Shown here: piece by piece, positions 1-64,000 of the stretch | Layout of the letters: each line of letters opens with the position of its first letter | Numbering within the stretch: position 1 is the stretch's first letter | IMG/VR virus record: IMGVR_UViG_3300024999_000080 | Coordinates: 12,878 to 76,877 of that record | DNA length: 64,000 nucleotides | Origin: a virus | Reading direction: 5' to 3' (one strand) | Translations under genes and position numbers: made by a program | The notes under the pieces: generated by a model | Seen by the model: only the letters and a program-made list of their open reading frames with translations | What the model was told of the DNA's origin: nothing | Database searches by the model: none

Positions 1-467
1 TAAATTATTTTCAAAGCAATATGAGCGATTTATTTAGTAAAACATATCATTTTGGAATTAATTTTGAACCTGAATATCAACGTGAATTTGTTTGGGAATT
101 GGACGATAAAGTTTCTCTAATTGATTCTATTTTTAATAACGTTGACATTGGTAAATTTACATTCTTACATTATGATGATCAGAAATGGACAGAAACAGGT
201 TTTGGATACGAAGTCATTGACGGAAAACAAAGGTTAAGAGCAATTCTTGATTTCTTTGAAGATAGGTTTACTTATAAAGGAAAGTTGTTTAGTGAATTAT
301 CTCATAGAGATAGAAACCATTTTAAAAACTTTCCTGTCATGGAGGCCGAACTTCACAATTTAACTAGAGAACAAATTTTAAGATATTTTATCATGTTGAA
401 TACTGGTGGACGCATTATGGCAAAAGAACAAATTGAAAAAGTTAAGGAAATGTTAGAAAATATGTAA
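1..467 (+). CDS. DUF262 (ParB-like/GmrSD N-terminal) domain protein, probably 5'-truncated by the window edge
   Basis: P-x-YQR-x-FVW, LIDSI and VIDGKQRL motifs; reading frame is open back to the window start. Confidence 0.8.
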   Translation, partial: NYFQSNMSDLFSKTYHFGINFEPEYQREFVWELDDKVSLIDSIFNNVDIGKFTFLHYDDQKWTETGFGYEVIDGKQRLRAILDFFEDRFTYKGKLFSELSHRDRNHFKNFPVMEAELHNLTREQILRYFIMLNTGGRIMAKEQIEKVKEMLENM

Positions 468-934
468 AGAAGGAATGATATTTTATGGACTTACTACGGA
501 GAATAGCAATGTATTTAATTTTTGTGATGTGTGCCGTACTAATACAATTTTGTTATTATCCTGCTTATAATCTTAATAACCTTTTCGCCAGTTTATTTTT
601 AGCAATTTTCGTTGCAACTGTTATTGTATTTGCAAGACCAGATATATTCAAATCAAAGAAAAAATTAGGATAAACTTATTCTTTGGATGGATTTTAAGGA
701 GGTAGAACATTATGCAAATTATTAATTACATTTTTATACTTGCACTAATTCTAAGTGGAGTTATATCAATGTTCCCTAAGTATCATAAATTAGGTTTAAA
801 ACTACTTAAGTACGTTTTGTTTACATTCATCCTTTTAAAATTTACTCCAGTTATTTATTCATATATTGACGGATTTGTGAAATAAACATTGATATTGGTA
901 TGATGAGGTGTTATATTTAACTTATATATAGGAG

Positions 935-1825
935 GTGTTTAACATGATCAGAAACATAGGATTCGCTTGCATGAGTAAAAAATGCAATACCAAGCACCAA
1001 ACATTCAGATTGGCATCATTTAGTGAATACAGATTAAAGCAAGCAATTACTCATAATCTCAAAGAAACTGAGCGAACAATCCAACATTGTATTTCTGAAG
1101 GAATTAAATTATTTAGACTAAGTTCTGATTTAATTCCATTTGCTACGCATGATATTATGAAAGATATTGATTATATGTCTTGGATACAATCTGATCTAAA
1201 AAGGATTGGTGGTATAGTAAAAAATAATAATATGCTATTATCAATGCATCCTTCTCAAATGTGCTGTATAAACAGCAATAAAGAAGATGTTGTAAATAAT
1301 TCTATCAAAGATTTGATGTATCATTATGATATTCTTAATTCTATGGGGTTGGATAGTTTTAATATTATTATTCATGTTGGTGGTGTTTATGGCAATAAAC
1401 CGGAAGCAATGAAGAGATTTATTAATGTATTTAATAGTTTACCTGTAGATTTGAGAAATCATATCTTGCTAGAGAATGATGATAAGAGTTATAATATTAG
1501 TGATGTGATGGCAATACACAAGGAAACTGGAGTTAGAGTTGTGTTTGATTATCATCATCATGTTTGCAATAATGATGGTATAGAATTAGATTTAGAAGCG
1601 ATATTTGCCACTTGTGGGATTGGTAATGTGCCTAAGATACATCTTAGTTCACCTAAGAGTATTAAAGAGTTTAGAAGTCATTCTGACATGATTGATTATA
1701 AATATTGTAGAGAGTTCTTTGATAAGTATAATGGTTTGGAATTTGATGTAATGATTGAGGCGAAGGATAAAGATTTGGCTGTTGATAAGTTTATTGAGGA
1801 TTATAGGAGGGAGATGAAGAAATGA
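935..1825 (+). CDS. uvsE: UV DNA damage endonuclease
   Basis: IGFAC, LFRLSSDLIPF, SMHP, IIHVGG, LENDD, FDYHHH, KIHLSS, HSD and MIEAKDKD motifs of UvdE/UvsE. Confidence 0.93.
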   Translation: MFNMIRNIGFACMSKKCNTKHQTFRLASFSEYRLKQAITHNLKETERTIQHCISEGIKLFRLSSDLIPFATHDIMKDIDYMSWIQSDLKRIGGIVKNNNMLLSMHPSQMCCINSNKEDVVNNSIKDLMYHYDILNSMGLDSFNIIIHVGGVYGNKPEAMKRFINVFNSLPVDLRNHILLENDDKSYNISDVMAIHKETGVRVVFDYHHHVCNNDGIELDLEAIFATCGIGNVPKIHLSSPKSIKEFRSHSDMIDYKYCREFFDKYNGLEFDVMIEAKDKDLAVDKFIEDYRREMKK

Positions 1826-4800
1826 AAATCATATGTAATGAAAGTGAAAAGAAATGGTTAATAAAAGTATTAGAAAAAAGTGAATATGGATGCCCTAGAT
1901 TACATTCATTGTCTAGATGTTTAATACAGGCAACAGCAACAGAAGGATGTTTGCCATCAACTTTTGAAAATTGTATAGTTAATCAAATAGAATTCGTAAT
2001 AACTTAAAGTGTGGTTTGATTTGGTAGAGAAAAGGAGTTGGGTATTATGAAATTTATTGCTAATGTTTTAGTAAAAATTGAAGTGGAAGCAGATTCAGAA
2101 GATTTTGCAAAGGAATTGTTAGAAGAAAGAATAGATGGATTATTTTTGGATATAAAGGGCTGTAATATTGAAAAAGGATGCTATTCATTGAAGTCAATTG
2201 GACAAAGAGTAATGAATATTCAAAAGGATAATTTACGATTCGTGTTGAAACTAAAGGATTCAGAATTATATTTAAATTCAAGTGAAAATGGAGTTAATTC
2301 TTACACAAATGATATTAATTTAGCTTTTGTATGGAAGTGTAATACCAACATTAGTGAATTGAAAATTGATGAAGATATGTATGAAATAGTTAAGATTTAG
2401 TACATGAAGGAGTTGAAATAACTTGGCAAAAAATAGTATCGACCTTAGAATCATCACAGAAAATCTAATGTTCGGAGGAATTAAAAATCATCAAGAATTT
2501 GAAGAATTGATTAAAGGCCACTGGGAATATAGAAAAGGCAAGACTGTGGACGATGTCACTGAAGCAATAGAAAAAGGTTTAAAGATGGGTCATGGTAAGG
2601 CTGAGAGGGAAGTTGAATGTGCTACTATGTATTTGGAAACTGTTTTTAAGAAGGTTAAGGTTGTTAAAGTAATTTTGAAGGAGGACGATTAAAATGAAAA
2701 TTGATCTAAATTTGCAAAGTGATAGTTATAATTCACATTGTGAAGAGTTAACTATAAGTTTTGAAGTTATTGAAGATAAAGACTATGTATGGATTCAGCT
2801 TGGAGATAGGGAAGTTGGAGTTAGCAGAGAAGAATTTAGGAAATTGTTGGCTATTGTTTAATTTCAGAAATGTCTAGATTTAATCTAATTGTAAAGGAGA
2901 ATATTATGAGTACAAGATGGATAGGAAGAATGACAAGACTAGCAGGTGATCAATCTACAGAGTATTTATTATGTGGTGAAAAATATATTGATTATTTAGC
3001 TATAATTGACGAAGATGAAAAAGGATATTTTTATCCACGGCTTCATAAAGTTTTATTAGACAAAACTTTAGGGAAAGATGAATTAATGACCGCATGGGCA
3101 ACAAATTTAGCAAGTGCAAAGAAAATGATTTGTATGGACAATGGTTGGAAAAGTAAAGATTTTATATGGGAGAAAGAAGAAATTTAAGGATGTGAAAACA
3201 TATGTTCAATGTAAAAGAATTTAATGATTCAAGACTAATTGAACTCTGTAATGATATATATGATTGGGATACAGGAAATGGTGATATACCTGAAAATTCT
3301 AAATTAAAAAGTTTAATTTCTGCTCATTTTTCTGGTTATCCCAACGCTTATTATATTAGGGATTTAATTATAAGTGAAGCGTATGAAAGATTTAATAAAG
3401 TAGCTAAATTATTAGTAAGAGATAAAACATGGTTTATAAAGTAATTAAAACGAGGATTTTGAAAGAGGTTGTTTAAAATGTTAGGAAATTGTAAGATTAT
3501 AGTTGGAAGTGGATCATCAAAAGACGGACGAAAAGGTTTAGCTTTATGGAATAATAATGATGATTATTATGTACAAATATTTGAAACAAAAGAAGAAGTT
3601 AATGATTTTATTAAAGAAATAGAACAAAAAAAAGATGAGTTATTTACGAACAAATAAAACTAAGATTTGAACGTTTTTGAAAGGAGAATATTTAAAATGA
3701 ATAAATTTGAAGAAGTATTTTCTGGAGTAGATATCGATAAACTTATTATGTATGAAATATACATTAATTTCTCTACTCATAATTTTGATGAATTAAAATT
3801 TGTATATGATAAAGCGGTAGAATATCACAAAACAATATTAAGTATAAGACATTGCGTTAAAAAGGCGATAAATGATGTTATTTTACAACATAAGAAAGTA
3901 GATGATTTTGTTAGGGAATTAATAAAGAGTCTTTAAACCTTTGATTTTCTGGGAGCGAAAGGAGGTAACAAGAAGTGAATAAATTAACATTAGCTGAATT
4001 CGAGGCAATAGACAGAGTAAAAATTAATGCTTTAATATCTTTGCTTGTTAATGAGGATGTTATTAATAGAAAAGAATTTTCGATAATGATAAAAAAGAAT
4101 ATTAATAATCTTGTTGATTGCAGTAGCAAAGAAAAGATAAAAGCAGAAATTAATATGTTTTTGATGAATCTTTAATATAGGAGGAATTATTAAATGAAAT
4201 TACTATGATTATTCACATTAAATCTTAATAATTACATTAAATTTAACTCTATTTTATTAATAAATAAATATTTAAAGGAGATTGTAATATGTATATGCCG
4301 ATTTATTGTAGACAATGTGGCGAACAATTAATCATAAGTAATATGGGATATGTAAGAGATGTAAACAACAAACCAGTGAGTATCTGTAATAATTGTTCTG
4401 AATTGGTTTTAGAGAAATTAAAAGCAGATAGACTAGTAGAAATTTATAAAGGTAATGCAATATATAAAAAAGATAATGTTTATTTCCCATATTGGGGATG
4501 TGCTTATTTTTATAATACCATTGAAGGCGTAAGAGATAGAATTGATCATCATGATATATCTATTGTTCCGACTGATTTGTTAAGAAAAGCAATAATGGGT
4601 GAAGATTTATTATAAATTATGAATATTTATATTTGACTTTCCAACTCATTACATGCTATAATGAATATAGAAATAAATATATAAGGAGTGATGAATAAAT
4701 GGCATCAGGCGAAGGAATTCGAAGTTTTATACATAAGCATTCATTATCAACAAGTTATAAGATAGTTCCTGAAGGAGATAGGAAAATTAATTATATCCCT

Positions 4801-5497
4801 GATGAAAAATATGATTGCCCAGTTTGTGGCAAGCACAATATTGGTACAGTGATAGGTGGGAACAAATTTTGCCAAGATTGTTTCATTGAATATAATCATA
4901 TAGGAATATTCTCTATTCAATGGAATGGTGAATTAGTTCCTTATCATATTAATGAGTTTATAGATTGTGGATAAAGGAGATTACATAAATGAAAAAAGAA
5001 AAAGAAGGAACTTTTCTATGGGTTTTGCAAGAAGTAGCAAAATATGAGGGTGCATTAGCCAGTTGTGCAATTGAAGGGAATGAATTTGGAATAAAGCATT
5101 TAGATGCAATTGAGGATATGGAATTGGTTGGAAAGTATTTGTATTTGAAGAAAGTGTTTGATTATTTGGAAGAGATGTATAATCCTAAAGAAAAGGAGTA
5201 AATTTAATGTATTTTATTACAGGAATTGAGAAGTTAGATAAAGATTATGGTGTAAAAGGTACTAGATGCTTCGGATATAAGAAAACATGGTTAGAAGCAG
5301 ATCATTCTGTAAGGGGTAATTCATGTGATATTAATGAGACTATTTATGATTATGCTGTAATTGAATTTATTGAATCTGGATTGCATTTTATTTGTGATAA
5401 GAGATGGTTTTATAAATTTGATTATGATAAGAGAATGTATGAAGCAATAAGTGAACCTGAAGAAGTTAAGGGATTGTGTAATTTTAGTATTGGGTAA
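1822..5497 (+). other. Array of about 14 small hypothetical phage genes (60-120 aa), some with CxxC zinc ribbons (4289..4615, 4699..4974)
   Basis: Co-oriented ORFs each with an RBS; no recognisable family. Confidence 0.7.
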
Positions 5498-5526
5498 GGA
5501 GATTCTGTTTTATTATAAAATAAAGC

Positions 5527-5555
5527 TTGACACAAATTGATAAATAAAGTATACT
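5527..5555 (+). promoter_or_regulatory. sigmaA-type promoter
   Basis: TTGACA-17 nt-TATACT. Confidence 0.8.
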
Positions 5556-5614
5556 GAACACAAGGAAAACCAAAGACATTATATGAGTTAAGCATTAAAG
5601 GATGTGAAACTAAA

Positions 5615-5638
5615 ATGGGAGTAAAGATTCATACATAA
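5615..5638 (+). CDS. Putative 7-codon leader peptide MGVKIHT
   Basis: AAGGATGTG RBS upstream; near-identical architecture at 10202. Confidence 0.4.
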   Translation: MGVKIHT

Positions 5639-5706
5639 CTAAACAAATTTATCTCAATCATGAATCATTTTAAATTAAAACAAATTATAATATAAATATT
5701 AGGAGG

Positions 5707-7764
5707 ATGAAAGTAATGAATTTTAATCAATTTAAAGGTTTAATGCAGGAAAATTTCAAACAAATGGTTAAGGATGCTACTCATTTATTTGAGGTTGATT
5801 TAGACAAGGAATTATTGTGGAATTTGTATCTCGATAGCTTCCCAGAAGGTACTAATCCAATGTTTAGAAATAGACGAGAATTTGATTGTAGTTGTTGCAG
5901 ACAATTTATCAAAAACATTGGCAATGCAGTTATCATTAAAGATAATAAAATTACAACCATTTGGGACTTTGAAACAAATGATTCTACATTTCAACCAGTA
6001 ATTAATGCTTTATCTAAATATGTAAAATCAAAAGTTGTCTCAGATATTTATGTTGCTAAAGAGAAAAAGATTGGAACAGATAAGAACTTTGAAAAGGGTG
6101 TAAATGGCAGTATTACTGAATGGCAACATTTTTATCTTGATCTTCCTGACAAATTTGTAGATCGAAGTGGAAAATCAGAAGGGGATATTAAAGGTGGTTT
6201 TAGAGACACACGAAATGTATTCAAAAGATCATTAGATGAAATTACAGAAGAAAGTTTGCTTACTATACTAGAGCTTATATCTCAGAACAGCCTATACAAA
6301 GGCGAAGAATGGAAAGCTGTATTGACTGAATTCCTTAAATATAAAAAGACATATGATAAACTCAAATCTAATAAAGAAAAAGAAAATTATACTTGGGAAC
6401 AGTCAGTAAAAGTTGGTGGTTCTATTGGTAAGATTAAAAACCATTCAATAGGAACATTGCTTATAAATATAAGTGAAGGAATGGATTTAGATTTAGCAGT
6501 TAAGAAATATGAAGCGATAGTGGCTCCTGAATCATATAAACGCAGTAAACCAATTTACACAAAAAAACAACTAGAAGATGCCAAGAAAACAATTATTGAA
6601 TTAGGATATATGGATTCAATAAATGGTCGTAGATTCGCAAATCCAGATGATATTTCTATAAATAATATCTTATTTTCTAATAAAGATTCTGCTAAGAGAA
6701 TTAGTGGAATGGATATATTCGATGAAATGTCAAGTAATATACCGATTAATCCTAAAAAGTTCTCAAAAGTTGAAGAAGTTTCTATTGATAATTTTATTAA
6801 AGATATTTTACCAACAGCCAAAGAACTTGAAGTATTTTTAGAGAATAAGCATTCTAGCAATATGGCATCATTGATTGCTCCTGAAAGTCGAGACCATAAA
6901 ACAATGTTTAAATGGAGCAATAATTTTTCATGGTCGTACTCAGGAAATATAACAGATAGTTCTATGAAAGAAAATGTTAAATCTGCTGGTGGTAACGTTG
7001 AGGGTATTTTAAGATTCTCTATTCAATGGAATGACAATGAATTTGATGGAAATGATTTAGATGCTCATTGTGTCGAACCAAATGGAAATCTAATTTATTA
7101 TGGGGATAAAATTAATAGTCGTACTACTGGTCAACTAGATATTGATATTCAAAGTCCTAAGAAAAATGTTCCGGCAGTAGAAAATATTACATGGACTAAT
7201 AAAAATAAAATGCAAGAAGGTATTTATAAGTTCTTAGTTCATAACTTTGCTCATCGCGGTGGAAGAGGTGGTTTTAAAGCAGAAATTGAATTTGATGGTC
7301 AAATATTCTCTTTTGATTATTCCAAAGAGTTAAGAAATGGTGAAAAGGTTCAAGTTGCAGAAGTTACTTTTAGTATAGACAAAGGATTTAGTATTGTAGA
7401 AAAATTACCATCCAATGTTTCTTCAAGAGAAGTATGGGGATTAAAAACAAATCAATTTGTACCAATATCAGTTGTATGCTTATCACCTAATTACTGGGAT
7501 AGTCAACATGGACAAGGTAATTTACATTATATGTTCATGCTCAAGGACTGTATTAACCCAGAACAGCCCAATGCCTTTTACGTAGAATTTTTGAAACAGG
7601 AATTAGTACCACATAGAAAATTCTTTGAAGCATTGGGAGCAAAAATGGCAGTAAAAGATGTTTCAGATCAGTTGTCAGGGGTTGGATTTTCATCTACTAA
7701 AAGAAATGAATTGTTAGTTAAGGTTAAAGGTAATATGGAGAGAATGGTTAAAATTAAATTCTAA
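5707..7764 (+). CDS. Large conserved phage protein with C-terminal YfaP/DUF2135-like domain
   Basis: 685 aa; N-terminal CSCC; C-terminal DLDAHCVEP...GQLDIDI...AVENITW. Confidence 0.6.
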
Positions 7765-7781
7765 AAATAAAATGATAAAAT

Positions 7782-8201
7782 TTGAAGGAGTGTGTATTTA
7801 TTATGACAAATGCAAATACTGTAAACATTTTTGAGGTAGCTACTAGAAACATGTATAGGTTCCCATTTAAGGGCATGAGCAATGTTGAAGATATGTGGCA
7901 AATTAGTGTTAAAGAATTGGATTCTGTTTTCAAGGTTTTAAATTCTCAACTAAAGGAAGTACAAGAGGAAAGTTTGCTTGATGTAAGAACTCAGCAAGAT
8001 CAAGAATTAGATATCAAAATTCAAATTATCAAATATATTGTTAAAGTTAAGCAAGAAGAAGCAGAAAAGCAATTGCAAGCAAAAAGTCTAAAAGAACAAA
8101 AGCAAAAACTTATGGAAATTTATGCATCCAAAAAAGATGAAGATTTGCTGAAAAAGTCACCAGAAGAAATTAAAGCGATGATCGATGCGTTAGATAGTTA
8201 A
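7782..8201 (+). CDS. Conserved coiled-coil phage protein, partner of the upstream gene
   Basis: NIFEVATR..RFPFKG..VEDMW followed by a coiled coil. Confidence 0.6.
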   Translation: MKECVFIMTNANTVNIFEVATRNMYRFPFKGMSNVEDMWQISVKELDSVFKVLNSQLKEVQEESLLDVRTQQDQELDIKIQIIKYIVKVKQEEAEKQLQAKSLKEQKQKLMEIYASKKDEDLLKKSPEEIKAMIDALDS

Positions 8202-8224
8202 GGTTTGATTGATTAGATTGATTG

Positions 8225-8261
8225 AATAAGTAGGGAGGGATAAATTCTCTCCTTGCTTATT
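8225..8261 (+). terminator. Intrinsic terminator-like hairpin
   Basis: aataagtagggaggga / tctctccttgcttatt inverted repeat after the stop. Confidence 0.65.
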
Positions 8262-8522
8262 TATTAAAATGATACACATTACATAAAATATTAAGGAGAT
8301 ATATAATTGAAAACACAACAAGATATTTGCAACAAATTAGTTGAGTTGCAAAAAGAAAGAGATAAAGTAAATAAAGATATTAGGTTTTGTATTGATCAAC
8401 ATAATCATAGTTCTGGTATAAATTTACACTATAAAAATCTATTAGAATTATTAAATTTTTATAATGGTAAAATATCTTCTTTGAATTGGGTTTTGGAATC
8501 AATATAAAAGGAGAAATGTAAA

Positions 8523-9002
8523 TTGCTAAGAGATGGAGAACCATGTAGTCATAGAGGTTGTTTAAATCATATCTCACATCCTTGTGAGGGTTGTGGAAGG
8601 ATCAGAGGAAAGAATATAAAGATGAAGGAATATAAGTTTAGAGCATGGGAACCGCTAAACAAGGAAATGATTTATTTTGACGGTTTTATTCCATTTAAAA
8701 TAAGTGATAAATTTATTGAAGGAGCTTTGAGTTCACAGAATCAAGAGAAAAGATATTTAACAGTTATGAATTATGATGCTATTGAATTGATGCAATTCGC
8801 AGGAGTTGATGACTCAAGAGGGTTGGAAGTTTATGAAGATGATATTCTAGAAATTTGGATTGATGGTATCAAGCAAGATAATTATTATATTGTTGAAGAT
8901 TCAAGAGAATTATATCTTGAAATGAATAGGGATGATTCTTATTATCGTATATCAAAGATTAAAGTTGTAGGTAATAAGTGGGAAAATCCTGAGTTGGCAT
9001 AA
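8523..9002 (+). CDS. YopX-family protein with N-terminal Cys/His zinc-binding segment
   Basis: KFRAW, LMQFAG.D..G.EVYEDDI and VVGNKWENPEL motifs. Confidence 0.8.
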   Translation: MLRDGEPCSHRGCLNHISHPCEGCGRIRGKNIKMKEYKFRAWEPLNKEMIYFDGFIPFKISDKFIEGALSSQNQEKRYLTVMNYDAIELMQFAGVDDSRGLEVYEDDILEIWIDGIKQDNYYIVEDSRELYLEMNRDDSYYRISKIKVVGNKWENPELA

Positions 9003-9361
9003 AACAAATATTTTAAGCTATATTTTAGGAGGAAAAATAATGCTATGTCTAAGAAATGAAACTTGTCATAAAGATACGTTATTCTGTTGTTATTCGTGTG
9101 AAGTGGTATGCTCAACAAAAAATGATTGCAATGATGAAGAATGTATAAACAATCCAAATAGTATTATAAATAAAAAAGAGCAAGATATTAAACAAAAAGA
9201 CGATATTGAATGGTTACTAAAAGAATTATTAGAAGCAGGTAAATATGCAGAAGTAGACTTTGAGAAAATTACTGAGGTAGCAAGGCGTAACGGATATGAA
9301 ATTGATGAGGAATTGGATTTAGTTGAAATTGATACAGAATAATAAAAGGAGGAAATGAATA

Positions 9362-9426
9362 ATGAGTTATGGACGCAACCCATATTATATTTACAGCAGT
9401 GGCAGTGGTACTCTAGCAACAGTTTG
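9362..9426 (+). pseudogene. Truncated gene fragment (MSYGRNPYYIYSSGSGTLATV*) running into a boundary element
   Basis: Strong GGAGG RBS but only 21 codons; ends in the repeat element whose core is at 9443. Confidence 0.35.
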
Positions 9427-9544
9427 AAAACTATATATTCCCATAAAAAACCAATTTGATAGGAAATAGAAATTAAACTTGACTTATTATATCAATTTAT
9501 GTTATTATAAATATAGAAATAAATATTTTAGGAGGAGAAAATAT

Positions 9545-10096
9545 ATGAAAAAGTATGACGTAGGCTTATTAGTAGGTCGTTTTAATGTATTTCATATAGG
9601 ACATAAATCACTTGCAGATTTAGCATTAACCATGTGTGACAGACTATTAATTCTTGTAGGATCTTCACAAGAAAGCGGAACATTGCGTAATCCATTTTAT
9701 GTATATACGAGAATGGAAATGATTAGAGCAATATATCCAGAATCTAATGTGATAATTAAACCATTGCCAGATTTAACAAATGAAAATGATATTACTCCAA
9801 TTTGGGGTAAATATGTTTTACAGAAAACTTATGAGATACTTCAAAAATATCCAGATGCTATGATTTACGGGAATGATGAATGTAGGTCTGGGTGGTTTGA
9901 TCCAGAAGATATCAAAGATATGACTGAAATTGTTGTATCTCGTTCTAATATTCTTATTTCTGCCACAGAATTAAGACAACTCATGGTAGATAATAATTGG
10001 CAAGAGTGGCGTAAATACCATAGTCCAGAATTACATCCATATTATTATCCTTTACGATGGGAATTAATGAATTGTGTTGATTATAAAGCTAAATAA
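9545..10096 (+). CDS. Nicotinamide-nucleotide (NMN/NaMN) adenylyltransferase, cytidylyltransferase superfamily
   Basis: GRFNVFHIGH (HxGH), GSSQES...NPF and ISATELR; true start is likely ATG 9545 after AGGAG, since the TTG at 9479 coincides with a -35 box. Confidence 0.8.
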   Translation: MKKYDVGLLVGRFNVFHIGHKSLADLALTMCDRLLILVGSSQESGTLRNPFYVYTRMEMIRAIYPESNVIIKPLPDLTNENDITPIWGKYVLQKTYEILQKYPDAMIYGNDECRSGWFDPEDIKDMTEIVVSRSNILISATELRQLMVDNNWQEWRKYHSPELHPYYYPLRWELMNCVDYKAK

Positions 10097-10113
10097 AATT
10101 ATTCAAAATGCAC

Positions 10114-10143
10114 TTGACAAACAATCAATAAATAATGTATACT
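10114..10143 (+). promoter_or_regulatory. sigmaA-type promoter of the nicotinamidase-TerY-P operon
   Basis: TTGACA-18 nt-TATACT. Confidence 0.75.
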
Positions 10144-10201
10144 TAATACATGGTTAAGTTAAAACATTACATAAATTATTGAAAAGGATGTGAATCAAGA
10201 C

Positions 10202-10225
10202 ATGATCAAAGAGGTATATACATAA
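10202..10225 (+). CDS. Putative 7-codon leader peptide MIKEVYT
   Basis: AAGGATGTG RBS upstream; matches the 5615 leader. Confidence 0.4.
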   Translation: MIKEVYT

Positions 10226-10295
10226 CTAATTTACATTGTTCTCTAATCCTTATTAAATACAAAAATAAAATTATAATGAAAGAAGGAAATTAAAA

Positions 10296-11204
10296 ATGAA
10301 TACACGTTATGAAGAAATCGTAGATGTACAAGCAATTGGAGTAGCACAAAACACTCGAAGTCTTAATGAAATTCTTGCAAAAGCAAATCAAGAAAAACTT
10401 CAACCTGCATCTAAAAATGTTGAGCAAGTATTGGTAATCGGAATAGACATCCAGAACGATTTTTTAGAGCAGGGAGCTTTAGCAGTACAAGGCAGTCATG
10501 GAGATACAGAAAGATTTACAAAATTCATTTACGACAATATGGATAAAATTGCTCAAATTGCTGTATCAATTGACACTCATAACCCATTCCAAATTTTTCA
10601 TCCTTGTTGGTGGGTAGATGCAGATGGTAACAATCCTCCTCCATTCACACCAATTACTTTAAAAGATTTAGATGATGGAAAATGGTTTCCTGTAGTAGAT
10701 CCAATGAAAAGTCGTAAATATGTTGAAGGATTAGAAGCAAAGGGTAAAAAGAATTTGTTAATTTGGACATATCATTGTCTTCAAGGTACTCATGGTGCAG
10801 CATTAGAAAATCAATTTGCAAATATGGTTTATTTTCACTCAGTTGCTAAGAAAACAATGGTTAATCGAATTGTTAAAGGAACAGATTATTTTAGCGAGAT
10901 GTATGGAATATTTGCTCCAGAGTTTGATGAAAAAGGATTTATTAACCTTGATGTTTTGAATAAGATGGCTAAGTTTGATAAAATTGTAATCGGAGGTCAG
11001 GCTAGTGATTTCTGTTGTTATGAGAGTATTAAACAGTTACTAGAGTTTCACAAGAGTAATTCTGAACTTTTGAAAAAGGTATTCATTCTAGAAGATTGCA
11101 TGTCTGCTGTGATGGATACTCCTGAACAAAGTAAAACTCGATATGATGAATTGAAGAAAGTATATAAAGTTAATATTGTAAAATCAACAGACTTAGTTCT
11201 TTAA
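10296..11204 (+). CDS. Nicotinamidase/isochorismatase-like cysteine hydrolase
   Basis: IDIQNDF, DTH, HC..GT.GA, KG and GQASDFC (catalytic Asp/Lys/Cys). Confidence 0.82.
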   Translation: MNTRYEEIVDVQAIGVAQNTRSLNEILAKANQEKLQPASKNVEQVLVIGIDIQNDFLEQGALAVQGSHGDTERFTKFIYDNMDKIAQIAVSIDTHNPFQIFHPCWWVDADGNNPPPFTPITLKDLDDGKWFPVVDPMKSRKYVEGLEAKGKKNLLIWTYHCLQGTHGAALENQFANMVYFHSVAKKTMVNRIVKGTDYFSEMYGIFAPEFDEKGFINLDVLNKMAKFDKIVIGGQASDFCCYESIKQLLEFHKSNSELLKKVFILEDCMSAVMDTPEQSKTRYDELKKVYKVNIVKSTDLVL

Positions 11205-11242
11205 TAGTTTGATAAGATATAAAAATAAAATAAATTTAAGAA

Positions 11243-11929
11243 ATGAGGAATATTAAAATGGCAGACGTAATGGATATTTTAGGTATGGATGAAATGGAAC
11301 AAGAAAATACTTCTATGGACGATCTAAATAGTGAAAACATTAATTTAATCTTTATTGCAATTGATGAATCAGGTTCAATGGGTGGTTACATTAATGATAT
11401 GAAGAAAAATCTTTCAGAGTTTAAAAGTGCATTAACTGATAGTAAAGAATCGGATGAAATGTTAGTGGCTAGAGCTAATTTCCATGATAGCAACATTGAT
11501 ATTGGAGGATATAAAAAGATTGAAGAATTTGATACAGCTTATAATGTGTACGGTATGACTCCATTATATGATGTAGTTGTTGAAGGTTCGGAGAAATTAG
11601 TCAATTATATGACTTACTTAAAAAATCAAGGAATGCGTGTTAAAGCTGTATTTGCAGTATTCTCAGATGGAGAAGACACAAGTTCTAAAAACAGCATTAG
11701 TCAGGCCAAAAATGTTATCACAGATCTGAATAGTAAAGAGGTAACGACTGCATTCATTAGTTTTGGTTCAAGTGCTATGAGAGAAGCAAAGAATATGCAA
11801 TTTAAAAATATTCTTCAGGTTGGATCTTCTGCTAGTGAATTGCGTAAAGCATTTGATTGTCTATCTAAATCAGTTATTGAAAGTTCAAAATCAGTAGTTG
11901 CTCAAGCAGATGATTTCTTTACAATGTAA
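11243..11929 (+). CDS. vWA domain protein (TerY-like)
   Basis: MIDAS motif DESGSM, TPLYD, FSDGED. Confidence 0.85.
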   Translation: MRNIKMADVMDILGMDEMEQENTSMDDLNSENINLIFIAIDESGSMGGYINDMKKNLSEFKSALTDSKESDEMLVARANFHDSNIDIGGYKKIEEFDTAYNVYGMTPLYDVVVEGSEKLVNYMTYLKNQGMRVKAVFAVFSDGEDTSSKNSISQAKNVITDLNSKEVTTAFISFGSSAMREAKNMQFKNILQVGSSASELRKAFDCLSKSVIESSKSVVAQADDFFTM

Positions 11930-11945
11930 TATGTAATAATTTAAT

Positions 11946-11981
11946 TGACTAGTCCTGTTTGAAATATAGCAGGACTAGTCA
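11946..11981 (+). terminator. Strong intra-operon hairpin
   Basis: tgactagtcctgtt / agcaggactagtca inverted repeat. Confidence 0.55.
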
Positions 11982-11997
11982 CAAATAGGAGGAAATA

Positions 11998-12621
11998 ATG
12001 TTTATTAATAAAATTGGATATCTTCATTTAGAAAAAGGATTGAATTGTCAAGATTTTGGTTTTGAGAGTGACAAGCATAAATGTATAATGGACGGTTGTT
12101 CAGAAGGAAAACATAGCGAAGTTGGTGCTAAATTATTTGCACATATGTTTTCAAAAGGATTAGATCCAATTGAATGTTTTGAAAAGTTGTCTGGTATATT
12201 TCCTGATTACGAGGATATAAGAGACCATATGTTATTTACTGTATTATTCGTTTCCCAAACTGATGAAGAATACATAGTTGATATTTGTGGTGATGGATAC
12301 ATAATTAAGCAAAAACTTGATGATTCGATTGAGTATGAAAAAATAGGAGAAGGTAATGCTCCAGAATATTATGCTTATAATTTTGTTTCTTCAGATCGTT
12401 TGAATAAGTATAAAGATGGTGTTGAATTCAAACATCACCTACTATCTAAAAGCGAATATAAGGCCGTAGGAGTGGCATCTGATGGCTTAGATTACATTCT
12501 TAATAGTCCTTTTAAGGATGAGTTTGAAAAGCATTTAATAGGAAGAAAAGAATTTGCAATCCGAAGACTAATCAATCGAGAACATAAATATTTTAAGGAT
12601 GATATTTCAATTGTAATTTGA
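11998..12621 (+). CDS. PP2C-like protein phosphatase (TerY-P type)
   Basis: NCQD, DGCS, CGDG, ASDG and DDISIV motifs. Confidence 0.82.
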   Translation: MFINKIGYLHLEKGLNCQDFGFESDKHKCIMDGCSEGKHSEVGAKLFAHMFSKGLDPIECFEKLSGIFPDYEDIRDHMLFTVLFVSQTDEEYIVDICGDGYIIKQKLDDSIEYEKIGEGNAPEYYAYNFVSSDRLNKYKDGVEFKHHLLSKSEYKAVGVASDGLDYILNSPFKDEFEKHLIGRKEFAIRRLINREHKYFKDDISIVI

Positions 12622-14339
12622 TTGAGGTGAAAGTGATGAATATAAGTGCTAAAATTCTAAAACAAACTCCATTAGCTGAAGGTGGAGAAGGTATTATATA
12701 TGATTTAGGGGATAATGTTCTTAAGGTCTATAAAGATTCGGTTGATAAGCAAGAAAAATTAAAAAAGGTTAAATTGTTGATATCTAAATCTTTACCTTCA
12801 AATATTATCAAACCTATTGATATTGCTTATGATTCACAGAAAAAGTTTATTGGTTATATTATGCCGAAAGCAGAAGGTGAAGACGTTAAGAAATTAGGCA
12901 ATAAGAAATATGTTAAAGTAAATAATATTAAAATCCAAGACATTAGTAAATTAGCATTAAAAATAAAAGAAACTCTCACAATTTTACATAATCAAAACAT
13001 TCTTATCAGCGACTTAAATGATGGCAATATATTATTCACCAAGGATTTTGAACCATATTTTATTGATGTTGATAGTTGGTCTATTGATAATATTAATTGT
13101 ACAGTTTGTATGGAAACATTTAAAGATCCTAAATTAGTTTCCAGTAATTTCACTAAAGATACTGATTCATTTTCATTTGCTGTGTTATTATTTAAGATGC
13201 TGACAAGACTTCATCCCTTCGGAGGAACAATGAATCCAGATATGGATATTATTCAAAGGATGAGTAAGGGCATATCAGTAATCGAAAATTCAAAAGTTAT
13301 TGTTCCAAAGAATATTAATAAGTGGGAATTTATGTCTCCAAAATTACTTACGGATATGAGAAGTATTTTTGAAAAAGGAAAAAGGTTTTTAATAGATCAA
13401 AATTTGTTGGATTTTGCTTCAAATTTGAAGTATTGTGATAAACATGAAGATTATTATTATAGCAAGTACAAAACGTGTCCTATTTGTGATGTAAGTGCTG
13501 TAATAATTCAAGCTCCTATACAAGTTGTTGGGAATGGATCTATTCCTTATATTGTTCTAATTGCTTCAAATGGTGTGAAAATGATATTAAATCTTGATAC
13601 ATTTATTGATGATAATGATTTTGTAATTCATAGCAGATCAAAGAAAAAAGTAGAATTAGTTAATGGTAATAGATATTATTTTTCTAATGATGGAGATATT
13701 GCTTTCACAGTTTCAAATATGGATATTGGCGTTAGTAATCAAAAAGGAACATTTATATTTGAGAAAATTAATAAGAGTAATGTTGTCGTGAAGAATGATA
13801 TTATTTACTATATTAATTCAAGTTGTAATCTTGTGGAATTGACTGTAGGTGATATTGGCAACTCATTAAGGGTAATTACTAAAACTTCTTTTAATTCATT
13901 TTTTGAAGTGTATGATAAAGACAATTATCTAGTTTGTAATATTTATGATGGTTTTAAAATTGTCAACATTAGTGGATATAATTATCAGATTAATGACAAT
14001 GATAAAATTGTTAATTATGGTATACACTTCGACACTATAAAGAATTTATGGTTATTTATTACTGAGGATGATAAAGGTAACTTTAAGACATTGATTTTTG
14101 ATAAGAATAAAGTAGTTTACAGTAGCGATAGTATAAAGTATCAAACTGATCTAGGGAATTTATGTTTTAGTGGTGGGGTAATATTTAGCCCTAGTGATAA
14201 GGTTATTAGAGGATTTGGTTACGAGAAGAATGTTTATAAGGATTTTCCTTGTGATGTGGTTAATGATGGATCTAAGTTAATTAGAGATGGTAGCAAGTTT
14301 ATTGTGATTAATGATAAAGAAGTTTATAGGTTGGGTTAA
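12618..14339 (+). CDS. Ser/Thr protein kinase with zinc ribbon and beta-rich C-terminal region (TerY-P type)
   Basis: EGGEG glycine loop, VLKVY, ISDLNDGNIL, IDVDS, HPF; C..H...CPIC. Confidence 0.85.
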   Translation: MIEVKVMNISAKILKQTPLAEGGEGIIYDLGDNVLKVYKDSVDKQEKLKKVKLLISKSLPSNIIKPIDIAYDSQKKFIGYIMPKAEGEDVKKLGNKKYVKVNNIKIQDISKLALKIKETLTILHNQNILISDLNDGNILFTKDFEPYFIDVDSWSIDNINCTVCMETFKDPKLVSSNFTKDTDSFSFAVLLFKMLTRLHPFGGTMNPDMDIIQRMSKGISVIENSKVIVPKNINKWEFMSPKLLTDMRSIFEKGKRFLIDQNLLDFASNLKYCDKHEDYYYSKYKTCPICDVSAVIIQAPIQVVGNGSIPYIVLIASNGVKMILNLDTFIDDNDFVIHSRSKKKVELVNGNRYYFSNDGDIAFTVSNMDIGVSNQKGTFIFEKINKSNVVVKNDIIYYINSSCNLVELTVGDIGNSLRVITKTSFNSFFEVYDKDNYLVCNIYDGFKIVNISGYNYQINDNDKIVNYGIHFDTIKNLWLFITEDDKGNFKTLIFDKNKVVYSSDSIKYQTDLGNLCFSGGVIFSPSDKVIRGFGYEKNVYKDFPCDVVNDGSKLIRDGSKFIVINDKEVYRLG

Positions 14340-14358
14340 AAAAGGAGAATAAATACAA

Positions 14359-16356
14359 ATGATCACTGACATTCCATGTCCTTACTGTAAAGGTACAGAT
14401 ATAAACATTGAAGAAGTAGTTTGGGTATCTTTTAATCAAGAAAATGAAGGATTAGTTGAAATTTTAAATTATTGTCAGACTTGTAAGAGTCAATATCCAG
14501 TATTGACAGAGTTTAAATATGAAGTTATTAAGAGTGAGTATAGGGAGGTTTAGATTTTTATGGATAAGGCATTTGAAATCCATGCCCATTGGGAAGAAAA
14601 TGGAGAATATTTTATTGATACTGATTATAGGCAATTGAGTACAATAAAGAAAACCCAATATGATAAAGCAGTAAAAGATGGTTTTGTTATTATTAAAATA
14701 GATGATGGAGATGTAATATAAAAATGAATATCGTTATTAATAATTGTATTGATTGTTCTTCACATAAGGTATTGCTAGATCCAGACCCTAATGATTGGTT
14801 TTGTGACGATGATGTTAAAGTTGTATGCTCTATAGATAATAGAGAAATTACATGTGCTTGTAGACCATATAATATTAGAAAAGAATGTGATATTCCTAAA
14901 TGGTGTTGGAAATTAAAATAAAGGAGTATTTTTGGAAATTAGTAAAATTAAAATCGTTGCAGGAGTAGGCTTTCAGGGTTCGGCACATGGCATAAAACAT
15001 GTCTTTCGAGGGATATTAAGGTGATTATATATTAAGGAGATGAAAATAAATGAGTTGTTATGCTTTTACATGTCAATGTTTTTATTGTTCAAGAGTTCAA
15101 TATGGTTGTAAAAGAGATACACCTAATAAATGTTCTGAATACAATTGTGGGAATGATGCAGTTTGTTTGCAAGTTTTACCGGAAGATTATTATATTAATC
15201 AATGTAAAAAGTTTGGTAAAGTTGAAAGTGATGTTGGATCTTGTATTGATTGTAGCGTAGAAAATAAGGATTTGTTTTATGCTTGTAGAGATGTTGGATA
15301 TTTGAAAGGTAAAAGTTAAGGAGGGTTAAATGCATAAAATAAAAGGGTATTGGAGTAAATTTGTTTTAATTCAAATGATAGTGATAATACTTTTATCTAT
15401 AATTGGATTACCTAAAAGTAATTTAAGTTTGTTCTTGTGGATGGGAATTATATTATTTGATTCAATAATTACTCATCCTATATGGTACGAAGAGGAGGAA
15501 AATAAATGTATTTAGCAGATGTAATTAAAAATTGCAAAGAAGGAGAAGTATATAAAGCTACTTTTGCAATTGATGAGCATTGGTATATTGCTAAAATAGC
15601 AGGGTTTATTTGGTATTGTGATGAGAATGGAAAAGCATTTGAAGATATGTCAGCAGTACCTTTGACTTATAGTAATTTAAGGGCAGAATATGAGTTAGTT
15701 CAGAAAGGAGCGTTTATATGAAAGAAAAATTAACTGGTATATTTCACAATGAATTTAAAAAGCATTGAGTAACTAAATTTATTAGAAATGGATATGTATT
15801 AATGAAATACAAATATCCAAAGGTTAAAATTCCTTTTACTTCTCCAATGGTGCGATGGGAAAATCTAAATCATTGCGGTGGATGGAGTATGTGCGATGAG
15901 AATGGGGTAGAATTATCAACACAAATAAATCTTATTCAAGATGTTGTTAATGGATTTAAACCTATGGGATTTTGCTATTCCCTTCATAAAGAACAAAAAA
16001 ATGAATTTATGAAGATTATTATTGAGTCTGGATTGCCTTATACTACAGATGAACTAGATTGGAAAAATCCAGATTTTCCAATAAGATATGGTTTCAATAT
16101 TTGCCAGCATGGAAAAATAGGTGATTTACTTGATATTGATGCTGTCATAGAATCATATAATTTATTAGATTTATCCCATGATAAATGGATTTATAATACG
16201 ATAAGAGTTAATCTTTTGAAAATCAAGGACAATAAATTGTCAAATTATCTTACAGATTGGGATTATGGAAATCCTAAAACAGTTATTGAAGCAGTAACAG
16301 TAGGACTTTTATTAGGATATCCAATTGAATCTACATTTGCATTAACGACTTCTTAG
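14359..16356 (+). other. Small hypothetical genes, several Cys-rich
   Basis: Co-oriented ORFs with RBSs. Confidence 0.6.
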
Positions 16357-16480
16357 AGTTGGAAGAGAATTGGAGGGGTGGGGTTATAATTATAAAAATA
16401 AATTTTATAATTATGAATAGGACAAAATGAAATTGTCTATAATATAATCACAAGGAAATAAAAAGGAGTGTGATTATATT

Positions 16481-16897
16481 ATGCAAAATGTAAGTGTAAG
16501 TGTAAGTGTAAGTGTAAATAAAGTTTCACAAGAGATAAAAAGAGGAGATATTTGGTTAGCAGAATTAGAAGGAAGTAAAGGTTCAGAAATGAAAATGGTA
16601 CGCCCCGTTGTAATCATTCAAAATAATTTAGGGAATAAATATAGCCCATGTTGCACTATAATTCCATTGACTAGTAAGGTTGGGAAACGATGGATGCCCA
16701 CTCACACAACCCTACATAAGACGGTTTGCTTATCAACTTTGAGTATTGCTCTCGCAGAACAGGTTGCAACGATTTCAAAGGAACGATTGACAAAATTTAT
16801 TGGAGTGGTCGAAAAGTCAGAAATAGTTGCTATTGAAGATGCTATTATGATTCAGTTGGGAATCAAACCAAGAAATAATATTGCGTATGCAAATTAA
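16481..16897 (+). CDS. MazF/PemK-family endoribonuclease with no adjacent antitoxin
   Basis: KRGDIW...GSE...RPVVIIQN..GN..SP...PLTS...PTH...EQ resembles B. subtilis EndoA; catalytic Arg/Thr retained. Confidence 0.9.
   Translation: MQNVSVSVSVSVNKVSQEIKRGDIWLAELEGSKGSEMKMVRPVVIIQNNLGNKYSPCCTIIPLTSKVGKRWMPTHTTLHKTVCLSTLSIALAEQVATISKERLTKFIGVVEKSEIVAIEDAIMIQLGIKPRNNIAYAN
16490..16513 (+). repeat. (GTAAGT)4 in-frame microsatellite encoding VSVSVSVS
   Basis: Read directly from the sequence. Confidence 0.9.
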
Positions 16898-16943
16898 TAA
16901 GAGGGAGAGATAAAATTTAATTGAGTGAATATAATATTTTAAC

Positions 16944-18497
16944 TTGGCAAAGGAGAATTGCCGAGTGCTGTTAACAAAGACGCTAACAATGAAATGGAGT
17001 GCAAATAATAAGGTATGGTTTGAAAGTAAGGGATATACTTTTACTAAATGGAAAGATGAATTTGAGATTAAGGTGGAAGATTTATCTGATGGTTCTGGGG
17101 CATTAGTTGATGTCCAATGTGACGGATGTGGAGAAATATTAACTAATATGAAATGGCAATCATATATAAGAAGTTCTAAGAAAGATGGTAAATATTATTG
17201 TAAAAAATGTTCTTGTAAATTATTTGATGGTGAAAATCAGAGAAAAACTAAGTTAAAAAGTAGCAAATCCTTTTACGATTGGTGCTATGAAAATTTACCA
17301 AGAGCAATAGCAAATTATATATTATCAAAATGGGATTATGCTTTAAATATCAATAAGAACGGCAATATAATAAGTCCTAAAGATGTTAGTTTTAGTTCTA
17401 CAGGTTTTGACGGTAAAGGATATTGGTTTAAATGCCTTAAATATCCTGAACATGGATCTGAACAGAAACGTATTAGTAATTTTGTTAGCGGAATGGGTTT
17501 AGGTAACGTTATTACTTGCATTCAATGTAACATTATTTCTATTACCCATCCACATTTAATAAAATATCTGGTAAATAAAGAAGATGCGAATAAATATTCT
17601 TTTGGTTCAAATGAAAAAATACCCATGAATTGTGTTAATTGTGGATATGAAAAAAAATTAAGTTTTAATAAATTAGTAAGTAGAGGTTTCCCTTGTCCAA
17701 GGTGTTCAGATGGTATAAGCTATCCTGAAAAATTTCTATTTTCATTCTTAGAACAATTAAATTTATATTTTAACTTTCAATTAACAAAAACAACTTTCAA
17801 ATGGTGTGGCAAATATAAATATGACTTTTACATAGAAATAATTAATGGAATAGTTGAGGCAGGAGGTTTGCAACACTATGACGATACTAAAGGTAGAAAT
17901 TGGGGAGCATCATTAGAAGAAATACAAGAAAATGATTTCGACAAGGAATGGATTGCTAGAATAAATAAAATTAAGAATTACATAATTTTAGATTGTAGAT
18001 ATTCTGATATGAAATGGATTAAGCAATCTATAATGAAGTCTAGGTTGCTTATATTAGGATTTAAAGAGGAAGATATCGATTGGCTAAAGTGTCATGAGGC
18101 GGGTTGTAATAGTTTGGTTAAAATTTCCTGTGATCTATGGAATAATGGAATGAAAAATACATCACAGATAGCAGATATAATAAAGGTGCATAGGGCTACT
18201 ATTGTAAACTACTTAAAACAAGGAGTTAAACTTGAATGGTGTGACTATGATCCTAAAATAGCGATGACTGGTAACTATAGTAGAAGTGTTATATGTATAA
18301 CTACTAGGGAGATATTTAATTCAATTGCTGAAGCAGGAAACGTTTATAAAACAGATTGTAGTAGTATATCAAAATGTAGTAAAAATAAAAAGAAATACTC
18401 AGGATTACATTCAGAAACGGGAGATAAATTAAAATGGATGTATTTAGTAGATTATGAGAATATGGTTAAATATCAAAATAATAATAAACCTTCATAA
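16944..18497 (+). CDS. Free-standing homing-endonuclease-like protein (zinc ribbons + PD-(D/E)xK-like domain + NUMOD1-like C-terminus)
   Basis: Multiple CxxC pairs, SYPEK, YDFYI...VEAGGLQHY, FNSIAEA. Confidence 0.7.
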   Translation: MAKENCRVLLTKTLTMKWSANNKVWFESKGYTFTKWKDEFEIKVEDLSDGSGALVDVQCDGCGEILTNMKWQSYIRSSKKDGKYYCKKCSCKLFDGENQRKTKLKSSKSFYDWCYENLPRAIANYILSKWDYALNINKNGNIISPKDVSFSSTGFDGKGYWFKCLKYPEHGSEQKRISNFVSGMGLGNVITCIQCNIISITHPHLIKYLVNKEDANKYSFGSNEKIPMNCVNCGYEKKLSFNKLVSRGFPCPRCSDGISYPEKFLFSFLEQLNLYFNFQLTKTTFKWCGKYKYDFYIEIINGIVEAGGLQHYDDTKGRNWGASLEEIQENDFDKEWIARINKIKNYIILDCRYSDMKWIKQSIMKSRLLILGFKEEDIDWLKCHEAGCNSLVKISCDLWNNGMKNTSQIADIIKVHRATIVNYLKQGVKLEWCDYDPKIAMTGNYSRSVICITTREIFNSIAEAGNVYKTDCSSISKCSKNKKKYSGLHSETGDKLKWMYLVDYENMVKYQNNNKPS

Positions 18498-18545
18498 AAT
18501 ATATAAGTAAATATAACTAAGATAAAGGAGAGATAATATAAATAG

Positions 18546-19166
18546 ATGGTTGAAACATTAATATTCAGTATTTTGTGCCTAAAAACAAAATTATATTTAA
18601 AGCTAGGCAAATTCCAAATACATAAAGAATCATATCTAGTTAAACCAATACTAAAACAATGGAGTATTTATCCGGTAATACTTATGTCATTAATATATTG
18701 TATTTTTCAATATATGATTTTAAACCATGATTATAGTTTTATACCATATCAAAAGATATTTAAAGATGCCTTGATCATGTCATACATAATATTAGGAGTC
18801 GATATTTTATTTAGGAATAAAATATATAAACCATTTATATTTGCTTGTTATAGTTTATTAAGTGGTTGTGGACTGAACGCTATTGTAATGCATTTTAACA
18901 ATAAAAAGATGCCAATTTTCCCGACATTTACTTATTCGACTGGCTATACACAGTATGATATGATTATAAATTCTTCTAAATATGGAGATTTTCATGTTCT
19001 TGGAGATCATACAACAAAATTGATATTTTTAGCTGATGTATTCGATGTCTGTGGGTTTTCAATATGGTCAATCGGGGATATTTTGGTCAGGGTATTTGCT
19101 TTTATGATGGTATATTATTCAGTTAAAGAGGTTAATAAAATACATAAGAATAAAATTGTAAATTAA
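18546..19166 (+). CDS. DUF5317-like membrane protein
   Basis: LNAIVMHFN.KKMP, LIFLADVF and SIGDIL motifs with several hydrophobic helices. Confidence 0.7.
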   Translation: MVETLIFSILCLKTKLYLKLGKFQIHKESYLVKPILKQWSIYPVILMSLIYCIFQYMILNHDYSFIPYQKIFKDALIMSYIILGVDILFRNKIYKPFIFACYSLLSGCGLNAIVMHFNNKKMPIFPTFTYSTGYTQYDMIINSSKYGDFHVLGDHTTKLIFLADVFDVCGFSIWSIGDILVRVFAFMMVYYSVKEVNKIHKNKIVN

Positions 19167-19179
19167 TAAATAAATATAC

Positions 19180-19208
19180 TTGCATTACATTCTTGCATAT
19201 GGTATACT
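19180..19208 (+). promoter_or_regulatory. Promoter of the receptor-agrD unit
   Basis: TTGCAT-17 nt-TATACT with extended TG. Confidence 0.7.
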
Positions 19209-19224
19209 TGTTTTAGGTTAAGAA

Positions 19225-20064
19225 ATGAATAAGAAAGAGGTAATACATATGCAAGGTGTAACAAATGCTTTATTGAATACTATTTTGGTAAGCATCCCAG
19301 AGGAATCATTTATTGTAATTATGACATTGGTTTTTTTAAGAAGATTTGATATGTTGGACATCAGAATGTGGAAACACAGTTTGAAATGGATCATGGTTCC
19401 AACCTTGCCCGTAGCAATAATGATAAACGTGTTTAGATATATAGTAATAATACCAAAACCATTAATGTCTTTAGCTTCATTTATATTAATGACAATTTTA
19501 ATAATATTTATGATAATAAAAAATAGTGTTGTTTTTGATAAAAAGTTATTATTTAAGACAATAATGTTTACAATATTAAGTTTTGTTGTGGTTGGATTAA
19601 TAGAATTATTATATTATCCTATTTCACTCTCCTTGTTACATAAACAGATGTCTTATTTTAATAATAATATCCTATACAATCTTTTATTAGCAATTCCTAC
19701 AAGAGTATTACAAATATGTATTGTGGCATTTATCATAATGAGGAAAAACAATGATATTGAGATAAATTTATTCAACACAATTGTGAGAAACAAGTTTTTT
19801 ACAAAAAGTTTTATAATGATGATAACTATTATGTTATTTGTAATAATTTATATGGGGAAGTTGCTAATGTTTGATAATATATTAGTGGAATTACAAGTCA
19901 TTGATCAATTGTTCATAGTTTTAATTGTTATAGTAACACCAATAATTTTAATTACTTGGTTCCTAATGTTTGTTAATTATTTATTAACAAAGGAAAAACA
20001 AATACAGCAGACTTACGAAAATCTTGTTATGCAAGATGACGTAATGCTTGATGTAGAAGATTAA
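19225..20064 (+). CDS. Polytopic membrane protein resembling an AgrC/VirS-type sensor domain, with no histidine kinase domain
   Basis: About 7 hydrophobic segments and a ~25-aa polar tail; no H/N/G boxes; directly upstream of agrD; likely start at MQGV after the GAGGT RBS. Confidence 0.55.
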   Translation: MNKKEVIHMQGVTNALLNTILVSIPEESFIVIMTLVFLRRFDMLDIRMWKHSLKWIMVPTLPVAIMINVFRYIVIIPKPLMSLASFILMTILIIFMIIKNSVVFDKKLLFKTIMFTILSFVVVGLIELLYYPISLSLLHKQMSYFNNNILYNLLLAIPTRVLQICIVAFIIMRKNNDIEINLFNTIVRNKFFTKSFIMMITIMLFVIIYMGKLLMFDNILVELQVIDQLFIVLIVIVTPIILITWFLMFVNYLLTKEKQIQQTYENLVMQDDVMLDVED

Positions 20065-20084
20065 AGTGAAAGGAGGTGAAATTA

Positions 20085-20201
20085 ATGAAAAAATACGCTA
20101 TCGTCGCTGGAATGGTTGCCCTGGCCGCTACAATGTTTACTAATGTTTTTGCTTCTTGGTTGGGTGCACATCAACCAAAGTCCCCTAATTGCATGAAATA
20201 A
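20085..20201 (+). CDS. agrD: AgrD-type cyclic lactone autoinducer propeptide (38 aa; not in the ORF track)
   Basis: AGGAGGTG RBS; MKKYAIVAGMVALAATMFTNVFA-SWLGA-HQPKSPNCMK has a hydrophobic leader, a 5-residue ring and the HQPxxP tail of clostridial AgrD; agrB lies 1 kb downstream. Confidence 0.88.
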   Translation: MKKYAIVAGMVALAATMFTNVFASWLGAHQPKSPNCMK

Positions 20202-20213
20202 TATTATCCTACA

Positions 20214-20243
20214 TATAGGGAGGGACTTCGGTTCTTCCCTATA
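20214..20243 (+). terminator. Hairpin after agrD with a C(UUCG)G loop
   Basis: tatagggagggac-ttcg-gttcttccctata. Confidence 0.7.
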
Positions 20244-20281
20244 ACCATAAAATAATTGTATAGTTAATATTTACATATTTG

Positions 20282-20311
20282 TTGACATTTTGCATATCTT
20301 TATAGTAAGAT
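20282..20311 (+). promoter_or_regulatory. Promoter of the HTH-mazF-agrB unit
   Basis: TTGACA-18 nt-TAAGAT. Confidence 0.6.
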
Positions 20312-20354
20312 ATTAATAAGGAAATAATAAAAAATTATAAATATCTTATTAGAG

Positions 20355-21158
20355 ATGAAGAGGAGATGTGTTATTATGTTAAACAAATTCTTTACTAAAA
20401 ACACCAATACCGAGGAAAATACCAAAAAAGATTTCAAAAAATTAGCTAACTATGTAATTCATGCCAAAGGTCATAGGACGATCAATGGATTTGCAGCAGA
20501 TATGAAAACCGACTCTGAATATCTAACTCTTGTTGTTAATGCAAGAATAAACTCTTATCCAGATATAAAATTTCTTAAAACCATCGCTGACAATTCTGAT
20601 GGTAGAGTATCTTTAAAGGATTTAACATTGGCGTGTGGGTATTCAAATTACACAAATAATGATATGGAACAGATAAAAAATATTGAAGTCAGAAGAGGAA
20701 CTTTTTGCTATGTTAGTTTGGGTGATGTCATAGATTCAGAGTATGGGGGAAATCGATTATGTTTAGTTATACAAAATGATGTAGGGAATCACTTCTCAAG
20801 CACTTCAATTATTTTACCTCTCACTAGTAGAAAACGTAGTAAGCTTCCCACCCACGTTGAAGTTGGGCCTAAAAATTGCGGATTGCCCCAAGAATCAATT
20901 ATTAGTTGTGAGCAAATTCGTTGTGTATCAAAAAGGAGACTTAGCCAAAACGGGATAGTTCAGAAGGTTTCAGAATGCCCTTCAGAAATTATGTTATTGG
21001 TTGAGGTTGCCATGCTGAAGGCACAAGGGGTTATTCATCTTAAAATGAATGAACAAGAAGCAGTTCAATATCTAATGAATATGAACAAGCAAAAAACATA
21101 TCAGTATCAAAATAATTATAATCGTAGTGCAAGTCAGCAGGTTGCCTTTGCACGATAA
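20355..21158 (+). CDS. XRE-like HTH domain fused to a MazF/PemK endoribonuclease
   Basis: N-terminal AKGHRTINGFA...YL....N....P....LK.IA......VSLKDL..ACGY; C-terminal RRG...SEYGG.R.CLVIQNDVGN.FS...PLTS...LPTHV...EQIR. Confidence 0.85.
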   Translation: MKRRCVIMLNKFFTKNTNTEENTKKDFKKLANYVIHAKGHRTINGFAADMKTDSEYLTLVVNARINSYPDIKFLKTIADNSDGRVSLKDLTLACGYSNYTNNDMEQIKNIEVRRGTFCYVSLGDVIDSEYGGNRLCLVIQNDVGNHFSSTSIILPLTSRKRSKLPTHVEVGPKNCGLPQESIISCEQIRCVSKRRLSQNGIVQKVSECPSEIMLLVEVAMLKAQGVIHLKMNEQEAVQYLMNMNKQKTYQYQNNYNRSASQQVAFAR

Positions 21159-21182
21159 AAGAAAGGAAGATTAAATAATTAA

Positions 21183-21806
21183 ATGAGTTTTATTGAAAAT
21201 GTTTCAAATTATTCTGCTAGGTGGTTGGCATCAAAAGTACCTAATGATAAATATCCTACAGTAGAAGATCAAATTGAGGTTTTTACCTATGGTTTTATGG
21301 TTATATGGGGATTTATATTTAAGATCATATTGATGGTATCATTAGCATATATCTTTAATATTATAATCCCTATTATAATATTAACATTGACTTTCAGTAG
21401 TTTAAGAATTATCGCAGGAGGATACCATTTAAAGACCTATAATCGCTGTATGATTATTAGTGCTTTGCAATTCATTGTATCAGCATTAATAATCAAACAC
21501 ACATATCAATATTGGCCTATCCAAAACATCTATTCTCTGCTATTCTTTTGTGTATTAACGACACTATATATAATCTTCAGATATATTCCAAGAGACACAC
21601 CCAACAAACCCATTATAGACCCTTTACAGATTAAAAAGTTTAAACGATGGTCATTATACTACCTTATCGCATGGACAGTTGTAATGACCATCTTCCTACT
21701 GTTTAATGTACATATAATTGTAATTGCAAGTTGTTTTGGGTTATTGTTGGAGCTTTTTAGTGTGGGTAGAATAGGGCAATCGATATACTCTAAGCTAGAT
21801 TCATAA
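21183..21806 (+). CDS. agrB: Accessory gene regulator B (autoinducer-processing membrane peptidase)
   Basis: YG near the N-terminus, LRIIAGGYHLKTYNRC (catalytic His/Cys), PRDTPNKP. Confidence 0.92.
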   Translation: MSFIENVSNYSARWLASKVPNDKYPTVEDQIEVFTYGFMVIWGFIFKIILMVSLAYIFNIIIPIIILTLTFSSLRIIAGGYHLKTYNRCMIISALQFIVSALIIKHTYQYWPIQNIYSLLFFCVLTTLYIIFRYIPRDTPNKPIIDPLQIKKFKRWSLYYLIAWTVVMTIFLLFNVHIIVIASCFGLLLELFSVGRIGQSIYSKLDS

Positions 21807-21906
21807 TTAAGTTTACTTATATCATTAAAAGGAGGTGATGTTTTATGTGAATTTAATAATATCAATAAAAAAATAATATTTAAATAGAAAGGACATTTAT
21901 TGCAAA

Positions 21907-22635
21907 TTGGAAACATATAAAGATTTAACTGGATTAGTATTTAATAATTGGACTGTTCTAGAATTATCGAACAGAACAAATAAGAAAGATGATAGATATT
22001 GGAAATGCCGTTGTAATTGCGAATATAAAACAATTAAACATGTAGCAGAAAGGGCATTGTCTTTTGGCACATCAAGAAGTTGTGGTTGTTTACTAGGAAA
22101 AATACCATCTAAAAAAATTGCAAAGGTTAAACCTGATAAAATATTAAAACCTCCAAAAGACAAAATAGTTAAACCTAAAATCGTAAAACCTTTAAAAATT
22201 CTAAAGAAAAGAATTTATAAAGTAAAAATATCTGATAGTAAAGAAATTAAAATATCATACAACAAAAGAATAATGAGCATTTATAGCGGAATGAAACAAA
22301 GATGCTATAACCCTAAAGCTAAAGGTTTTAAATATTATGGGGGCAAAGGAGTTGTTATTTGTGATGAGTGGTTAAATGATAGAAAGTTATTTTATAATTG
22401 GGCAATAAACAATGGATATTCTGATGAATTAACTATTGACAGAATAGAAAATGATGGGAATTATGAACCAGACAATTGCAGGTGGACTACTTGGGAAGAG
22501 CAAGCCAATAATAAATCTAATACTGTATATTATAGATATGAAGGAGAAATTAAATCTTCATTGGATTGGTGCAAAGAAACTTGGTTAACTTTTGAAACTT
22601 TAAAGAACATATTTGATATACATATCCTGCATTAA
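21907..22635 (+). CDS. HNH homing endonuclease
   Basis: WKCRCNC, SCGC, MKQRCYNP, YGGKG...CDEW, TIDRIENDGNYEPDNCRW. Confidence 0.85.
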   Translation: METYKDLTGLVFNNWTVLELSNRTNKKDDRYWKCRCNCEYKTIKHVAERALSFGTSRSCGCLLGKIPSKKIAKVKPDKILKPPKDKIVKPKIVKPLKILKKRIYKVKISDSKEIKISYNKRIMSIYSGMKQRCYNPKAKGFKYYGGKGVVICDEWLNDRKLFYNWAINNGYSDELTIDRIENDGNYEPDNCRWTTWEEQANNKSNTVYYRYEGEIKSSLDWCKETWLTFETLKNIFDIHILH

Positions 22636-22661
22636 GAATAGGCGAACAATTTAGCACAAAA

Positions 22662-22678
22662 TGTCGAACATATGTACT
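22662..22678. promoter_or_regulatory. Overlapping Spo0A-box-like TGTCGAA and LexA-box-like CGAACATATGTACT
   Basis: One mismatch to GAAC-N4-GTTC; located upstream of the 22809 gene and the repressor block. Confidence 0.35.
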
Positions 22679-22808
22679 ATTTTTGTTATGATGTTTCTTG
22701 TATAGTAATTTTCCCTATGATATAATATTATTAAGGAGGTATTAAGAGAGTCGAGGTGTTATTTGTAGAAATTACCATAAATTAAAATTAAAGGAGAAGT
22801 GAATTATA

Positions 22809-23165
22809 TTGAATTATTGTAATACTTCTAATGAACAATCCATATGGGTAATTAAAGACCAAGACGGTAACTTCGCTCACAGGAATAGCATTGGCAAGTC
22901 TGGAAAGAATACTTACCTATACATATCTTTTAAAACATTTTCTCCTGAATGTAAGGGATATATAGATAAAGAAAGTGCTGAATCCGCTTTACTTGAGTTA
23001 AATAAAAGAAAGCATATCATGGGATTGCACAATTCTTTTAATTTAGAATATAATATCTTAAGCGAAATGACTAAACTGCACAGGGAATTTCAAGGTGAGA
23101 ACATGGTTTTATACGAGATGGCAAAATCTGATTGTTCAGATTTCCCAATATCAAAAGCGATGTAA
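22809..23165 (+). CDS. Hypothetical protein
   Basis: RBS plus 118-aa ORF followed by a hairpin at about 23185-23221. Confidence 0.6.
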   Translation: MNYCNTSNEQSIWVIKDQDGNFAHRNSIGKSGKNTYLYISFKTFSPECKGYIDKESAESALLELNKRKHIMGLHNSFNLEYNILSEMTKLHREFQGENMVLYEMAKSDCSDFPISKAM

Positions 23166-23241
23166 TTATGCACATATAATTATAATGAACTGCACTGGTC
23201 GCGTCGATAGGTGTGGTTCATATAAAAATAAGTATAATTTC

Positions 23242-23270
23242 TTGACATTAGAGTAATAATTGTATATAAT
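23242..23270 (+). promoter_or_regulatory. Consensus sigmaA promoter of the putative repressor operon
   Basis: TTGACA-17 nt-TATAAT. Confidence 0.85.
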
Positions 23271-23308
23271 GATGTTAATATTATTTTAATGTGAAGGGGT
23301 GATATTTA

Positions 23309-24667
23309 ATGCTTAAAGAAAAATCAGTTGAATTGATCCAAGAATTAAATCCATTAATCGTTAAATATTCTAGCAATGACAAAGTAAGGAAAATAATTTT
23401 AGATGAGTTCTCTAAGAGGAATATGAGTGGTCGTTTAGCACTTTCTATCCTTAATGAGAAAAGGGCATTATCAACATTAGACATTGATGAAGGTAAAGAT
23501 TTAGTATTATTATTTGTTTTTACAAATGCAATGTATGATGCATTAAATTTTAAAACAGATGATGATTCTCCAATTTTAGGAGATATCGATGAAGTATTAA
23601 GTATTGTTCCAAGCAATTTCTTTAATGAAATAGAAATGCAGAATATGGAAAATTATAAAGAGGAGAAAAGAGTAGAGACGAAAAAGCAATATGTGTTTCA
23701 TAATATGCTTCGTGCGGCTGATGGGCATTATAAAGGTTTAGATCATGCTAAACATCTTGCAGAAATATATGCAGAAAATGAAATTATTTATAATTTTAAG
23801 AATCAACGTGATCCGCATATTGATATTTATGGAGAAAAGAGAATTCAACTTGATAAAAACAAAGTAGAACGAATAATGAATAGACTGCTTGAAGGAATTC
23901 AATTTTCAGATGATATCAAATTAAATATACTTCATGATGGTGAAGATGAATTATATTTTAATGAAAAAACTGGAGATTTAACCTATATTTCTGGAAGTAT
24001 TAATATATTTGATGGTTATCATAGACTCATAGCTAATTCTTTAGCTATCGCAAAAAATGCAGAATTAGAGTTTAACTGGGGGTTAGTAATTACTAATTTC
24101 AGTGAGAATAAAACATTAGAATTTATGACCCAAGTTAATGAGCAAAAACCCATGAAAAAAGAGCATATAAAGAACCTAGATTCTTCAAGATTGGGAAATG
24201 TTGTAGTAGATGCAATTAGAGACATTGGTACTAGTGAATTTGGTCAGAATATTAAAGAATCAGATGCAGAATTGAAGTTTTCTGGTATGACAAAAAAGTC
24301 TACTTTAGCTATTAGTATAGAAGAATGTTATAAGGAAAAACTAACCAATAGACTTCAAGCAAAGCCCATAGCAAAGCATATTGCTAACGTTATGGACTAT
24401 ATCATTGGATTGAATGTTGAAGAGTTTATAGAGCGTCCTGACGCTTCTCAGACATATATCAACCACAAGAATATGTTCTCTGGATATGTTGCTTTATCAG
24501 AAAGATTATATGATGTAAAGAATTGGGAAGACTTATTAGAAGAAATTCTTAATCAAATTGATTTCAGTGTTAAAAATCCTTTCTGGAAAGATATTGGAAT
24601 ATCAGATTCCGATATGAAAAAATCTACCAGAAATAACCTATATAAATTCTTTCAGAAATTAGTTTGA
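23309..24667 (+). CDS. DGQHR/DndB-ParB-like protein (SPbeta YopQ-like)
   Basis: YNFKNQR, IFDGYHRL, F.QVN..KP; size and position directly before an integrase-fold gene. Confidence 0.6.
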   Translation: MLKEKSVELIQELNPLIVKYSSNDKVRKIILDEFSKRNMSGRLALSILNEKRALSTLDIDEGKDLVLLFVFTNAMYDALNFKTDDDSPILGDIDEVLSIVPSNFFNEIEMQNMENYKEEKRVETKKQYVFHNMLRAADGHYKGLDHAKHLAEIYAENEIIYNFKNQRDPHIDIYGEKRIQLDKNKVERIMNRLLEGIQFSDDIKLNILHDGEDELYFNEKTGDLTYISGSINIFDGYHRLIANSLAIAKNAELEFNWGLVITNFSENKTLEFMTQVNEQKPMKKEHIKNLDSSRLGNVVVDAIRDIGTSEFGQNIKESDAELKFSGMTKKSTLAISIEECYKEKLTNRLQAKPIAKHIANVMDYIIGLNVEEFIERPDASQTYINHKNMFSGYVALSERLYDVKNWEDLLEEILNQIDFSVKNPFWKDIGISDSDMKKSTRNNLYKFFQKLV

Positions 24668-24686
24668 TTAATATATTTAATAAGGG

Positions 24687-25742
24687 GTGTTTAATATGTC
24701 CATCAATGAAGTTAACGAAGAATTGCAAGATGAAGAGGTAGTATTTGAGGTTGATTCAGAAGTTAAAAAGGAGTTTCTAGAAAATCAATTAAAATCTACT
24801 AGAAGTTTCTACACTTATGTCCTCAAAAGAGCAGATGAATTTGAAACACAGGTTGGCAAGAAAATTTATGACTTCAATATTGAAGATCGTGATGAAATGC
24901 TAACTGTTCAATTCAAGAATAAGAACAAATGGACGTTTCAATCTGCTTTATCTCCTTTAAAAACTTATGTTGACTTCTGTATATCTAAAAGTTTAGTTAG
25001 ACATAATGAGAACAGATTTATGACCATTCTTCCTGCTGATTATAAGGATTATATTAATGACCAAGCACAATGTAATTCTTATATTCCTTTATCTAAATCT
25101 AGAGAACTTCAAAAAAGGTTGAAAAATGATCAAGATAAATTGATTATAGAGTTATCTAGTTTGTCTGTCAGAGGAAGAACTGAAAAGGGGAATACTCTTG
25201 AAGAACTCGTAAATTTAAAGGTTAAAGATATTAAATGGAAGACTAAAGAATTATATCTTACTAAAAACAATGGTGAACAAAGATATATTGAAACTGATGA
25301 TTACACATTAGGTTTACTCAAACGAGTTATAAATCAAACTTTCTATGTCTCTAATAATGGGTTAAAATCTAAGAAAAATGAGGATGGTATTTATGAAGAG
25401 ACTAATAGAGGTAGGGCTATAAGTCCGACTGAATATGTATTTAGAGTTCCCGGAAAGAACAGATTAGGTAAAGTAGATTATCAATTTTTCACTAGCAGAA
25501 TTCAAAGGATGCAAGGTTGGTTAGAAGCTCCTTATTTGACTAGTTCGAATTTATACTTCTCAGCGATTTTAGACTATGCAAAAGAGAAGATGGATGAAAA
25601 AAAGGCAAAAGGAGAAAAATGTGAATTAACCAGAGAAGACTATATTCAAATTAATGAGCGATTTGAGTTTGGTGAAAATGGAGAAAAATATGTATTCAAA
25701 ACCAGAGATTTAGTTAAAATGTATTTTGGTAATGGAGAGTAA
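24687..25742 (+). CDS. Tyrosine-recombinase-fold protein, probably a catalytically inactive repressor (SPbeta YopR/MrpR-like)
   Basis: SAM-like N-terminus, VRG...EELVNLKVKDI box I; the H-x-x-R box II is replaced by SNLYFS. Confidence 0.6.
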   Translation: MFNMSINEVNEELQDEEVVFEVDSEVKKEFLENQLKSTRSFYTYVLKRADEFETQVGKKIYDFNIEDRDEMLTVQFKNKNKWTFQSALSPLKTYVDFCISKSLVRHNENRFMTILPADYKDYINDQAQCNSYIPLSKSRELQKRLKNDQDKLIIELSSLSVRGRTEKGNTLEELVNLKVKDIKWKTKELYLTKNNGEQRYIETDDYTLGLLKRVINQTFYVSNNGLKSKKNEDGIYEETNRGRAISPTEYVFRVPGKNRLGKVDYQFFTSRIQRMQGWLEAPYLTSSNLYFSAILDYAKEKMDEKKAKGEKCELTREDYIQINERFEFGENGEKYVFKTRDLVKMYFGNGE

Positions 25743-25747
25743 ATATT

Positions 25748-26152
25748 ATGAAAAATACACTTTTAGAAATGTGGAAAAAATACAATTTACTTCTCTCTTT
25801 TAAAAATGAGATGAATAAACGCGGATATCCATCAAAGAGTCTGTATAGTATTGAAACACAAATGAGTGTTTTGATGCTATTGATTGAAATCGAAAGTATA
25901 AATGTTTTAGAAACCTTACTAAAAGGCAAAACTTATTTCAGATTATTAAAGAAAATTAACAGGGGATTTGAGTATTTATATGAAATTGTAGAATCTCCAG
26001 AGGACTGGGTATTAAACAAAATTGAAAATGATGTTGATGCATGGATTGATTCAAATGTATTAATTTTTACATGCAAAAGTTCTACTGCTGTATTTAGTAA
26101 GATATCACGCAAAAGTGATGGAGCAAAATATATTGATGGAAAATTTCAATAG
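25748..26152 (+). CDS. Hypothetical protein
   Basis: ORF in the same operon. Confidence 0.55.
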   Translation: MKNTLLEMWKKYNLLLSFKNEMNKRGYPSKSLYSIETQMSVLMLLIEIESINVLETLLKGKTYFRLLKKINRGFEYLYEIVESPEDWVLNKIENDVDAWIDSNVLIFTCKSSTAVFSKISRKSDGAKYIDGKFQ

Positions 26153-26155
26153 GAG

Positions 26156-26572
26156 GTGTGCTTTATGAATGTAGGGGAAAAAATTAGTCTATACAAAGAA
26201 AGATTAAATTTTAGAGATTATCAAGAATTTGGCAGGGCAGTTGGTATCAGTGGCAATTGGATAAATGAAACATCTAAGAAATCAGAAATTAAACAAATCA
26301 ACGATTTGGGTTATTTAGTTAAATTATGTGGATTTTTAGGCATCACGATAGATGAATTTTTAAGAGATGACATAATTGAAACAGATGAATCAATTGAACT
26401 TAATATTATTGATGCAAATACGGAAGATATTGGCATTTTGCTCAATAATATGATATTATTACTAGGGAAGCAGGGTATAAAAATAGATGGAGCGTTAATG
26501 AATGATAAAAGCAAAGAGATTTGTATAGATAGTCTTGCGGTAGTAAAAACACTAGTTAAACAGCATTTATAA
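26156..26572 (+). CDS. XRE-family HTH regulator
   Basis: VGEKI...QEFGRAVGISGNWI...LVKLCGFLGITIDEFL. Confidence 0.75.
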   Translation: MCFMNVGEKISLYKERLNFRDYQEFGRAVGISGNWINETSKKSEIKQINDLGYLVKLCGFLGITIDEFLRDDIIETDESIELNIIDANTEDIGILLNNMILLLGKQGIKIDGALMNDKSKEICIDSLAVVKTLVKQHL

Positions 26573-26588
26573 ATGGAGGTTAATAATT

Positions 26589-27449
26589 ATGGTTCGAAAG
26601 AATTATAGGTCTGTAGACACCTATGAGATGGATGATATAGAAGTTTACTCACTAGTCAAAAATGGCAGTCTAAGAGCATTCCCTTCGGGGTTTTGGGAGG
26701 GAGTTGCAGGTCTTCAAACTGCTAAGAAAATTCTAAAATATGTTTTCGAAAATCTTTTAAATTGGTCTATTGAAGATATCAAGGCTAAAACCACTAGAGA
26801 GTTGTTTGAAGAATATAAATTAGTTGGAATGGTTAGCACTACATTCGATGGTAGCATGTATATCGCCATTGGCGAAACTTATCCTGAACTTAAAGAATGG
26901 GCAGATGAATTATATCAAACAAATGAACATGCTGATTTTGTTCATAGGAGATATTCAGATGATGAATTAATTGGGATTATTCAAGAAAAAGCAGAAGATT
27001 TAAAGAGAATTCCAAAAGGTGTTGACATGAAAGCACCTAGTAGTGGAATTTATAATCGGAGATTTGGTTCATGGGAGAAATCTTTGATCAAGGCAGGTTT
27101 AATCAAAGATATCTATAAAAACGTTGATTTTGAAAAACATTCGAAGGAATCAGTAATTTCTAATTTAAAAGAATTATTTGCAAGTAAAGAAAGAGTATTA
27201 GACAAGAAAGAAATACTTTCTATTTATCCAGAAGGATTAATCAAAGAATATTTTGGAACTTATAATAACCTTGAGAAAGTTATTGTAAGTGAGTATACTA
27301 AAAAGGATCTTATCAAAATATTAAAAAAGAAGAAAGAAAAATTAGGTAGAATTCCAAACAACAAAGATATGAAGTTTCCAATGGCTATTGTGTTTATAGA
27401 TAAGTTTGGATCTTGGCAGGAGGCGATAGATAAATTGGAGAAAACTTAA
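26589..27449 (+). CDS. DUF4046-like protein with homing-endonuclease-associated (FGSW) repeats
   Basis: FPSGFW, Y.FENLLNW and repeated LGRIP...FGSW..A units. Confidence 0.6.
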   Translation: MVRKNYRSVDTYEMDDIEVYSLVKNGSLRAFPSGFWEGVAGLQTAKKILKYVFENLLNWSIEDIKAKTTRELFEEYKLVGMVSTTFDGSMYIAIGETYPELKEWADELYQTNEHADFVHRRYSDDELIGIIQEKAEDLKRIPKGVDMKAPSSGIYNRRFGSWEKSLIKAGLIKDIYKNVDFEKHSKESVISNLKELFASKERVLDKKEILSIYPEGLIKEYFGTYNNLEKVIVSEYTKKDLIKILKKKKEKLGRIPNNKDMKFPMAIVFIDKFGSWQEAIDKLEKT

Positions 27450-27544
27450 ACTATTTATTAAATTATTGAGGTATAATTTTATATCTCAATAGTACATAAA
27501 ATTATATGATTAATCAAAATATAATAAGAAAGTGAGTTAAGTGA

Positions 27545-28153
27545 ATGAGGAGAAATCCACTAAAGCATACTAAATTATTCGTCACCTTGATTAGTGTGTT
27601 TATTCTCGCAAGCAGTGTAAACGGAAATAATATTATAAAAGAAGATATAATTAATATCAAATCTATTAATGCTAATTTAGGAAGTGATGTAAATGCAAAT
27701 ATATTAGAACAACTTAGAAAGCAATACATAATAGTTAAGACTGAGCCAATTATACCAAAGTCAATTATCCCAATTCAAATTAAACCGAAAGAAAACCCAA
27801 TCTTCGTTATAACCGCATACGATTTATCTATTAATTCTTGTAGTAAATCTAGAGGTGATGTTGGATTCGGCATTACTAAAAATGGAACAAGCTTAAAGAA
27901 TAAAACATGGCCTAGCACTAAAGTAATATCTGTCGATCCAAGAATAATTCCTTTAAATGTAAAAGTTAAATTGACATTTATAGATGCAAAACATAAAAAA
28001 TACTCGGGGAATTATAAAACCGTGGACACGGGTTCAGGAATAATCGGCAATAGGGTAGATATATTCTTGGGAGATTTTCATAGCAATAGAGCAAGTAAAG
28101 AAGCAATTAATTTTGGAATTGGGTATGCAACTGTAACAATCTTAGAGGATTAA
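27545..28153 (+). CDS. Secreted 3D-domain (lytic transglycosylase-like) protein
   Basis: Signal peptide; ITAY, GITKNG, SVDPRIIPL, DTGSGI.GNRVDIF. Confidence 0.85.
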   Translation: MRRNPLKHTKLFVTLISVFILASSVNGNNIIKEDIINIKSINANLGSDVNANILEQLRKQYIIVKTEPIIPKSIIPIQIKPKENPIFVITAYDLSINSCSKSRGDVGFGITKNGTSLKNKTWPSTKVISVDPRIIPLNVKVKLTFIDAKHKKYSGNYKTVDTGSGIIGNRVDIFLGDFHSNRASKEAINFGIGYATVTILED

Positions 28154-28202
28154 TCATATTGTGAACAAATTAGTAAATATAAATATAAATTAAAGAGGAG
28201 AT

Positions 28203-31200
28203 GTGTTATTTATGATTAGAAGACCTGCAAAAGAAACCTTTATTAACGATATCTGGTGTGCGATTCCTTACAAAAATAATAAGGATAAAATTAGGATTAC
28301 TAAAGAACTAGAAGCAAATAGACATCGGAGAGGCATTAAATTTATTGAAGATGATGAACGTGGAAATATAATTTATTCTCATAAAATGGAGCAAGGTGCA
28401 TTTCATTGATACATAAATCTAAAAATATTTTTAAATAAATCTTACCAAGACCCCCATAATTTACAATTCCCATTCGTATAATCTTATAAGGATTAAATAA
28501 AATTATAAAGAAAAGAGTGAAGAGTAATATGAGAATTACCAAAAGTGTAGAAGTTACAAAAAATGAACAATTTCTAGTAGGTTCTCTTTGTAATAAATGT
28601 GGTGAAGTGTTTGAACCGCATGATGATAAAATACAATCATTTAATTTACAACTTGGGTATCACAATTGGCAATATGAACTCTGTGACGATTGTATTGTAG
28701 ATATGGTTAGAAGTTTTCTTATAGTCCCATCTGGCTTTATGAGCGATCCTAATTTTACTTCTTCATTCGATATTGACCATGAATTACACCAAAATTTGTT
28801 TGACGAGTGGAAACTATCAGGCAAATGGAATTGTGATGAAAATCCTTGGAGAGACTTCTATAGTGAAGATAATTCAGATCAAGAATTTGAATCTTATGAG
28901 GAATATTATGAAGAAATTTCTAATGCAATAGAAGTACGCAAACCATTACGTATCAACGTTGTAAGGTTGGCAACTATTCATAAAATTGGACTTGTAAAGG
29001 AAAGGGGCAATAAAATTAAATGAAAAAGCAAAATGAAGATAAATACTTACCATATACAAAGAAAGATTTTAGAAAATATTGGTGTGATCCTGAATCTAGT
29101 TTTCTAAAGATGCAAACCTTCGAAATTATTAGACCCCTTACTGAAAAGGAGAAATCTGATTGGACAAAAGGTGAAGGCTATGATTACAATGAGGAAATGT
29201 ATTTAATTAGAAATAATAATGGCGAGGAGCGTGAAGTCTTTGATGTCGAAATTCTTATTGAATATGAAATAGACTCTGAGACATGGAGATGTTGTATAAG
29301 TAATTTGCTAGAAAGTATGGAATACGATGATGAGGTTATTATGGAATTTATAAAAGAATGTAAAATAGAACAGTATATTAAAAAACATTGTTAGAAAGGA
29401 GTTGATGGGTTAAATATGATTTTGAGCAATGAAGAATTAATCAAACTTAAAGTATTGATATTGGCAGATTTAGATGAAGAAGATAATTATAATTGTATGA
29501 AATGTACTCCTGAAAATCCTTGTTGTAATTTAATTAGCATATGTAATAAATATGGAACATTCAATTTTATTGATGGTGCAAAGGATATGGTTAGAGATTT
29601 ACTTGATACCATTGAAAGTTTGAAAGATGATTTATTTAATGCAAGCATAATTGACAATTGTATAAATTGTGAAAGAAGTAATAGAACATTAGAGAGATGT
29701 ATTTTAGAAGGGGATGAGGAATTGGAATGCCTTTCAGATAATTATAATTGGCATATTAGAAGGAAATAAGCAAAGTAATTACTATATGAAAGGATGAGAA
29801 AATATTGTATAAAAAATTATTAGACAAAGGATTTAAACCTTACTATTATACCAATGATGATTTCCTAACCTCTACATCGTGCAAAAGTAGATTATTTTAT
29901 AGTCTAAAAGTTAATAACGAAGATTTACAAAACTCTATATTAAATGTGCTAAACAAATATAATGATTATTTCTCTATTTTATTAGAGCAAGATTTAGTAT
30001 CTTGGATTGAAACTGATGAATATTTAGAATCATTTTGGTGGTATTTTTATAATACAGATAAAGATAATATTGAAATATCTTCAGAAGAAATGAAGAAAAT
30101 ACTAGAAGTTTTACCTAACAAATTTATTTTCGAACATAAAGATTGGTAAATAAAATCTATGTTTGATTCTAAGTTAGAAGAAAGGAGAAAATTATGATTT
30201 GGTTCCCTTGGGGAATGGTATGTGGAATATTATTGTCTGTAGTATCATTTAGTAGGTATTTATACAAATACAAATTAGATTTATTATTAAAGGCTTCTAA
30301 TGGAGATTTAGAAGAAATATTAAATCATGTAGTAAGATTAAGATTGGAGGATCAATAAAATTGGAACTAAAAAATTACTCTGAAGAATGTTTAAAATGCA
30401 AATGTAGAACTTGTAAATCAACATATGATAGATCAGATATGTATGCCACTTGCTTTACATGGTGTGAAGAACATTGTAAAGGAGAAGATCCTATTGATTT
30501 TAGAGAAGATATAAATAAGGAATGTCATACTCCAATCATTGATGATAAAAATATAATGATAACCGTAGAAGAATATAAAACTCTAAAAGAAAAGGCAAGT
30601 ATGTATGATGATTTGTGTAAGTAGGAAGGAGTAGCTTATGAAAATGAATTTTTCCATAAACATTGACAATAGTGATATAGACTATGTTGAATCTGAGATA
30701 ATTAAAGAGTCAGCAAGACAGGTGATTAATGAAGTTTTATCAAATAGATATGAACATCATGGAAGAACCTTTAAAGATAAATTGAAAGAAGAAATTAAAA
30801 CTATGTTGACCGACATAATGGATACTGATTTTAAAAATGAAGTTAAGAACGCTTTAGTATTAGATTTAGAGAAAAAATATATAAGAACAAAACAATACAA
30901 AGAAGTTAAAGAGCAGTTTGAAATATTATCTGAAACTGAAACAAAAGCAGGTTTGAAAGATTTTATAAGTGACATTGTTAAAACTGAAATTAGAACTAAG
31001 TTTAAATAAAATACAGATTTCGAGTTAAGTAAAATAAAATTTAGGAGGAAAACAAATATGAATAATAAAGAATTTGACATTAATTACATGATAGGTGATA
31101 ATCTTATTAATTTTCAAATCGGTACAGAAGTATACTATATTGAAAGTAAATACTCTGAAAAATATGAGTATTGTAAAGAATGTAAAACTGGTCATTCAAC

Positions 31201-33878
31201 TGGAAAACAAATTTTATATTATATTAGACCATGTACTATTTGTGGTTTTGAGATAGAAGGGAATCATTCTTTTTCATATAATATAAAAAATAGTTTTACA
31301 TTGCGTATTAGGGTAATTGATGAGAATGATTCATCAAAAGTCTTTAATGTGAATGAAGTTTATTTTACTGAAGAAGACGCACAAGAGATGGTGGATAAGA
31401 TGAGTAATAATCTAAGCAAATAGAATAGTTGATTGATTTGAATAATGAAAGGAGGAAAAATCATGAGTATATATTTAGACACTGTAAATTGCATCGTCTG
31501 TGGAAAAGAAGCATTTATTTATACTGGACATGTAAAAGATAATAATGAAGATATTATTGCAGGATTTTGTTCAAATGATTGTTATGAATCTATAAAATCA
31601 AATAATATTGGTTGCTATGGAGAATACAAAGAAGAGATGGGAAAACAAAGTAGAATGTGGTAGAAAGGAGAACAAAAAAGCAAATGAGAAATAAACTAAA
31701 ATTAATAATAGAAAAAGAAAAAACTTATACTGACTGGCTTAAACATGAACATAATTCTCTTACATACAATATCCAGCAATTGACAAATGAAAAATGTGAT
31801 ATTGAAAACAAACTAATAAACAATCTCATCTGCCCAAAATGTTATTTTCCATTAACACAAAATAAATTCACAACTTATGGCGAAACTTATTACGAATGTA
31901 CTAGTTGTGATTTTTCTATTCAGCAGTAAAAAGACCCTGCTCGAAAGCAAGGCCAAGTGCAATAAGACGAGAACAAAATTAGTTGACGAATGGTAGTATA
32001 TCCATATCAGGGATAATTATACAAGATGAAAGAAGGAAATTAACAAATGAAATCAAGAGATATTGTAATCTTATTAGGATTAACAGAAATTGCATCACAA
32101 TGTATTGATAATGAAACAATGTCAGAGGATGAATTCAAAAGTTTCTTTGATGGTTGTGATCTTGATAAAATTGAAGAGCAGAATCAAATAGAAGAAAATG
32201 TTGCACTAGAAGAATTAAAAATTATGCTAAAAGAATATGGAAATATAATAAGAGAGGAACAAAATGAAAAATGAAAATATTAAATGTAATTTAGAAGTTG
32301 AATGTCGAGATGGAACGATTCAGTGTAAAACCATTTGTCCTGTTCATTTTATGGAAGATAGATGCTGTAAATTTTGTTTGGAAATTAATGTTTGTGATAA
32401 GATTTGTGGTTTTATTAAAATCAATTTTAAGGAGTGAATACATAATGAAATGTATAAAGGAGAATTGTAATCTATCATTCATGTCAGGTAATTGTGGATA
32501 TTGTAATGTTTTGGAAGCATTTGTTTTTGGAATGGAGAATAATGAATTAAAATGCTCTTTACCAGATAAAATTGTAGTAATGGAAAAGGAATTAAATCAT
32601 TATAAATGTGCTTTGGATAAGGTGATAATGTATCATGATGATAACGGAGGAATAGATTAATTTATGAAATGTATTGGTGAGAAATGTTCTAGTTTCAAAA
32701 CAGATTATTTTTATCCATTATGTTTAGAAAAAAATTGTAGGATATTTGAAGGTAGTGAATGTAAATTACTTGATAAAATTAAGGAAACTAGAGATGATTT
32801 AGTTAGAATGTGTGATTTGTTTGAGAATTTATTGGAGATTAATGATTATAGTTTAGATGAAATTGTTGATGGAATCAATTAAAAAATGTATTCGTTTGAA
32901 TTAAAAGAAAGGAGAAATTTTATGTTTCTTACTGGCGAGAATGTAACAATTCGTGATTCTGATTTTGAATTTTATTTAAAAGGCAAACCTACTGGAGAAT
33001 ATGCAAAAGGTAGGATTATTAGCAAAAATGGTTCTTTATATGTTGTTAAATTATATTGTAACGGAGAAGTTTATGAGATTAAGGAGTCATATCTTTATAT
33101 ATCATGGTCGTGAATCGTATTTGAACTGAGTGAAAGGAGAGTGATAATTATGTGGAATTTCATTGCAGGAATATTTTTAGGATATATGCTCAGACCATTA
33201 ATAGAAACAATCATAGGAATAGCGGTTAAGATATTTAAAAATGCTTATTCAGAATATAAAAATCAATAGAGAGGATGATAAATAAATGGAAGATGCGTGT
33301 TATAACTGTGTTGCTAATTGTCCAGGAGATATTCATTGCAAGCCATTTAAATGTAAATATTATAAACGCTATGATAATGATGTGCTAGATCATGAAATGC
33401 AAACAAACAAAGATAAAAGAATTATGATAACTATTGGATATCTTGAACATTTTAGTCAAAATAGTATGGAGAAATATGTATTCTATTCTTACAAAGAATT
33501 CTTTCAGTTTTGGAGTCATCATAGTAATCAAGGGATAATTAAATTATTTGGCTGTAGTGAGATGGAGGATGATTAATGTCTGGATTAACACCTGAAAAGA
33601 AAGCAATTCTTAAAGGTCTTATGGGTAGTTGCAAATGTCCAATTAGTCTAAGTTTGTTGTGTATGGAGGAGAGATATAAAATGAGAAAACCATTAATTGA
33701 ACTTATAGTACCTAAGTCTGGAGATTGGGAAGTATTAAGAATGAATTTAGGTGAAGATTTTAAACACGAAGGACATTCAATTCCTAATGGAGCATGGATT
33801 AAGTTATTAGAAATGTTAGGTTATGAGGTTGAAGTAAAATGTATTTCAGATGAAGATATGGATAATGAGAGATATTAG
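28203..33878 (+). other. Array of about 20 small hypothetical genes, many Cys-rich; includes an untracked 57-aa Cys-rich ORF at 32264..32437
   Basis: Co-oriented ORFs with RBSs, often separated by the boundary motif. Confidence 0.7.
31928..32010 (-). ncRNA. Candidate minus-strand small RNA
   Basis: Minus-strand TATAAT at 32016-32021 and minus-strand terminator GGCCTTGC-TTTCGA-GCAGGGTC-TTTTT, whose G-U pairs work only on the minus strand. Confidence 0.35.
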
Positions 33879-33993
33879 AATTTCACAGGCATACAAAGCA
33901 GTCATACCAAGGGTTTCAAAATTATAAAATCCTAGCAAATTGTGATTTTATGGGAGTTAAAAATAAATTAAAATAAAAAGGAGAAATGATAAA

Positions 33994-34752
33994 ATGAACG
34001 ATGTACAAATTTATGAAAATACTGAATTAGGTTTCAAAGTTAGAACAAAATTAAATGAAGATAAGAGCATTAGTATGAATGCGGAAGATACTGCAATAGG
34101 TTTTGGATGGTCAAGAGAGAAAAATGGTAAACTTTATGTAACATGGGACAGAATGAATGGATATATTAGTGATTTTGGTTTTCCACAGAAGTGTGGAAAG
34201 GATGATTACATACCAGAAAGCTTATTTTACCTTCTTGGGATGAAAGCAAGTAGTGATTCTGCTGTAAATTATCAGAAGTGGTTAGCTATTGATGTGATTC
34301 CATCTATTCGTAAACACGGAGCATTTATTGCAGATGGTGAAAATGTAGATGTTAATTTTATTTTAAATGAATTAAGATTCAGTATGAAAAGAACCATCAA
34401 AACTTTTACTAATGCAAATATACAAGATGTTAAAAAGTTATATGAAGAATTTAGAGAGTATATAGACGTTGAATATAAATATAAAACTGATGAGAGGGTT
34501 GCTCGTTATAAAAGTGTCGAGAAGGGGTTAGATGGTTTACATGACAGATTAATTGCGGAGGATACCAGTAATGTTGGCGATTGCTATAATGTTAGAAAAC
34601 TTAAAGAGAAGGTTATTATTGATAGAACCACCTTAGAGAAAAGAATTAGTGGAGGCGAGAAAGCAGGAATGACCAGAGAAATAAGTAGGTTGAATGATGA
34701 AATTGAAAACATAAACTCCTCAAGTCAATACAGTGATTTAGAAAACGATTAA
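33994..34752 (+). CDS. BRO/Ant-type phage antirepressor
   Basis: IYEN.E.G..VR, AEDTAIGFGW, YIPE..FY.L.MKA, YQKWLAIDVIPSIRKHG. Confidence 0.8.
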   Translation: MNDVQIYENTELGFKVRTKLNEDKSISMNAEDTAIGFGWSREKNGKLYVTWDRMNGYISDFGFPQKCGKDDYIPESLFYLLGMKASSDSAVNYQKWLAIDVIPSIRKHGAFIADGENVDVNFILNELRFSMKRTIKTFTNANIQDVKKLYEEFREYIDVEYKYKTDERVARYKSVEKGLDGLHDRLIAEDTSNVGDCYNVRKLKEKVIIDRTTLEKRISGGEKAGMTREISRLNDEIENINSSSQYSDLEND

Positions 34753-35478
34753 TTATGAATGAATTTGAGAAGCTAAAATACGACAACGATTATCGCACTT
34801 ATGGATATTACAAAACTCATAAACTTAAAAATAGTCAGACAATAGGAATATATTTTTGGAAACATGAACAAAGTAAATCAAATGATTATGTAATACTATT
34901 AGCAATAGCAAATAAGAAGAAACATCTTAGACAATTAATATTGGGAGAAAAAGATATATTGACCGATCATGAAACTGGAAAATGTGGATTAGAAGGTTTG
35001 TTGTGGGCAAAGAATCGGATTATTGAGTTTGAGAAGTCTGATTGTTGTAAAGATGGAGATTTTATTAGTGTATATTGGACTGACAATAGGCGTAGAGATG
35101 TTTATGAGTATGGATTGAGAAAGTTGGGATTTGTGATTGGATATAGGGATGGTAGAAAATGTTTGAGTAAGAGGATTGTTAAGGATTAAATAAGAAAGGA
35201 AGTGTAAATAAAAATTGTCTATAGAAATATTGGGTCAACCAAAAGGAGAAATAGAAGTAAAAAGATTTTATCTCTCAGGTTTACAGATGAATGTAATATG
35301 TCCAGAGTGTGGATTTGAATATCTGTGGGGAGATTATTTGAGTTATCCCGATGTAAATACATCAATAGATTTGGGTTTAGCATGTTCAGAATGTGATCAT
35401 AATTGGACTGAGCAAATAATATTAAAATTGAATGTAGAATTGGCTTAAGTGTTAAGATATAAATTAATAAATAAATAT

Positions 35479-35537
35479 TTGACAATATGGATTCACTTGT
35501 AGTATAATTATGGTAGAGGTGCAAATGAATCCATATT
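35479..35537 (+). promoter_or_regulatory. ligA promoter overlapped by a 12-bp inverted repeat
   Basis: TTGACA-18-TATAAT; aatatggattca (35484) / tgaatccatatt (35526). Confidence 0.7.
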
Positions 35538-35561
35538 AATTTGAGAAAGAAGGAATAAGAA

Positions 35562-37565
35562 ATGGATGAAAATATTCAAATGCAAGAATTGGTCAAGAAG
35601 TTAAACAAACACTCTTACGAATATTATACTCTCAGTAACCCAAGTATATCAGACTCAGAGTTCGACCTTTTATATCGAAAGCTAGAAGCCTTAGAGGCGA
35701 AATTAAATTACATATTGCCTGACAGTCCGACACAAAGAATTGGTGATATTGTCTTAGATAAATTTGAAAAGCATGAGCATAAGTTTAGACTCTATTCAAT
35801 GGATAAAGCACAGAACATGGATGAACTTGATACATGGCATAATAAAAATAAATCATTTGTAAAACAAAATAATTTACCTGAGATTCAATATGTTGTAGAG
35901 AAAAAGTTTGACGGGTTATCAATTAATAATACTTACAAAGGCGTGTTGTTATCTTCTGCAACTAGGGGAACCGGTGGAATCAAAGGTGAATTAGTCACAG
36001 CACAAGTAAAAACAATCAAATCAATTCCATTAAGTATTGATAGTAATATTTTATTAGAAGTTCATGGTGAAGCTTATATGAGAAAAAGTGTATTCAATAA
36101 ATATAATGAAACTGCTAAAATTCCTTTAAAAAATGTAAGAAATGGAGCATCAGGAGCAATCAAGAATTTAGACGTAAAGGAAACTGCTAATAAAAATTTA
36201 GATGCTTTCTTTTATGATATTGGATACAGCGAAGGATTAAAATTCAATACTTACATGGAAATGATGGAATTTATCACAAAAATGGGATTACCAGTTGATC
36301 AAGATTATTATCTTTGTAATACCATTGAAGAAGTTAAAGAAAAAATTGCTTTAATTGAAGAACTAAGACCAAACCTAGATTATGAAATTGATGGAGCAAT
36401 AGTAAGTATTAATGATATCAAAACAAGAGAAGCAATGGGATTCGCTACAAAGTTTCCTAGATGGGCAATTTCATTTAAATATGAATCAGAAGAAACAACA
36501 ACAGAATTATTAGATATTGAATTTAGAACAGGTCGTACAGGAAAAGTAACCCCTAGAGGAACTTTAGAGCCTGTAGACTTAATGGGTTCGACTGTTTCTT
36601 ATGCAACTCTAAACAGCATGGATGATATTAAGAAGAAAGGGGTAAAAATCAATGCAACAATATTTATTCGAAAGTCTAATGACGTGATCCCTGAGATATT
36701 AGGAGTTGTAGAAGATAGTGTTACGGATGATATGCCTGATATTAAAATGCCAACACATTGTCAATCATGTGGAAGTGAATTAGTACAAGATGGAGTTCAT
36801 TATTTTTGTAGAAACTCATTGAATTGTAAAGCACAAATTGTAAAATCAATAGCTCATTTTGGTACTTTGCAAGCAATGAATATTGATGGATTTAGTGAGC
36901 AAACTGCGTTACTTTTTGTTGAGAATGGAATTATTAGTAATGTTTTAGATTTGTTTAGTTTGGAAAGCAAAAAGGATAAGATTATTAAACTACCCAAATT
37001 TGGAGTTAAGAAATATAACAATCTGATTCAAGCAATTGAAAATTGTAAGAAGGTTAAATTAGAATCCTTTGTTTACGGATTAGGTATTGAAGGTGTTGGA
37101 CTTGGGGGATCAAAGAATCTATGTAAGCATTTTAATAATGATATTGCTCTGATTATGACTGCAAATTTAAGCGAGTTATTAGCAGTAGATGATTTTGGCC
37201 CAATTACGGCAGAAAATGTTTATAATTATTTTATGGATGATAATAATTATTTGCAAACAATTGAATTATTAGGTCATATTGAAATTAAAAAAGAAGAAAA
37301 GAAGGAAGTGGTTAATGTGAGTGATAGTTTTTTTAAAGGCAAAACTACGTACTGTACTGGAACTTTTGAATCATATAAAAAGGAACAGTTAAAAGCAATA
37401 TTAGAAGATTTAGGAGCAACGTTTGCAAATGGATTTACAAAATCTCTTGATTTCTTAATTGTAGGTAAAATGAAAGGTTCTTCGAAAGTCGAAAAAGCTA
37501 TTAAAGCAAATATTCCTGTTTTGAGTGAAGATGAGTTTTTAGCAATTATTGGAGGGGTAAAATAA
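35562..37565 (+). CDS. ligA: NAD-dependent DNA ligase
   Basis: YY...P.ISD.EFD, EKKFDG (KxDG), TRG, EVHGE, PRWAI, zinc finger, HhH and BRCT domains. Confidence 0.96.
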   Translation: MDENIQMQELVKKLNKHSYEYYTLSNPSISDSEFDLLYRKLEALEAKLNYILPDSPTQRIGDIVLDKFEKHEHKFRLYSMDKAQNMDELDTWHNKNKSFVKQNNLPEIQYVVEKKFDGLSINNTYKGVLLSSATRGTGGIKGELVTAQVKTIKSIPLSIDSNILLEVHGEAYMRKSVFNKYNETAKIPLKNVRNGASGAIKNLDVKETANKNLDAFFYDIGYSEGLKFNTYMEMMEFITKMGLPVDQDYYLCNTIEEVKEKIALIEELRPNLDYEIDGAIVSINDIKTREAMGFATKFPRWAISFKYESEETTTELLDIEFRTGRTGKVTPRGTLEPVDLMGSTVSYATLNSMDDIKKKGVKINATIFIRKSNDVIPEILGVVEDSVTDDMPDIKMPTHCQSCGSELVQDGVHYFCRNSLNCKAQIVKSIAHFGTLQAMNIDGFSEQTALLFVENGIISNVLDLFSLESKKDKIIKLPKFGVKKYNNLIQAIENCKKVKLESFVYGLGIEGVGLGGSKNLCKHFNNDIALIMTANLSELLAVDDFGPITAENVYNYFMDDNNYLQTIELLGHIEIKKEEKKEVVNVSDSFFKGKTTYCTGTFESYKKEQLKAILEDLGATFANGFTKSLDFLIVGKMKGSSKVEKAIKANIPVLSEDEFLAIIGGVK

Positions 37566-38014
37566 TGATTAAAATGGTTGATGATAATATTTTACAAGCA
37601 ACAGAAGATATAATTGCCCACCAAGTAAATAGTATGGGAGTTATGGGAAGTGGTATAGCGAAACAAATTAAAGAGAAATATCCTGAAGTTTTTGATCAAT
37701 ATAGAAAATTCTTTATCAATAATAAGTTTACCGCATTGGGTAAATGTCAAATTGTAAAAACAGAAGATAATAAATATATAGCAAATCTATTTGGTCAGTA
37801 TAATTATGGAAGAGATAAACAATATACTGATTATAAAGCATTAGAAGAGGCGTTATTTTCATTAAAAGTAAGCGCAAAAGACCATAAGAAGTCTGTTGCA
37901 ATCCCATTTAATATTGGATGTGGTTTAGCAGGAGGTTCATGGGAAGTAGTCTACAAAATCATTGAAGAAGTTTTTCAAGATTATGATGTAACTTTATATA
38001 GGTTGAATATGTAA
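37565..38014 (+). CDS. Macrodomain (ADP-ribose processing) protein
   Basis: IAHQVN..GVMGSGIA, ANLFGQ, IGCGLAGGSW. Confidence 0.9.
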   Translation: MIKMVDDNILQATEDIIAHQVNSMGVMGSGIAKQIKEKYPEVFDQYRKFFINNKFTALGKCQIVKTEDNKYIANLFGQYNYGRDKQYTDYKALEEALFSLKVSAKDHKKSVAIPFNIGCGLAGGSWEVVYKIIEEVFQDYDVTLYRLNM

Positions 38015-38027
38015 AATATCTAAAAAG

Positions 38028-38080
38028 CAAACACTATATGTAGTGTCTAGTATTACAAAACACACTACATATAGTGTTTG
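38028..38080. promoter_or_regulatory. Tandem NrdR-box-like operators forming a perfect 19-bp inverted repeat
   Basis: ACACTATATGTAGTGT (38031) and ACACTACATATAGTGT (38062), 31 bp apart. Confidence 0.6.
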
Positions 38081-41000
38081 AAATCCCATAAGTTATCGAT
38101 TTCGAGGGATAAGGAGTCAAAACGACAATGAAAAATGATATTCCACAACGTATTAAAGACAATCCAAGCATTTATATACCCGATGGCCTATATTGTCACG
38201 GAAGAGCATCAAAAATAAGAGTGTGTCCTTTTTGGGATTTAGACAAAGAGAAACCAGAACAGCAAAATGGTTATTGCCATTATTTAAAACAAGGTGATTG
38301 GGATTTTGATTATACAGGATTACTTTGGGACATGTGTAAAGAGTGCGACATAAATTTATCTTCATAATTTAAAATACCAAACTTATTTGATAAAGAAAGG
38401 AATGATGAAAATTAATATAAGAAAAGATTTATTTAAAATTTTTCAAGAGAACAAAGATGAATATGATTTGTATGAAAAAGTAGTGAATTATATTGAGTCA
38501 AAAATAGAAACCACAAAAGGCGAGGAGAATGCAGAATTTTATTATCAAATAATGCAACTAGAAAATAGTATTAATAATGCAGGATGGGAAGATCGTCATT
38601 CTCAACAAATCCAAAAATTATGGGATATTCAAAATAATATTACAGGTAGATATGAAAAATATTTATCATAGAATCAAAGGATTATTTCATGCCAAGTAAG
38701 AAAGGAGTAAACTATGCGTAAATACATAGTAGATAATTTAGAAAATACATCAACCAATGAACATAATTTCGACCAAGAATATCACAATAAATATATTTCT
38801 AAAACAGGAGAAGTAATTAAACATGATTATAAATCAGGAGTATTTAAATCATTTATATGTTTAGGCTTTGATAAGGATGAAAAAGGATTCTTTACAGATG
38901 TTGATTGGTTTCATGTTTGTGATTTGAGGAATCCACAGTTTGGTGGTTAAATTGGAAAGGTGTAAGGAGTATGAACAATGAAAATTAGAATTATCAAAGA
39001 TATGTCAGCAGAAAATAATAGTACAGTTTTAATTACTAAATTTATTGGTAAAGTGTTTGATGCAAAACTATTTGGGTTTACCACAGTTAGAGTAGATTTC
39101 GGTGAGGATTTAGGTGAGTTACATGTTTATAAGGGAGAATACGAGGTTGTAGAATCCTAACACGAAATTTAACATTTATCGTAAAATAGAAAGGAATTGA
39201 TTTAAACAAGATGGAAGAAAGATTTATTGAGTGGACTACTAGGAATATAGAATTTAAAACAAACTCAAACAACTAATGTATCAGAGTATCAAAGGAAAAA
39301 TTAAACATTATGAAATGGATAGTGGAAAAGAGAATAGAAATAAAGGCATAGTGTGTAAATGTTGTTTTTATCTAAGAAATACGTTTGGATTTTCAGCAAT
39401 GACATTATCATATTGTGGAATCTGTAAAGAACCAATTCTCAATGGTAGTTCAGATACAAATAAAGTGTGTGATAAATGTGCAGGGATTAATGATTTATGC
39501 ATACATTGTGGTGGAAAAATGGATTGAGTTCAATTAAACTTATGGACTTATAGGAAAATAAAAAGGAGGATGGCAATGGACTTTAAAGTAGGAGATAGGG
39601 TTAAAGTTGTAAGAATATCTAATGAGGATGATGTATTTGATGTTGAACCAATGTACTTAATAGGTAAAACTGGTACAGTTGTGACAATTGAGAGAAGTAA
39701 GTATATGCCTTTAGATGACACAGACTGTCCCTATCAGATAAAGTTTGATGATGATATTTCTCAAGAATCAGGCAATCTTTATTGGGAAGAAAGAGAGTTA
39801 GAACTGATAGAAGCAATTAATGAAACTAAAATGACAGGAAGAAAAAAATTCAATTTAATATTTGCAAATATGACGAATGAAAGTTTAGCAGATTTGTTTC
39901 TTGGAGGAAGTTGCCCTAGTGAATTTGGTCTTTTTGACAAAAAAGAAACCGGATGTCCAGATTTTATTTGCACAAGTTGTTGGGAAAAAGCTTTAGATAT
40001 GGAGTATGAACAATAAATGGAGGAAATAATATTATGACAATTTGCAAAGAATGTGAATTTTATTCAGAGGATTATTTAACTGGATTATCTCCACAAGATC
40101 AATTAGATCATACTAGTGGTCACTGTATGGATTCTAGTAATCCAGATTTTAATGAATGGGCAAGAACATTTGGTAAAGGTATTGCTAGAGAAGATTCATA
40201 CACAAATCCTAAATGGTGTGCTAAAATTGATAATCCTGAAACAACAGTTGAAGATTATAGTGAAGAGGAAATTAGTGAATTAGTTGCAGTAGAAAAAAAT
40301 TATCGTAAATTAATTGCATATATAAAACATGCAAGATCAAATGATATGCTTTGGTATTAATTAAATAGAAGGAGTTGATTAAATGGATTTAAAAGTTGAA
40401 CCACAAAAACATTCAATAATGACATTGTATGGAACAGATACTCAAGAAATACTCCGTTTTGAACCTAATGGCGATATCTTTATTCATGGCAAATTATCAG
40501 CTAATGATAGGGAAATAACTGATGGATTTAGAGAATTTTTAGGACAACAGGGATTTTAAAAATCAAATAAACAGAACATTTTATGTTGATTGGAGGTGAA
40601 AGTAATGAATGATAAAATCTTGGTTGAATTAACTAAAGAAGAAATGAACATTGTCAAGAATGGAATGTTGCTAATTTTATCCCTTTCAAAGAGAAGTCAA
40701 ATTGATTTGAGAAATAATGCTAAAGATTTATATGAAGGCATTTATAATAAATTTGATTTATTGTATGAAAATAAATGGTATTAAGTCAAATATTCCAGAG
40801 TAAAAATAAAGGAGGAAATAATTAAATTGAATAATACGATATTTATACCAAAAACAATTAAAGTTGGCTACCAAACACGCGATGATACATATACAGGCCA
40901 ACTAGCATACATTATTTATTTTGATCAAAAAGGAGTTTTAAGAAAGGAAAGAAGTTGGGAATCATGGAGAGATAAAAAAATTGAATCACAAGAATTTTTA

Positions 41001-42412
41001 AATGAACCAACTTCAGGATTTGTTTTAAATAAGAAGGTAGGGGATTACAGCTCTCATTGGAGTCACAGACAAGCATATGTAAGGGTTTACGACCCTCGTA
41101 ATTTTGAGTTTGAAGTCACAATAGAAAACCTGCTTTACATTCTTGAAAATGCTAGTTCTATCAAAGGTAAGGGTTTAGAGGGATTTTTCGTGTACGGTTG
41201 GGATGGCAAGGATCTTCTCTTAATGCCTGTGGAGTCACCAGATTACAAAGAGATTACTGAATATAGTGAAATGATTCTTCGAAACAGTTATGTTAAAGCA
41301 AAAGACTTAAAACTAGGTGCAACATATAAAACCAAAACAAATGAAGAATGGATTTATATGGGTAGATTTGACTATCATACTACTAGAAGTGATAAGATAG
41401 AGAGACCACAAATTAATTCTTATAGTTATTATCGTTCATATGATTATGTTCAAGTCAATGTCAACAAAGGTAAACATCATTTCTTTACTAGAGAAACTAA
41501 AGATTATTCATATCTAAGCATATTAACCATTAAATCACTTGGGGAAAGATTCATAGACACTGTATCAACTGATTGTGTAGAAAATTATGCTGAATTATTT
41601 GAAAAACTTGAATGTAAAACTGAATATTCTCCATATGATGAAAGCAAAGATGAATATATTAAATATACATTTGAAGAATTCTGTGAAAAATTAAAAGGTA
41701 GTAGAGGATTATACTGTTGGGATACGCTAAATAAAAATATATATGTAACTAATTTTTATAATGACCAAAACAGATATTATTTTGAAGATAGAAATAGTAA
41801 TACTAGTAAAAAGATAGAAGGTACTCTTGAAGAAATTTACAATATCATCCAACCAATGTACAAAAATGAATACCTAGAAAACAATAAATTATATAGAGAG
41901 GGGAAATAAATATGAAAACTGAAACAAATGATTTAAAAATTATGGAACTAAAAAAGCAAATTGAGGATAAGAAAAGTTTAATAAATAAATCTCAAAAATT
42001 CTCACCAATTACTAATTGTTCTGTTGAAATTGATGGAGAGCGTTCTAATCTACAAGTGTTAACAAAAGATAAGTTAATTTCCTTATTAGTTAAACTTAAT
42101 TCATATGCAATATCTGCTAAAGATTTAGAGGTTGATTTTGTTATTTCTGGTTATCATGTTGCGGATTGGATTACAGATATTAAGTCTAAACTTGATTTTG
42201 TAAGTAGAAAAGAAGAAGAAAATAAACTTAAAGTTATGGAATCCAAATTGCATCAATTACTTTCTAATGAAAAGAAAGTTGAACTTGAAATTGATGAGAT
42301 TATGAAAAATTTGTAATAAATCTTAAAAATTCAAAAAGTGAAAGTGCCTTGTAGCAAGGGTTACAGGGCATGGTACTTCCATTAAAATCTGACTTTTATC
42401 GTAAAATAAACC

Positions 42413-42441
42413 TTGCAATTATTAACAAATTAATGTATAAT
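42413..42441 (+). promoter_or_regulatory. sigmaA-type promoter
   Basis: TTGCAA-17 nt-TATAAT. Confidence 0.7.
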
Positions 42442-42506
42442 TCATAGTGAACTAGGAAATAATATTTACTATAATCCTATGTCAATAAAAGGAGGTAGTA
42501 AATATT

Positions 42507-42720
42507 ATGAGAAGTATTCTAAATGGTTATGTTGAAACATTTTATGTATTAGGAAACAAAGATGGAAAAGCCTAAAAGTTTTATATTAATCACTGATCCT
42601 ATGAGAGCAAAGAAATTTGACTCTAGAGAGGAAGCATCTGATTACCATGATAAATGTAGGAATGATTATTTAGAATATTTGTTTGTTCATCAAATTAGGA
42701 TTACTGTAGAATTGATTTAG
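42507..42720 (+). pseudogene. Frameshifted small gene
   Basis: GGAGG RBS; MRSILNGYVETFYVLGNKDGKA* continues in another frame as KPKSFILITDPMRAKKFDSREEA...ELI*. Confidence 0.5.
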
Positions 42721-43816
42721 TTGTTTGGTTTATTTTGTTTGAGGTGTAATATATAATTGTAATATAAATATATTGCACCTTATTTTTTAAAGAAGAAGGA
42801 GAGATGAAATAAATGGAAAATTATTTTGAAGTAACTAAACAATCGTCTTTACACCAAGAATACATGGATTATATAACTAGTGATAAAATAATGAGGGAAA
42901 TTTCCCATGAGTTTTTATCCAAAAATAATATTAACACAAAGGAATATTCTTCAACTAAAGATACTTTTTACATTGTCCCAACTGAAAAAGATATTGAGGA
43001 CTTTAGCAAAATGCTTAATAAAAAATTGGAAAATGGTTTAAGAGCATTTAAAGCAAAATCTAAAATAGGCAAAGCATGGATAGATACTCTTAAAGAGAAG
43101 GGAGTACAACCATTACATAAACCAATGTTGATGCTGTATTTTAATGTTTATGGCGAAACACAAAGCAGATTATTTGCCATTGAAGATAAAGTATATTGTT
43201 CTTTTAAGAGTGAGCATAATTTTGAAAATCCAGAAGGTTTTATAGAATTAAAAGCAAGTGAGTTTTATAAAATCGTAGAAGATAAAAATGAAAGAAGGAC
43301 TCTAGCAAGGGACTTAATCTAATCTTTTCTAGGAAAATAAAAGGAGGAATTATTGTGAAATTTAAAGTAAACGATAGAGTTAAAATTATAGAAATTGGTG
43401 CTACAGATCCTTCATATTTGTTAAATCAAGTTGGAATAATTATCAAAATAAGAAGAAATAGCGATTATGTTTATGAAATAGAATTTGTAGATGAAAATAT
43501 GAAACATATAGAACAAGTTTTATGGCAAGAGCATGAATTAGATTTTGATAAACCAATTATTAATCAATTCACGAAATTAATGAGTAGTGATTGGGAAGCA
43601 TGGTATATGAATGGTAAATTAATTGCGGAAGGGCATATCGTTAGGGTTGAAAGTATTTTAGATGCTTTAACTGATATATTTCCTAATACATATGATTCTA
43701 TTGAAATATCAGATGAAATTGCAGAAGAAGGATTTAGTGAAAATTTAGAGGATATGAATATCACAGTAAATTGACCATTCAAAGTATATGTGCATAAATA
43801 ATAATTAGGAGGTAAT

Positions 43817-44664
43817 GTGATGATAATCCCAGATAGATTAAAACAAACTTATTATAATATGAAGCAAAGATGTTATAATCCTAATGCAAAGGATTATAAA
43901 AATTATGGATGGCGAGGAATAATTGTTTGTAAAGAATGGTTAAATAATAGTAAATCATTTTATGATTGGGCGATAAACAATGGATATACTGATAAATTAA
44001 CTATAGATAGGGAAAATAATGATGGAAATTATGAACCAGATAATTGCAGATGGGTTACAAGAAAAGTTCAAAACAATAATAAAGCAAATAATAAAATTAT
44101 TGAAATAGATGGTATATCAAAAACGATAGCACAGTGGAGTGAAGAAACAGGCGTTCCTCCCAATACTCTTAGTTATAGGATTGGTATTGGACTGAAAACA
44201 TATAAAGATTTATTTGCTATTCCTAGCCACGTTGAAATAGAAATAAATAATCAAACTAAAACGTTATTAGAGTGGTCAAAGACATCCGGATTAGATACAG
44301 CGACAATTTATAGACGATATACGGCAGGATGGGATAATAATGATTTATTATCAGAATTAATAGATATTACGAAACATATAGAAATCAATGGAGAAATACA
44401 TACCGCAACAGAATGGGCAGAAATATCTGGTTTAACTAGAGATATAATATTGCATAGAATATCATATGGTTGGAAAAATGAAGATTTATTAAAACCTAAA
44501 ACAAAAGAGATAAAGAAAAAAATATTGAAATTGATGGCGAATCCCACACTAAAGATGAATGGTGTGAAATTTTAGATATCAGTCCAACGACATTTTATAG
44601 AAGAATGAAGAATGGTATTTCTAATATTAATTTATTAAGAAAAAAATACAAATTTCAATTATAA
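43817..44664 (+). CDS. HNH homing endonuclease with repeated C-terminal HTH units; the last unit is frameshifted at A7 (44516-44522)
   Basis: MKQRCYNP...TIDRENNDGNYEPDNCRW; three IEI(D/N)x...(Q/E)W units, and a fourth (NIEIDGESHTKDEWCEIL...) in the -1 frame ending at 44664. Confidence 0.8.
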
Positions 44665-44672
44665 AATAATAC

Positions 44673-44720
44673 TTGTAATCCTACAATAAGTAAGATATAA
44701 TTATTATTGTAGGATTACAA
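44673..44720 (+). promoter_or_regulatory. Promoter embedded in a perfect 17-bp inverted repeat
   Basis: TTGTAA-17-TATAAT; ttgtaatcctacaataa / ttattgtaggattacaa. Confidence 0.65.
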
Positions 44721-44733
44721 AATAAGAAAAGAG

Positions 44734-46062
44734 ATGATACATATGAGTAGTTCATTAATTGGAGACAGCAAACTCAACTTTTTCCCAACGGAAATTTGGG
44801 AGACATATCGTTTATTAGGATTGCTTGGCAGAATTGATATTGATTATATGAAAAAGAATTACCTCAAAGAATATTATACAGAGCAAGGTTTATATCAAGA
44901 AATTGCGATGAGATCACTCGACTCATCTGTTCCTATAGACTATTGTTATTATGATAAATGGCTAAATGATAAAGATTATGATAAAATTAAGCAGTATTGT
45001 GAATATACATTGGGTTATGGAGATAAATTTCCTATTGTTGTTGCTGATTTATTTGCAGGAAATGGAGACTTCTTAGACGTAATAAAATCTTTTATTCCTA
45101 AGAAAAATAATAGCAATGATTTCTTATTAATTGCTAATGAATTGGAAGAACATAGGTTTAATTGTATCAAGGAAAATAAAAATATTGATGATTGCTATAA
45201 TTCTTCATTTGAGGAATTAAGATTACCTAAAAATTCAATTTCTCTTATGCTTTATAATTGTCCGTATGGAAGCACAAATGGAGTAAGAAATGTTAAGCAC
45301 TACTTATCCATGATCTTAGATAAACAAATCCTCTACAACCCCTCTACATCAAAAGATTACAAATCAGGATACATAGCATTCGTAATCAGAAAAGATGATT
45401 TTCTTGATTCGCTAGACATCTTATCTAAAAACTTTGACATCCTAAAAAACTCAATCTACAAAACAAATCCAGAAGAATATGCAAAATTCAAACAATATAT
45501 TTTCATTGCTCATCTTAAACGCCATCCTTACGACCTCTCCAATGCCCTACAAGCAATGGATTTCCAAAAACAATACAATGAAGTAAAAGAAATAATCCTC
45601 TCTGAACCAGAATTTAACCTCAGACAATACAACACTTATCAATCAATGAATTATCCTTACATTGACTATGAAACTGCAAAAGAAAATAATAAATATACTG
45701 AAGCACCTGAAACTCATATCAGCAAAAATGATTCAATTTGGAAATGGGTAAAAGGAATTACTGAATTAAAAGATTTAGGTGAAGAAAAATTAGTTGTTCC
45801 TAAACCACTTAAATTAGGTGAAATTAGTAATCTCTTAGCATCTGGAATGATAAATGGAGAAATATCTATTGATGGAATAGGTAGACATGTTGCTATTGGT
45901 GGAACAAAATCAATTGAGAAAAAAGAAATAAGTAAATATAAAGATGAAAATGGAGAAAATGTTACTGAAACAAAGATAATTAAAATGAGTTTGCCCTATC
46001 TTAATATTTTATGCTCATATAATGGCAAATTAATCATAAAAGAACTTGGAGATGGTACATAA
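44734..46062 (+). CDS. SAM-dependent DNA methyltransferase-like protein (DUF6094-like)
   Basis: FFPT, DLFAGNG (motif I), ANELE, YNCPYG (NPPY variant). Confidence 0.7.
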   Translation: MIHMSSSLIGDSKLNFFPTEIWETYRLLGLLGRIDIDYMKKNYLKEYYTEQGLYQEIAMRSLDSSVPIDYCYYDKWLNDKDYDKIKQYCEYTLGYGDKFPIVVADLFAGNGDFLDVIKSFIPKKNNSNDFLLIANELEEHRFNCIKENKNIDDCYNSSFEELRLPKNSISLMLYNCPYGSTNGVRNVKHYLSMILDKQILYNPSTSKDYKSGYIAFVIRKDDFLDSLDILSKNFDILKNSIYKTNPEEYAKFKQYIFIAHLKRHPYDLSNALQAMDFQKQYNEVKEIILSEPEFNLRQYNTYQSMNYPYIDYETAKENNKYTEAPETHISKNDSIWKWVKGITELKDLGEEKLVVPKPLKLGEISNLLASGMINGEISIDGIGRHVAIGGTKSIEKKEISKYKDENGENVTETKIIKMSLPYLNILCSYNGKLIIKELGDGT

Positions 46063-48624
46063 TTGATTCCATATCTTAGAATAACAGATAAAAATACTAT
46101 TAATTGTAATGCTGATTTGGTAATTCTAGATAGTTCAGATCCAATATTAATTTCTTTATGTGATTTGCATATCAAGAATAGAAAAATATGTGCAGATATA
46201 ATCTCTCATTCTTATCATATTTCATTAAGAGACAGAGAAGATATATTCTTTGAACAGTCACTTTATGGCAGAGAAAATTATTATCGTTACAAATCAGACA
46301 GAATGGATAATGATTTGACACATACAATAATCTATAATACAAAAATAAATGATTATTGTATTAATTGGAATAATGAAGATAAGAATGAGATTCTAACAAA
46401 GTATTTGAGGAATATTCATTATTTACCTGTGACTAGTGAAATTGTTGGCATGATTTTAGGTAAAGATGAAATAGAACAAGCGAAATATAAATATAGTAGT
46501 TATGGTTGTATAAGCGAGTGTACAGTTTATACTAATAATCCTTTGTATTTAGATTTAAAAGTTTATAAAATTAATATTATTTGGTTTAAACAGAGTTTAA
46601 ATGCTTTAACTTTAGTTGGATATAAGGAAGATTTTGATTGGAATGATATTGACGATATTGAGTCATACATCTTCAAATTTTTAGATCAAATTAAAGAGAG
46701 ATTGAAGCAAAATGTTAGAGTTTTGTTTGATCCTAATAATATTAATCAGAAAATGTTTGAAGGGGTAATTATTCCATCAAGTGGTCAGATACCTGTAATT
46801 CAAGGTGCATTAGAATTACTAAAAATAGATAGGGTTGTATATTTTGCTTCAGAAGCAGGTTTTGGCAAAACTTCCATATCATCTAAAACCAATCATTGTC
46901 ATTTATATCCTAACAAACAAAATTATGTAACATTAATTGTTGCACCTGCAATTACATTAACTCAATGGAAAGAAGAAATTGAATTAAGCATAAATGACAA
47001 AGTAGATATTCATATTATCAAGAAGACATCTGAATTTATTAATCTTTATAATAAAAATCAGTTAAATTTTGATAAGCCCACATATTTTTTAGTTGGCAAA
47101 GAAACTTTTAAATTAGATGCTAAAAGAGTCTCTGGTGTAAATATTAAGACAATGGAAATAAAGCATAAAAAAGAAGTGATTAGTGGTTACTACGGATACA
47201 AGGACATCAAACAAGTCACTGAAAAAATTACAATCGCATGTTGCCCTGACTGTGGTAAACCACTTCAGAATGAATTGAGAAAAAAGGAAGATGTATTCTT
47301 TACAGAGAAAGATTTTGAAGGCAATCCTAAAAAATCAACTTATAAATGTTCAAATTGTAATGCTGTTTTATGGCAATCAGTTTACGACAAAACAAAGAAA
47401 ACTAGTTTAATTAGATTTATTAAGACTAAGAATATTCATTTTGATAGCATAATCTGTGATGAAATCCACGAGCAAAATAATGGAGAATCAATTATTGGCA
47501 ACGCAACTAGAACATTATTTAATTATGCAAAAAAGATAATTTTGCTCTCCGGCACAAGTAATAATGGATATGCTTCGTCAATGCATAATCTATTATTAGG
47601 AATAATGCCAAACAAACTCAAGGCCAATGATGTTATGGATATGCAAGCATTTATAAAGACTTATGGAACATTAATGGCTGTTAGTAAAAGAAAAGATGGA
47701 GAATACCATCGTTCAGGAAGAAGCGAGATTAAAGATAGCGAGTTTAAAGAAATCGAGGGAATCAATCCAATTATTTTTAGTAAATATTTAGTTCAAAATT
47801 ATATCTTTTCTACTTTGTCAGATTTGGGTAAAGCTTTGCCTGATTTAAATGAAATATATGTGCCTATTAATCAAAGTGAAGAAATGGAAAGAAATGAACA
47901 TCACTTATGGCATGAAATTAAGTCAGCAAATGCTTTTAATTCAAAAATGTATGAAAGTTCCATTATAAAACATTATATAAACAACCCTTTTAAATGGGAT
48001 AGCATTGAGATCAACAAGGGTGAAGAATATAGTGCTGTACAACCAAGATGTATTAAGGATTGTATTCTACCCAAAGAACAGAAATTATTAGATATAGTGT
48101 TACAAGAAGTTTCTGAGGGCAGAAAATGTTGTATCTATATTGATTTTAATAATGGCGGTAAATACATGCAAGATGATACTATTTCTAAGAGAATTGAGTC
48201 ATTGCTGAAGCAAAATAATGTCAAGTGTTTTATGCTAAAGTCTTCCGTCACCACTCACACTAGAAAGGATATATTAGATAAAAAGAAAAATGATTTTCAA
48301 GTATTGATTACTAATTCTATGCTTGTAAAAGTCGGTTTGAATTTGGTGTATATTCCTACATATATAAATTACATGCCTAGTTATATGGTAAATGATGTTA
48401 GTCAGAGCAATAGGCGTGGATATAGGGCCAATAGTGTATTGGAAAATAGAATATATCATCTTTATTATGAAAATAGCTGTGAGAATGGTATTATTAAGAG
48501 GTATCAACGGAAGAATGCAGAAGCTAAAGCTATTGAGGGAAAGTTTAATGTGTGTTTAGAGAATGATGATACTATTCGGACTGCTAGTAAATTAGGTAAA
48601 AAGATCAGTGAAGGAGTTGTGTAA
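46063..48624 (+). CDS. SF2 (SNF2-like) helicase with an inserted zinc ribbon
   Basis: EAGFGKT, CPDCG...CSNC, DEIH, LSGT, GLNL, QSNRRGYR. Confidence 0.85.
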   Translation: MIPYLRITDKNTINCNADLVILDSSDPILISLCDLHIKNRKICADIISHSYHISLRDREDIFFEQSLYGRENYYRYKSDRMDNDLTHTIIYNTKINDYCINWNNEDKNEILTKYLRNIHYLPVTSEIVGMILGKDEIEQAKYKYSSYGCISECTVYTNNPLYLDLKVYKINIIWFKQSLNALTLVGYKEDFDWNDIDDIESYIFKFLDQIKERLKQNVRVLFDPNNINQKMFEGVIIPSSGQIPVIQGALELLKIDRVVYFASEAGFGKTSISSKTNHCHLYPNKQNYVTLIVAPAITLTQWKEEIELSINDKVDIHIIKKTSEFINLYNKNQLNFDKPTYFLVGKETFKLDAKRVSGVNIKTMEIKHKKEVISGYYGYKDIKQVTEKITIACCPDCGKPLQNELRKKEDVFFTEKDFEGNPKKSTYKCSNCNAVLWQSVYDKTKKTSLIRFIKTKNIHFDSIICDEIHEQNNGESIIGNATRTLFNYAKKIILLSGTSNNGYASSMHNLLLGIMPNKLKANDVMDMQAFIKTYGTLMAVSKRKDGEYHRSGRSEIKDSEFKEIEGINPIIFSKYLVQNYIFSTLSDLGKALPDLNEIYVPINQSEEMERNEHHLWHEIKSANAFNSKMYESSIIKHYINNPFKWDSIEINKGEEYSAVQPRCIKDCILPKEQKLLDIVLQEVSEGRKCCIYIDFNNGGKYMQDDTISKRIESLLKQNNVKCFMLKSSVTTHTRKDILDKKKNDFQVLITNSMLVKVGLNLVYIPTYINYMPSYMVNDVSQSNRRGYRANSVLENRIYHLYYENSCENGIIKRYQRKNAEAKAIEGKFNVCLENDDTIRTASKLGKKISEGVV

Positions 48625-48640
48625 ATTGTAAAATAAATAT

Positions 48641-48670
48641 TTGACAGTGATATTATGCGTATGTTATAAT
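48641..48670 (+). promoter_or_regulatory. sigmaA-type promoter
   Basis: TTGACA-18-TATAAT with extended TG. Confidence 0.8.
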
Positions 48671-49499
48671 GAATATATACTAAAGAAAGAGGAGGTAAGA
48701 AATGAAAGGTTTATATCAAAAATATCTTATATTCAAATCGGACGGTTCACCAGTTGACCCAAATGCAGAATACATAGTTTTAAGAATAGATGCTGATCAA
48801 TGTGCAAGAAGAGCAGTAAGATATTATGCTAATCAGTTACTTCGCGAAGGAAGTTTAACTCAATTAGCTGATGACCTAAGAAAAAGATGTGATTATTACT
48901 GGATGAAAGAGCAAGGATTTACGGATGAAGAAATAGAACGATCTTTAAAAGAAATACATAAATAATCCAATAAGTTATTTCATTCGAAGGAGATTAGAAA
49001 GGAGGTTACTTATGAATAGATATCCAAGTGAAACTGAAAACTGTGGTAACTGCAAATACAGTCATGGTGATTGTTATGATCGTTGGTATGAAATTAATGA
49101 AGTAGATAATAGTAATTATCTTGGCAAGGGTGAAATAATTAACTGTTGGGAACATGAATAGTTAAGGAGAGTGTTTAATTTAATGAAGAAAACGGTAGAA
49201 TTAAAGTACCTAACACCTTTGGAATTTGTGGCAATGTATGCCAGAGAGGAATTAAAAGAAGAGTGTTTTAAACTTGAAAAATATGCTCAAAAGACTATAT
49301 TGGGAATTATTGAATTGATTAGCAAAAATGATACAGATAAATTAATTAATGAAGTTTTTGATAAATTTGCTCCAGAAGTTGGATATCTATATTGTGAAGA
49401 TCATAATATATTTCACGAATATGAAAAATGTCCATTCTGTCAATTAGGGATACGAGTTGGTTAAATAATTATAAAATAAATATTAGGAGGAATACATAA

Positions 49500-49767
49500 A
49501 TGGAAGAGTTAAAATTATACAAATTTAATGATGGTGATTATGAGCATTGGATTTTTAGCAAATAACCTTGTCCAAGCAATTGATTACTTTGTTCATGATT
49601 ATTGCGGAGAAGATGAGTCACAGTTTGAATATGGTTTTACCATCAATCTAATTGATAATGGAACATTAGATATCGAATTTGAAGATGAAGGCGAAATGAT
49701 ATCTTGGAGAAAAATTATGAATGAGTGTAAAGTAATTCCAATTTGTATTGGGACGAATGTAGATTAA
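49500..49767 (+). pseudogene. Gene split by a +1 shift in T5 (49552-49556)
   Basis: GGAGG RBS; MEELKLYKFNDGDYEHWI joins LANNLVQAIDY if one T is removed. Confidence 0.55.
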
Positions 49768-49859
49768 TTCTCATATTTTCAGGAAGTTACGATTCTAAGA
49801 ATCAAGCTATAAGCCACTTTCAAGGTTCGTAACTTCCATTAAAAAGTCGATTTAAATGG
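49764..49859. repeat. Non-coding unit bounded by two boundary motifs, with an internal 11-bp inverted repeat
   Basis: GGAAGTTACGA ... TCGTAACTTCC between cores at 49764 and 49839. Confidence 0.55.
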
Positions 49860-52800
49860 AGGTGAAATTATTGAAAAAATATCCTTGGAATAAATCAGAA
49901 TTAGAATCAATACATAATGAAATATTACAAACTACATCTGAACAAAAATATTATATCTTAGGGGTAGCTCAAGGATTTTATCATATTTATCAAGTGTTAA
50001 ATAAACATAAGGATAAAACTTTTACTGGTTTAGAATTGATGGAAATTATCAAATATGCAGGTAGTAATGAGCAAAAAATAAAAGAATATTTTGATAGATT
50101 GTTATTAGATTTAGAAAGTGAATAAAAGAAAGAAGGAATTAACAATGACAAAAACTACAGGATTAACTATCCATCTTTATACAACTAAAGAAGAATTGGA
50201 CAATGCTAAAAATGGAATCAGCACAATTGTAGGATGGACTAAAGAACAGAAACAAACTGGTGCAATTTATCATATCAGTGCGTCTGCGGATATTTGTGAT
50301 GTTCTAGAAAAGGAAGTAAGAATTAATGTTTCTAAAGTAAAAGAACAGATGGATGCGGCTGGATTAATGGTAGGTGAAGCAATTGGTAAAGAATTAGAAA
50401 AGGTATTTAAGGCATTTGCTTAATAATTTGAAAGGAGAGAAAAACAAATGGATTACGATGACTATGAAAATCAGTATGAACCAAGTGAGGTAGATCAATT
50501 AGTTGAAGAATTTAAAGATAAATGCAGAGAACATTTATTACCTAATATTCGTGAAGAAATTGAACGTCTTAACAAAGAAAATATTGAACTCAAACACAAA
50601 AATGACGAATATAGAAAACGAGAATCTGAAATCAATAACAAAGAAAGGGATTTAAAATATAAAGAAGATAATCTCAAAAGAGAAGTGGAAAAGGAATTCT
50701 ACGCAAGTAATATAGGTGATACTTTAAAAGATTACATAGAGAAAGCTGAAGTATGGTTTGCTGATAGAAAAGGATTCTCTCAAGAGAAATGCTCTTTATG
50801 CAATGATAAACGTAAATTGGTTGCTAAGTTCCCTGGTGGTAAAACAACAGAAATGAATTGTGATTGTAGTAATTTAGTACATAGATTTATTCCAGAAACA
50901 TCGGAGTTATCTCTAATTAAATTTAATAAAAAAGATAGTCGGTATCAATCAAGTAGAAGTTTTTATATATCCAAAAGTTATATTCCATCAAAAAATTCTA
51001 GTTACAGAGATGAATACAGTTATAATGAATTTAGGCTTTGCCAGATAGTAGATATATTTAATGAAGGTATTAAGGAATTACATGAATCTAAAGAGTATAA
51101 TACAAAGGTTGGATTTAAAACTAAAGAAGAATGCCAAAAGTATTGTGATTGGTTGAATACAAAGACCATCAAAAATTAGTTTGAATAATTACAAGTAGAA
51201 AGGAGTATAAATATGCCACCAAAATATGAAATAGGTAATGGAACTTTTACAATGTATGATGGGAATGGAAATATTGTAATGGAAGGCACTATGGATAACT
51301 ATAAACCAAAAGAATTTAAACTAGAAGGAGCTAAAAATAATATGGAAAAGTTTGATTTAAAAAAGCATTGGAATATATTTATTAACAATGGATTGGTTGT
51401 AAATTGTAAAACTGAAGCATTAGCAAATGAATTTATAACTTATTGTTATAAGAATAATATTAAATGGTTTGGAGTAGACAATGAATTAAATTATTGGAGT
51501 ACATATAGGGAAGAAACTTCTTATAGATATGAGAGATATATTACTTATGCAAATAAACAATATTTTGAAAAAGCTGGTTATCAGGCAATAGAGTTTGACG
51601 GATTTTTACATAAAAAACCCAAGAGCAAAACAATCATAATTAAAGAGTTCATCGAAGTAATTTATCACGGTAAAGAAACAATCGTTTTAATTAAAACAGA
51701 AGGTAGATATTATAAAGGGGTTGTTAAATGTCATTATCAAGATATATATGACAAAGAAGAAGGATTTAAAAAGGCATATGCAATTGCAAGAGAAAAATAT
51801 AAAGAGTTTAAAGGAGAGAAATAATTAAATGATAGACTATATGATTTGAAAGGAGGTAGGGAATTTGACTTGTTGGGTAATTTATAAATACAAGGATAAA
51901 TTAAGTGGGAATATGGCGAAGAAATTCATTGGTGATACATATGCAGAAATAGAACAAGATGCTAAAGAATGGTTGAGTACAAGAAATGATATTGAAGTGA
52001 TTGATGTTTCTGAATCAGTAATGGAAGATGATGATTGATTCAAATAAAGTTTCATTTTCTGGGATTTTAAAAAATAATTTAAATTAATAAAAGAAAGAGG
52101 TAAAAATTATGAGAATTAAAATTGTTAAAAATGATCCTCCTACTGATGGTTCAAGCGACATTAGTAAATATATTGGTCAGATTTTTAAGGTTGTTCCACA
52201 GGGAGACGGAGATGTTTCAATAGATGATGAAAGTGAATTATTTGCAATGACAATATTCAATGGTGAATATGAAATCATTGAGGAGGAAAATAAATAAATG
52301 CATATAGAATTTAATCTATTTAAACTAAAGAAAGACAGTAAAACATATCAACAATGGGCAACTAAAGACTATATGCAAAAGGAACTGGATTGTGACATTA
52401 TTATTGTTGGAGAAGAAAAATTAGGCAATAAATTATATCTTAGAGGTTCTACTGTTGGCGAAAAGGGATTATGCTTGATTGGTGGTTTATTATTGGATGA
52501 GAGTGGTTATTTAATCCCAGAAGAAGATTTAGAATATACATCTTGTTCGACAGAATTTAGTATTAATAAAAAATATTTGAATGTAAGAATCATTGAGGAT
52601 ATTCAGAGAATTAATGAAAGATTGGTTGGGTAAAGGAGAAATAATATGAAATTAAATTTTACAGTTGAGATGGAAAAAGATAATGACATATATGACTTAG
52701 AAGAAGAATTAATTAGAAGAGCATCAGAAAAATTCATTGAACAAGTTCTAGGAAGTTCATGGAATAAAACTGATCTCTATGAAAAACTTGAAAACGCTGT

Positions 52801-53466
52801 AATATCTAAACTAGAAATTATTATGGATACAGATTTTAAGAATTCAGTTTCTACAAAAGTCACTGATAATTTAGTTAAGAAGTTTGAGAGGACTAAGCAG
52901 TATAAGGAATTACAATCTAATGGAGAAGTGATTACTGATAGTGTTATCAAAAGTGGATTAAAAGATTTAGTTGCTGAAATTGTTAGAAGTGAAATGAAGA
53001 AAGTATTTAAATAGAAAGGAGTAATATGTATGTTGCAAACTATTGAAGTGATAGGATTTATATTGGCCTTTGGAATGATTTCAGGTATGTCTGGTGGATG
53101 GATTATAGCAATGTCATTAAAGAAAGTAGCAAAAGAATGGAAACCTATTTTTGAAAAGATGGTAGATACGGATACTGAATAGTATTAAGAATTTAATTGA
53201 AAAGGAGAATTAATATGTGTAACGAATTAGACAAATTAAGAAATGAAAACACAAATAAAATAGGCAAGTTAATTGTTGATAAAAACAATTTAAGAGATTC
53301 ATTAGAATATTTACTAGATATGTATATTCAATTAGTTGACAATGCTTGTCAGTGTAAAAATATGTATTTTGATGATCCAACAGAATTATGTCCGTATTGT
53401 AATGCTAAAGAAGTATTAAAAGAAATTAAATAGTATCAATTAATAAATAAGAAGGAGAGTGAAATT

Positions 53467-53919
53467 ATGTCAATGTCTATACAGGTAGTTTCAGGAATTG
53501 CCCTTTTGGGTGTTATGGGTACTGGATATTTCTTAATTAAATCTTTAGGTGAAAAGAAGAAATCAGAAAAGGAAATCATTGTCCCACACTATAGTCAACC
53601 ACAAGAAAGAATTAAAATATCTAAAGACGAAGTTAAAAGTAGTAGTATATTTATCAACAATTCAAATACAGGTCGAAATCCACAATATTCAAGAAATACA
53701 ACACCTACTCGTAAAAGTAATAGTTATGTTGAAGATGATAATTTATTAAATTCTGCAATAGGATTTGGAATTATTAATAGTTCTGTATCACATAGTCATA
53801 AACATTCGTATGATCATTCATATAGTCACCATGATTCACATGATTGTGGTTCACATAGCTCTTATGATTCTGGTGGAAGTTATGACTCAGGAAGCTGTGA
53901 TTGTGGAGGATGTGATTAA
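53467..53919 (+). CDS. Membrane-anchored protein with a His/Ser/Gly/Cys low-complexity tail
   Basis: N-terminal TM; tail HSHKHSYDHSYSHHDSHDCGS...CDCGGCD. Confidence 0.7.
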   Translation: MSMSIQVVSGIALLGVMGTGYFLIKSLGEKKKSEKEIIVPHYSQPQERIKISKDEVKSSSIFINNSNTGRNPQYSRNTTPTRKSNSYVEDDNLLNSAIGFGIINSSVSHSHKHSYDHSYSHHDSHDCGSHSSYDSGGSYDSGSCDCGGCD

Positions 53920-53989
53920 TTACATTCAATTGTCCGTTTTATTTGGATTAATATAAATATAAAAATAATTTGATAAAGGAGAGTAATTA

Positions 53990-54601
53990 ATGAGCAGTTT
54001 AATAATTGAAGTTTGTAAAGTAGATAATGTTATCAAACATCCTAATGCAGATAAATTATCAATTGTCACTATTAAAGGATGGCAATGTATTGTAGGATTG
54101 GATCAATACAAAGTAGGAGATTTGGTTGTATACTGTCCACCAGATAGTATTATTCCAGAAAATCTAATTGAGAAATACGGTCTTACATATTTAAAAAATG
54201 GTGGTAGAATCGGAACTGTAAAACTTAGAAAATATTTATCTGAAGGATTGATTTTAAGTTTGCCAGAAGGAAAATATAAGGTAGGAGATAATGTTGCAGA
54301 AGTATTAGGAATTACTAAATGGCAACCTCTAGAACCATCATTTAATAAACAGGCAAATCCAGTATCTAAAAAGAAACTAAATCCTAATTTTGATAAATAC
54401 TCTGATATTGAAAATATTAAGAATTACAAAGGTATTTTTAAAGAAGGAGATTTTGTAGTTGTTCTTGAGAAGATTCATGGATCTAATGCTAGATTTGGAA
54501 CTTTACCTATTGTAATTGATAAATCTCAACCACTAAAATATAGGTTGAAGAAGATGTTTGAGAAATATATCCTTAAAAGAACCCATGATTATCTACTTTA
54601 A
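53990..54601 (+). pseudogene. Truncated RNA ligase (DRB0094/Rnl2-like)
   Basis: N-terminal HPNADKL..GW.C.V and KLR..LSEGL; motif I EKIHGSN; stops about 35 aa later with no downstream ligase motifs. Confidence 0.75.
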
Positions 54602-55145
54602 TCGTTGTTTTTAGTAATAAGAGAACACCTCTTGATCGTTTCTTAATTGCAGTATTTAATGCACCAGTTATAGTATTTGCTTATAATATGCTATTCAATA
54701 AATAAAATATAAAAAGGAGAATTAAAATATGAAAATTGGATTCTTTGGCTTAATTGTGATTCTATTAATCAATCTAACAATAGGAGCATGGTCTATAGTA
54801 GAAATACTGTCTTGGTTTGGAAAATCAGTTCCTATGGTAGCAAATGTTGCAATCGGATTATTTTTAGGTGAGTTTTCAATCCCACTTGCCATTGTTGGAA
54901 AGATATTAAAAGTTTGTGGAGTGTTTTAATATTTTAAGATAAATTTAAGAAAGGAGAATAATCATATTGCAAAAATTACTTTTTCTACAAGACTTTGGTG
55001 AATTCAAAAAAGGCACTTATCTAACTATTCTTGGTGAAGAACAATATTATTATCATATTCAAAAACAATTAAATAGTTTAGAGACGTTTGGGATGCGTAA
55101 AAATGGTAATGGTAAGATATTTCAGGTAGTAGAGAGGAGTTAAGT

Positions 55146-55815
55146 ATGAAGAGAGAACATGTTATTGTGGGATTAAAAGTTGCACCTCATTCAAAAAGTT
55201 ACTGCGGAAACTTAGAAAGCAGTATTAATTGGCAACATGCTAAAAATATAAATCAAGCATATTTATTTGTATCAAAGATTTGTTCCAATTATATTGTTTT
55301 AGACTCCATAGAAGGATCGAATGGTGGAGATTTTTTTCTTGCCAGAAGATTTTGAATTGTACATAGAAAATAATAATGAAAGTAGGAGTGTTAAAATGAA
55401 AAAGTCTGACCTAAATAGTTCTATGTTATTTAAAATGAGAAATGGAGATTTATGTGTTTTATTAGAAGACAATGATGATGCTAAAGTATTTTGTAATGAA
55501 AACGATATTCAACAAGGATATAGTTCTAATTGTGTAACAATAGAGGACTATGATGATGATTTATCTAGCGAAGGTGATGATTATGATATTGTGGCAATCA
55601 AACAACTTGATAGTTGTGTAAGGGTTATATCTGATGTTTTAGAAGACAATGAGCCAAAGAATTGGGATTGGGTTGAAGAGGTTGAAAAAGAGGAATCAAA
55701 AGTAGAAAACAATAACCAAAATATTACAATTAATATTACAATTGATTCAAAAATTGATATTAATGATTTAATGAGGGAATTATCGTCAAAAATTAAAAAT
55801 GTTAGCAATTATTAG
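55146..55815 (+). pseudogene. One gene split by a T7 homopolymer frameshift (55331-55337)
   Basis: ...SNGGDF joins FLPEDFELY... if one T is removed. Confidence 0.55.
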
Positions 55816-55821
55816 ATCCTC

Positions 55822-55991
55822 AAGAAATTTTGATTTTATAGGGTTATGCCCAAAATGACCACAAACTCAAATTTTAATAAAAATCATTAAAATAGTCCTG
55901 TAACTGTTGCTACATAAGGGTTTGCGGTCATTAAATAGGTGTAAATGATTATTCTATATATTGCATCCAATAAAAATGAGATTTTATGTTG
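55822..55991. repeat. Non-coding unit bounded by two boundary motifs, with an internal imperfect inverted repeat
   Basis: Cores at 55822 and 55970; aatgaccacaaac / gtttgcggtcatt. Confidence 0.55.
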
Positions 55992-56047
55992 TTTTAGGAT
56001 TGGTTTGGAAGTTTGGAAATGAATTATGAATTAAGAAATAAATATAT

Positions 56048-56077
56048 TTGACATGGGTATGGGTGGTATGGTATACT
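56048..56077 (+). promoter_or_regulatory. Promoter of the replication operon
   Basis: TTGACA-18-TATACT with extended TG. Confidence 0.8.
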
Positions 56078-56127
56078 TAGTAAGAGGTTAGAGAACAATA
56101 ATTGATTAAGAAGAAAGGATTGATTGG

Positions 56128-56199
56128 TTGAAAACAAAAGGTAAGCGAAGAATTCCAATAAAAATTTGTAAACCACCACCTTCTTTCAATATATTTTAA
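56128..56199 (+). CDS. Putative 23-aa leader peptide MKTKGKRRIPIKICKPPPSFNIF
   Basis: GAAAGGA RBS and TTG start, between the promoter and the first replication gene. Confidence 0.4.
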   Translation: MKTKGKRRIPIKICKPPPSFNIF

Positions 56200-56234
56200 T
56201 AGATCATGTGCATTAAATAATAAAATAAATATAA

Positions 56235-57245
56235 TTGAAAGAAGGAATACATATAATGGAAAACAATGAAAACAATACTGAACTACGACAAGCAATTAAC
56301 GATATCACTTTAGTCGGAGAAGTTAAGGAACATAAACTCAATTTAAATAAAAACAAAGAAGGGAATTATATTAATGGATCTTTAGTTGTCAATACTGGTG
56401 ATTTTTCAGAAATTGAAATTAAGGTTTTTGTATCAGAAAAAAATAAAAAAGGTAAAGTTAAGAAATCATTTGAGACATTGCAAAAATTAATTAATGAAGA
56501 TTATCTAACTCTAGCATCATGTAAAAATGATGAAGATCGTGAAAATGTAGCAAAGGTAAGAATACAAGGACAAAAAGAATTTACTCCTCGCTTTAATGAA
56601 GATATTTTTAAGATTAAAGAAACAGAGGAGGTAAAAACAAAGGTAAATATTGACTTAGGTTTTGGCAATATCACAGTAGATTCTTCAATAAAACCAGAGG
56701 ATTATAAAGCAAAATTTGATGTTGAAATGTTCGTAACTTCTGTTAAGGAAGAAACAAAACAAGACGAACCTACTGGCAGAGCTATTGTAAGTGGATGGAC
56801 ACCTATTTATGGTGGAAAAGTTATTCCTATGGAGGTTGTTGTAGGAATTATCTTAAATGATGATGGCGAAGAATTTGATTTTGGAGAAGACATTCTTGCT
56901 CAAGTTGAAGAAGGAATGACACTCAATGTATGGGGAGACATTAATTATAAGTCCATTATCACTAAAACAACAAAAGGAGGAGGTTTAGGCAGAGCAAAAG
57001 TAGAAGAGCATAAAGAATATATCAACGAATTAGTAGTCGTTGGGGCAGATATCCAAGAGGATGAAGATAAAGAATTCGATATGGAATTGATTAAACAGGC
57101 AAAAATCGAGCGTGATGTCGCAATTGAAGAAAAAAAGAATGAGGAAATTGTAGACAATAAAAAAGGCAAAGGTATGGGCAGTAAAGGATCAAATACTGGT
57201 GCAAGTGGAGAAAAGACCACTAAAAGGGAACGCCCTAAGTTTTGA
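56235..57245 (+). CDS. Phage ssDNA-binding-like (OB-fold) replication protein
   Basis: NDITLVGEV beta-rich pattern and charged tail ending in F; first gene of the replication operon. Confidence 0.5.
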   Translation: MKEGIHIMENNENNTELRQAINDITLVGEVKEHKLNLNKNKEGNYINGSLVVNTGDFSEIEIKVFVSEKNKKGKVKKSFETLQKLINEDYLTLASCKNDEDRENVAKVRIQGQKEFTPRFNEDIFKIKETEEVKTKVNIDLGFGNITVDSSIKPEDYKAKFDVEMFVTSVKEETKQDEPTGRAIVSGWTPIYGGKVIPMEVVVGIILNDDGEEFDFGEDILAQVEEGMTLNVWGDINYKSIITKTTKGGGLGRAKVEEHKEYINELVVVGADIQEDEDKEFDMELIKQAKIERDVAIEEKKNEEIVDNKKGKGMGSKGSNTGASGEKTTKRERPKF

Positions 57246-57323
57246 TCAACAATAGGGGAGAAATCCCCTTCTCTTATTTAATGTATTAATACTAATAAAT
57301 AAAAATATTGGAGGAATTTATTA

Positions 57324-58343
57324 ATGGCAATATCCGATAAGTTACAAGAACTATTACAAAAGAATTTTAAAGGTGACGTTCAAGTTAGCCATGTTTCTGC
57401 TGATTTAAGAGGGAAGGTAATTGTTCTTTATGGTGGGAACAATGTGGGAAAAACTTCTCAATCAGCAAAATTTAAAAATCCAATCTTCTTACCAGTTGAA
57501 AAAGGACTCAATGCAACTAATGGAGCTATCGCATTAAAAACATCTAATTGGAGTGATTTGAAGAAAAATGGTAAAAAATTAGCTGGCAAAGAATTCGTTC
57601 AATTGTTACAAAGTGGTGAACAAATAACCGTAGTAGTAGATGGCATTGAAAGAATAGGAACGTATGTTAAAAATTATCTTTGTGCAAAATATGATGTCGA
57701 TTCGATTGGTAAGGCTAATGGTGGATATGGATGTTGGGAAGAATATGATAATTTAGTTTGGACTTGGGTTGATGGAATAATTAGTTTAGGATATACTATC
57801 GCATTCTTAGGTCATGCAAGATTAGATAAAAAGAAAGACAAATATGTTATTGAAGGCGACGAAAGAAACATTAAACCTATTAGAGATAATGCAGATATAG
57901 TATGTTATTTAGAATCTAATGGAATTGATGATAAAGGAAGGGTTATTCCTTCTTCAGCCTATTTAGCTGAAACAGATGATTATTTTGCCAGAAGTAGATT
58001 TACATATATGGATACATATATTGAAGAATTTTCGGCAGAAAACTTAGAAAAAACTGTTATTGATGGTATTAAAAAACAAAATGATGCAGAAGGTTACACT
58101 GGTGTTAGTTTTGAAGAACAACAAAAAATCTATGGTAAAGTTGAAGAAACATTTGAAAGCGTAGTTGAGGAAATTAAAGAAATGTATGCTAAATTAGATG
58201 AGTTGGATTTAGTAGATGATTATGTTCAAATCGTGGAAGAGCATCTTGGTAAAGATGGAAGAGTAGGAGAAGCAACTGCTAAGCAATTTGAAGCTCTAAT
58301 TTGCATTAGAGATGATATTGAATCTAGATTAGAAGAGGTATAG
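57324..58343 (+). CDS. AAA_24/Sak4-like ATPase
   Basis: YGGNNVGKT, EKG, VVVDG, GYG, GH, ADIV. Confidence 0.8.
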   Translation: MAISDKLQELLQKNFKGDVQVSHVSADLRGKVIVLYGGNNVGKTSQSAKFKNPIFLPVEKGLNATNGAIALKTSNWSDLKKNGKKLAGKEFVQLLQSGEQITVVVDGIERIGTYVKNYLCAKYDVDSIGKANGGYGCWEEYDNLVWTWVDGIISLGYTIAFLGHARLDKKKDKYVIEGDERNIKPIRDNADIVCYLESNGIDDKGRVIPSSAYLAETDDYFARSRFTYMDTYIEEFSAENLEKTVIDGIKKQNDAEGYTGVSFEEQQKIYGKVEETFESVVEEIKEMYAKLDELDLVDDYVQIVEEHLGKDGRVGEATAKQFEALICIRDDIESRLEEV

Positions 58344-58358
58344 GAATAACATAAATAA

Positions 58359-58390
58359 AAATAGGGAGTAGTTTTATCTACTCCCTATTT
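58359..58390 (+). terminator. Hairpin
   Basis: aaatagggagtag / ctactccctattt. Confidence 0.6.
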
Positions 58391-58407
58391 AAAGTAGAGG
58401 TGATTAT

Positions 58408-58944
58408 ATGGCTATAAAGGTTATAAAGGAAAAAACACCTAAAAAGTTAAAATGTATTGTGTGTGAAGAAATGTTTTTAAAAGAAGAAACAATTATTAAA
58501 AGTCAAAAAAGATATTGCAAAGTCTGTTTGGAACTTAAGGGAGAAGAATCTGCTCTGTACAAAAATGATTGGGATTTGCTGTTTGAATACATATGTAAAT
58601 TATATAATATTGATAAGCCTACAGGCATGATGTTCCAACAAATGAAAAATTATAGAACAGACTATGAATATACTAATATTGGCATGTATTATACTTTACA
58701 ATATTATTATAAGATTTTAGAAAATGATGTGTTAGAGGATACTGGACTAGGAATTATACCTTATTTTTATGACAAAGCAAAGAAGCATTATAATAAAATG
58801 TTTAATCTTCAAGATATAGCAGAAGAGTTTAAAGGAGAAGAGAAATCAATTCAAATAAAAACTAAAATTGCTGATAAATTATCAATTGCTAAAACTCCTT
58901 TGCCCTTGAACTTTAACTGGGAGGAGCAAAATGAAGACAACTAA
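58408..58944 (+). CDS. Zinc-finger replication accessory protein (possible helicase loader)
   Basis: CIVC...YCKVC, GM.YTL.YYY, GIIPYFYD; coupled to the helicase gene. Confidence 0.55.
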   Translation: MAIKVIKEKTPKKLKCIVCEEMFLKEETIIKSQKRYCKVCLELKGEESALYKNDWDLLFEYICKLYNIDKPTGMMFQQMKNYRTDYEYTNIGMYYTLQYYYKILENDVLEDTGLGIIPYFYDKAKKHYNKMFNLQDIAEEFKGEEKSIQIKTKIADKLSIAKTPLPLNFNWEEQNEDN

Positions 58945-60514
58945 AAAACAAATTGAAAAATATCATGATAAAAGAACTTCTTGTCAAGTGTTAGGTTGCA
59001 TAATGAAAAATCCTAATTTATTAAAAGATAAAAAATATGCGTTAAACCTTGAAGATTTCCCAAATGGACTGCACCAATTAATTCATACTTGTGTATATAA
59101 TTTATCTCTTCAAGGATTGAATGAAGTAAAGATAGCAGATATAGAAACATACTTAAACACAAACGATCCTAAGTCATATAAAATGATTTTTGAGAATGAA
59201 AAAAATATTGAATGGTTATCAGGGATATATGAGGACGGTAATAATACAAATTATGAATATTATTACAATAAGTTAAGGAAATTATCACTACTAAGAAGTT
59301 ATATGAATGAAGGTACAGATGTATCTGGAATCTTAGATATGGATGAGATAGACCATATAATTATCAAGCAACAACAAGAAAAATTTGAATCTATGACATT
59401 AAGTGAGGTTCAACAATACTTTGATAGGAAAAATTTTAATGTCAAAGAAAAATTTTTAATAAGAGACTCAACAAAAAGAAGAAAAGCTGGAGACAACGCA
59501 GATGAATTAAGAGTAAAAATGAAAGAATCCCCTTGCTATGGATATGGATTAGAAAGCAAATATTTAAATACACTTACTAGAGGTGCATTAAAAGGTGGAT
59601 TTTTCCTTGAAACAAGGGATAGTGGAAAAGGTAAAACGCGCGTTGCGATAGAGAGATTACTTTTAATATGTTGTTCTCATCTATGGGATTTCGATAAAGA
59701 AGAATTTGTTCCAAATCCAAATGGACAAAACAATGTTGGATTATACATAGGAACGGAAATGAAAATTTATGAAGAATTAGAACCTATGATGTGGGCATTC
59801 ATTAGTGGGGTAGAAGAATTCAAGATTAAGAAAAATATTTTAACGAAAGAGGAAGAAATAAGAGTCGATAAAGCTATTGAATACGTTAAAAATGCAAAAC
59901 TTTTTCTAGAAGACGAGCCAAATTATGATTTAGCATATATAAGAAATACAGTAGATAGATATAAAATTAATGAAGGATTAGATGCTTTAGCTATTGATTA
60001 TTTAGAATTAACCATAGCGTTAACCTCTGAATATGTTCAATTAACTAAGGGAATGACTGCGAGAGAAGATCAGGTGTTATTAAGCCTTTCCTCTAATACA
60101 AAAACATTAGCAACCGATTACGATATTGTTATTTTTGGATTCACTCAGACAACAGATGGAGCAAGAGTAGATGGATTTAGAGACCAAAGAGCAGTAAAGG
60201 GTGCTAGATCGCTTCCCAATAAAGCAGATGTAGGCATTACTGTATTTGCACCTACAAAAAAAGAACTTGATTTTATTCAACCTTTAATTCCAAAAGCAAA
60301 GGGATTAAATAAAACTATAACGCCTAATGTATGCTATACAGTATATAAAAATAGATTCGGAGAAATTACAGAAGAAGTGAAAATATGGTGCTATCAAAAC
60401 TTAGGTAATATGAAAACTATTGATTTATTTTGTACAAATAGAGACTATGAGCCAATATCGATTGATAAAACATTAATTGAATTAGAAGATAAAGTCATTG
60501 AAACGAGTGATTAA
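58931..60514 (+). CDS. DnaB-like replicative helicase
   Basis: TLTRG, SGKGKTR, IGTEM, IDYL, TQ, KADVG, YKNRFG. Confidence 0.88.
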   Translation: MKTTKKQIEKYHDKRTSCQVLGCIMKNPNLLKDKKYALNLEDFPNGLHQLIHTCVYNLSLQGLNEVKIADIETYLNTNDPKSYKMIFENEKNIEWLSGIYEDGNNTNYEYYYNKLRKLSLLRSYMNEGTDVSGILDMDEIDHIIIKQQQEKFESMTLSEVQQYFDRKNFNVKEKFLIRDSTKRRKAGDNADELRVKMKESPCYGYGLESKYLNTLTRGALKGGFFLETRDSGKGKTRVAIERLLLICCSHLWDFDKEEFVPNPNGQNNVGLYIGTEMKIYEELEPMMWAFISGVEEFKIKKNILTKEEEIRVDKAIEYVKNAKLFLEDEPNYDLAYIRNTVDRYKINEGLDALAIDYLELTIALTSEYVQLTKGMTAREDQVLLSLSSNTKTLATDYDIVIFGFTQTTDGARVDGFRDQRAVKGARSLPNKADVGITVFAPTKKELDFIQPLIPKAKGLNKTITPNVCYTVYKNRFGEITEEVKIWCYQNLGNMKTIDLFCTNRDYEPISIDKTLIELEDKVIETSD

Positions 60515-60516
60515 TA

Positions 60517-61659
60517 GTGGACAGAGACGAGTTAATGGAGTTGGTGACAACAGAAGATGTTGTTGAAATTTTAAAGGACTTAGGTTCTGGAAGTCCAAGA
60601 AAAGATAAAAACAATGACAACGCATTACTTTTTTCAACCGTGTGTCATGGAGGAAAAAGTCATAAACTTTATTATTATATAGATAGTAAGTTCTTCAAGT
60701 GTTATACTTCATGTGGTTCAATGAGTCTTTTTGATTTAATTATGTCTACCAAAAATATTATTTTTCAAGAGGCATTTGCTTATCTTTGTAAATTTAAAAA
60801 TGTAACCAATTTTAATAAAAAGAAAAAAGGTTTACAAAAGAGAGAGGTTGAAAATAAGGATTTAGATTTTTTAAAGCTTCATCTTCACAAAAAAGAAAAA
60901 CAATTAGTAAAATTACCTTCGTACAATAAATATATATTAAATATGTTTGATGATTATTTGCCTATATCATGGCATGATGAAGGAATTACAGATGAAATTG
61001 CCGATATATTCCAAATAAAATTTTATATGAATCAATTCAAGTGTATAATTCCCCATCTTGATATTAATGGCAACTTAGTAGGTATAAGGGCAAGGAATTT
61101 CTTACAATATCAAGTGAGTTCAGGAAAGAAGTATATACCTGTGACTATTGAAAATCTCACTTATAGATATCCTATAGCCTTTAATTTTTATGGCATATGC
61201 CAAAATCAAGAAAACATTAGAAAAATAAAGAAAGCAATTTTACTTGAGTCTGAAAAAGCGGTTATGCTTTACGGAAGTTATTTTGGTCAAGAAAACAACA
61301 TAAGTCTTGCCCTATGTGGAATGTCATTTTCATTATATCAAAGGGATTTATTGCTTTCATTGGAAGTAGAAGAAGTAGCAATTTGTCTTGACAAACAATA
61401 TCAAATAGAATCAATTGATGATGAGAATATAGACAAAAACTCTAAAGCGTGGAAAGAGTATGAGAATTATATAAAAGGACTAATCAAAATATCTGAAATG
61501 CTTATGCCATATTGCAATGTTTCCATAATAGTGTGTTGGGATGAACGTATTGGCTACAAAGATTCGCCGATAGACTTTGGAAAAGAAACATTTGAAGAAT
61601 TATATAGAGAACGGCATTACATAGATGATTTAGAAGAACTGAGAGAAATGATAAAATAA
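60517..61659 (+). CDS. DNA primase (zinc finger + TOPRIM)
   Basis: VCHG...KLYYY...CYTSCG, IIPH...GIRAR, ESEKAV, CLD, KDSPID. Confidence 0.85.
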   Translation: MDRDELMELVTTEDVVEILKDLGSGSPRKDKNNDNALLFSTVCHGGKSHKLYYYIDSKFFKCYTSCGSMSLFDLIMSTKNIIFQEAFAYLCKFKNVTNFNKKKKGLQKREVENKDLDFLKLHLHKKEKQLVKLPSYNKYILNMFDDYLPISWHDEGITDEIADIFQIKFYMNQFKCIIPHLDINGNLVGIRARNFLQYQVSSGKKYIPVTIENLTYRYPIAFNFYGICQNQENIRKIKKAILLESEKAVMLYGSYFGQENNISLALCGMSFSLYQRDLLLSLEVEEVAICLDKQYQIESIDDENIDKNSKAWKEYENYIKGLIKISEMLMPYCNVSIIVCWDERIGYKDSPIDFGKETFEELYRERHYIDDLEELREMIK

Positions 61660-61674
61660 AAGGGAGATGTTAAT

Positions 61675-62127
61675 ATCAAATATAGAGTGTTGAATAAAAA
61701 CTATGACTTAATTAGTGAGAACGAGTTATTGGATATTTTATTGAAAAATAGAGGCGTGGAAAATCCAAAAGGGATGTTAAATATTAATAGCTCTGTGGTA
61801 CATGATGGAATGCTCCTCAAAAATATGGAAAGAGGATTAAATATGCTTCATTGGCATATTGAGAATAATAGCAAAATACATATCATAGATGATGTAGATG
61901 TTGATGGATTAACGTCTGCTACAGTTATAGATGGTTACATATTAAATATTAATCCTAACATCATTATCACACACTCAATGAATGCAAATAAGATACATGG
62001 AATTGTGATAGCGAATCTTGAAGAATATGATTTTAATTTGTTAATCGTCCCTGACGCTGGATCATCAGATGCTAGACAATGCAAAGAGTTAGTAGAAACT
62101 AGAGATGTAGACATATTAATTTTGGAT
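61675..62127 (+). CDS. recJ: RecJ-like DHH exonuclease, exon 1 (possible ATC start at 61675; GTG at 61687)
   Basis: L.NRG, DVDVDGLTS, HG, PDAGS, ILILD. Confidence 0.88.
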
Positions 62128-63160
62128 TAAATGATAGTCCCCTTATATTAGTGATAATGTGAGGAAAACTCTGAATTTGCTGGAACACCTTAAAGCTATG
62201 TTGGCTACAATATTAATTGAAAAGTTAATATAATATGCGGTTGAAAAACAGAAAGAACAACATAGATGACTCATGCTGAAATAAAAGCTATAAAGTTTTA
62301 AATAATTTTATGGTGCTAAAAGTCATAAACAATAGGAAATCAGCAGACACAACCCTAAGTTAGAAATAATATGGGAAGGTCTCAACGACTACCAACAGAG
62401 CAACCGAGATAATATCAACGTTGATGGTATAGTCTACTCCCTTAGTCGTGTTTGGGAAATGGACGGTTTGTATGTATAAAGCTAATTTTGATTTTTTTAA
62501 TGAGATCAATACAGAAGAAAAGGCATATTGGTTAGGATTTATTTTAGCAGATGGATATATAAATAGCAGAGATAATACAGTGGGGATAGAATTAAAATCA
62601 ACGGATATAGATCATTTATTAAAATTTAAAAAAGATATCGAAGCTGAACATCCTGTGAAAATATTCCATAAGAATTCTACTTTTGGAGAACAGGACAATT
62701 GTAGAATAGTCATTACTAATAAATCAATAAAATCTGATTTATTGAATCTTGGACTTACAACTACAAAGAGCAAAGATGGTATTCTTCCAAACATTTATGG
62801 TAATTATACCAATCACATGATAAGAGGTTATTTTGATGGAAACGGATGCATATCGACAGAATATAGAAAAGAATATCAATATATCCAATTATCTTTTTGT
62901 GGAACAAAAGAAATAACTAACAAAATAGAAGAAATAAGTGGTTTCGAATGGTGTCATTATGATAGATTTCCAAATAGAAATAATAATAATGATGCGATTT
63001 TGACTGGAAAACAGAAAGAGTCTAAAAATTTTCTAAACTGGATGTATAATGGGTCTCATATTTACTTAGACAGAAAATATGAGAAATATAAAAATGTTTG
63101 GTAATAAATAATACATACAAACACGACTAATTAAATATCGGGAAACCGAGGGTATTAAGG
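62128..63160 (+). ncRNA. Group I self-splicing intron
   Basis: 5' splice after U, with P1 GGAU/GUCC forming the U-G wobble; P10 AUGAU/AUCAU; core AAUCAGCAG, UCAACGACUA, GUAUAGUCU; terminal G; splicing restores ILD|HHEIE. Confidence 0.92.
62472..63104 (+). CDS. Intron-encoded two-motif LAGLIDADG homing endonuclease
   Basis: KAYWLGFILADG and MIRGYFDGNG; flanked by the paired segments ttagtcgtgttt / aaacacgactaa. Confidence 0.9.
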   Translation: MYKANFDFFNEINTEEKAYWLGFILADGYINSRDNTVGIELKSTDIDHLLKFKKDIEAEHPVKIFHKNSTFGEQDNCRIVITNKSIKSDLLNLGLTTTKSKDGILPNIYGNYTNHMIRGYFDGNGCISTEYRKEYQYIQLSFCGTKEITNKIEEISGFEWCHYDRFPNRNNNNDAILTGKQKESKNFLNWMYNGSHIYLDRKYEKYKNVW

Positions 63161-64000
63161 CATCATGAGATTGAGGAAACTAACCAACACGCTGTAGTTA
63201 TTAATTGTCAAGACGGACAATACCCCAATACTACATTATCAGGCGCAGGAGTGGCTTATAAATTCATTAAAGAGTATGATAAAAAATTTGGATTTAATTT
63301 TGCTGAAAACAATTTAGATTTAGTGGCAATAGGGATTATTGCAGATTCTATGGATTTAAGGAATTATGAAACAAGATACCTAGCTATAGAAGGTTTAAAA
63401 ACAATAAATAATGAATTTATGAAGCAATTTTTAATAAAAAACAAAATAGAAGATGATAAAAGTGTTGATTTTAAATTTATCGGATGGAAGATTGCACCTT
63501 TTGTTAATGCAGTTACAAGAATAGGCAATGCTGAAGAAAGAAAAGATTTAATAAATGCATTCTTAGGCAAAGAGGAGAAAAAAGAATACCAACCAAGAAG
63601 AAAATGTAAGACAGATCCTAAACCAGAAATTATAATACAAACATTGCAAGAGTGTATGATTCGAGAAACCACTAATATTAAAGCAAGACAGGATAAGTTA
63701 GTTAAAAAGTCAATGGAAGATATAGCAGAGATAATTGAGACACAAAAATTAAATAATAATAAGGTAATTATTGTAAATGCTACAAATATATTAGAAAAGT
63801 CTTTTTCAGGATTGGTTGCTAATAAATTAGCAAGCATTTATAAACGCCCAATAATTATTTTGAAACAAATGAAGAAAGATGAATTAAAAAATGAGGAAGA
63901 AGAAACAGTATTCGGAGGAAGTTTTAGAAGTTATGATTTATTCCCTGTAGTATCTTTCATGGATGTCTTAAGAGAAGTCGATACTTTTATCAAGTTAGGA
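63161..64000 (+). CDS. recJ: RecJ-like exonuclease, exon 2 (runs off the window)
   Basis: HHEIE...VVINCQ...YPNTTLSGAGVAYKF...DLVAIGIIADSM...IAPFVNAVTRIG...GLVANKLA...FGGSFR. Confidence 0.9.

Follow-up and report, generated by a model that had tools for sequence, protein, structure and literature searches.

The window, a 64,000-nucleotide stretch of a 77-kb contig from an SPbeta-like phage, carries a recurrent, degenerate 26-bp dyad, tTCCmATAAAA-N6-TTTYRWgGGAa, in the gaps between the stop codons of small accessory genes and the ribosome-binding sites (RBS) that follow (Table 1). The same stretch encodes an MrpR-like repressor, the only integrase-fold protein of the contig (its Phage_integrase score of 16 bits is below the cut-off), and a Sak4-like annealing protein, and a RecJ-like gene accompanies the latter in the gene content. 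The original prediction described about 26 oriented copies of the motif and read them as a possible gene-cassette array built by a recombinase. The junction motif is real, yet looser and present in fewer copies than was claimed: all 26 coordinates hold the described form, but most are loose matches, and we grade about 13 sites as solid (12 of the 26 and one new site, 39534), 8 as plausible and 6 as weak. The predicted placement is confirmed, as the sites lie upstream of RBS and 12 left arms overlap or abut a real stop codon (ORF of at least 60 aa). Also as predicted, the TerY-P, agr/repressor and replication blocks hold no site that scores at least 12 bits.

Table 1. Junction dyads and related genes in the window (EM, ZOOPS-EM; G001 matrix, matrix trained on relative G001)
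Feature	Sequence or form	Coordinates	Strand	Remarks
Site 9443, solid	ttCCCATAAAA-aaccaa-TTTGATAGGAa	9439..9466		Orphan; 13 nt upstream of sigma70-like -35; G001 matrix at least 10 bits; EM z=0.99, 14.7 bits; isolated conserved 52-nt island in G002 and L001, flanks unrelated
Site 14992, solid	tGGCATAAAA-catgtc-TTTCGAGGGAt	14988..15015		Top site, EM 20 bits; G001 matrix at least 10 bits
Site 33934, solid	aTCCTAGCAAA-ttgtga-TTTTATGGGAg	33930..33957		EM and G001 matrix; homology to three relatives ends nearby at upstream stop codon, 33878
Site 38088, solid	aTCCCATAAGT-tatcga-TTTCGAGGGAt	38084..38111		EM and G001 matrix; immediately 3' of long hairpin, 38028-38080
Site 39162, solid	TAACACGAAA-tttaac-ATTTATCGTAa	39158..39185		EM and G001 matrix; isolated 42-nt conserved island in G002
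Site 39534, solid, new	gTTCAATTAAAC-ttatgg-ACTTATAGGAa	39530..39557		G001 matrix at least 10 bits
Site 40567, solid	aATCAAATAAAC-agaaca-TTTTATGTTGa	40563..40590		EM and G001 matrix
Site 42382, solid	cTTCCATTAAAA-tctgac-TTTTATCGTAa	42378..42405		Strict-pattern scan, EM, G001 matrix; 13 nt upstream of sigma70-like -35; homology to three relatives stops nearby at 42317
Site 48970, solid	aATCCAATAAGT-tatttc-ATTCGAAGGAg	48966..48993		EM and G001 matrix
Site 49839, solid	cTTCCATTAAAA-agtcga-TTTAAATGGAg	49835..49862		G001 matrix; left end of 8-gene block
Site 52043, solid	gATTCAAATAAA-gtttca-TTTTCTGGGAt	52039..52066		EM and G001 matrix
Site 53925, solid	aTTACATTCAAT-tgtccg-TTTTATTTGGa	53921..53948		EM and G001 matrix; right end of 8-gene block
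Site 55970, solid	cATCCAATAAAA-atgaga-TTTTATGTTGt	55966..55993		Strict-pattern scan and G001 matrix; within intergenic region of 440 nt; G001 conservation from 55819 onward
Site 670, plausible		670..691		EM 14.4 bits; upstream gene's stop TAA within left arm, offset +1; homology to G001 stops nearby at 694
Site 3654, plausible		3654..3675		EM; left arm contains stop codon
Site 3933, plausible	TTAAAC-ctttga-TTTTCTGGGAg	3933..3954		EM 16.9 bits; left arm contains stop codon; G001 homology starts at 3922, site and spacer kept together with downstream gene
Site 8999, plausible	Strict consensus	8999..9020		EM; left arm contains stop codon
Site 30150, plausible		30150..30171		EM; stop-codon survey
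Site 31006, plausible	Strict consensus	31006..31027		EM; left arm contains stop codon
Site 38673, plausible		38673..38694		EM; SPbeta-derived matrix matches too
Site 55822, plausible		55822..55843		EM; G001 homology begins here (55819)
Weak candidate		2003..2024		Represents weak sites 2003, 3445, 31420, 43313, 49764, 51168
MrpR-like integrase-fold repressor		24687..25742	+	PF22822, 1.5e-12; 26% identity to SPbeta YopR
Sak4-like single-strand annealing protein		57324..58343	+	phrog_124, E 8.7e-31

A TAA stop codon with an A-run, a T-run and a G-rich RBS could mimic such a motif in AT-rich intergenic DNA, and several of our results are in keeping with chance and composition. The strict ATAAAA-N6-TTTYRW pattern occurs only 4 times on the + strand and twice on the - strand (1.2±1.2 in shuffles), the matrix built from the 26 sites holds only 11 bits, and anchoring at true stop codons reveals no positional signal. 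Run without prior input on RBS-masked intergenic sequence, ZOOPS-EM recovered aATAAAAtttAtATTTTATgGGAa and 21 of the 26 sites, with a score that is marginal against shuffles when taken alone (402 vs 354±32). Enrichment over shuffled controls, the check named in the original prediction, is seen with a matrix learned on relative G001 only: at a cut-off of at least 10 bits it matches 17 intergenic regions of the contig, whereas dinucleotide shuffles give 0.9±1.0 (maximum 4). Of these regions 13 are in the window, and they comprise 12 of the 26 predicted sites and site 39534. In addition, TTTNNNGGGA has 9 copies on the + strand, 7 of which are intergenic, where intergenic DNA is 12% of the genome. 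These independent matches, together with the recurrence of the motif in other phages described below, make chance a very improbable explanation overall; it is largely refuted for a core set of about 13-21 sites and remains the best account of the six weak ones, which have leave-one-out scores of 1-8 bits and are missed by the G001 matrix. One of these, site 2003, nonetheless coincides with a block end that is shared (2001 and 2006).

The same motif was found de novo in three lineages of related low-GC phages (G001, G002, and L005 with L006). In G001 and G002, 0-2 nt separate its start from the preceding stop codon, and 12-25 nt its end from the following start codon. Bacillus phage SPbeta carries a motif that shares this geometry and is sharper, TCTrrATAAAA-N6-TTTTAWnyAGA: WTAAAA-N6-TTTYRW has 34/35 occurrences in SPbeta against 3/3 for a control pattern, and 0 copies in the other B. 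subtilis phages scanned, SPP1 and SPO1. The SPbeta early region alone holds 27 copies where 1.4±1.1 are expected, 24 of them intergenic. The outer triplets differ by lineage on both sides, TCC/GGA in this phage and TCT/AGA in SPbeta. An SPbeta-derived matrix finds few matches in this genome (4 vs 0.4 at 8 bits), and therefore the kinship of the two motifs is one of geometry and core only; we infer that they are homologous rather than analogous. The element is a common feature of this SPbeta-like phage group.

The sites had been described as oriented. However, - strand matches fall on + strand matches, and the GGGA/TCC asymmetry is predicted by the G>C skew of the strand. The element is a DNA dyad, neither an RNA hairpin nor truly oriented. 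An RNA-level role in the intercistronic mRNA, as a processing site, stability element or translation control, would suit the invariable order of stop codon, site and RBS on the coding strand, as well as the GGA motif 8-20 nt 5' of the Shine-Dalgarno sequence; in one variant, this GGA and the Shine-Dalgarno GGA could form a CsrA-type site pair. We nevertheless regard such a role as quite improbable. RNAalifold predicted no pairs and hence no consensus structure for the sites, the arms, being AU-only, would make too weak a hairpin and do not complement each other within individual sites, the reverse-complement symmetry of arms and flanks would be pointless in a single-stranded signal, and the right flank in SPbeta is AGA, not GGA.

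We compared SPbeta with Goe13, phi3T, SPbetaL4 and SPbetaL2, phages of the well-sampled Spbetavirus group. The SPbeta motif coincides to the nucleotide with boundaries of module gain, loss and replacement, homology blocks among SPbeta-like phages stopping exactly at arm edges. Between 84 and 100 kb, 11 of 33 unique block ends fall within 6 nt of a site, an enrichment that holds (P=0.0005) even with every end thrown onto junctions; between 110.8 and 130.8 kb, 6 of 50 do so, which is not significant under this strictest null (P=0.14). Block ends touch 14 of 17 intergenic sites. Phages phi3T and SPbetaL4 share a hybrid site, to which site 87598 contributes the left flank and left arm and site 88399 the spacer and right arm, and a 2.2-kb block of SPbetaL4 containing Gad1 is bounded exactly by two sites. 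Many further joints are found at microhomologies in RBS or start codons. Because mosaic joints mostly survive at the edges of genes in any case, selection by itself would account for some of the coincidence.

Within the window, the sites are not significantly associated with breakpoints. All 11 informative site-bearing junctions are breakpoints and none of 12 contiguous junctions carries a site, a difference (11/56 vs 0/12) that is not significant, and block ends lie no closer to sites than to gene junctions generally (7% vs 11% under the null). These ends are imprecise because the relatives are 70-88% identical. Two window sites persist as isolated conserved islands. In a variant from the phage's own metagenome, the 8-gene block between sites 49839 and 53925 is missing, and 3 runs contain its contig joint, 49829->53950, which includes 36 nt of site-like filler. 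The one clean indel among the relatives of the window, an 82-aa ORF of G002 inserted closely downstream of site 14992, has its joints in ATATTAAGG RBS-like repeats 3' of the site, contrary to the expectation that breakpoints would map within the 6-bp spacer.

These rearrangements invite comparison with integron cassettes and with the pdif modules of Acinetobacter plasmids. A host Xer-type or unrecognised phage recombinase would then use each dyad as its core site, two arms around a 6-bp crossover region, cutting and rejoining there to excise and insert modules that comprise one gene or a few. Inverted arms of 10-11 bp around a variable 6-bp centre have dif-type geometry, and the site arms resemble those of difSL (TTTCCGAAAA / TTTTCTTGAAA; PMC5357621), as in aTCCGAGAAAA just beyond the window, TTCCGATAAA in G002, and TTTTCTGGGAa in G002 and L017. 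The Spbetavirus blocks that end exactly at arm edges, the one flanked by sites on both sides, and the metagenome variant in which site, eight genes and site are replaced by a single site are likewise consistent with such a system. However, our search of the 77-kb contig found no catalytic tyrosine recombinase, and G001, which is complete (230 kb) and motif-rich, has no Phage_integrase match. Recombined sites have differing spacers, the G002 insertion lies outside the spacer and has no second site, many joints are instead at RBS or start codons, and the sites of this phage are degenerate, which is unusual among recombinase cores. The integron-like mechanism of the original prediction, with a dedicated recombinase performing the swaps, is not supported, and we consider a true site-specific cassette system unlikely.

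Alternatively, the sites may be purely regulatory protein-binding sites that coincide with mosaic boundaries as a by-product of their position between genes. This arrangement recalls the stoperators of mycobacteriophage L5, where the repressor acts on about 30 intergenic sites and thereby blocks read-through transcription. The symmetric dyad with lineage-specific outer triplets, the copies, numbering in the tens, that occupy short gaps between genes and often overlap stop codons, the three sites just 5' of sigma70-like promoters and the two SPbeta sites that adjoin SPBRE operators would all fit, as would the N6 spacing, which is that of 434-type half-sites and is compatible with a helix-turn-helix dimer. 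The original prediction had offered the integrase-fold repressor as the binding protein, an option that we disfavor. All 10 ChAP-seq peaks of SPbeta MrpR lie at SPBRE (PMC10516654), a different and near-invariant sequence, and G001 has the same motif even though its MrpR is only 28% identical to that of this phage. The MrpR-like repressor is therefore probably not the user of the sites. A purely regulatory role also leaves out the hybrid site and the match of block ends to arm edges beyond the expectation from junction placement, and we find it doubtful, if somewhat less so than site-specific cassettes.

We favor, at about an even chance, a reading in which the dyad is a conserved linker, probably bound by protein, where general recombination finds a crossover point for exchanging modules. 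The linker would bridge the stop codon of a small accessory gene and the next RBS. Its two-fold symmetry, with the lineage-specific change in both outer triplets, suggests retention for a putative symmetric DNA-binding protein. As the dyad is nearly the sole sequence common to otherwise unrelated junctions, it would therefore be a favored crossover point. The crossovers may be driven by homology or microhomology, for example through the Sak4-like protein, a candidate engine of relaxed recombination. The joints at RBS and start-codon microhomologies, like the Sak4-like and RecJ-like genes, speak for general and not site-specific recombination; arms of 6-10 bp, which are short for annealing-protein recombination, count against this reading. 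Our results establish the motif itself, its place at accessory-gene junctions, its spread through the lineage and, in Spbetavirus, its coincidence with module boundaries. Crossovers at the sites would bring in, remove or exchange one gene or a few at a time and leave both neighboring genes intact.

The degenerate 26-bp element that recurs between stop codons and ribosome-binding sites in this phage is a real motif, and the decisive evidence comes from a non-circular test with a matrix trained on G001 alone, the complete genome of a related phage. At a threshold of at least 10 bits, this matrix matched 17 intergenic regions of the present genome, compared with 0.9±1.0 in shuffles, and recovered 12 of the sites proposed in the original prediction together with a new one at 39534. 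That prediction had placed 26 sites at accessory-gene boundaries, and the described shape is indeed present at 26/26 coordinates. Its consensus, however, is looser than claimed: the strict pattern ATAAAA-N6-TTTYRW was found four times against 1.2 expected, and a matrix built from the 26 sites holds 11 bits. Motif discovery run de novo on intergenic DNA, without any prior input, recovered aATAAAAtttAtATTTTATgGGAa together with 21 of the 26 sites; its expectation-maximization (EM) score was only marginal against shuffles. The same motif was found independently by de novo discovery in G001, in G002 and in the paired relatives L005+L006, while EM runs on the GC-richer relatives (L003-L004, L007-L016), G003 and L009 yielded no motif or different ones. 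Of the sites in the window, we rate 13 solid, 8 plausible and 6 weak; the original observation is confirmed in part.

The window covers bases 12878-76877 of a linear virus contig of 76,877 bp. The DNA originates from a groundwater metagenome, has a G+C content of 29% and carries all of its genes on the plus strand. The gene content of the phage is SPbeta-like and includes YopX, a DndB/YopQ-like gene followed by an MrpR-like integrase-fold protein, a Sak4-like annealing protein, DnaB, primase, a RecJ-like nuclease, agrB, MazF and NAD ligase. In IMG/VR, we identified 17 relatives on contigs of 24-230 kb, mostly 100-230 kb, the nearest of which are G001 (230 kb), G002 and G003. Searches of the 'phages' collection by megablast and tblastn found no close relatives, and plasmid matches were limited to distant helicases. 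The largest repeat of the window lies within two genes that are probably paralogues (table).

Plus-strand and minus-strand matches coincide, indicating that the element is a dyad, with the fuller form tTCCmATAAAA-N6-TTTYRWgGGAa. The sites had been described as oriented, which does not hold given this coincidence and given that the right-hand GGGA is expected from the G>C skew of the strand. RNAalifold yielded 0 consensus pairs and the arms lack site-by-site complementarity, and the element is therefore not an RNA hairpin. Nor is it a sigma70 promoter, as no consistent -35/-10 pair was found with either arm as the -10; scans for promoter-like and terminator-like sites found them no richer than in shuffles. 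Only some of the sites happen to follow a hairpin, and these hairpins are unrelated. The proposed overlap with stop codons is borne out, with a real stop codon overlapping or abutting the left arm in about 12 sites, and the usual gap in G001 and G002 is 0-2 nt from the stop codon to the motif and 12-25 nt from the motif to the start codon. A general gene-end signal is excluded by a flat profile when sequences are anchored on true stop codons; the motif thus belongs to a subset of junctions, all of which lie within accessory-gene stretches. The two-fold symmetry of the dyad, together with the lineage-specific change of both outer triplets, suggests that a symmetric DNA-binding protein maintains the motif.

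Repressor binding would be one way to account for such a repeated element. In cluster A mycobacteriophages, the stoperators (L5 gp71 sites) have an asymmetric sequence, depend on orientation and are the binding sites of the immunity repressor. The sites described here resemble them in number, with about 30 copies of a short motif, and in their placement in short gaps between genes, frequently over stop or start codons, but differ in being a dyad rather than an asymmetric site of one orientation, and the master repressor of SPbeta binds SPBRE instead. Prompted by the MrpR homologue in the window, we derived this MrpR operator from seven MrpR-bound SPbeta regions as caaatacaAAAAATATGTATATA, a near-invariant 15-bp sequence with about 10 copies in promoter regions. 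Like the dyad, SPBRE is a repeated intergenic element of SPbeta-like phages that at times lies directly upstream of the RBS (PMC10516654), but its sequence is unrelated and the dyad is degenerate. The sites neither match the 15-bp operator nor form near-identical copies in promoter regions, and the window contains no near-invariant SPBRE-like repeat. Furthermore, G001 carries the same dyad although its MrpR is only 28% identical, and MrpR ChAP-seq in SPbeta gave peaks at SPBRE only (PMC10516654). For these reasons, the earlier suggestion that the sites are operators of the integrase-fold repressor is disfavoured. The MrpR-like protein of the window had no phmmer match among PDB sequences.

Unexpectedly, the short gene junctions of SPbeta itself carry ATAAAA-N6-TTTTAW. 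The early region holds 27 copies against 1.4±1.1 expected, of which 24 are intergenic and 9 have a stop codon within the left arm. The whole SPbeta record contains 34/35 copies, the reversed control pattern occurs 3/3 times, and neither SPP1 nor SPO1 has any copy. Including its flanks, the SPbeta dyad reads TCTrrATAAAA-N6-TTTTAWnyAGA, and an SPbeta-derived matrix scarcely matches the present genome; the two motifs therefore have their core and geometry in common, not their flanks. In SPbeta, the dyad and SPBRE families sometimes form composite elements (table). The SPbeta junction motif was not described in the literature searched, an absence that is not proof of novelty.

In Spbetavirus, the sites mark exchange points. 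We compared SPbeta 84-100 kb and 110.8-130.8 kb with the related phages Goe13, phi3T, SPbetaL4 and SPbetaL2. In the first region, 11 of the 33 unique block ends fall within 6 nt of a site (P=0.0005 with all ends thrown on junctions), and in the second the figure is 6 of 50 (P=0.14 under the strict junction null, <0.001 under a uniform null). Together, the two regions have 17 block ends this close to sites, and 14 of the 17 intergenic sites have a block end touching them. Ends fall precisely where the left arm begins or where the right arm stops, with one joint at the boundary between left arm and spacer. The phages phi3T and SPbetaL4 carry a hybrid site in which the left flank and left arm of 87598 are joined to the spacer and right arm of 88399, corresponding to the loss of yoqH-yoqI, and in SPbetaL4 the place of yoqY is taken by a 2.2-kb block with Gad1 that extends exactly from one site to another. 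Other joints in these phages lie at RBS or start-codon microhomologies.

The evidence that the sites are exchange points is weaker in the window than in Spbetavirus. A breakpoint falls at all 11 informative junctions that carry a site, and the 12 contiguous junctions are all free of sites, a difference that is not significant. Sites are no closer to block ends than junctions overall are, with no statistical enrichment, and the ends are imprecise because the relatives are 70-88% identical. Individual block ends do agree with the sites (table), and two sites are preserved as isolated islands between unrelated flanks. Metagenome contigs join 49829 to 53950 via a single site-like filler and so lack the 8 genes that lie between sites 49839 and 53925; these runs represent a mixed phage population in which most joints were short-sided and left out, and uncovered parts are uninformative. 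Crossover within the 6-bp spacer had been anticipated, yet an extra 82-aa ORF of G002 after site 14992 is joined via ATATTAAGG RBS repeats, outside the site, and brought no second site along.

Five elements of about 55 nt (9443, 14992, 33934, 42382 and 49839) at first looked like one family of long sites. They are better read as sites that follow short open frames with like ends and GGGTT-rich or hairpin sequence. The C-termini of these frames, which end in the left arm, read ..FENYIFP*, ..FKVRNFH* and ..YRAWYFH*. The GGGTT-rich motif (GGGAGTAGGGTTRCARG / GTTTCAGGGTTC) lies upstream of several of them and occurs in either orientation in different phages; these stretches, or the short frames with like C-termini, may be scars of lost gene ends. 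No tRNA, tmRNA or Rfam family at gathering thresholds accounts for the longer elements. Two leaders elsewhere in the window may be cis-regulatory leader RNAs (table).

Coordinates of features in the window, its source contig and related phages
Feature	Record	Position	Observation
Block ends agreeing with sites	Window	694; 2001/2006; 3922; 55819	
GGGTT-rich motif	Window	9409-9440; 14960-14985; 42350-42375	
GGGTT-rich motif	L001 (related phage)	14010-14045	
GGGTT-rich motif	L002 (related phage)	19113-19135	
Near-perfect hairpin	Window	38028-38080	19-bp stem, -34 kcal/mol, z = -7.6; directly upstream of site 38088
Perfect 11-bp stem	Window	49782-49838	GGAAGTTACGA...TCGTAACTTCC, 34-nt loop, z = -2.8; between sites 49764 and 49839; a homologous stretch follows a G002 site (L027)
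Extended gene frame	Window	33876-33935	Open 18 codons more past TAG 33876-33878, to a second TAG within the site
Leaders	Window	5510-5715; 10113-10279	~170-200 nt, after strong sigma70-like promoters (TTGACA-N17/18-TATACT); ~70% alike, common blocks AAAGGATGTGAA and ACATAACTAA; leader kept in G001, G002, G003
agrB (PF04647), two MazF/PemK-domain genes and DUF5317 gene, clustered	Window	20085-20243; 16481-21806	Upstream of the YopQ/MrpR-like pair; no junction sites inside
Direct repeat	Window	22291-22522; 43859-44090	232 nt, 78% identity; copies within genes of 242 and 252 aa, no Pfam match
MrpR homologue (L047)	G002	159419-160468	87% identical to that of the window; internal TAA in the matched frame
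Dyads directly beside SPBRE	SPbeta NC_001884	76170-76187; 129296-129313	Upstream of aimR and yosX
Adjacent Mom-family gene pair	L051 (contig bases 1-12877, outside the window)	5609-6136; 6140-6778	
Metallo-beta-lactamase-fold protein	L051	1192-1911	Sub-threshold match to anti-Pycsar protein Apyc1
Two more junction sites	Contig, outside the window	11881; 12484	

The original prediction interpreted the sites as an integron-like cassette array built by a recombinase. The view of real junction elements tied to modular exchange stands, but the recombinase-built mechanism is unsupported. Pfam scans of about 60 proteins found no tyrosine recombinase in the 77-kb contig, where the sole integrase-fold match is the MrpR-like protein (Phage_integrase, 16 bits versus a cut-off of 27), and G001, which is 100% complete, has no PF00589 match. 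A dedicated tyrosine recombinase acting at the sites is thus unlikely. Integron attC sites are 57-141 bp long and recombine as folded single strands. The arrays are alike in their co-oriented accessory genes with recurring imperfect inverted repeats between them, but here there is no IntI-type integrase next to the array and no attI/Pc, and the sites, 26 bp (18-28 bp) in length, do not fold; we consider an integron-like mechanism improbable.

A host recombinase is a further candidate. The pdif sites of Acinetobacter plasmids bound modules of one to few genes, as do the sites here. Xer/dif-type sites such as difSL, difH and Bsdif (PMC5357621) share with them a dyad, arms of about 10-11 bp and a variable 6-bp centre, and arms of ~11 bp with partial dyad symmetry around a 6-8-bp centre are found both here and in SPbeta. 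The arms also resemble those of difSL (PMC5357621), although difSL has an 11-bp centre; moreover, the present sites are degenerate and symmetric rather than alternating XerC/XerD orientations. By this analogy, host Xer might act on the dyad. In a broader proposal, SPbeta-like phages would possess a dedicated gene-cassette exchange system: every accessory-gene junction would carry a dif/att-like dyad of 26-28 bp, at which a host Xer-type recombinase, or a phage recombinase not yet recognised, would break and rejoin the DNA. This strikes us as quite improbable.

We favour relaxed homologous or microhomology recombination at a conserved linker, because the joint types are mixed and Sak4-like and RecJ-like genes are present. 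Exchange would then proceed much as at the PeSLs of T4-type phages (PMC2839356), which are likewise short conserved intergenic cassettes flanking small non-essential genes in hyperplastic regions, and whose inter-copy recombination accounts for insertions, deletions and replacements between close relatives (PMC2839356, PMC4122927). Recombination between copies is seen in Spbetavirus in the hybrid site, the two-site block and the 17 block ends, and in the window in one metagenome variant. PeSLs consist of a sigma70-like promoter and a terminator hairpin of about 50-70 nt (PMC2839356, PMC4122927), whereas the sites here are an A/T-rich dyad of 18-28 bp with neither an early promoter nor a terminator stem-loop in the repeat.

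In large temperate phages, turnover of anti-defence, toxin and communication genes takes place in the accessory regions, and beyond the T4-type PeSLs little is understood of how a single gene can be exchanged while its neighbours stay intact. The short junction dyad described here is common to a lineage of groundwater phages, and the model phage SPbeta has a close counterpart of it. Its coincidence with module boundaries, to the nucleotide and including the Gad1 block, provides a genetically tractable handle on modular exchange in B. subtilis, and the motif could predict cassette boundaries in metagenomic SPbeta-like genomes. Should the dedicated exchange system prove real, modules of one to few genes, including anti-defence Gad1, would move as units between co-infecting phages and prophages, and the dyads would represent a phage counterpart of integrons or pdif modules.

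Follow-up and report, generated by a model that had tools for sequence, protein, structure and literature searches.

An agr-type peptide cassette with MazF ribonucleases and a kinase-less sensor candidate, conserved in large Clostridia-type phages

Can a phage locus that joins agr-type peptide genes to MazF ribonucleases, with neither an AgrC kinase nor an AgrA regulator, form a communication system? This question is raised by a stretch of 64,000 nucleotides (the window) from the 76.9-kb virus record IMGVR_UViG_3300024999_000080. The cassette occupies positions 16481-21806 of the window on the + strand. All genes named in the original prediction were found where it had placed them, in the order mazF1, mobile endonuclease-like gene, DUF5317, 7-TM gene, agrD, hairpin, HTH::mazF and agrB. 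Conservation was assessed in 19 related phage loci with protein identities of 31-80%. The order DUF5317 - 7TM - agrD - HTH::mazF - agrB, with yopQ-like and yopR-like genes after it, is kept in 18 of the 19, and in all 18 HTH::mazF sits between agrD and agrB. Both mazF genes are likewise linked to agrB/agrD in 18/19 loci, a linkage on which the prediction depended. The carriers form a clade of large (~120-230 kb) Clostridia-type phages. No published description of a kinase-less phage agr architecture with MazF was found.

Two MazF proteins are encoded. The gene mazF1 (16481..16897, +) specifies a stand-alone EndoA/MazF-type endoribonuclease of 138 aa ending in ...NIAYAN (PemK_toxin, E 6e-26). 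It matched the S. aureus and B. subtilis MazF structures with E 1e-22 to 1e-18, the catalytic Arg (VRP) and Thr (LTSK) being aligned, and most relatives also have it ahead of the cassette. The second protein, HTH::MazF (20376..21158, +; ORF opening at 20355), has 260 aa from the conserved start, ends in ...QVAFAR and contains PemK at residues 113-217 (E 4.7e-21). Its AF2 model (pLDDT 80) consists of a 5-helix N-domain, an EndoA-type MazF domain and a C-terminal tail. The best Foldseek match was B. subtilis YdcE/EndoA (40% identity, E 4e-12, TM 0.87), again with aligned catalytic Arg and Thr, and 58 homologues of ~260 aa were found. For the N-domain neither a family match nor a significant likeness to the XRE regulators found after agrD in bacteria was detected. 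As to the predicted lack of MazE, Pfam identified no MazE among the neighbouring ORFs, and no other antitoxin was found.

Between mazF1 and DUF5317 lies a zinc-finger endonuclease-like gene (16944..18497, +; 517 aa) with a weak DUF4379 treble-clef match. It is missing from this slot in L040 and L041, occurs elsewhere in L040 and L043, and is replaced in the slot by a different endonuclease-like gene in L038. Since its position differs among relatives, this gene is mobile. The DUF5317 membrane protein (18546..19166, +; 206 aa; PF17248, E 5.5e-19), encoded directly upstream of the 7-TM gene, shows 36-70% identity across relatives.

The spacer between agrD and HTH::mazF contains a hairpin (20214..20243, +) with a 13-bp stem and without a U-tract (dG -19.1, z -3.3), which was not classed as an intrinsic terminator. 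Its structure is conserved according to RNAalifold: of 10 pairs, 6 show compensatory double changes and none is broken. The 5' base of the hairpin is abutted by UACAUA (20210..20215, +), the canonical site of Gram-positive MazF, which cuts U^ACAUA (bioRxiv 10.64898/2026.08.06.743204). At least one UACAUA was present in this spacer in 13 of 15 loci, and the 20 sites in total compare with ~2.7 that the window frequency would predict; the site directly adjoins the stem in 8 of the 12 loci aligned, while the 5' flank varies. The DUF5317 mRNA is enriched in UACAU as well (31 vs 21.5 pooled, 5 vs 2.2 in this window). Taken with the surplus of sites in the DUF5317 and HTH::mazF messages, the hairpin-base site points to a possible feedback of MazF on its own cassette. 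Two promoters had been proposed. Upstream of HTH::mazF a promoter-like site TTGACA-18-TAAGAT (20282..20311, +) scored 10/12 in a consensus scan, with promoter-like matches in the AT-rich DNA of the window being overall not above shuffled expectation, whereas the same scan gave no promoter in the gap between DUF5317 and the 7-TM gene.

Downstream of agrB an endonuclease-like ORF (21907..22635, +; 242 aa) occupies the site of a second 7-TM paralogue in several relatives; its homologue in L038 lies between mazF1 and DUF5317. It is followed by a conserved 118-aa ORF (22809..23165, +) without Pfam or PHROG match, which takes the same position between cassette and yopQ-like gene in L039, L040, L042, L043, L050 and L055. 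A perfect sigma-A consensus promoter TTGACA-17-TATAAT (23242..23270, +), the sole 12/12 match within 16300-23400, then precedes the yopQ-like (DndB-like) gene (23309..24667, +), which matched SPBc2 yopQ in tblastn (E 1e-19, 78% coverage) and DndB (E 1.5e-6). Next comes a candidate MrpR/YopR-like integrase-fold repressor (24687..25742, +; MrpR_N_CB, E 1.5e-12; BLASTP against SPbeta YopR, E 4e-7). Judged by sequence, the two genes are candidates for lysogeny-control or repressor genes of the SPbeta type. Their adjacency and order match yopQ-yopR of SPbeta, where the arbitrium genes aimR-aimP-aimX take the same place immediately upstream of yopQ/yopR(MrpR)-type genes as the cassette does here.

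These repressor-type genes differ from their surroundings in MazF sites. Among 662 5-mers UACAU was the most depleted one in the yopQ/R-like genes (15 vs 67, 14 loci pooled). Synonymous shuffling gave 42.5 ± 5.5 against 17 observed, with 0 of 300 shuffles equally low and no depletion of control words. In contrast, 192 neighbouring genes contained 253 UACAU vs 219. UACAUA was counted once vs 10.4 and UACUUA twice vs 14.8. Taken separately, the yopQ-like genes contained 15 UACAU vs 25.6 ± 4.3 under synonymous shuffling (15 genes pooled) and the MrpR/YopR-like genes 3 vs 16.8 ± 3.4 (13 genes pooled). Both genes of this window have 0 UACAU sites, a single window having little statistical power, and the window as a whole showed no UACAU avoidance. 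The yopQ/R-like genes are selectively purged of MazF sites through synonymous codon choice. Host MazF alone could equally be the selector of this purge; of the 399 Clostridia genomes sampled, 321 encode an EndoA-type MazF.

The peptide precursor is encoded by agrD (20085..20201, +; 38 aa), preceded by the ribosome-binding site AAGGAGG and recognized by TIGR04223 with 19.6 bits at a cut-off of 19. The predicted ring is a 5-residue Ser-lactone, SWLGA, followed by HQPKSP. All 15 distinct phage loci contain agrD, with 15 different ring or tail sequences (14 Ser-type rings, 1 Cys-type ring). The processing membrane peptidase AgrB (21183..21806, +; 207 aa; PF04647, E 3.4e-35) contains the GGYH...C motif and is 60-71% identical to its relatives and 32-43% to Clostridia AgrB proteins encoded next to 7-TM genes. 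In Mantel tests the distance between peptide 8-mers correlated with that of the 7-TM protein (r 0.61, p 2e-4), of HTH::MazF (0.49) and of AgrB (0.49), but not with that of the yopQ-like gene at the flank (r 0.04, p 0.29); the signal may be mere block inheritance of four adjoining genes. Among closely related phages the peptides are strongly diversified, as would suit private channels better than the imitation of a single host signal.

A captured bacterial agrB - 7TM - agrD unit might nonetheless serve host manipulation by driving or jamming an agr-type circuit of the host, for instance in sporulation or stationary phase, the MazFs then being mere neighbours that do something else, for example host shut-off or anti-defence. 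In line with this, the 7-TM gene always directly precedes agrD, both in phages and at 24 loci of Clostridia genomes, of which 13 have agrB upstream and 13 an XRE regulator in convergent orientation downstream; one Clostridia lineage has a Spo0E-like gene after the unit. Several agrB genes and AgrC-type kinases occur in hosts, and phiCDHM1 was proposed to work via host regulators (PMC3901668). We still regard this explanation as rather unlikely. HTH::mazF lies inside the cassette in every order-keeping locus and co-varies with it, the diversity of the peptides fits private channels better, and the cassette's conserved position ahead of the repressor genes and their purge of MazF sites would be left unexplained.

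Two MazFs with intact catalytic residues and without an adjacent MazE would also fit a toxin-based abortive-infection or superinfection-exclusion module on a prophage, formed with DUF5317 and the 7-TM protein, in which the peptide would act in kin recognition or as a trigger of the extracellular death-factor type. Defence genes are common in repressor-proximal prophage regions, such modules commonly adjoin repressor genes, and site-free repressor genes would shield the resident prophage during the response too. Moreover, a study cited as reference 39 of bioRxiv 10.64898/2026.08.06.743204 is given there as reporting that MazEF suppresses the lytic spread of arbitrium phages. Against this, known defence families were not seen in Pfam and NCBIfam searches, a toxin without antitoxin on a phage genome requires another safety catch, and the tight, co-varying link to peptide production and sensor exceeds what exclusion needs. 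Such a function is improbable.

What could receive the peptide? The 7-TM protein (19249..20064, +; 271 aa from the conserved start, ORF opening at 19225) has a conserved acidic C-tail and no family match in Pfam or NCBIfam. Its AF2 model (pLDDT 84.7) shows seven TM helices and then a long C-terminal helix. An exhaustive search yielded 229 representatives; the 150 of them that were listed are all at most 326 aa long, and consequently none of these could accommodate a kinase domain. Alignment by hhalign with the first 330 aa of 16 HATPase_c_5 kinases gave 83-88% probability and P 9e-6 to 4e-7, compared with P 0.085-0.1 for the reversed control. Above controls, the protein aligns collinearly with AgrC-type kinases over their sensor and dimerisation region. 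The gene originally described as receptor-like thus appears by hhalign to encode a kinase-less relative, a candidate distant AgrC-type sensor whose dimerisation stub lacks the His and which has no ATPase. A second full-length 7-TM gene follows agrB in L038, L039, L042 and L044-L047, only a partial one in L049 and none in this window; in several phages these second copies have no peptide gene of their own. Searches of the entire 76.9-kb record and of four relatives gave no HATPase_c_5, HATPase_c or LytTR; CheckV rates two of these relatives (227-230 kb) as 100% complete. The reported lack of a histidine kinase and LytTR regulator in the window therefore extends to these five records, and an agrC/agrA located elsewhere in the genome was found in neither complete relative. 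For phiCDHM1, cited in the original prediction for an intact kinase, a caveat applies: its AgrC does have the HATPase_c domain, but no receptor domain was identified in it and no response regulator was found (PMC3901668).

There is little probability that the 7-TM protein instead assists AgrD in processing, export or immunity (as second protease or exporter), with sensing by a host kinase or none. Such a role would fit its gene, which everywhere immediately precedes agrD and in bacteria stands between agrB and agrD, its invariant charged intramembrane residues E26, E127 and R160, and structure searches without a receptor match. Against it speak the collinear alignment with AgrC-type sensors, the lack of conserved His or Cys residues like those of known AgrD peptidases, and peptide-less second copies, which could be more useful as extra receptor than as extra enzyme.

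We favour peptide communication, for which the predicted architecture of an agr locus combined with MazF and devoid of AgrC/AgrA stands, while the path from peptide via sensor and MazF to lysogeny is one that we infer. By the chemistry of the agr family, AgrB would cleave and cyclise AgrD to the five-residue lactone ring SWLGA with a short tail. The 7-TM protein would bind and sense this peptide extracellularly, as its homology and its co-variation with the peptide suggest. Of an AgrC-type protein it probably retains the membrane domain, the phospho-acceptor His and the ATPase having been lost; being without a kinase, it would signal through protein contact. From gene linkage, the likeliest target would be the neighbouring HTH::MazF, possibly with MazF1 and DUF5317. 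Active MazF, of the EndoA type with catalytic Arg and Thr kept, would cut UACAUA-type sites in phage and host mRNAs. Because the yopQ/yopR-like repressor messages would meet this cleavage almost without such sites, high peptide would bias the infected cell to repression and dormancy, a direction proposed by analogy with phi3T, whose lysogeny is favoured by MazF activity (PMC10769878).

The evidence for a temperate lifestyle is thin. No large serine recombinase (SPbeta-type integrase) was detected in five phage records, tyrosine recombinases were limited to short ones of 187-193 aa in three relatives, and none of 399 Clostridia genomes contained a full-length HTH::MazF gene, the marker for a resident prophage.

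We consider the chances about even that these large phages carry a conserved peptide-communication and decision cassette in arbitrium's place. As it stands, the cassette is a strong, as yet hypothetical candidate for phage-to-phage communication of a second kind, next to arbitrium.

The phage record that contains the window comprises 76.9 kb in IMG/VR and is 44% complete according to CheckV. The window has a G+C content of approximately 29%, all genes are carried on a single strand, and no tRNA or tmRNA genes were found in it. Every gene that the original prediction had listed for positions 16481-21806, from a stand-alone MazF to AgrB, was recovered. The stand-alone MazF (mazF1, 16481-16897) was detected with the PemK_toxin profile. 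A zinc-finger endonuclease-like gene (16944-18497) separates it from the gene of a DUF5317 membrane protein (18546-19166; PF17248, E 5.5e-19, 69 bits versus a cut-off of 25). Upstream of agrD follows a gene for a membrane protein of seven helices without family assignment (7-TM protein, 19249-20064). AgrD itself (20085-20201, 38 aa), encoded between the 7-TM gene and HTH::mazF, scored 19.6 bits versus the TIGR04223 cut-off of 19. HTH::mazF (20376-21158) encodes an HTH-like domain fused to a PemK domain, and agrB (21183-21806) is the last gene of the cassette. The AgrB match to PF04647 (E 3.4e-35, 121.5 bits versus a cut-off of 23) spans the whole membrane peptidase, residues 26-193. The protein contains AGGYHLKTYNRC with a His and a Cys approximately seven residues apart, as in the catalytic pair H77/C84 of S. 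aureus AgrB. By analogy, catalytic roles are predicted for both residues.

AgrD has the build of a short precursor: its leader is hydrophobic, a Cys/Ser is located five residues ahead of the cleavage point, and the tail is charged and contains Pro. The predicted motif is SWLGA/HQPKSP (the slash marks the cleavage point), and the same layout was found in 15 phage and 24 bacterial loci. The hairpin proposed downstream of agrD (20214-20243) was confirmed with 13 bp, a dG of -19.1 and a z-score of -3.3; in the alignment of related loci, compensatory changes were observed in 6 of 10 pairs. A consensus scan yielded the promoter-like sequence TTGACA-18-TAAGAT ahead of HTH::mazF, as had been proposed, and none between the DUF5317 and 7-TM genes, where a second promoter had been claimed; overall, sequences that resemble the promoter consensus are no more frequent in this AT-rich DNA than expected by chance. 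Elsewhere in the window, positions 12618-14339 encode a protein of 573 aa which begins with a Ser/Thr protein-kinase domain in its N-terminal part (Pkinase, E 1.2e-10). This protein is 84-89% identical in relatives and thus conserved far better than the cassette genes. Genes for an NAD-dependent DNA ligase, a DnaB-like helicase and a primase were assigned using PHROGs at 35562-37565 and 58931-61659.

The conservation of the cassette was investigated by searching IMG/VR with AgrB and HTH::MazF. These searches revealed 25 loci representing approximately 15 distinct phages. The mazF genes are indeed linked to agrBD in relatives, since the order DUF5317 - 7TM - agrD - HTH::mazF - agrB is preserved in 18 of the 19 loci that the HTH::MazF search retrieved, at protein identities of 31-80%. 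In most of these loci mazF1 is located upstream of the cassette, and in every distinct locus agrD lies between the 7-TM gene and HTH::mazF. Several relatives carry a second 7-TM paralogue after agrB, the place of an endonuclease-like ORF in the window. Endonuclease-like genes appear, disappear or shift position among the relatives and are therefore mobile insertions. Three of them are found within 11 kb of the window (16944-18497, 21907-22635 and 26589-27449), one with an HNH_repeat match (E 7e-28). Their differing positions between related phages indicate active homing-type mobility around the cassette. No match was obtained among 50,697 deposited phage genomes by DNA or AgrB-protein search. 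A sample of 399 Clostridia genomes contained only stand-alone host MazF genes and no prophage copy of HTH::MazF.

All 15 predicted peptides differ from each other; the ring residue is Ser in 14 of them and Cys in one. Mantel comparisons were performed for 13 loci, with the peptide represented by three tail and five ring residues. The distance between predicted peptides correlated with the distance between 7-TM proteins (r 0.61, p 2e-4) and more weakly with those of HTH::MazF and AgrB (r ~0.49), and showed no correlation with that of the yopQ-like gene, which lies at a distance of 1.5-2 kb (r 0.04, p 0.29). Thus, the four genes diversify and travel as one unit, independent of the flanking backbone. 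This co-variation fits private signalling channels; block inheritance alone would give the same pattern.

The 7-TM family also occurs in bacteria. A genome scan revealed 24 bacterial loci, all from Clostridia, including Ruminiclostridium cellobioparum, R. hungatei, a Peptococcaceae MAG and Bacillota MAGs. An agrD ORF directly follows the 7-TM gene in all 24 loci. In 13 of them agrB is located just upstream of the 7-TM gene, and a convergent XRE-HTH gene just downstream of agrD was likewise found in 13. The agrB - 7TM - agrD unit occurs in this set of Clostridia loci (L014-L037), for example at L023:5318-7980. The unit is followed by the gene of a Spo0E-like phosphatase in the Ruminiclostridium-like lineage; one locus (L037) carries two tandem 7TM - agrD pairs and another (L015) two tandem 7-TM genes. 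In phages and bacteria alike, agrD is directly preceded by a gene of this 7-TM family; agrB adjoins in 13 of the 24 bacterial loci, and in 13 of them an HTH protein is encoded directly after agrD, as in the phages. Because the 7-TM gene always precedes agrD and is often accompanied by agrB and the XRE gene, the phage cassette is a rearranged version of this bacterial agr-type unit. However, the HTH protein of the bacteria is an XRE regulator that contains no MazF and has its own, convergent gene, whereas the HTH-like domain of the phage is fused to MazF. This N-terminal domain matched no family, and its similarity to the bacterial XRE neighbours was not significant in hhalign. The 7-TM protein ends in a cytoplasmic helical tail of approximately 60 aa in bacteria and in an acidic tail of approximately 27 aa in phages. 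We found no published description of the bacterial agrB - 7TM - agrD - XRE unit.

Is the 7-TM protein a sensor? It matched neither Pfam nor NCBIfam. The AlphaFold model (pLDDT 84.7) consists of seven transmembrane helices and a long C-terminal helix, and the protein ends 27 residues past TM7. Foldseek against the PDB and a wide VIA-align search with this model returned no matches beyond those of a generic helical kind (E > 0.6; Z <= 7.1). In the ESM Atlas the third-ranked cluster was labelled sensory kinase (0.88), which is a lead only. An exhaustive profile search revealed 229 family representatives; the 150 listed span 47-326 aa, and none among these 150 is long enough for a fused kinase domain. 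In the family alignment the residues E26 (in SIPEE), E127, R160 and P239 are invariant, and the acidic tail is very well conserved. Among the invariant columns there is no conserved His which could serve as H-box phospho-acceptor.

The family was then compared by hhalign with 16 HATPase_c_5 kinases from five of the Clostridia genomes carrying 7-TM loci. With the 215 N-terminal residues, that is the membrane region only, the similarity was weak (45% probability, P 2e-4), although above reversed and block-shuffled controls. With the first 330 aa of the kinases the alignment was collinear over 262-268 columns with probabilities of 83% (local, P 9e-6) and 87.5% (global, P 4e-7), compared with P values of 0.085-0.1 for reversed controls. 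The signal rose because the dimerisation region had been added. The top-scoring stretch aligned the cytoplasmic tail of the bacterial 7-TM proteins with the segment of the dimerisation domain that follows the RHD box, and the 7-TM sequence lacks a His there; the identity to the AgrC-type kinases is approximately 13%. These sequence comparisons argue with moderate, though not conclusive, strength for an AgrC-type sensor family with a degenerate stub and without catalytic domain. Complex prediction of the 7-TM tail (residues 244-279) with an HTH::MazF dimer gave 'no answer' with a score of 0.00, which speaks neither for nor against binding.

The absence of a histidine kinase and a LytTR/AgrA regulator, claimed originally for the window, also holds for the whole 76.9-kb record and four related records, two of which comprise 227-230 kb and are rated 100% complete. 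HATPase_c_5, HATPase_c and LytTR (PF04397, the DNA-binding domain of AgrA) gave no match at E <= 1 in any of these five records. Consequently, the available genomes contain no complete agrC/agrA elsewhere that could account for the proposed signalling.

Both MazF proteins match PemK (PF02452; mazF1 E 6e-26, HTH::MazF E 4.7e-21), and Foldseek with the HTH::MazF model identified B. subtilis MazF (1ne8; E 4e-12, TM 0.87). They are of the EndoA type with 37-40% identity to the MazFs of B. subtilis and S. aureus. In both phage proteins the residues required for catalysis, Arg and Thr (R25/T48 in B. subtilis), are aligned; a T48A exchange in B. subtilis MazF abolishes RNase activity (PMC10769878). 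The phage proteins thus have the PemK/MazF fold and catalytic residues in common with type II pairs such as MazEF and EndoA-EndoAI. In contrast to these pairs, the two proteins are encoded as parts of a peptide-signalling cassette, one of them carries an HTH-like domain at its N-terminus, and no adjacent MazE-type antitoxin was found: the neighbouring ORFs match no antitoxin family in Pfam. A 184-aa gene directly precedes mazF1 with no ORF in between. The two MazFs (16481-16897 and 20376-21158) share a C-terminal motif (V/I)A(Y/F)A, which reads ...N(I/V)AYA(N) in MazF1 and ...Q(V/L)(A/V)(F/Y)A(R) in HTH::MazF and is conserved across relatives (phage loci L004, L008 and L009). Judged from its sequence, this motif resembles an ssrA-type degradation tag, which may render the toxins short-lived; alternatively, it may serve as a docking motif.

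Downstream of the cassette two repressor-type genes were identified. The yopQ-like gene (23309-24667, 452 aa) matched yopQ of SPBc2 (SPbeta) in tblastn (E 1e-19). The next gene (24687-25742) encodes an MrpR N-terminal core-binding domain (MrpR_N_CB, E 1.5e-12) and matched SPbeta YopR in BLASTP (E 4e-7). MrpR is reportedly the master repressor of SPbeta. By similarity, the pair is a candidate repressor module of the SPbeta type, in the same order as in SPbeta. There the order is aimR - aimP - (aimX) - yopM-P - yopQ - yopR. Since arbitrium precedes yopQ-yopR in SPbeta, the agr/MazF cassette occupies the place of arbitrium; only the genomic position matches; the ORFs found there are of the agr and MazF types. 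A conserved 118-aa ORF without family (22809-23165 in the window) separates the cassette from the yopQ-like gene in the window and in relatives; SPbeta carries the small yopM-O genes and aimX in this place. The promoter-like sequence TTGACA-17-TATAAT at 23242-23270, 39 nt upstream of the yopQ-like gene, is the sole 12/12 match to the sigma-A consensus in the 7-kb region. No large serine recombinase was found in the five phage records, and the tyrosine recombinase matches in relatives were all short. The repressor-type genes are the only features that suggest a temperate lifestyle.

MazFs of Gram-positive bacteria cleave U^ACAUA, and weak cleavage of UACUUA is described for that of S. aureus (bioRxiv 10.64898/2026.08.06.743204). 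In the window, UACAU is absent from 22921-26067, a stretch which spans both repressor-type genes; tests of individual genes within the window had too little power. In the yopQ- and yopR-like genes pooled from 14 loci, UACAU showed the strongest depletion among 662 5-mers in comparison with the rest (15 versus 67). Shuffling of synonymous codons gave an expectation of 42.5 ± 5.5 sites for these genes versus 17 observed, and none of 300 shuffles was as low, whereas 192 neighbouring genes showed no depletion in the same procedure (253 observed, 219 expected). Depletion was observed for the yopR-like (3 versus 16.8) and the yopQ-like family (15 versus 25.6) and for the six-letter sites UACAUA (1 versus 10.4) and UACUUA (2 versus 14.8). 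UACUU was borderline (41 versus 51.4), since 7% of shuffles gave equally low counts. In these genes neither the reverse complement nor UACAA, AACAU and UUCAU, which differ from the site in one letter, were depleted, and a k-mer scan of the whole window detected no strand-specific avoidance of UACAU or ACA. For the SPbeta yop genes alone, a single genome with low power, depletion was not measurable. A MazF of the host could explain the purge of sites by itself, as host MazF is common in Clostridia and was present in 321 of the 399 genomes sampled.

The cassette genes are not depleted in UACAU. Pooled DUF5317 (31 versus 21.5) and HTH::mazF genes (20 versus 13) are even enriched; DUF5317 of this window alone contains five UAC(A/U)UA sites versus 2.2 expected by synonymous shuffling, a comparison of low power. 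Enrichment in these two messages possibly provides a self-limiting feedback. The spacer between agrD and HTH::mazF contains UACAUA in 13 of 15 loci, and in 8 of 12 aligned loci the site directly abuts the hairpin (20210-20215 in the window). A second UACAUA (20272-20277), just upstream of the -35 region of the promoter-like site of HTH::mazF, recurs 60-85 nt past the first in six loci.

How does this locus compare with known systems? As in the arbitrium system of SPbeta and phi3T, genes for a phage-encoded peptide, whose secretion is predicted here, lie directly upstream of yopQ/yopR(MrpR)-type genes, a MazF RNase is part of the circuit, and related phages have many peptide variants. In phi3T, MazF activity promotes lysogeny and is blocked by the arbitrium-controlled AimX (PMC10769878). 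However, the arbitrium peptide is a linear hexapeptide imported by Opp, whereas an AgrB-cyclised lactone is predicted here. The candidate receptor is a membrane protein instead of the cytoplasmic TPR protein AimR, two phage-encoded MazFs, one of them HTH-fused, replace the borrowed host MazF, and no MazF inhibitor of the AimX/YosL type was identified. With agr of staphylococci and clostridia the locus shares an AgrB-family peptidase, an AgrD with an (S/C)x4 ring followed by (H/Y)QPxxP, and a candidate sensor which is distantly related to the membrane domain of AgrC and diversifies together with the peptide. Unlike agr, the phage lacks the phospho-acceptor His, the ATPase domain and the LytTR regulator, its gene order is 7TM - agrD - HTH::mazF - agrB, and the output is presumably an RNase and not a transcription factor. 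The agr3 locus of the C. difficile myovirus phiCDHM1 also contains agrD and agrB without response regulator (PMC3901668). It had been cited as an agrDBC cassette with an intact kinase; a kinase-domain protein is present, but a receptor domain was not identified in it and MazF is absent (PMC3901668), whereas our locus encodes a sensor domain without kinase. No sequence match between both loci was detectable. Full-text searches found no paper on a phage agr cassette with MazF, in agreement with the original prediction, and none on a kinase-less AgrC family or on DUF5317.

The phage carries its own MazF beside the peptide genes and the candidate sensor, ahead of the site-poor repressor-type genes. 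In the simplest model a high level of phage lactone would let MazF act, site-bearing messages would be removed, and the repressor would be favoured. We consider the chances of this model to be about even. A more specific proposal, which we regard as possible but rather doubtful, is a phosphorylation-free branch of agr. Here the lactone-bound, kinase-less AgrC-type receptor would directly release or restrain the phage MazF, and the map of cut sites, with repressor messages spared and cassette messages targeted, would turn the density signal into a decision between lysis and dormancy. The receptor family and the XRE regulators would then represent an undescribed output route of quorum sensing in Clostridia. 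The parts, agr signalling and arbitrium-type phage decisions, are known in kind; the mode of signal transfer is possibly new.

To our knowledge, no system of communication between phages on the choice of killing or dormancy has been studied well except arbitrium, which occurs in Bacillus-type phages only. If our reading is true, peptide-guided decisions evolved more than once and were built from different parts at the same genomic place, and RNA cleavage of the MazF type would be a recurrent decision device. The kinase-less AgrC-like family beside agrD in many Clostridia raises the question of how an agr signal is read without phosphotransfer. Peptide variants which set phage dormancy in Clostridia could serve as tools to control how prophages behave in laboratory strains.

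Follow-up and report, generated by a model that had tools for sequence, protein, structure and literature searches.

What reads a cyclic-peptide signal when the gene next to its precursor encodes only a membrane protein without a kinase? This question is raised by a locus in a 64,000-nt stretch (the window; positions 12,878 to 76,877 of the virus record IMGVR_UViG_3300024999_000080), where an agrD gene is preceded by two membrane protein genes. A preliminary description, made from the sequence alone, compared the larger of them to an AgrC sensor module without its kinase and suggested that it could form a new transducer with its DUF5317-like neighbor, for example by sequestering or releasing MazF at the membrane, or else act as a peptide sink or as a dominant-negative partner of the host AgrC. 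Here we show that the cassette belongs to a family of large groundwater Clostridia phages, and argue that the larger protein, called X below, is most likely a new kind of peptide receptor.

Results

Gene content of the cassette

Both genes are real, and the observation itself is confirmed. The first (18546-19166, + strand, 206 aa) matches the Pfam family DUF5317 (PF17248) with E 5.5e-19 and 69.1 bits against a cut-off of 25. It has about five transmembrane segments and a conserved extramembrane domain at residues 118-175, which is inferred to be extracytoplasmic from K/R counts; its AF2 model has pLDDT 87. Residues G107, N111, N118, M122, P123, D164, S175, G177, and D178 are invariant, in agreement with the family pattern N..N.G.MP / D / S-x-G-D, all but G107 being listed as invariant in an alignment of 26 sequences. 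The second ORF opens at 19225 and would encode 279 aa, but it more likely starts at the ATG at 19249, 7 nt after an AAGAGG ribosome-binding site, where 24 of 30 aligned homologues also start. The resulting protein X (19249-20064, + strand, 271 aa) has seven transmembrane helices in its AF2 model (pLDDT 95.5, pTM 0.90), the last running into a C-terminal helix, and the positive-inside rule gives an N-out, C-in topology. Its 25-residue cytoplasmic tail carries on average 6.4 acidic residues across the close family, and the tail and cytoplasmic loop 1 are the most conserved segments.

X is followed after 21 nt, behind AAAGGAGG, by a 38-aa AgrD precursor (20085-20201, + strand; TIGR04223, 19.9 bits against a cut-off of 19). 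Its predicted Ser-lactone ring, S-W-L-G-A, is encoded at 20154-20168 and followed by HQPKSP; the pattern of an invariant Ser, four hypervariable residues, and [HYN]QP.xP is shared by 40 unique homologues. A 13-bp hairpin with a UUCG loop (20214-20243, + strand; -19.1 kcal/mol, z -2.99, 0 of 200 shuffles fold as well) follows agrD and may be a terminator or a processing site, although it lacks a T run and the terminator scan called no canonical intrinsic terminator. Co-transcription of X and agrD is inferred from spacing only: three groundwater DNA sequencing runs from one study contain the stretch, and no RNA run is listed for it.

Upstream, the cassette begins with a stand-alone homologue of MazF/PemK endoribonucleases (16481-16897, + strand, 138 aa; PF02452, E 6e-26; phrog_1935-type MazF hit phrog_1936) with a conserved C-terminal ..N[VI]AYA(N), which is present wherever the contig reaches far enough upstream. 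It is preceded by a promoter-like site (16419-16448, + strand, 10 of 12 consensus match), a possible start of the MazF-DUF5317-X-AgrD transcription unit; this evidence is weak, since the promoter scan as a whole (62 sites against 54.7 expected) is not above shuffled background. A homing/HNH-type endonuclease gene (16944-18497, + strand; phrog_4538, phrog_9084, and phrog_559) lies between MazF and DUF5317. It is a mobile insert and not a part of the system, being absent from this junction in L002, L004, L009, L013, and other loci (loci are designated here by L numbers), where MazF lies directly before DUF5317.

Downstream, a promoter-like site TTGACA-18-TAAGAT (20282-20311, + strand, consensus match only) precedes a gene for an HTH::MazF fusion (20355-21158, + strand, 267 aa). 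It combines an XRE-like N-terminal domain (phrog_18248 regulator at residues 26-90), a PemK/MazF domain (PF02452, E 4.7e-21, residues 113-217), and a conserved C-terminal ..QVAYA(R), and is found in every annotated phage locus whose contig extends past agrD. Its N-terminal domain resembles the XRE gene next to a bacterial X locus (E 2.7e-7). Next comes the AgrB peptidase/cyclase (21183-21806, + strand, 207 aa; PF04647, E 3.4e-35) with a visible GGYH...C motif, and then an HNH endonuclease (21907-22635, + strand; phrog_374, E 2.7e-58) at the position where related phages (L003, L005, L008, L010, and others) carry a second, orphan X paralogue, X2. The order MazF-(endonuclease)-DUF5317-X-AgrD-HTH::MazF-AgrB recurs in the fifty-odd annotated loci, less where contigs are cut. 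DUF5317 is adjacent to X in 46 of 53 annotated phage loci, and AgrD directly follows X in every annotated phage locus whose contig extends past X. L140 carries a second X followed by a second HTH::MazF.

X is related to the AgrC sensor but lacks a kinase

Truncation of full kinases had been named beforehand as a condition that would refute the receptor reading, and it does not hold. The 36 close homologues of X include 32 full-length proteins of 267-279 aa and four shorter fragments, with none longer found, and an exhaustive phmmer search gave 169 cluster representatives of 47-326 aa, with full-length matches of about 240-326 aa and none kinase-sized. The family is uniform in length and has its own conserved C-terminus, and we therefore rejected X as a truncated or pseudogenized kinase. 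The phage tail has no His, and long bacterial forms have tails of about 60 residues with no conserved His; no ATPase domain was found by Pfam in X or in 91 family members. HATPase_c_5, HATPase_c, and LytTR (PF04397) domains were not found in five related virus records, two of them 100% complete, and HATPase_c_5 and LytTR are also absent from the record of the window itself.

Profile comparison (hhalign) ties the X family to the N-terminal sensor domain of a 12-sequence group of genuine clostridial AgrC-type kinases (Prob 94.5, E 8.4e-8, 170 colinear columns; reversed controls, Prob 1.3-1.4), and this kinase group sits in a LytTR-kinase-AgrB-AgrD operon. The same sensor type occurs fused to full kinases with an RHDFYNH H-box (L108 and L109). 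Moreover, X residues 7-171 are homologous to a short 5-TM protein encoded together with DUF5317 in bacterial agr operons (Prob 97.6, E 3e-12). The long and short forms represent an unnamed family without a Pfam model, encoded beside agrD and/or agrB, with the TM1 motif ..[VG][SI]IPE.. and a conserved Glu in TM4 and Pro in TM5; P17, E18, P150, and P231 are nearly invariant across 91 members.

The homology is, however, remote. Searches of Pfam, NCBIfam, and PHROGs give nothing for X, single-sequence searches see no kinase relationship, and a profile search of the X family against PDB sequences gave only chance-level hits. Fold searches with the X model against PDB (Foldseek, VIA) and BFVD, in the absence of a solved AgrC sensor structure to compare with, gave nothing above noise, the best VIA hit being a DUF507 chain (Z 7.5). 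The ESM Atlas gave only the cluster of the protein itself and a 0.88 lead to a cluster named "putative sensory transduction protein kinase", which we do not count as evidence. Megablast of the cassette and tblastn of X against 50,697 GenBank phage records gave no match, and our literature searches found no paper mentioning DUF5317 and none describing a kinase-less AgrC-like receptor.

X changes in step with the peptide ring

The 40 unique X-AgrD pairs carry 29 predicted Ser-lactone rings. Identity of X tracks the ring in a partial Mantel test given HTH::MazF, AgrB, and the AgrD flanks (r 0.47, p 0.0003), whereas AgrB (r 0.01, p 0.42) and HTH::MazF do not. The test rests on 31 related loci, many of them from one groundwater study. 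Pairs with the same ring have X proteins 72-100% identical while AgrB is 55-86% identical; pairs with different rings but at least 90% identical HTH::MazF have X proteins 41-67% identical, apart from one near-identical ring pair (SMFFS/SMFFT, X 91%). In addition, the phages L002 and L013 are 91-100% identical in flanking DNA but only 64-74% identical from about codon 60 of X through agrD, with AgrB 100% identical; their predicted rings are SWLFT and SWLWS.

Bacterial relatives of the cassette

In bacteria, X is followed at once by an AgrD in 8 of 9 loci, and XRE HTH genes flank 6 of 9. A matching orphan AgrB lies elsewhere in those genomes (all five genomes checked), and since AgrB is also present in all phage loci whose contig reaches that far, we rejected X as a replacement for AgrB. 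The bacterial long forms have no MazF nearby, carry tails different from that of the phage, and are not adjacent to DUF5317. DUF5317 in turn lies directly after, and often overlaps, an HD-GYP gene in 17 of 30 sampled Clostridia loci, without any agr genes (MASE9-HD-GYP / DUF5317 pairs); in the phage, where it belongs to the same Pfam family, it is preceded by a MazF gene instead and followed by X-AgrD. In bacterial agr operons the order is DUF5317, short 5-TM protein, AgrB, AgrD, with no kinase.

Discussion

The interpretation given in the preliminary description is partly supported by our data. Its core, an AgrC-like sensor module that stably lacks its kinase, agrees with the homology, the length distribution, the absence of kinase domains, and the co-variation with the ring. 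DUF5317 as a partner is supported only by synteny, in the phages and beside the short X homologue in bacterial agr operons, and release or sequestration of MazF at the membrane is neither demonstrated nor excluded.

We propose, with a probability of roughly 0.6, that X is the cognate receptor of the cyclic peptide made from the neighboring AgrD by the phage AgrB, that is, the seven-helix sensor module of an AgrC-type receptor existing as a stable protein without the DHp and ATPase domains. The analysis itself establishes the homology of X to AgrC sensor domains, the lack of a kinase throughout the family, the absence of histidine kinase ATPase and LytTR domains from complete related phage genomes, and the diversification of X together with the four variable ring residues of AgrD while the flanking genes, including AgrB, do not follow. 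The rest is inference from sequence alone, including expression and cyclization of the peptide: it would bind the variable TM2-TM7 part of X from outside, and the signal would leave through loop 1 and the tail (..QIQQTYENLVxQDDxMLDVED) by protein-protein contact rather than phosphotransfer. The most likely target would be HTH::MazF, whose bacterial counterpart would be the XRE regulator beside bacterial X-AgrD pairs, with the stand-alone MazF and DUF5317 as alternatives; this output step is pure inference. In this view DUF5317 is a conserved accessory membrane protein of the kinase-less agr class; in bacteria it lies directly after HD-GYP c-di-GMP enzymes and before a 5-TM homologue of X, AgrB, and AgrD, and in the phage the MazF gene occupies the slot of the HD-GYP gene. 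The cassette would let phages of one pherotype count each other, with at least 29 predicted pherotypes, and adjust an RNase or regulator output.

Other roles of X seem unlikely but cannot be dismissed. X could take part in peptide production, as a ring-specific chaperone, exporter, or flippase for the AgrB-made intermediate, or, with DUF5317 as the peptidase, in removal of the N-terminal leader on the outer face of the membrane. Indeed, X sits inside the biosynthetic gene set, in the order AgrB-X-AgrD in L016, L020, and L027; its short homologue and DUF5317 lie in agrBD operons which we tentatively read as C. perfringens-like, where the two upstream ORFs are co-transcribed with agrBD (PMC2706048); DUF5317 has an invariant N/H/D/S-G-D cluster in its inferred extracytoplasmic domain; no leader peptidase of clostridial AgrD is known; and co-variation with the ring would also be expected of a ring-specific export or maturation factor. 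However, X is homologous to the ligand-sensing domain of AgrC and not to any transporter or peptidase, has no invariant Ser, Cys, or His, and is best conserved in its cytoplasmic parts; AgrB, the enzyme that must accept the ring, does not co-vary with it; and orphan X2 paralogues have no AgrD. As for DUF5317, its frequent occurrence with HD-GYP and without agr genes also argues against this role. It has two invariant Asp residues (D164, and D178 in S-I-G-D), but no protease appeared among the fold matches of the DUF5317 model (Foldseek E at least 1.6, best VIA Z 6.2), and the idea that it is a presenilin/prepilin-type GxGD intramembrane protease received no support.

A decoy role, as a sink or immunity protein keeping the producing cell deaf to the signal, or as a dominant-negative partner blocking a host AgrC-type kinase, appears the least likely. 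It is suggested by the sensor domain without catalytic output, by the agr genes of phages such as phiCDHM1, possibly used to manipulate the host (PMC3901668), and by the many AgrC-type kinases of Clostridia hosts. On the other hand, X co-varies with the AgrD of the phage itself and not with a host signal, the same architecture is chromosomal in bacteria that use it with their own AgrD and have no kinase at the locus, and the nearly invariant tail and loop 1 are hard to explain for a passive sink; the orphan X2 paralogues also fit less well. AgrC dimerizes mainly through the DHp domain, which X lacks. The sequestration idea, a special case of our main reading in which the acidic tail is a membrane-tethered MazE-like inhibitor holding one or both MazF homologues inactive until the peptide binds, is likewise doubtful. 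The cassette does have two MazF homologues, both retaining by eye the Arg and Thr of the MazF active site, with no MazE domain (PF04014) in the record; the tail is acidic and conserved; and MazF, DUF5317, and X appear to form one transcription unit by spacing. But the stand-alone MazF is only 35-45% identical among most phages while the tail is almost invariant, bacterial X homologues and X2 paralogues have other tails, and no sequence similarity to MazE was found. A predicted complex of two MazF copies with X residues 236-271 scored 0.00 without controls, which is no evidence either way.

Compared with AgrC of the staphylococcal and clostridial agrBDCA systems (HPK10 kinases), X shares a homologous polytopic sensor domain, proximity to agrD and agrB, and diversification with the ring, as in agr specificity groups. 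It differs in the lack of the DHp His box, of the ATPase domain, and of an AgrA/LytTR partner among the complete related phage genomes examined, and in the acidic tail that replaces the kinase; AgrB is not part of the hypervariable block, and the ring nucleophile is Ser in all 40 unique AgrDs. The bacterial operons found here match the four-gene layout CPE1563-CPE1562-agrB-agrD of C. perfringens (Vidal et al. 2009, PMC2706048), where the two upstream ORFs are published only as hypothetical proteins and, as a point against our reading, VirS is reported to be the receptor. The equation of CPE1563 with DUF5317 and of CPE1562 with the short form of X rests on operon layout. The phage cassette contains all four gene families, but in a rearranged order, with an X that has two more helices and a cytoplasmic tail, and with MazF genes in place of the GGDEF/HD-GYP enzyme. 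The agr3 locus of the Clostridioides difficile phage phiCDHM1 (Hargreaves et al. 2014, PMC3901668) also combines phage-borne agrB and agrD with a receptor candidate and no response regulator, but its AgrC has 453 aa and a HATPase_C kinase domain. Arbitrium (AimP/AimR/AimX) is similar in concept, a secreted phage peptide with many specificity variants, each paired with its own receptor, but the molecules are unrelated: arbitrium uses linear imported hexapeptides and a cytoplasmic TPR receptor, whereas here the peptide is predicted to be AgrB-cyclized and the sensor is a membrane protein.

A bolder possibility, which we regard as tentative at best, is that a lineage of 120-230 kb groundwater Clostridia phages runs its own pherotype-diversified cyclic-lactone communication system, in which the kinase-less 7-TM receptor passes the signal by direct contact to a MazF ribonuclease or HTH::MazF regulator. 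This would be a non-phosphorelay output from an agr sensor and a membrane-receptor counterpart of arbitrium, and the same principle, a kinase-less sensor plus DUF5317, would explain how the many agrBD-only Clostridia sense their peptide and couple it to c-di-GMP enzymes.

Agr peptide signaling is understood as a histidine-kinase phosphorelay, yet many Clostridia, including those with C. perfringens- and C. difficile agr1-type loci, carry agrBD without agrCA, and the two extra ORFs of the C. perfringens operon have stayed hypothetical since 2009. If our reading of that operon holds, one of these ORF families, together with its longer phage and bacterial form X, is a homologue of the AgrC sensor. 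Along with the co-diversification of X and the peptide ring, this gives a concrete receptor candidate, for which the near-isogenic L002 and L013 types are ready-made material, and implies a kinase-independent way of passing on the signal. In phages, it would be a second, mechanistically different example of phage-encoded peptide communication with specificity groups, here linked to RNase toxins.

Genomic context of the two genes

The window is part of a 76.9-kb IMG/VR virus record, estimated to be 44% complete; it has about 29% G+C and nearly all genes on the + strand, with replication genes (NAD ligase, DnaB-like helicase) lying further along. Both of the adjacent open reading frames singled out in the preliminary description are real. 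The ORF 18546-19166 encodes a DUF5317 protein (PF17248, E 5.5e-19). The 279-aa ORF 19225-20064 most likely starts at the ATG at 19249, behind AAGAGG, giving a protein of 271 aa, hereafter referred to as X. No Pfam, NCBIfam or PHROG match to X was found. Its AF2 model is very confident (pLDDT 95.5, pTM 0.90) and shows seven membrane helices, the last of which runs into a C-terminal helix, and K/R counts give an N-out, C-in orientation with a 25-residue acidic cytoplasmic tail.

A 38-aa AgrD starts 21 nt after X (its TIGR04223 match is just above the cut-off) and is followed by a strong hairpin. The neighboring genes are a stand-alone MazF (16481-16897), a homing endonuclease (16944-18497), an HTH::MazF fusion (20355-21158), AgrB (21183-21806), and an HNH endonuclease (21907-22635). 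Both MazF homologues end in a conserved short C-terminal motif, ..N[VI]AYA(N) in one and ..QVAYA(R) in the other, which is reminiscent of the ssrA-type ..LAA degradation tags; they might be unstable toxins or share a docking site. No MazE domain is present in the record. Upstream of the cassette lies a run of small Cys-rich ORFs (14359-15319; 64, 65, and 89 aa) with CxxC pairs, possibly zinc-ribbon proteins, and before them a 573-aa ORF (12618-14339), whose N-terminal roughly 200 residues look like a protein-kinase catalytic core (..HNQNILISDLNDGNILF..), although its only PHROG hit is weak (phrog_37888, E 2.8e-6). Directly after the cassette (23309-25742) come a 452-aa protein of unknown function (phrog_5732) and a 351-aa integrase-like protein (phrog_5830), which are syntenic in most related loci and for which a repressor block was proposed in other parts of the preliminary description.

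Absence of a kinase in the X family

X is not a broken kinase. Among its 36 close homologues, the 32 full-length proteins are 267-279 aa long and the other four are shorter fragments, and a search restricted to longer proteins found none. An exhaustive phmmer search of 1.8 billion representatives gave 169 hits of 47-326 aa, with full-length matches of about 240-326 aa; thus truncated kinases, an outcome that had been named beforehand as counting against the proposal, were not what these searches returned. The close family has its own nearly invariant C-terminus, ..EKQIQQTYENLVxQDDxMLDVED, and the longer bacterial members carry about 60 cytoplasmic residues without a conserved His. The HATPase_c_5 and LytTR domains are absent from the record containing the window, and no HATPase_c_5, HATPase_c, or LytTR domain was found in five related virus records, two of which are 100% complete (166.7 kb with terminal repeats, and 230.3 kb).

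Similarity to the AgrC sensor domain

A hidden Markov model of 91 family members hit one AgrC-type kinase colinearly over its membrane domain. Profile-profile comparison with 12 kinases of that group gave a probability of 94.5% and an E-value of 8.4e-8 over 170 columns (TM1-TM6), whereas reversed-sequence controls gave 1.3-1.4%. Members of this kinase group lie in LytTR regulator-kinase-AgrB-AgrD operons, and so are genuine AgrC proteins. No solved structure was found to resemble the X model; however, this says little, because no AgrC sensor structure turned up to compare with.

The phage cassette

In 11 viral loci, one MAG contig, and 41 metagenome loci, the gene order is MazF-(endonuclease)-DUF5317-X-AgrD-HTH::MazF-AgrB, and it is kept wherever the contig extends far enough, although DUF5317 is missing in one of these loci, L011. 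Homing and HNH endonuclease genes invade different intergenic junctions in different phages, namely MazF|DUF5317, DUF5317|X (in the related locus L129), and the position after AgrB, making the cassette a hot spot for mobile endonucleases.

In many related phages AgrB is followed by an orphan paralogue, X2 (loci L003:8746-9597, L005:5989-6810, L008:8764-9597, L010:5998-6861, L140:3501-4334, and others), at the position where the window has an HNH endonuclease instead. X2 forms a separate subfamily, 42-52% identical to any X1 (the X encoded before AgrD); it has no AgrD behind it and carries other, Tyr/acid-rich tails, and in L140 it is followed by a second HTH::MazF gene. The only sequencing runs that contain the stretch are groundwater metagenomes from one study, and nothing similar was found in GenBank phages. 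Many different X/AgrD variants, among the loci L124-L161, come from contigs with the same sample prefix (Ga0209728), so several predicted pherotypes seem to co-exist in one groundwater community.

Co-variation of X with the AgrD ring

All 40 unique AgrDs share the leader, an invariant Ser, four hypervariable hydrophobic or aromatic residues, and then [HYN]QP.xP; there are 29 different predicted rings. Across 31 complete loci, X identity follows ring identity after controlling for HTH::MazF, AgrB, and the AgrD flanks (partial Mantel r 0.47, p 0.0003), whereas AgrB (r 0.01) and HTH::MazF (r 0.04) do not follow it. Same-ring pairs have X proteins 72-100% identical even when AgrB is only 55% identical. 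In contrast, different-ring pairs with at least 90% identical HTH::MazF have X proteins only 41-67% identical, apart from one near-identical ring pair (SMFFS/SMFFT, X 91%). In addition, the two related phage loci L002 and L013 are 91-100% identical in DNA over MazF, DUF5317, HTH::MazF, and AgrB, but fall to 64-74% from about codon 60 of X to the end of agrD. This is the pattern of agr specificity groups, with X in the place of the AgrC sensor. Within X, the N-terminus/TM1, cytoplasmic loop 1, and the tail are the most conserved segments, while TM2-TM7 vary.

Bacterial relatives

The long form of X (290-326 aa) occurs in Clostridia genomes, among them Anaerobacterium chartisolvens. An AgrD follows it directly in 8 of 9 loci; AgrB sits in front in two of these, as well as in a further bacterial locus (L027), and an XRE-type HTH gene lies beside it in six. 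One of those HTH proteins resembles the N-terminal domain of the phage HTH::MazF. Genomes without an adjacent AgrB carry a matching orphan AgrB elsewhere.

DUF5317 and the short sensor homologue

DUF5317 was found in 30 of 150 sampled Clostridia genomes. In 17 of 30 loci (L062-L091), an HD-GYP gene (encoding a MASE9-HD-GYP or GGDEF-HD-GYP phosphodiesterase) lies directly upstream, often overlapping by about 11 nt, and in three loci (L075, L089, and L091) DUF5317 is fused to an unannotated C-terminal part of about 400 aa (ORFs of 558-594 aa). The five loci whose DUF5317 is closest to the phage protein read [c-di-GMP enzyme]-DUF5317-short 5-TM protein-AgrB-AgrD, four of the five carrying a GGDEF and/or HD-GYP gene upstream.

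The short protein carries the same ..IPE.. motif as X. It is homologous to X residues 7-171 (probability 97.6%, E 3e-12; reversed control 0.4%) and to the AgrC sensor (probability 91.2%, E 1e-6), and the same sensor also occurs fused to full kinases (bacterial loci L108/L109). In one Clostridia genome (L099/L121), three tandem paralogues of the short IPE-motif sensor, 149 aa each, lie in a row. Judged by layout alone, the DUF5317-short 5-TM protein-AgrB-AgrD arrangement matches the published C. perfringens operon CPE1563-CPE1562-agrB-agrD, whose first two ORFs are only described as hypothetical (PMC2706048).

The DUF5317 model (pLDDT 87) has about five TM helices and a 58-residue domain, inferred to be extracytoplasmic, that holds the invariant N, H, D, and S-x-G-D residues. 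Fold searches with this model gave no match, and no paper mentioning the family was found.

Discussion

Our analysis establishes that X is a stable, kinase-less member of the AgrC sensor lineage, that it is paired with AgrD in phages and bacteria, and that it co-diversifies with the predicted peptide ring. The remaining steps are inferred: X would bind the mature peptide from outside and signal through its conserved cytoplasmic loop 1 and tail by protein contact. The most plausible target is HTH::MazF (XRE regulators in bacteria), because it is the best-conserved neighbor and the only class of neighbor shared with the bacterial loci. In the phage, MazF sits where HD-GYP sits in bacteria, directly before DUF5317, which hints, by positional analogy only, that DUF5317 couples a membrane event to the enzyme encoded upstream.

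The interpretation offered in the preliminary description is thus supported in part: the core reading, an AgrC-like sensor module without its kinase, is supported, whereas the proposed roles as a peptide sink or dominant-negative partner, or in holding MazF at the membrane, are merely compatible with the data. A role of X in peptide export or maturation, a decoy role, and a MazE-like role of the tail all remain possible, and the one complex prediction that was made spoke neither for nor against a reading.

The closest known systems are AgrC/AgrA, the C. perfringens agr operon, and the agr3 locus of phage phiCDHM1, the AgrC of which does carry a kinase domain. Of the defining features of AgrC, X has the sensor homology and the co-variation with the peptide, but lacks the H-box, the ATPase domain, and the LytTR partner. 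Thus X would work like an AgrC sensor but is not an AgrC kinase, and the interest of this family lies in how a sensor without a kinase would pass on its signal.
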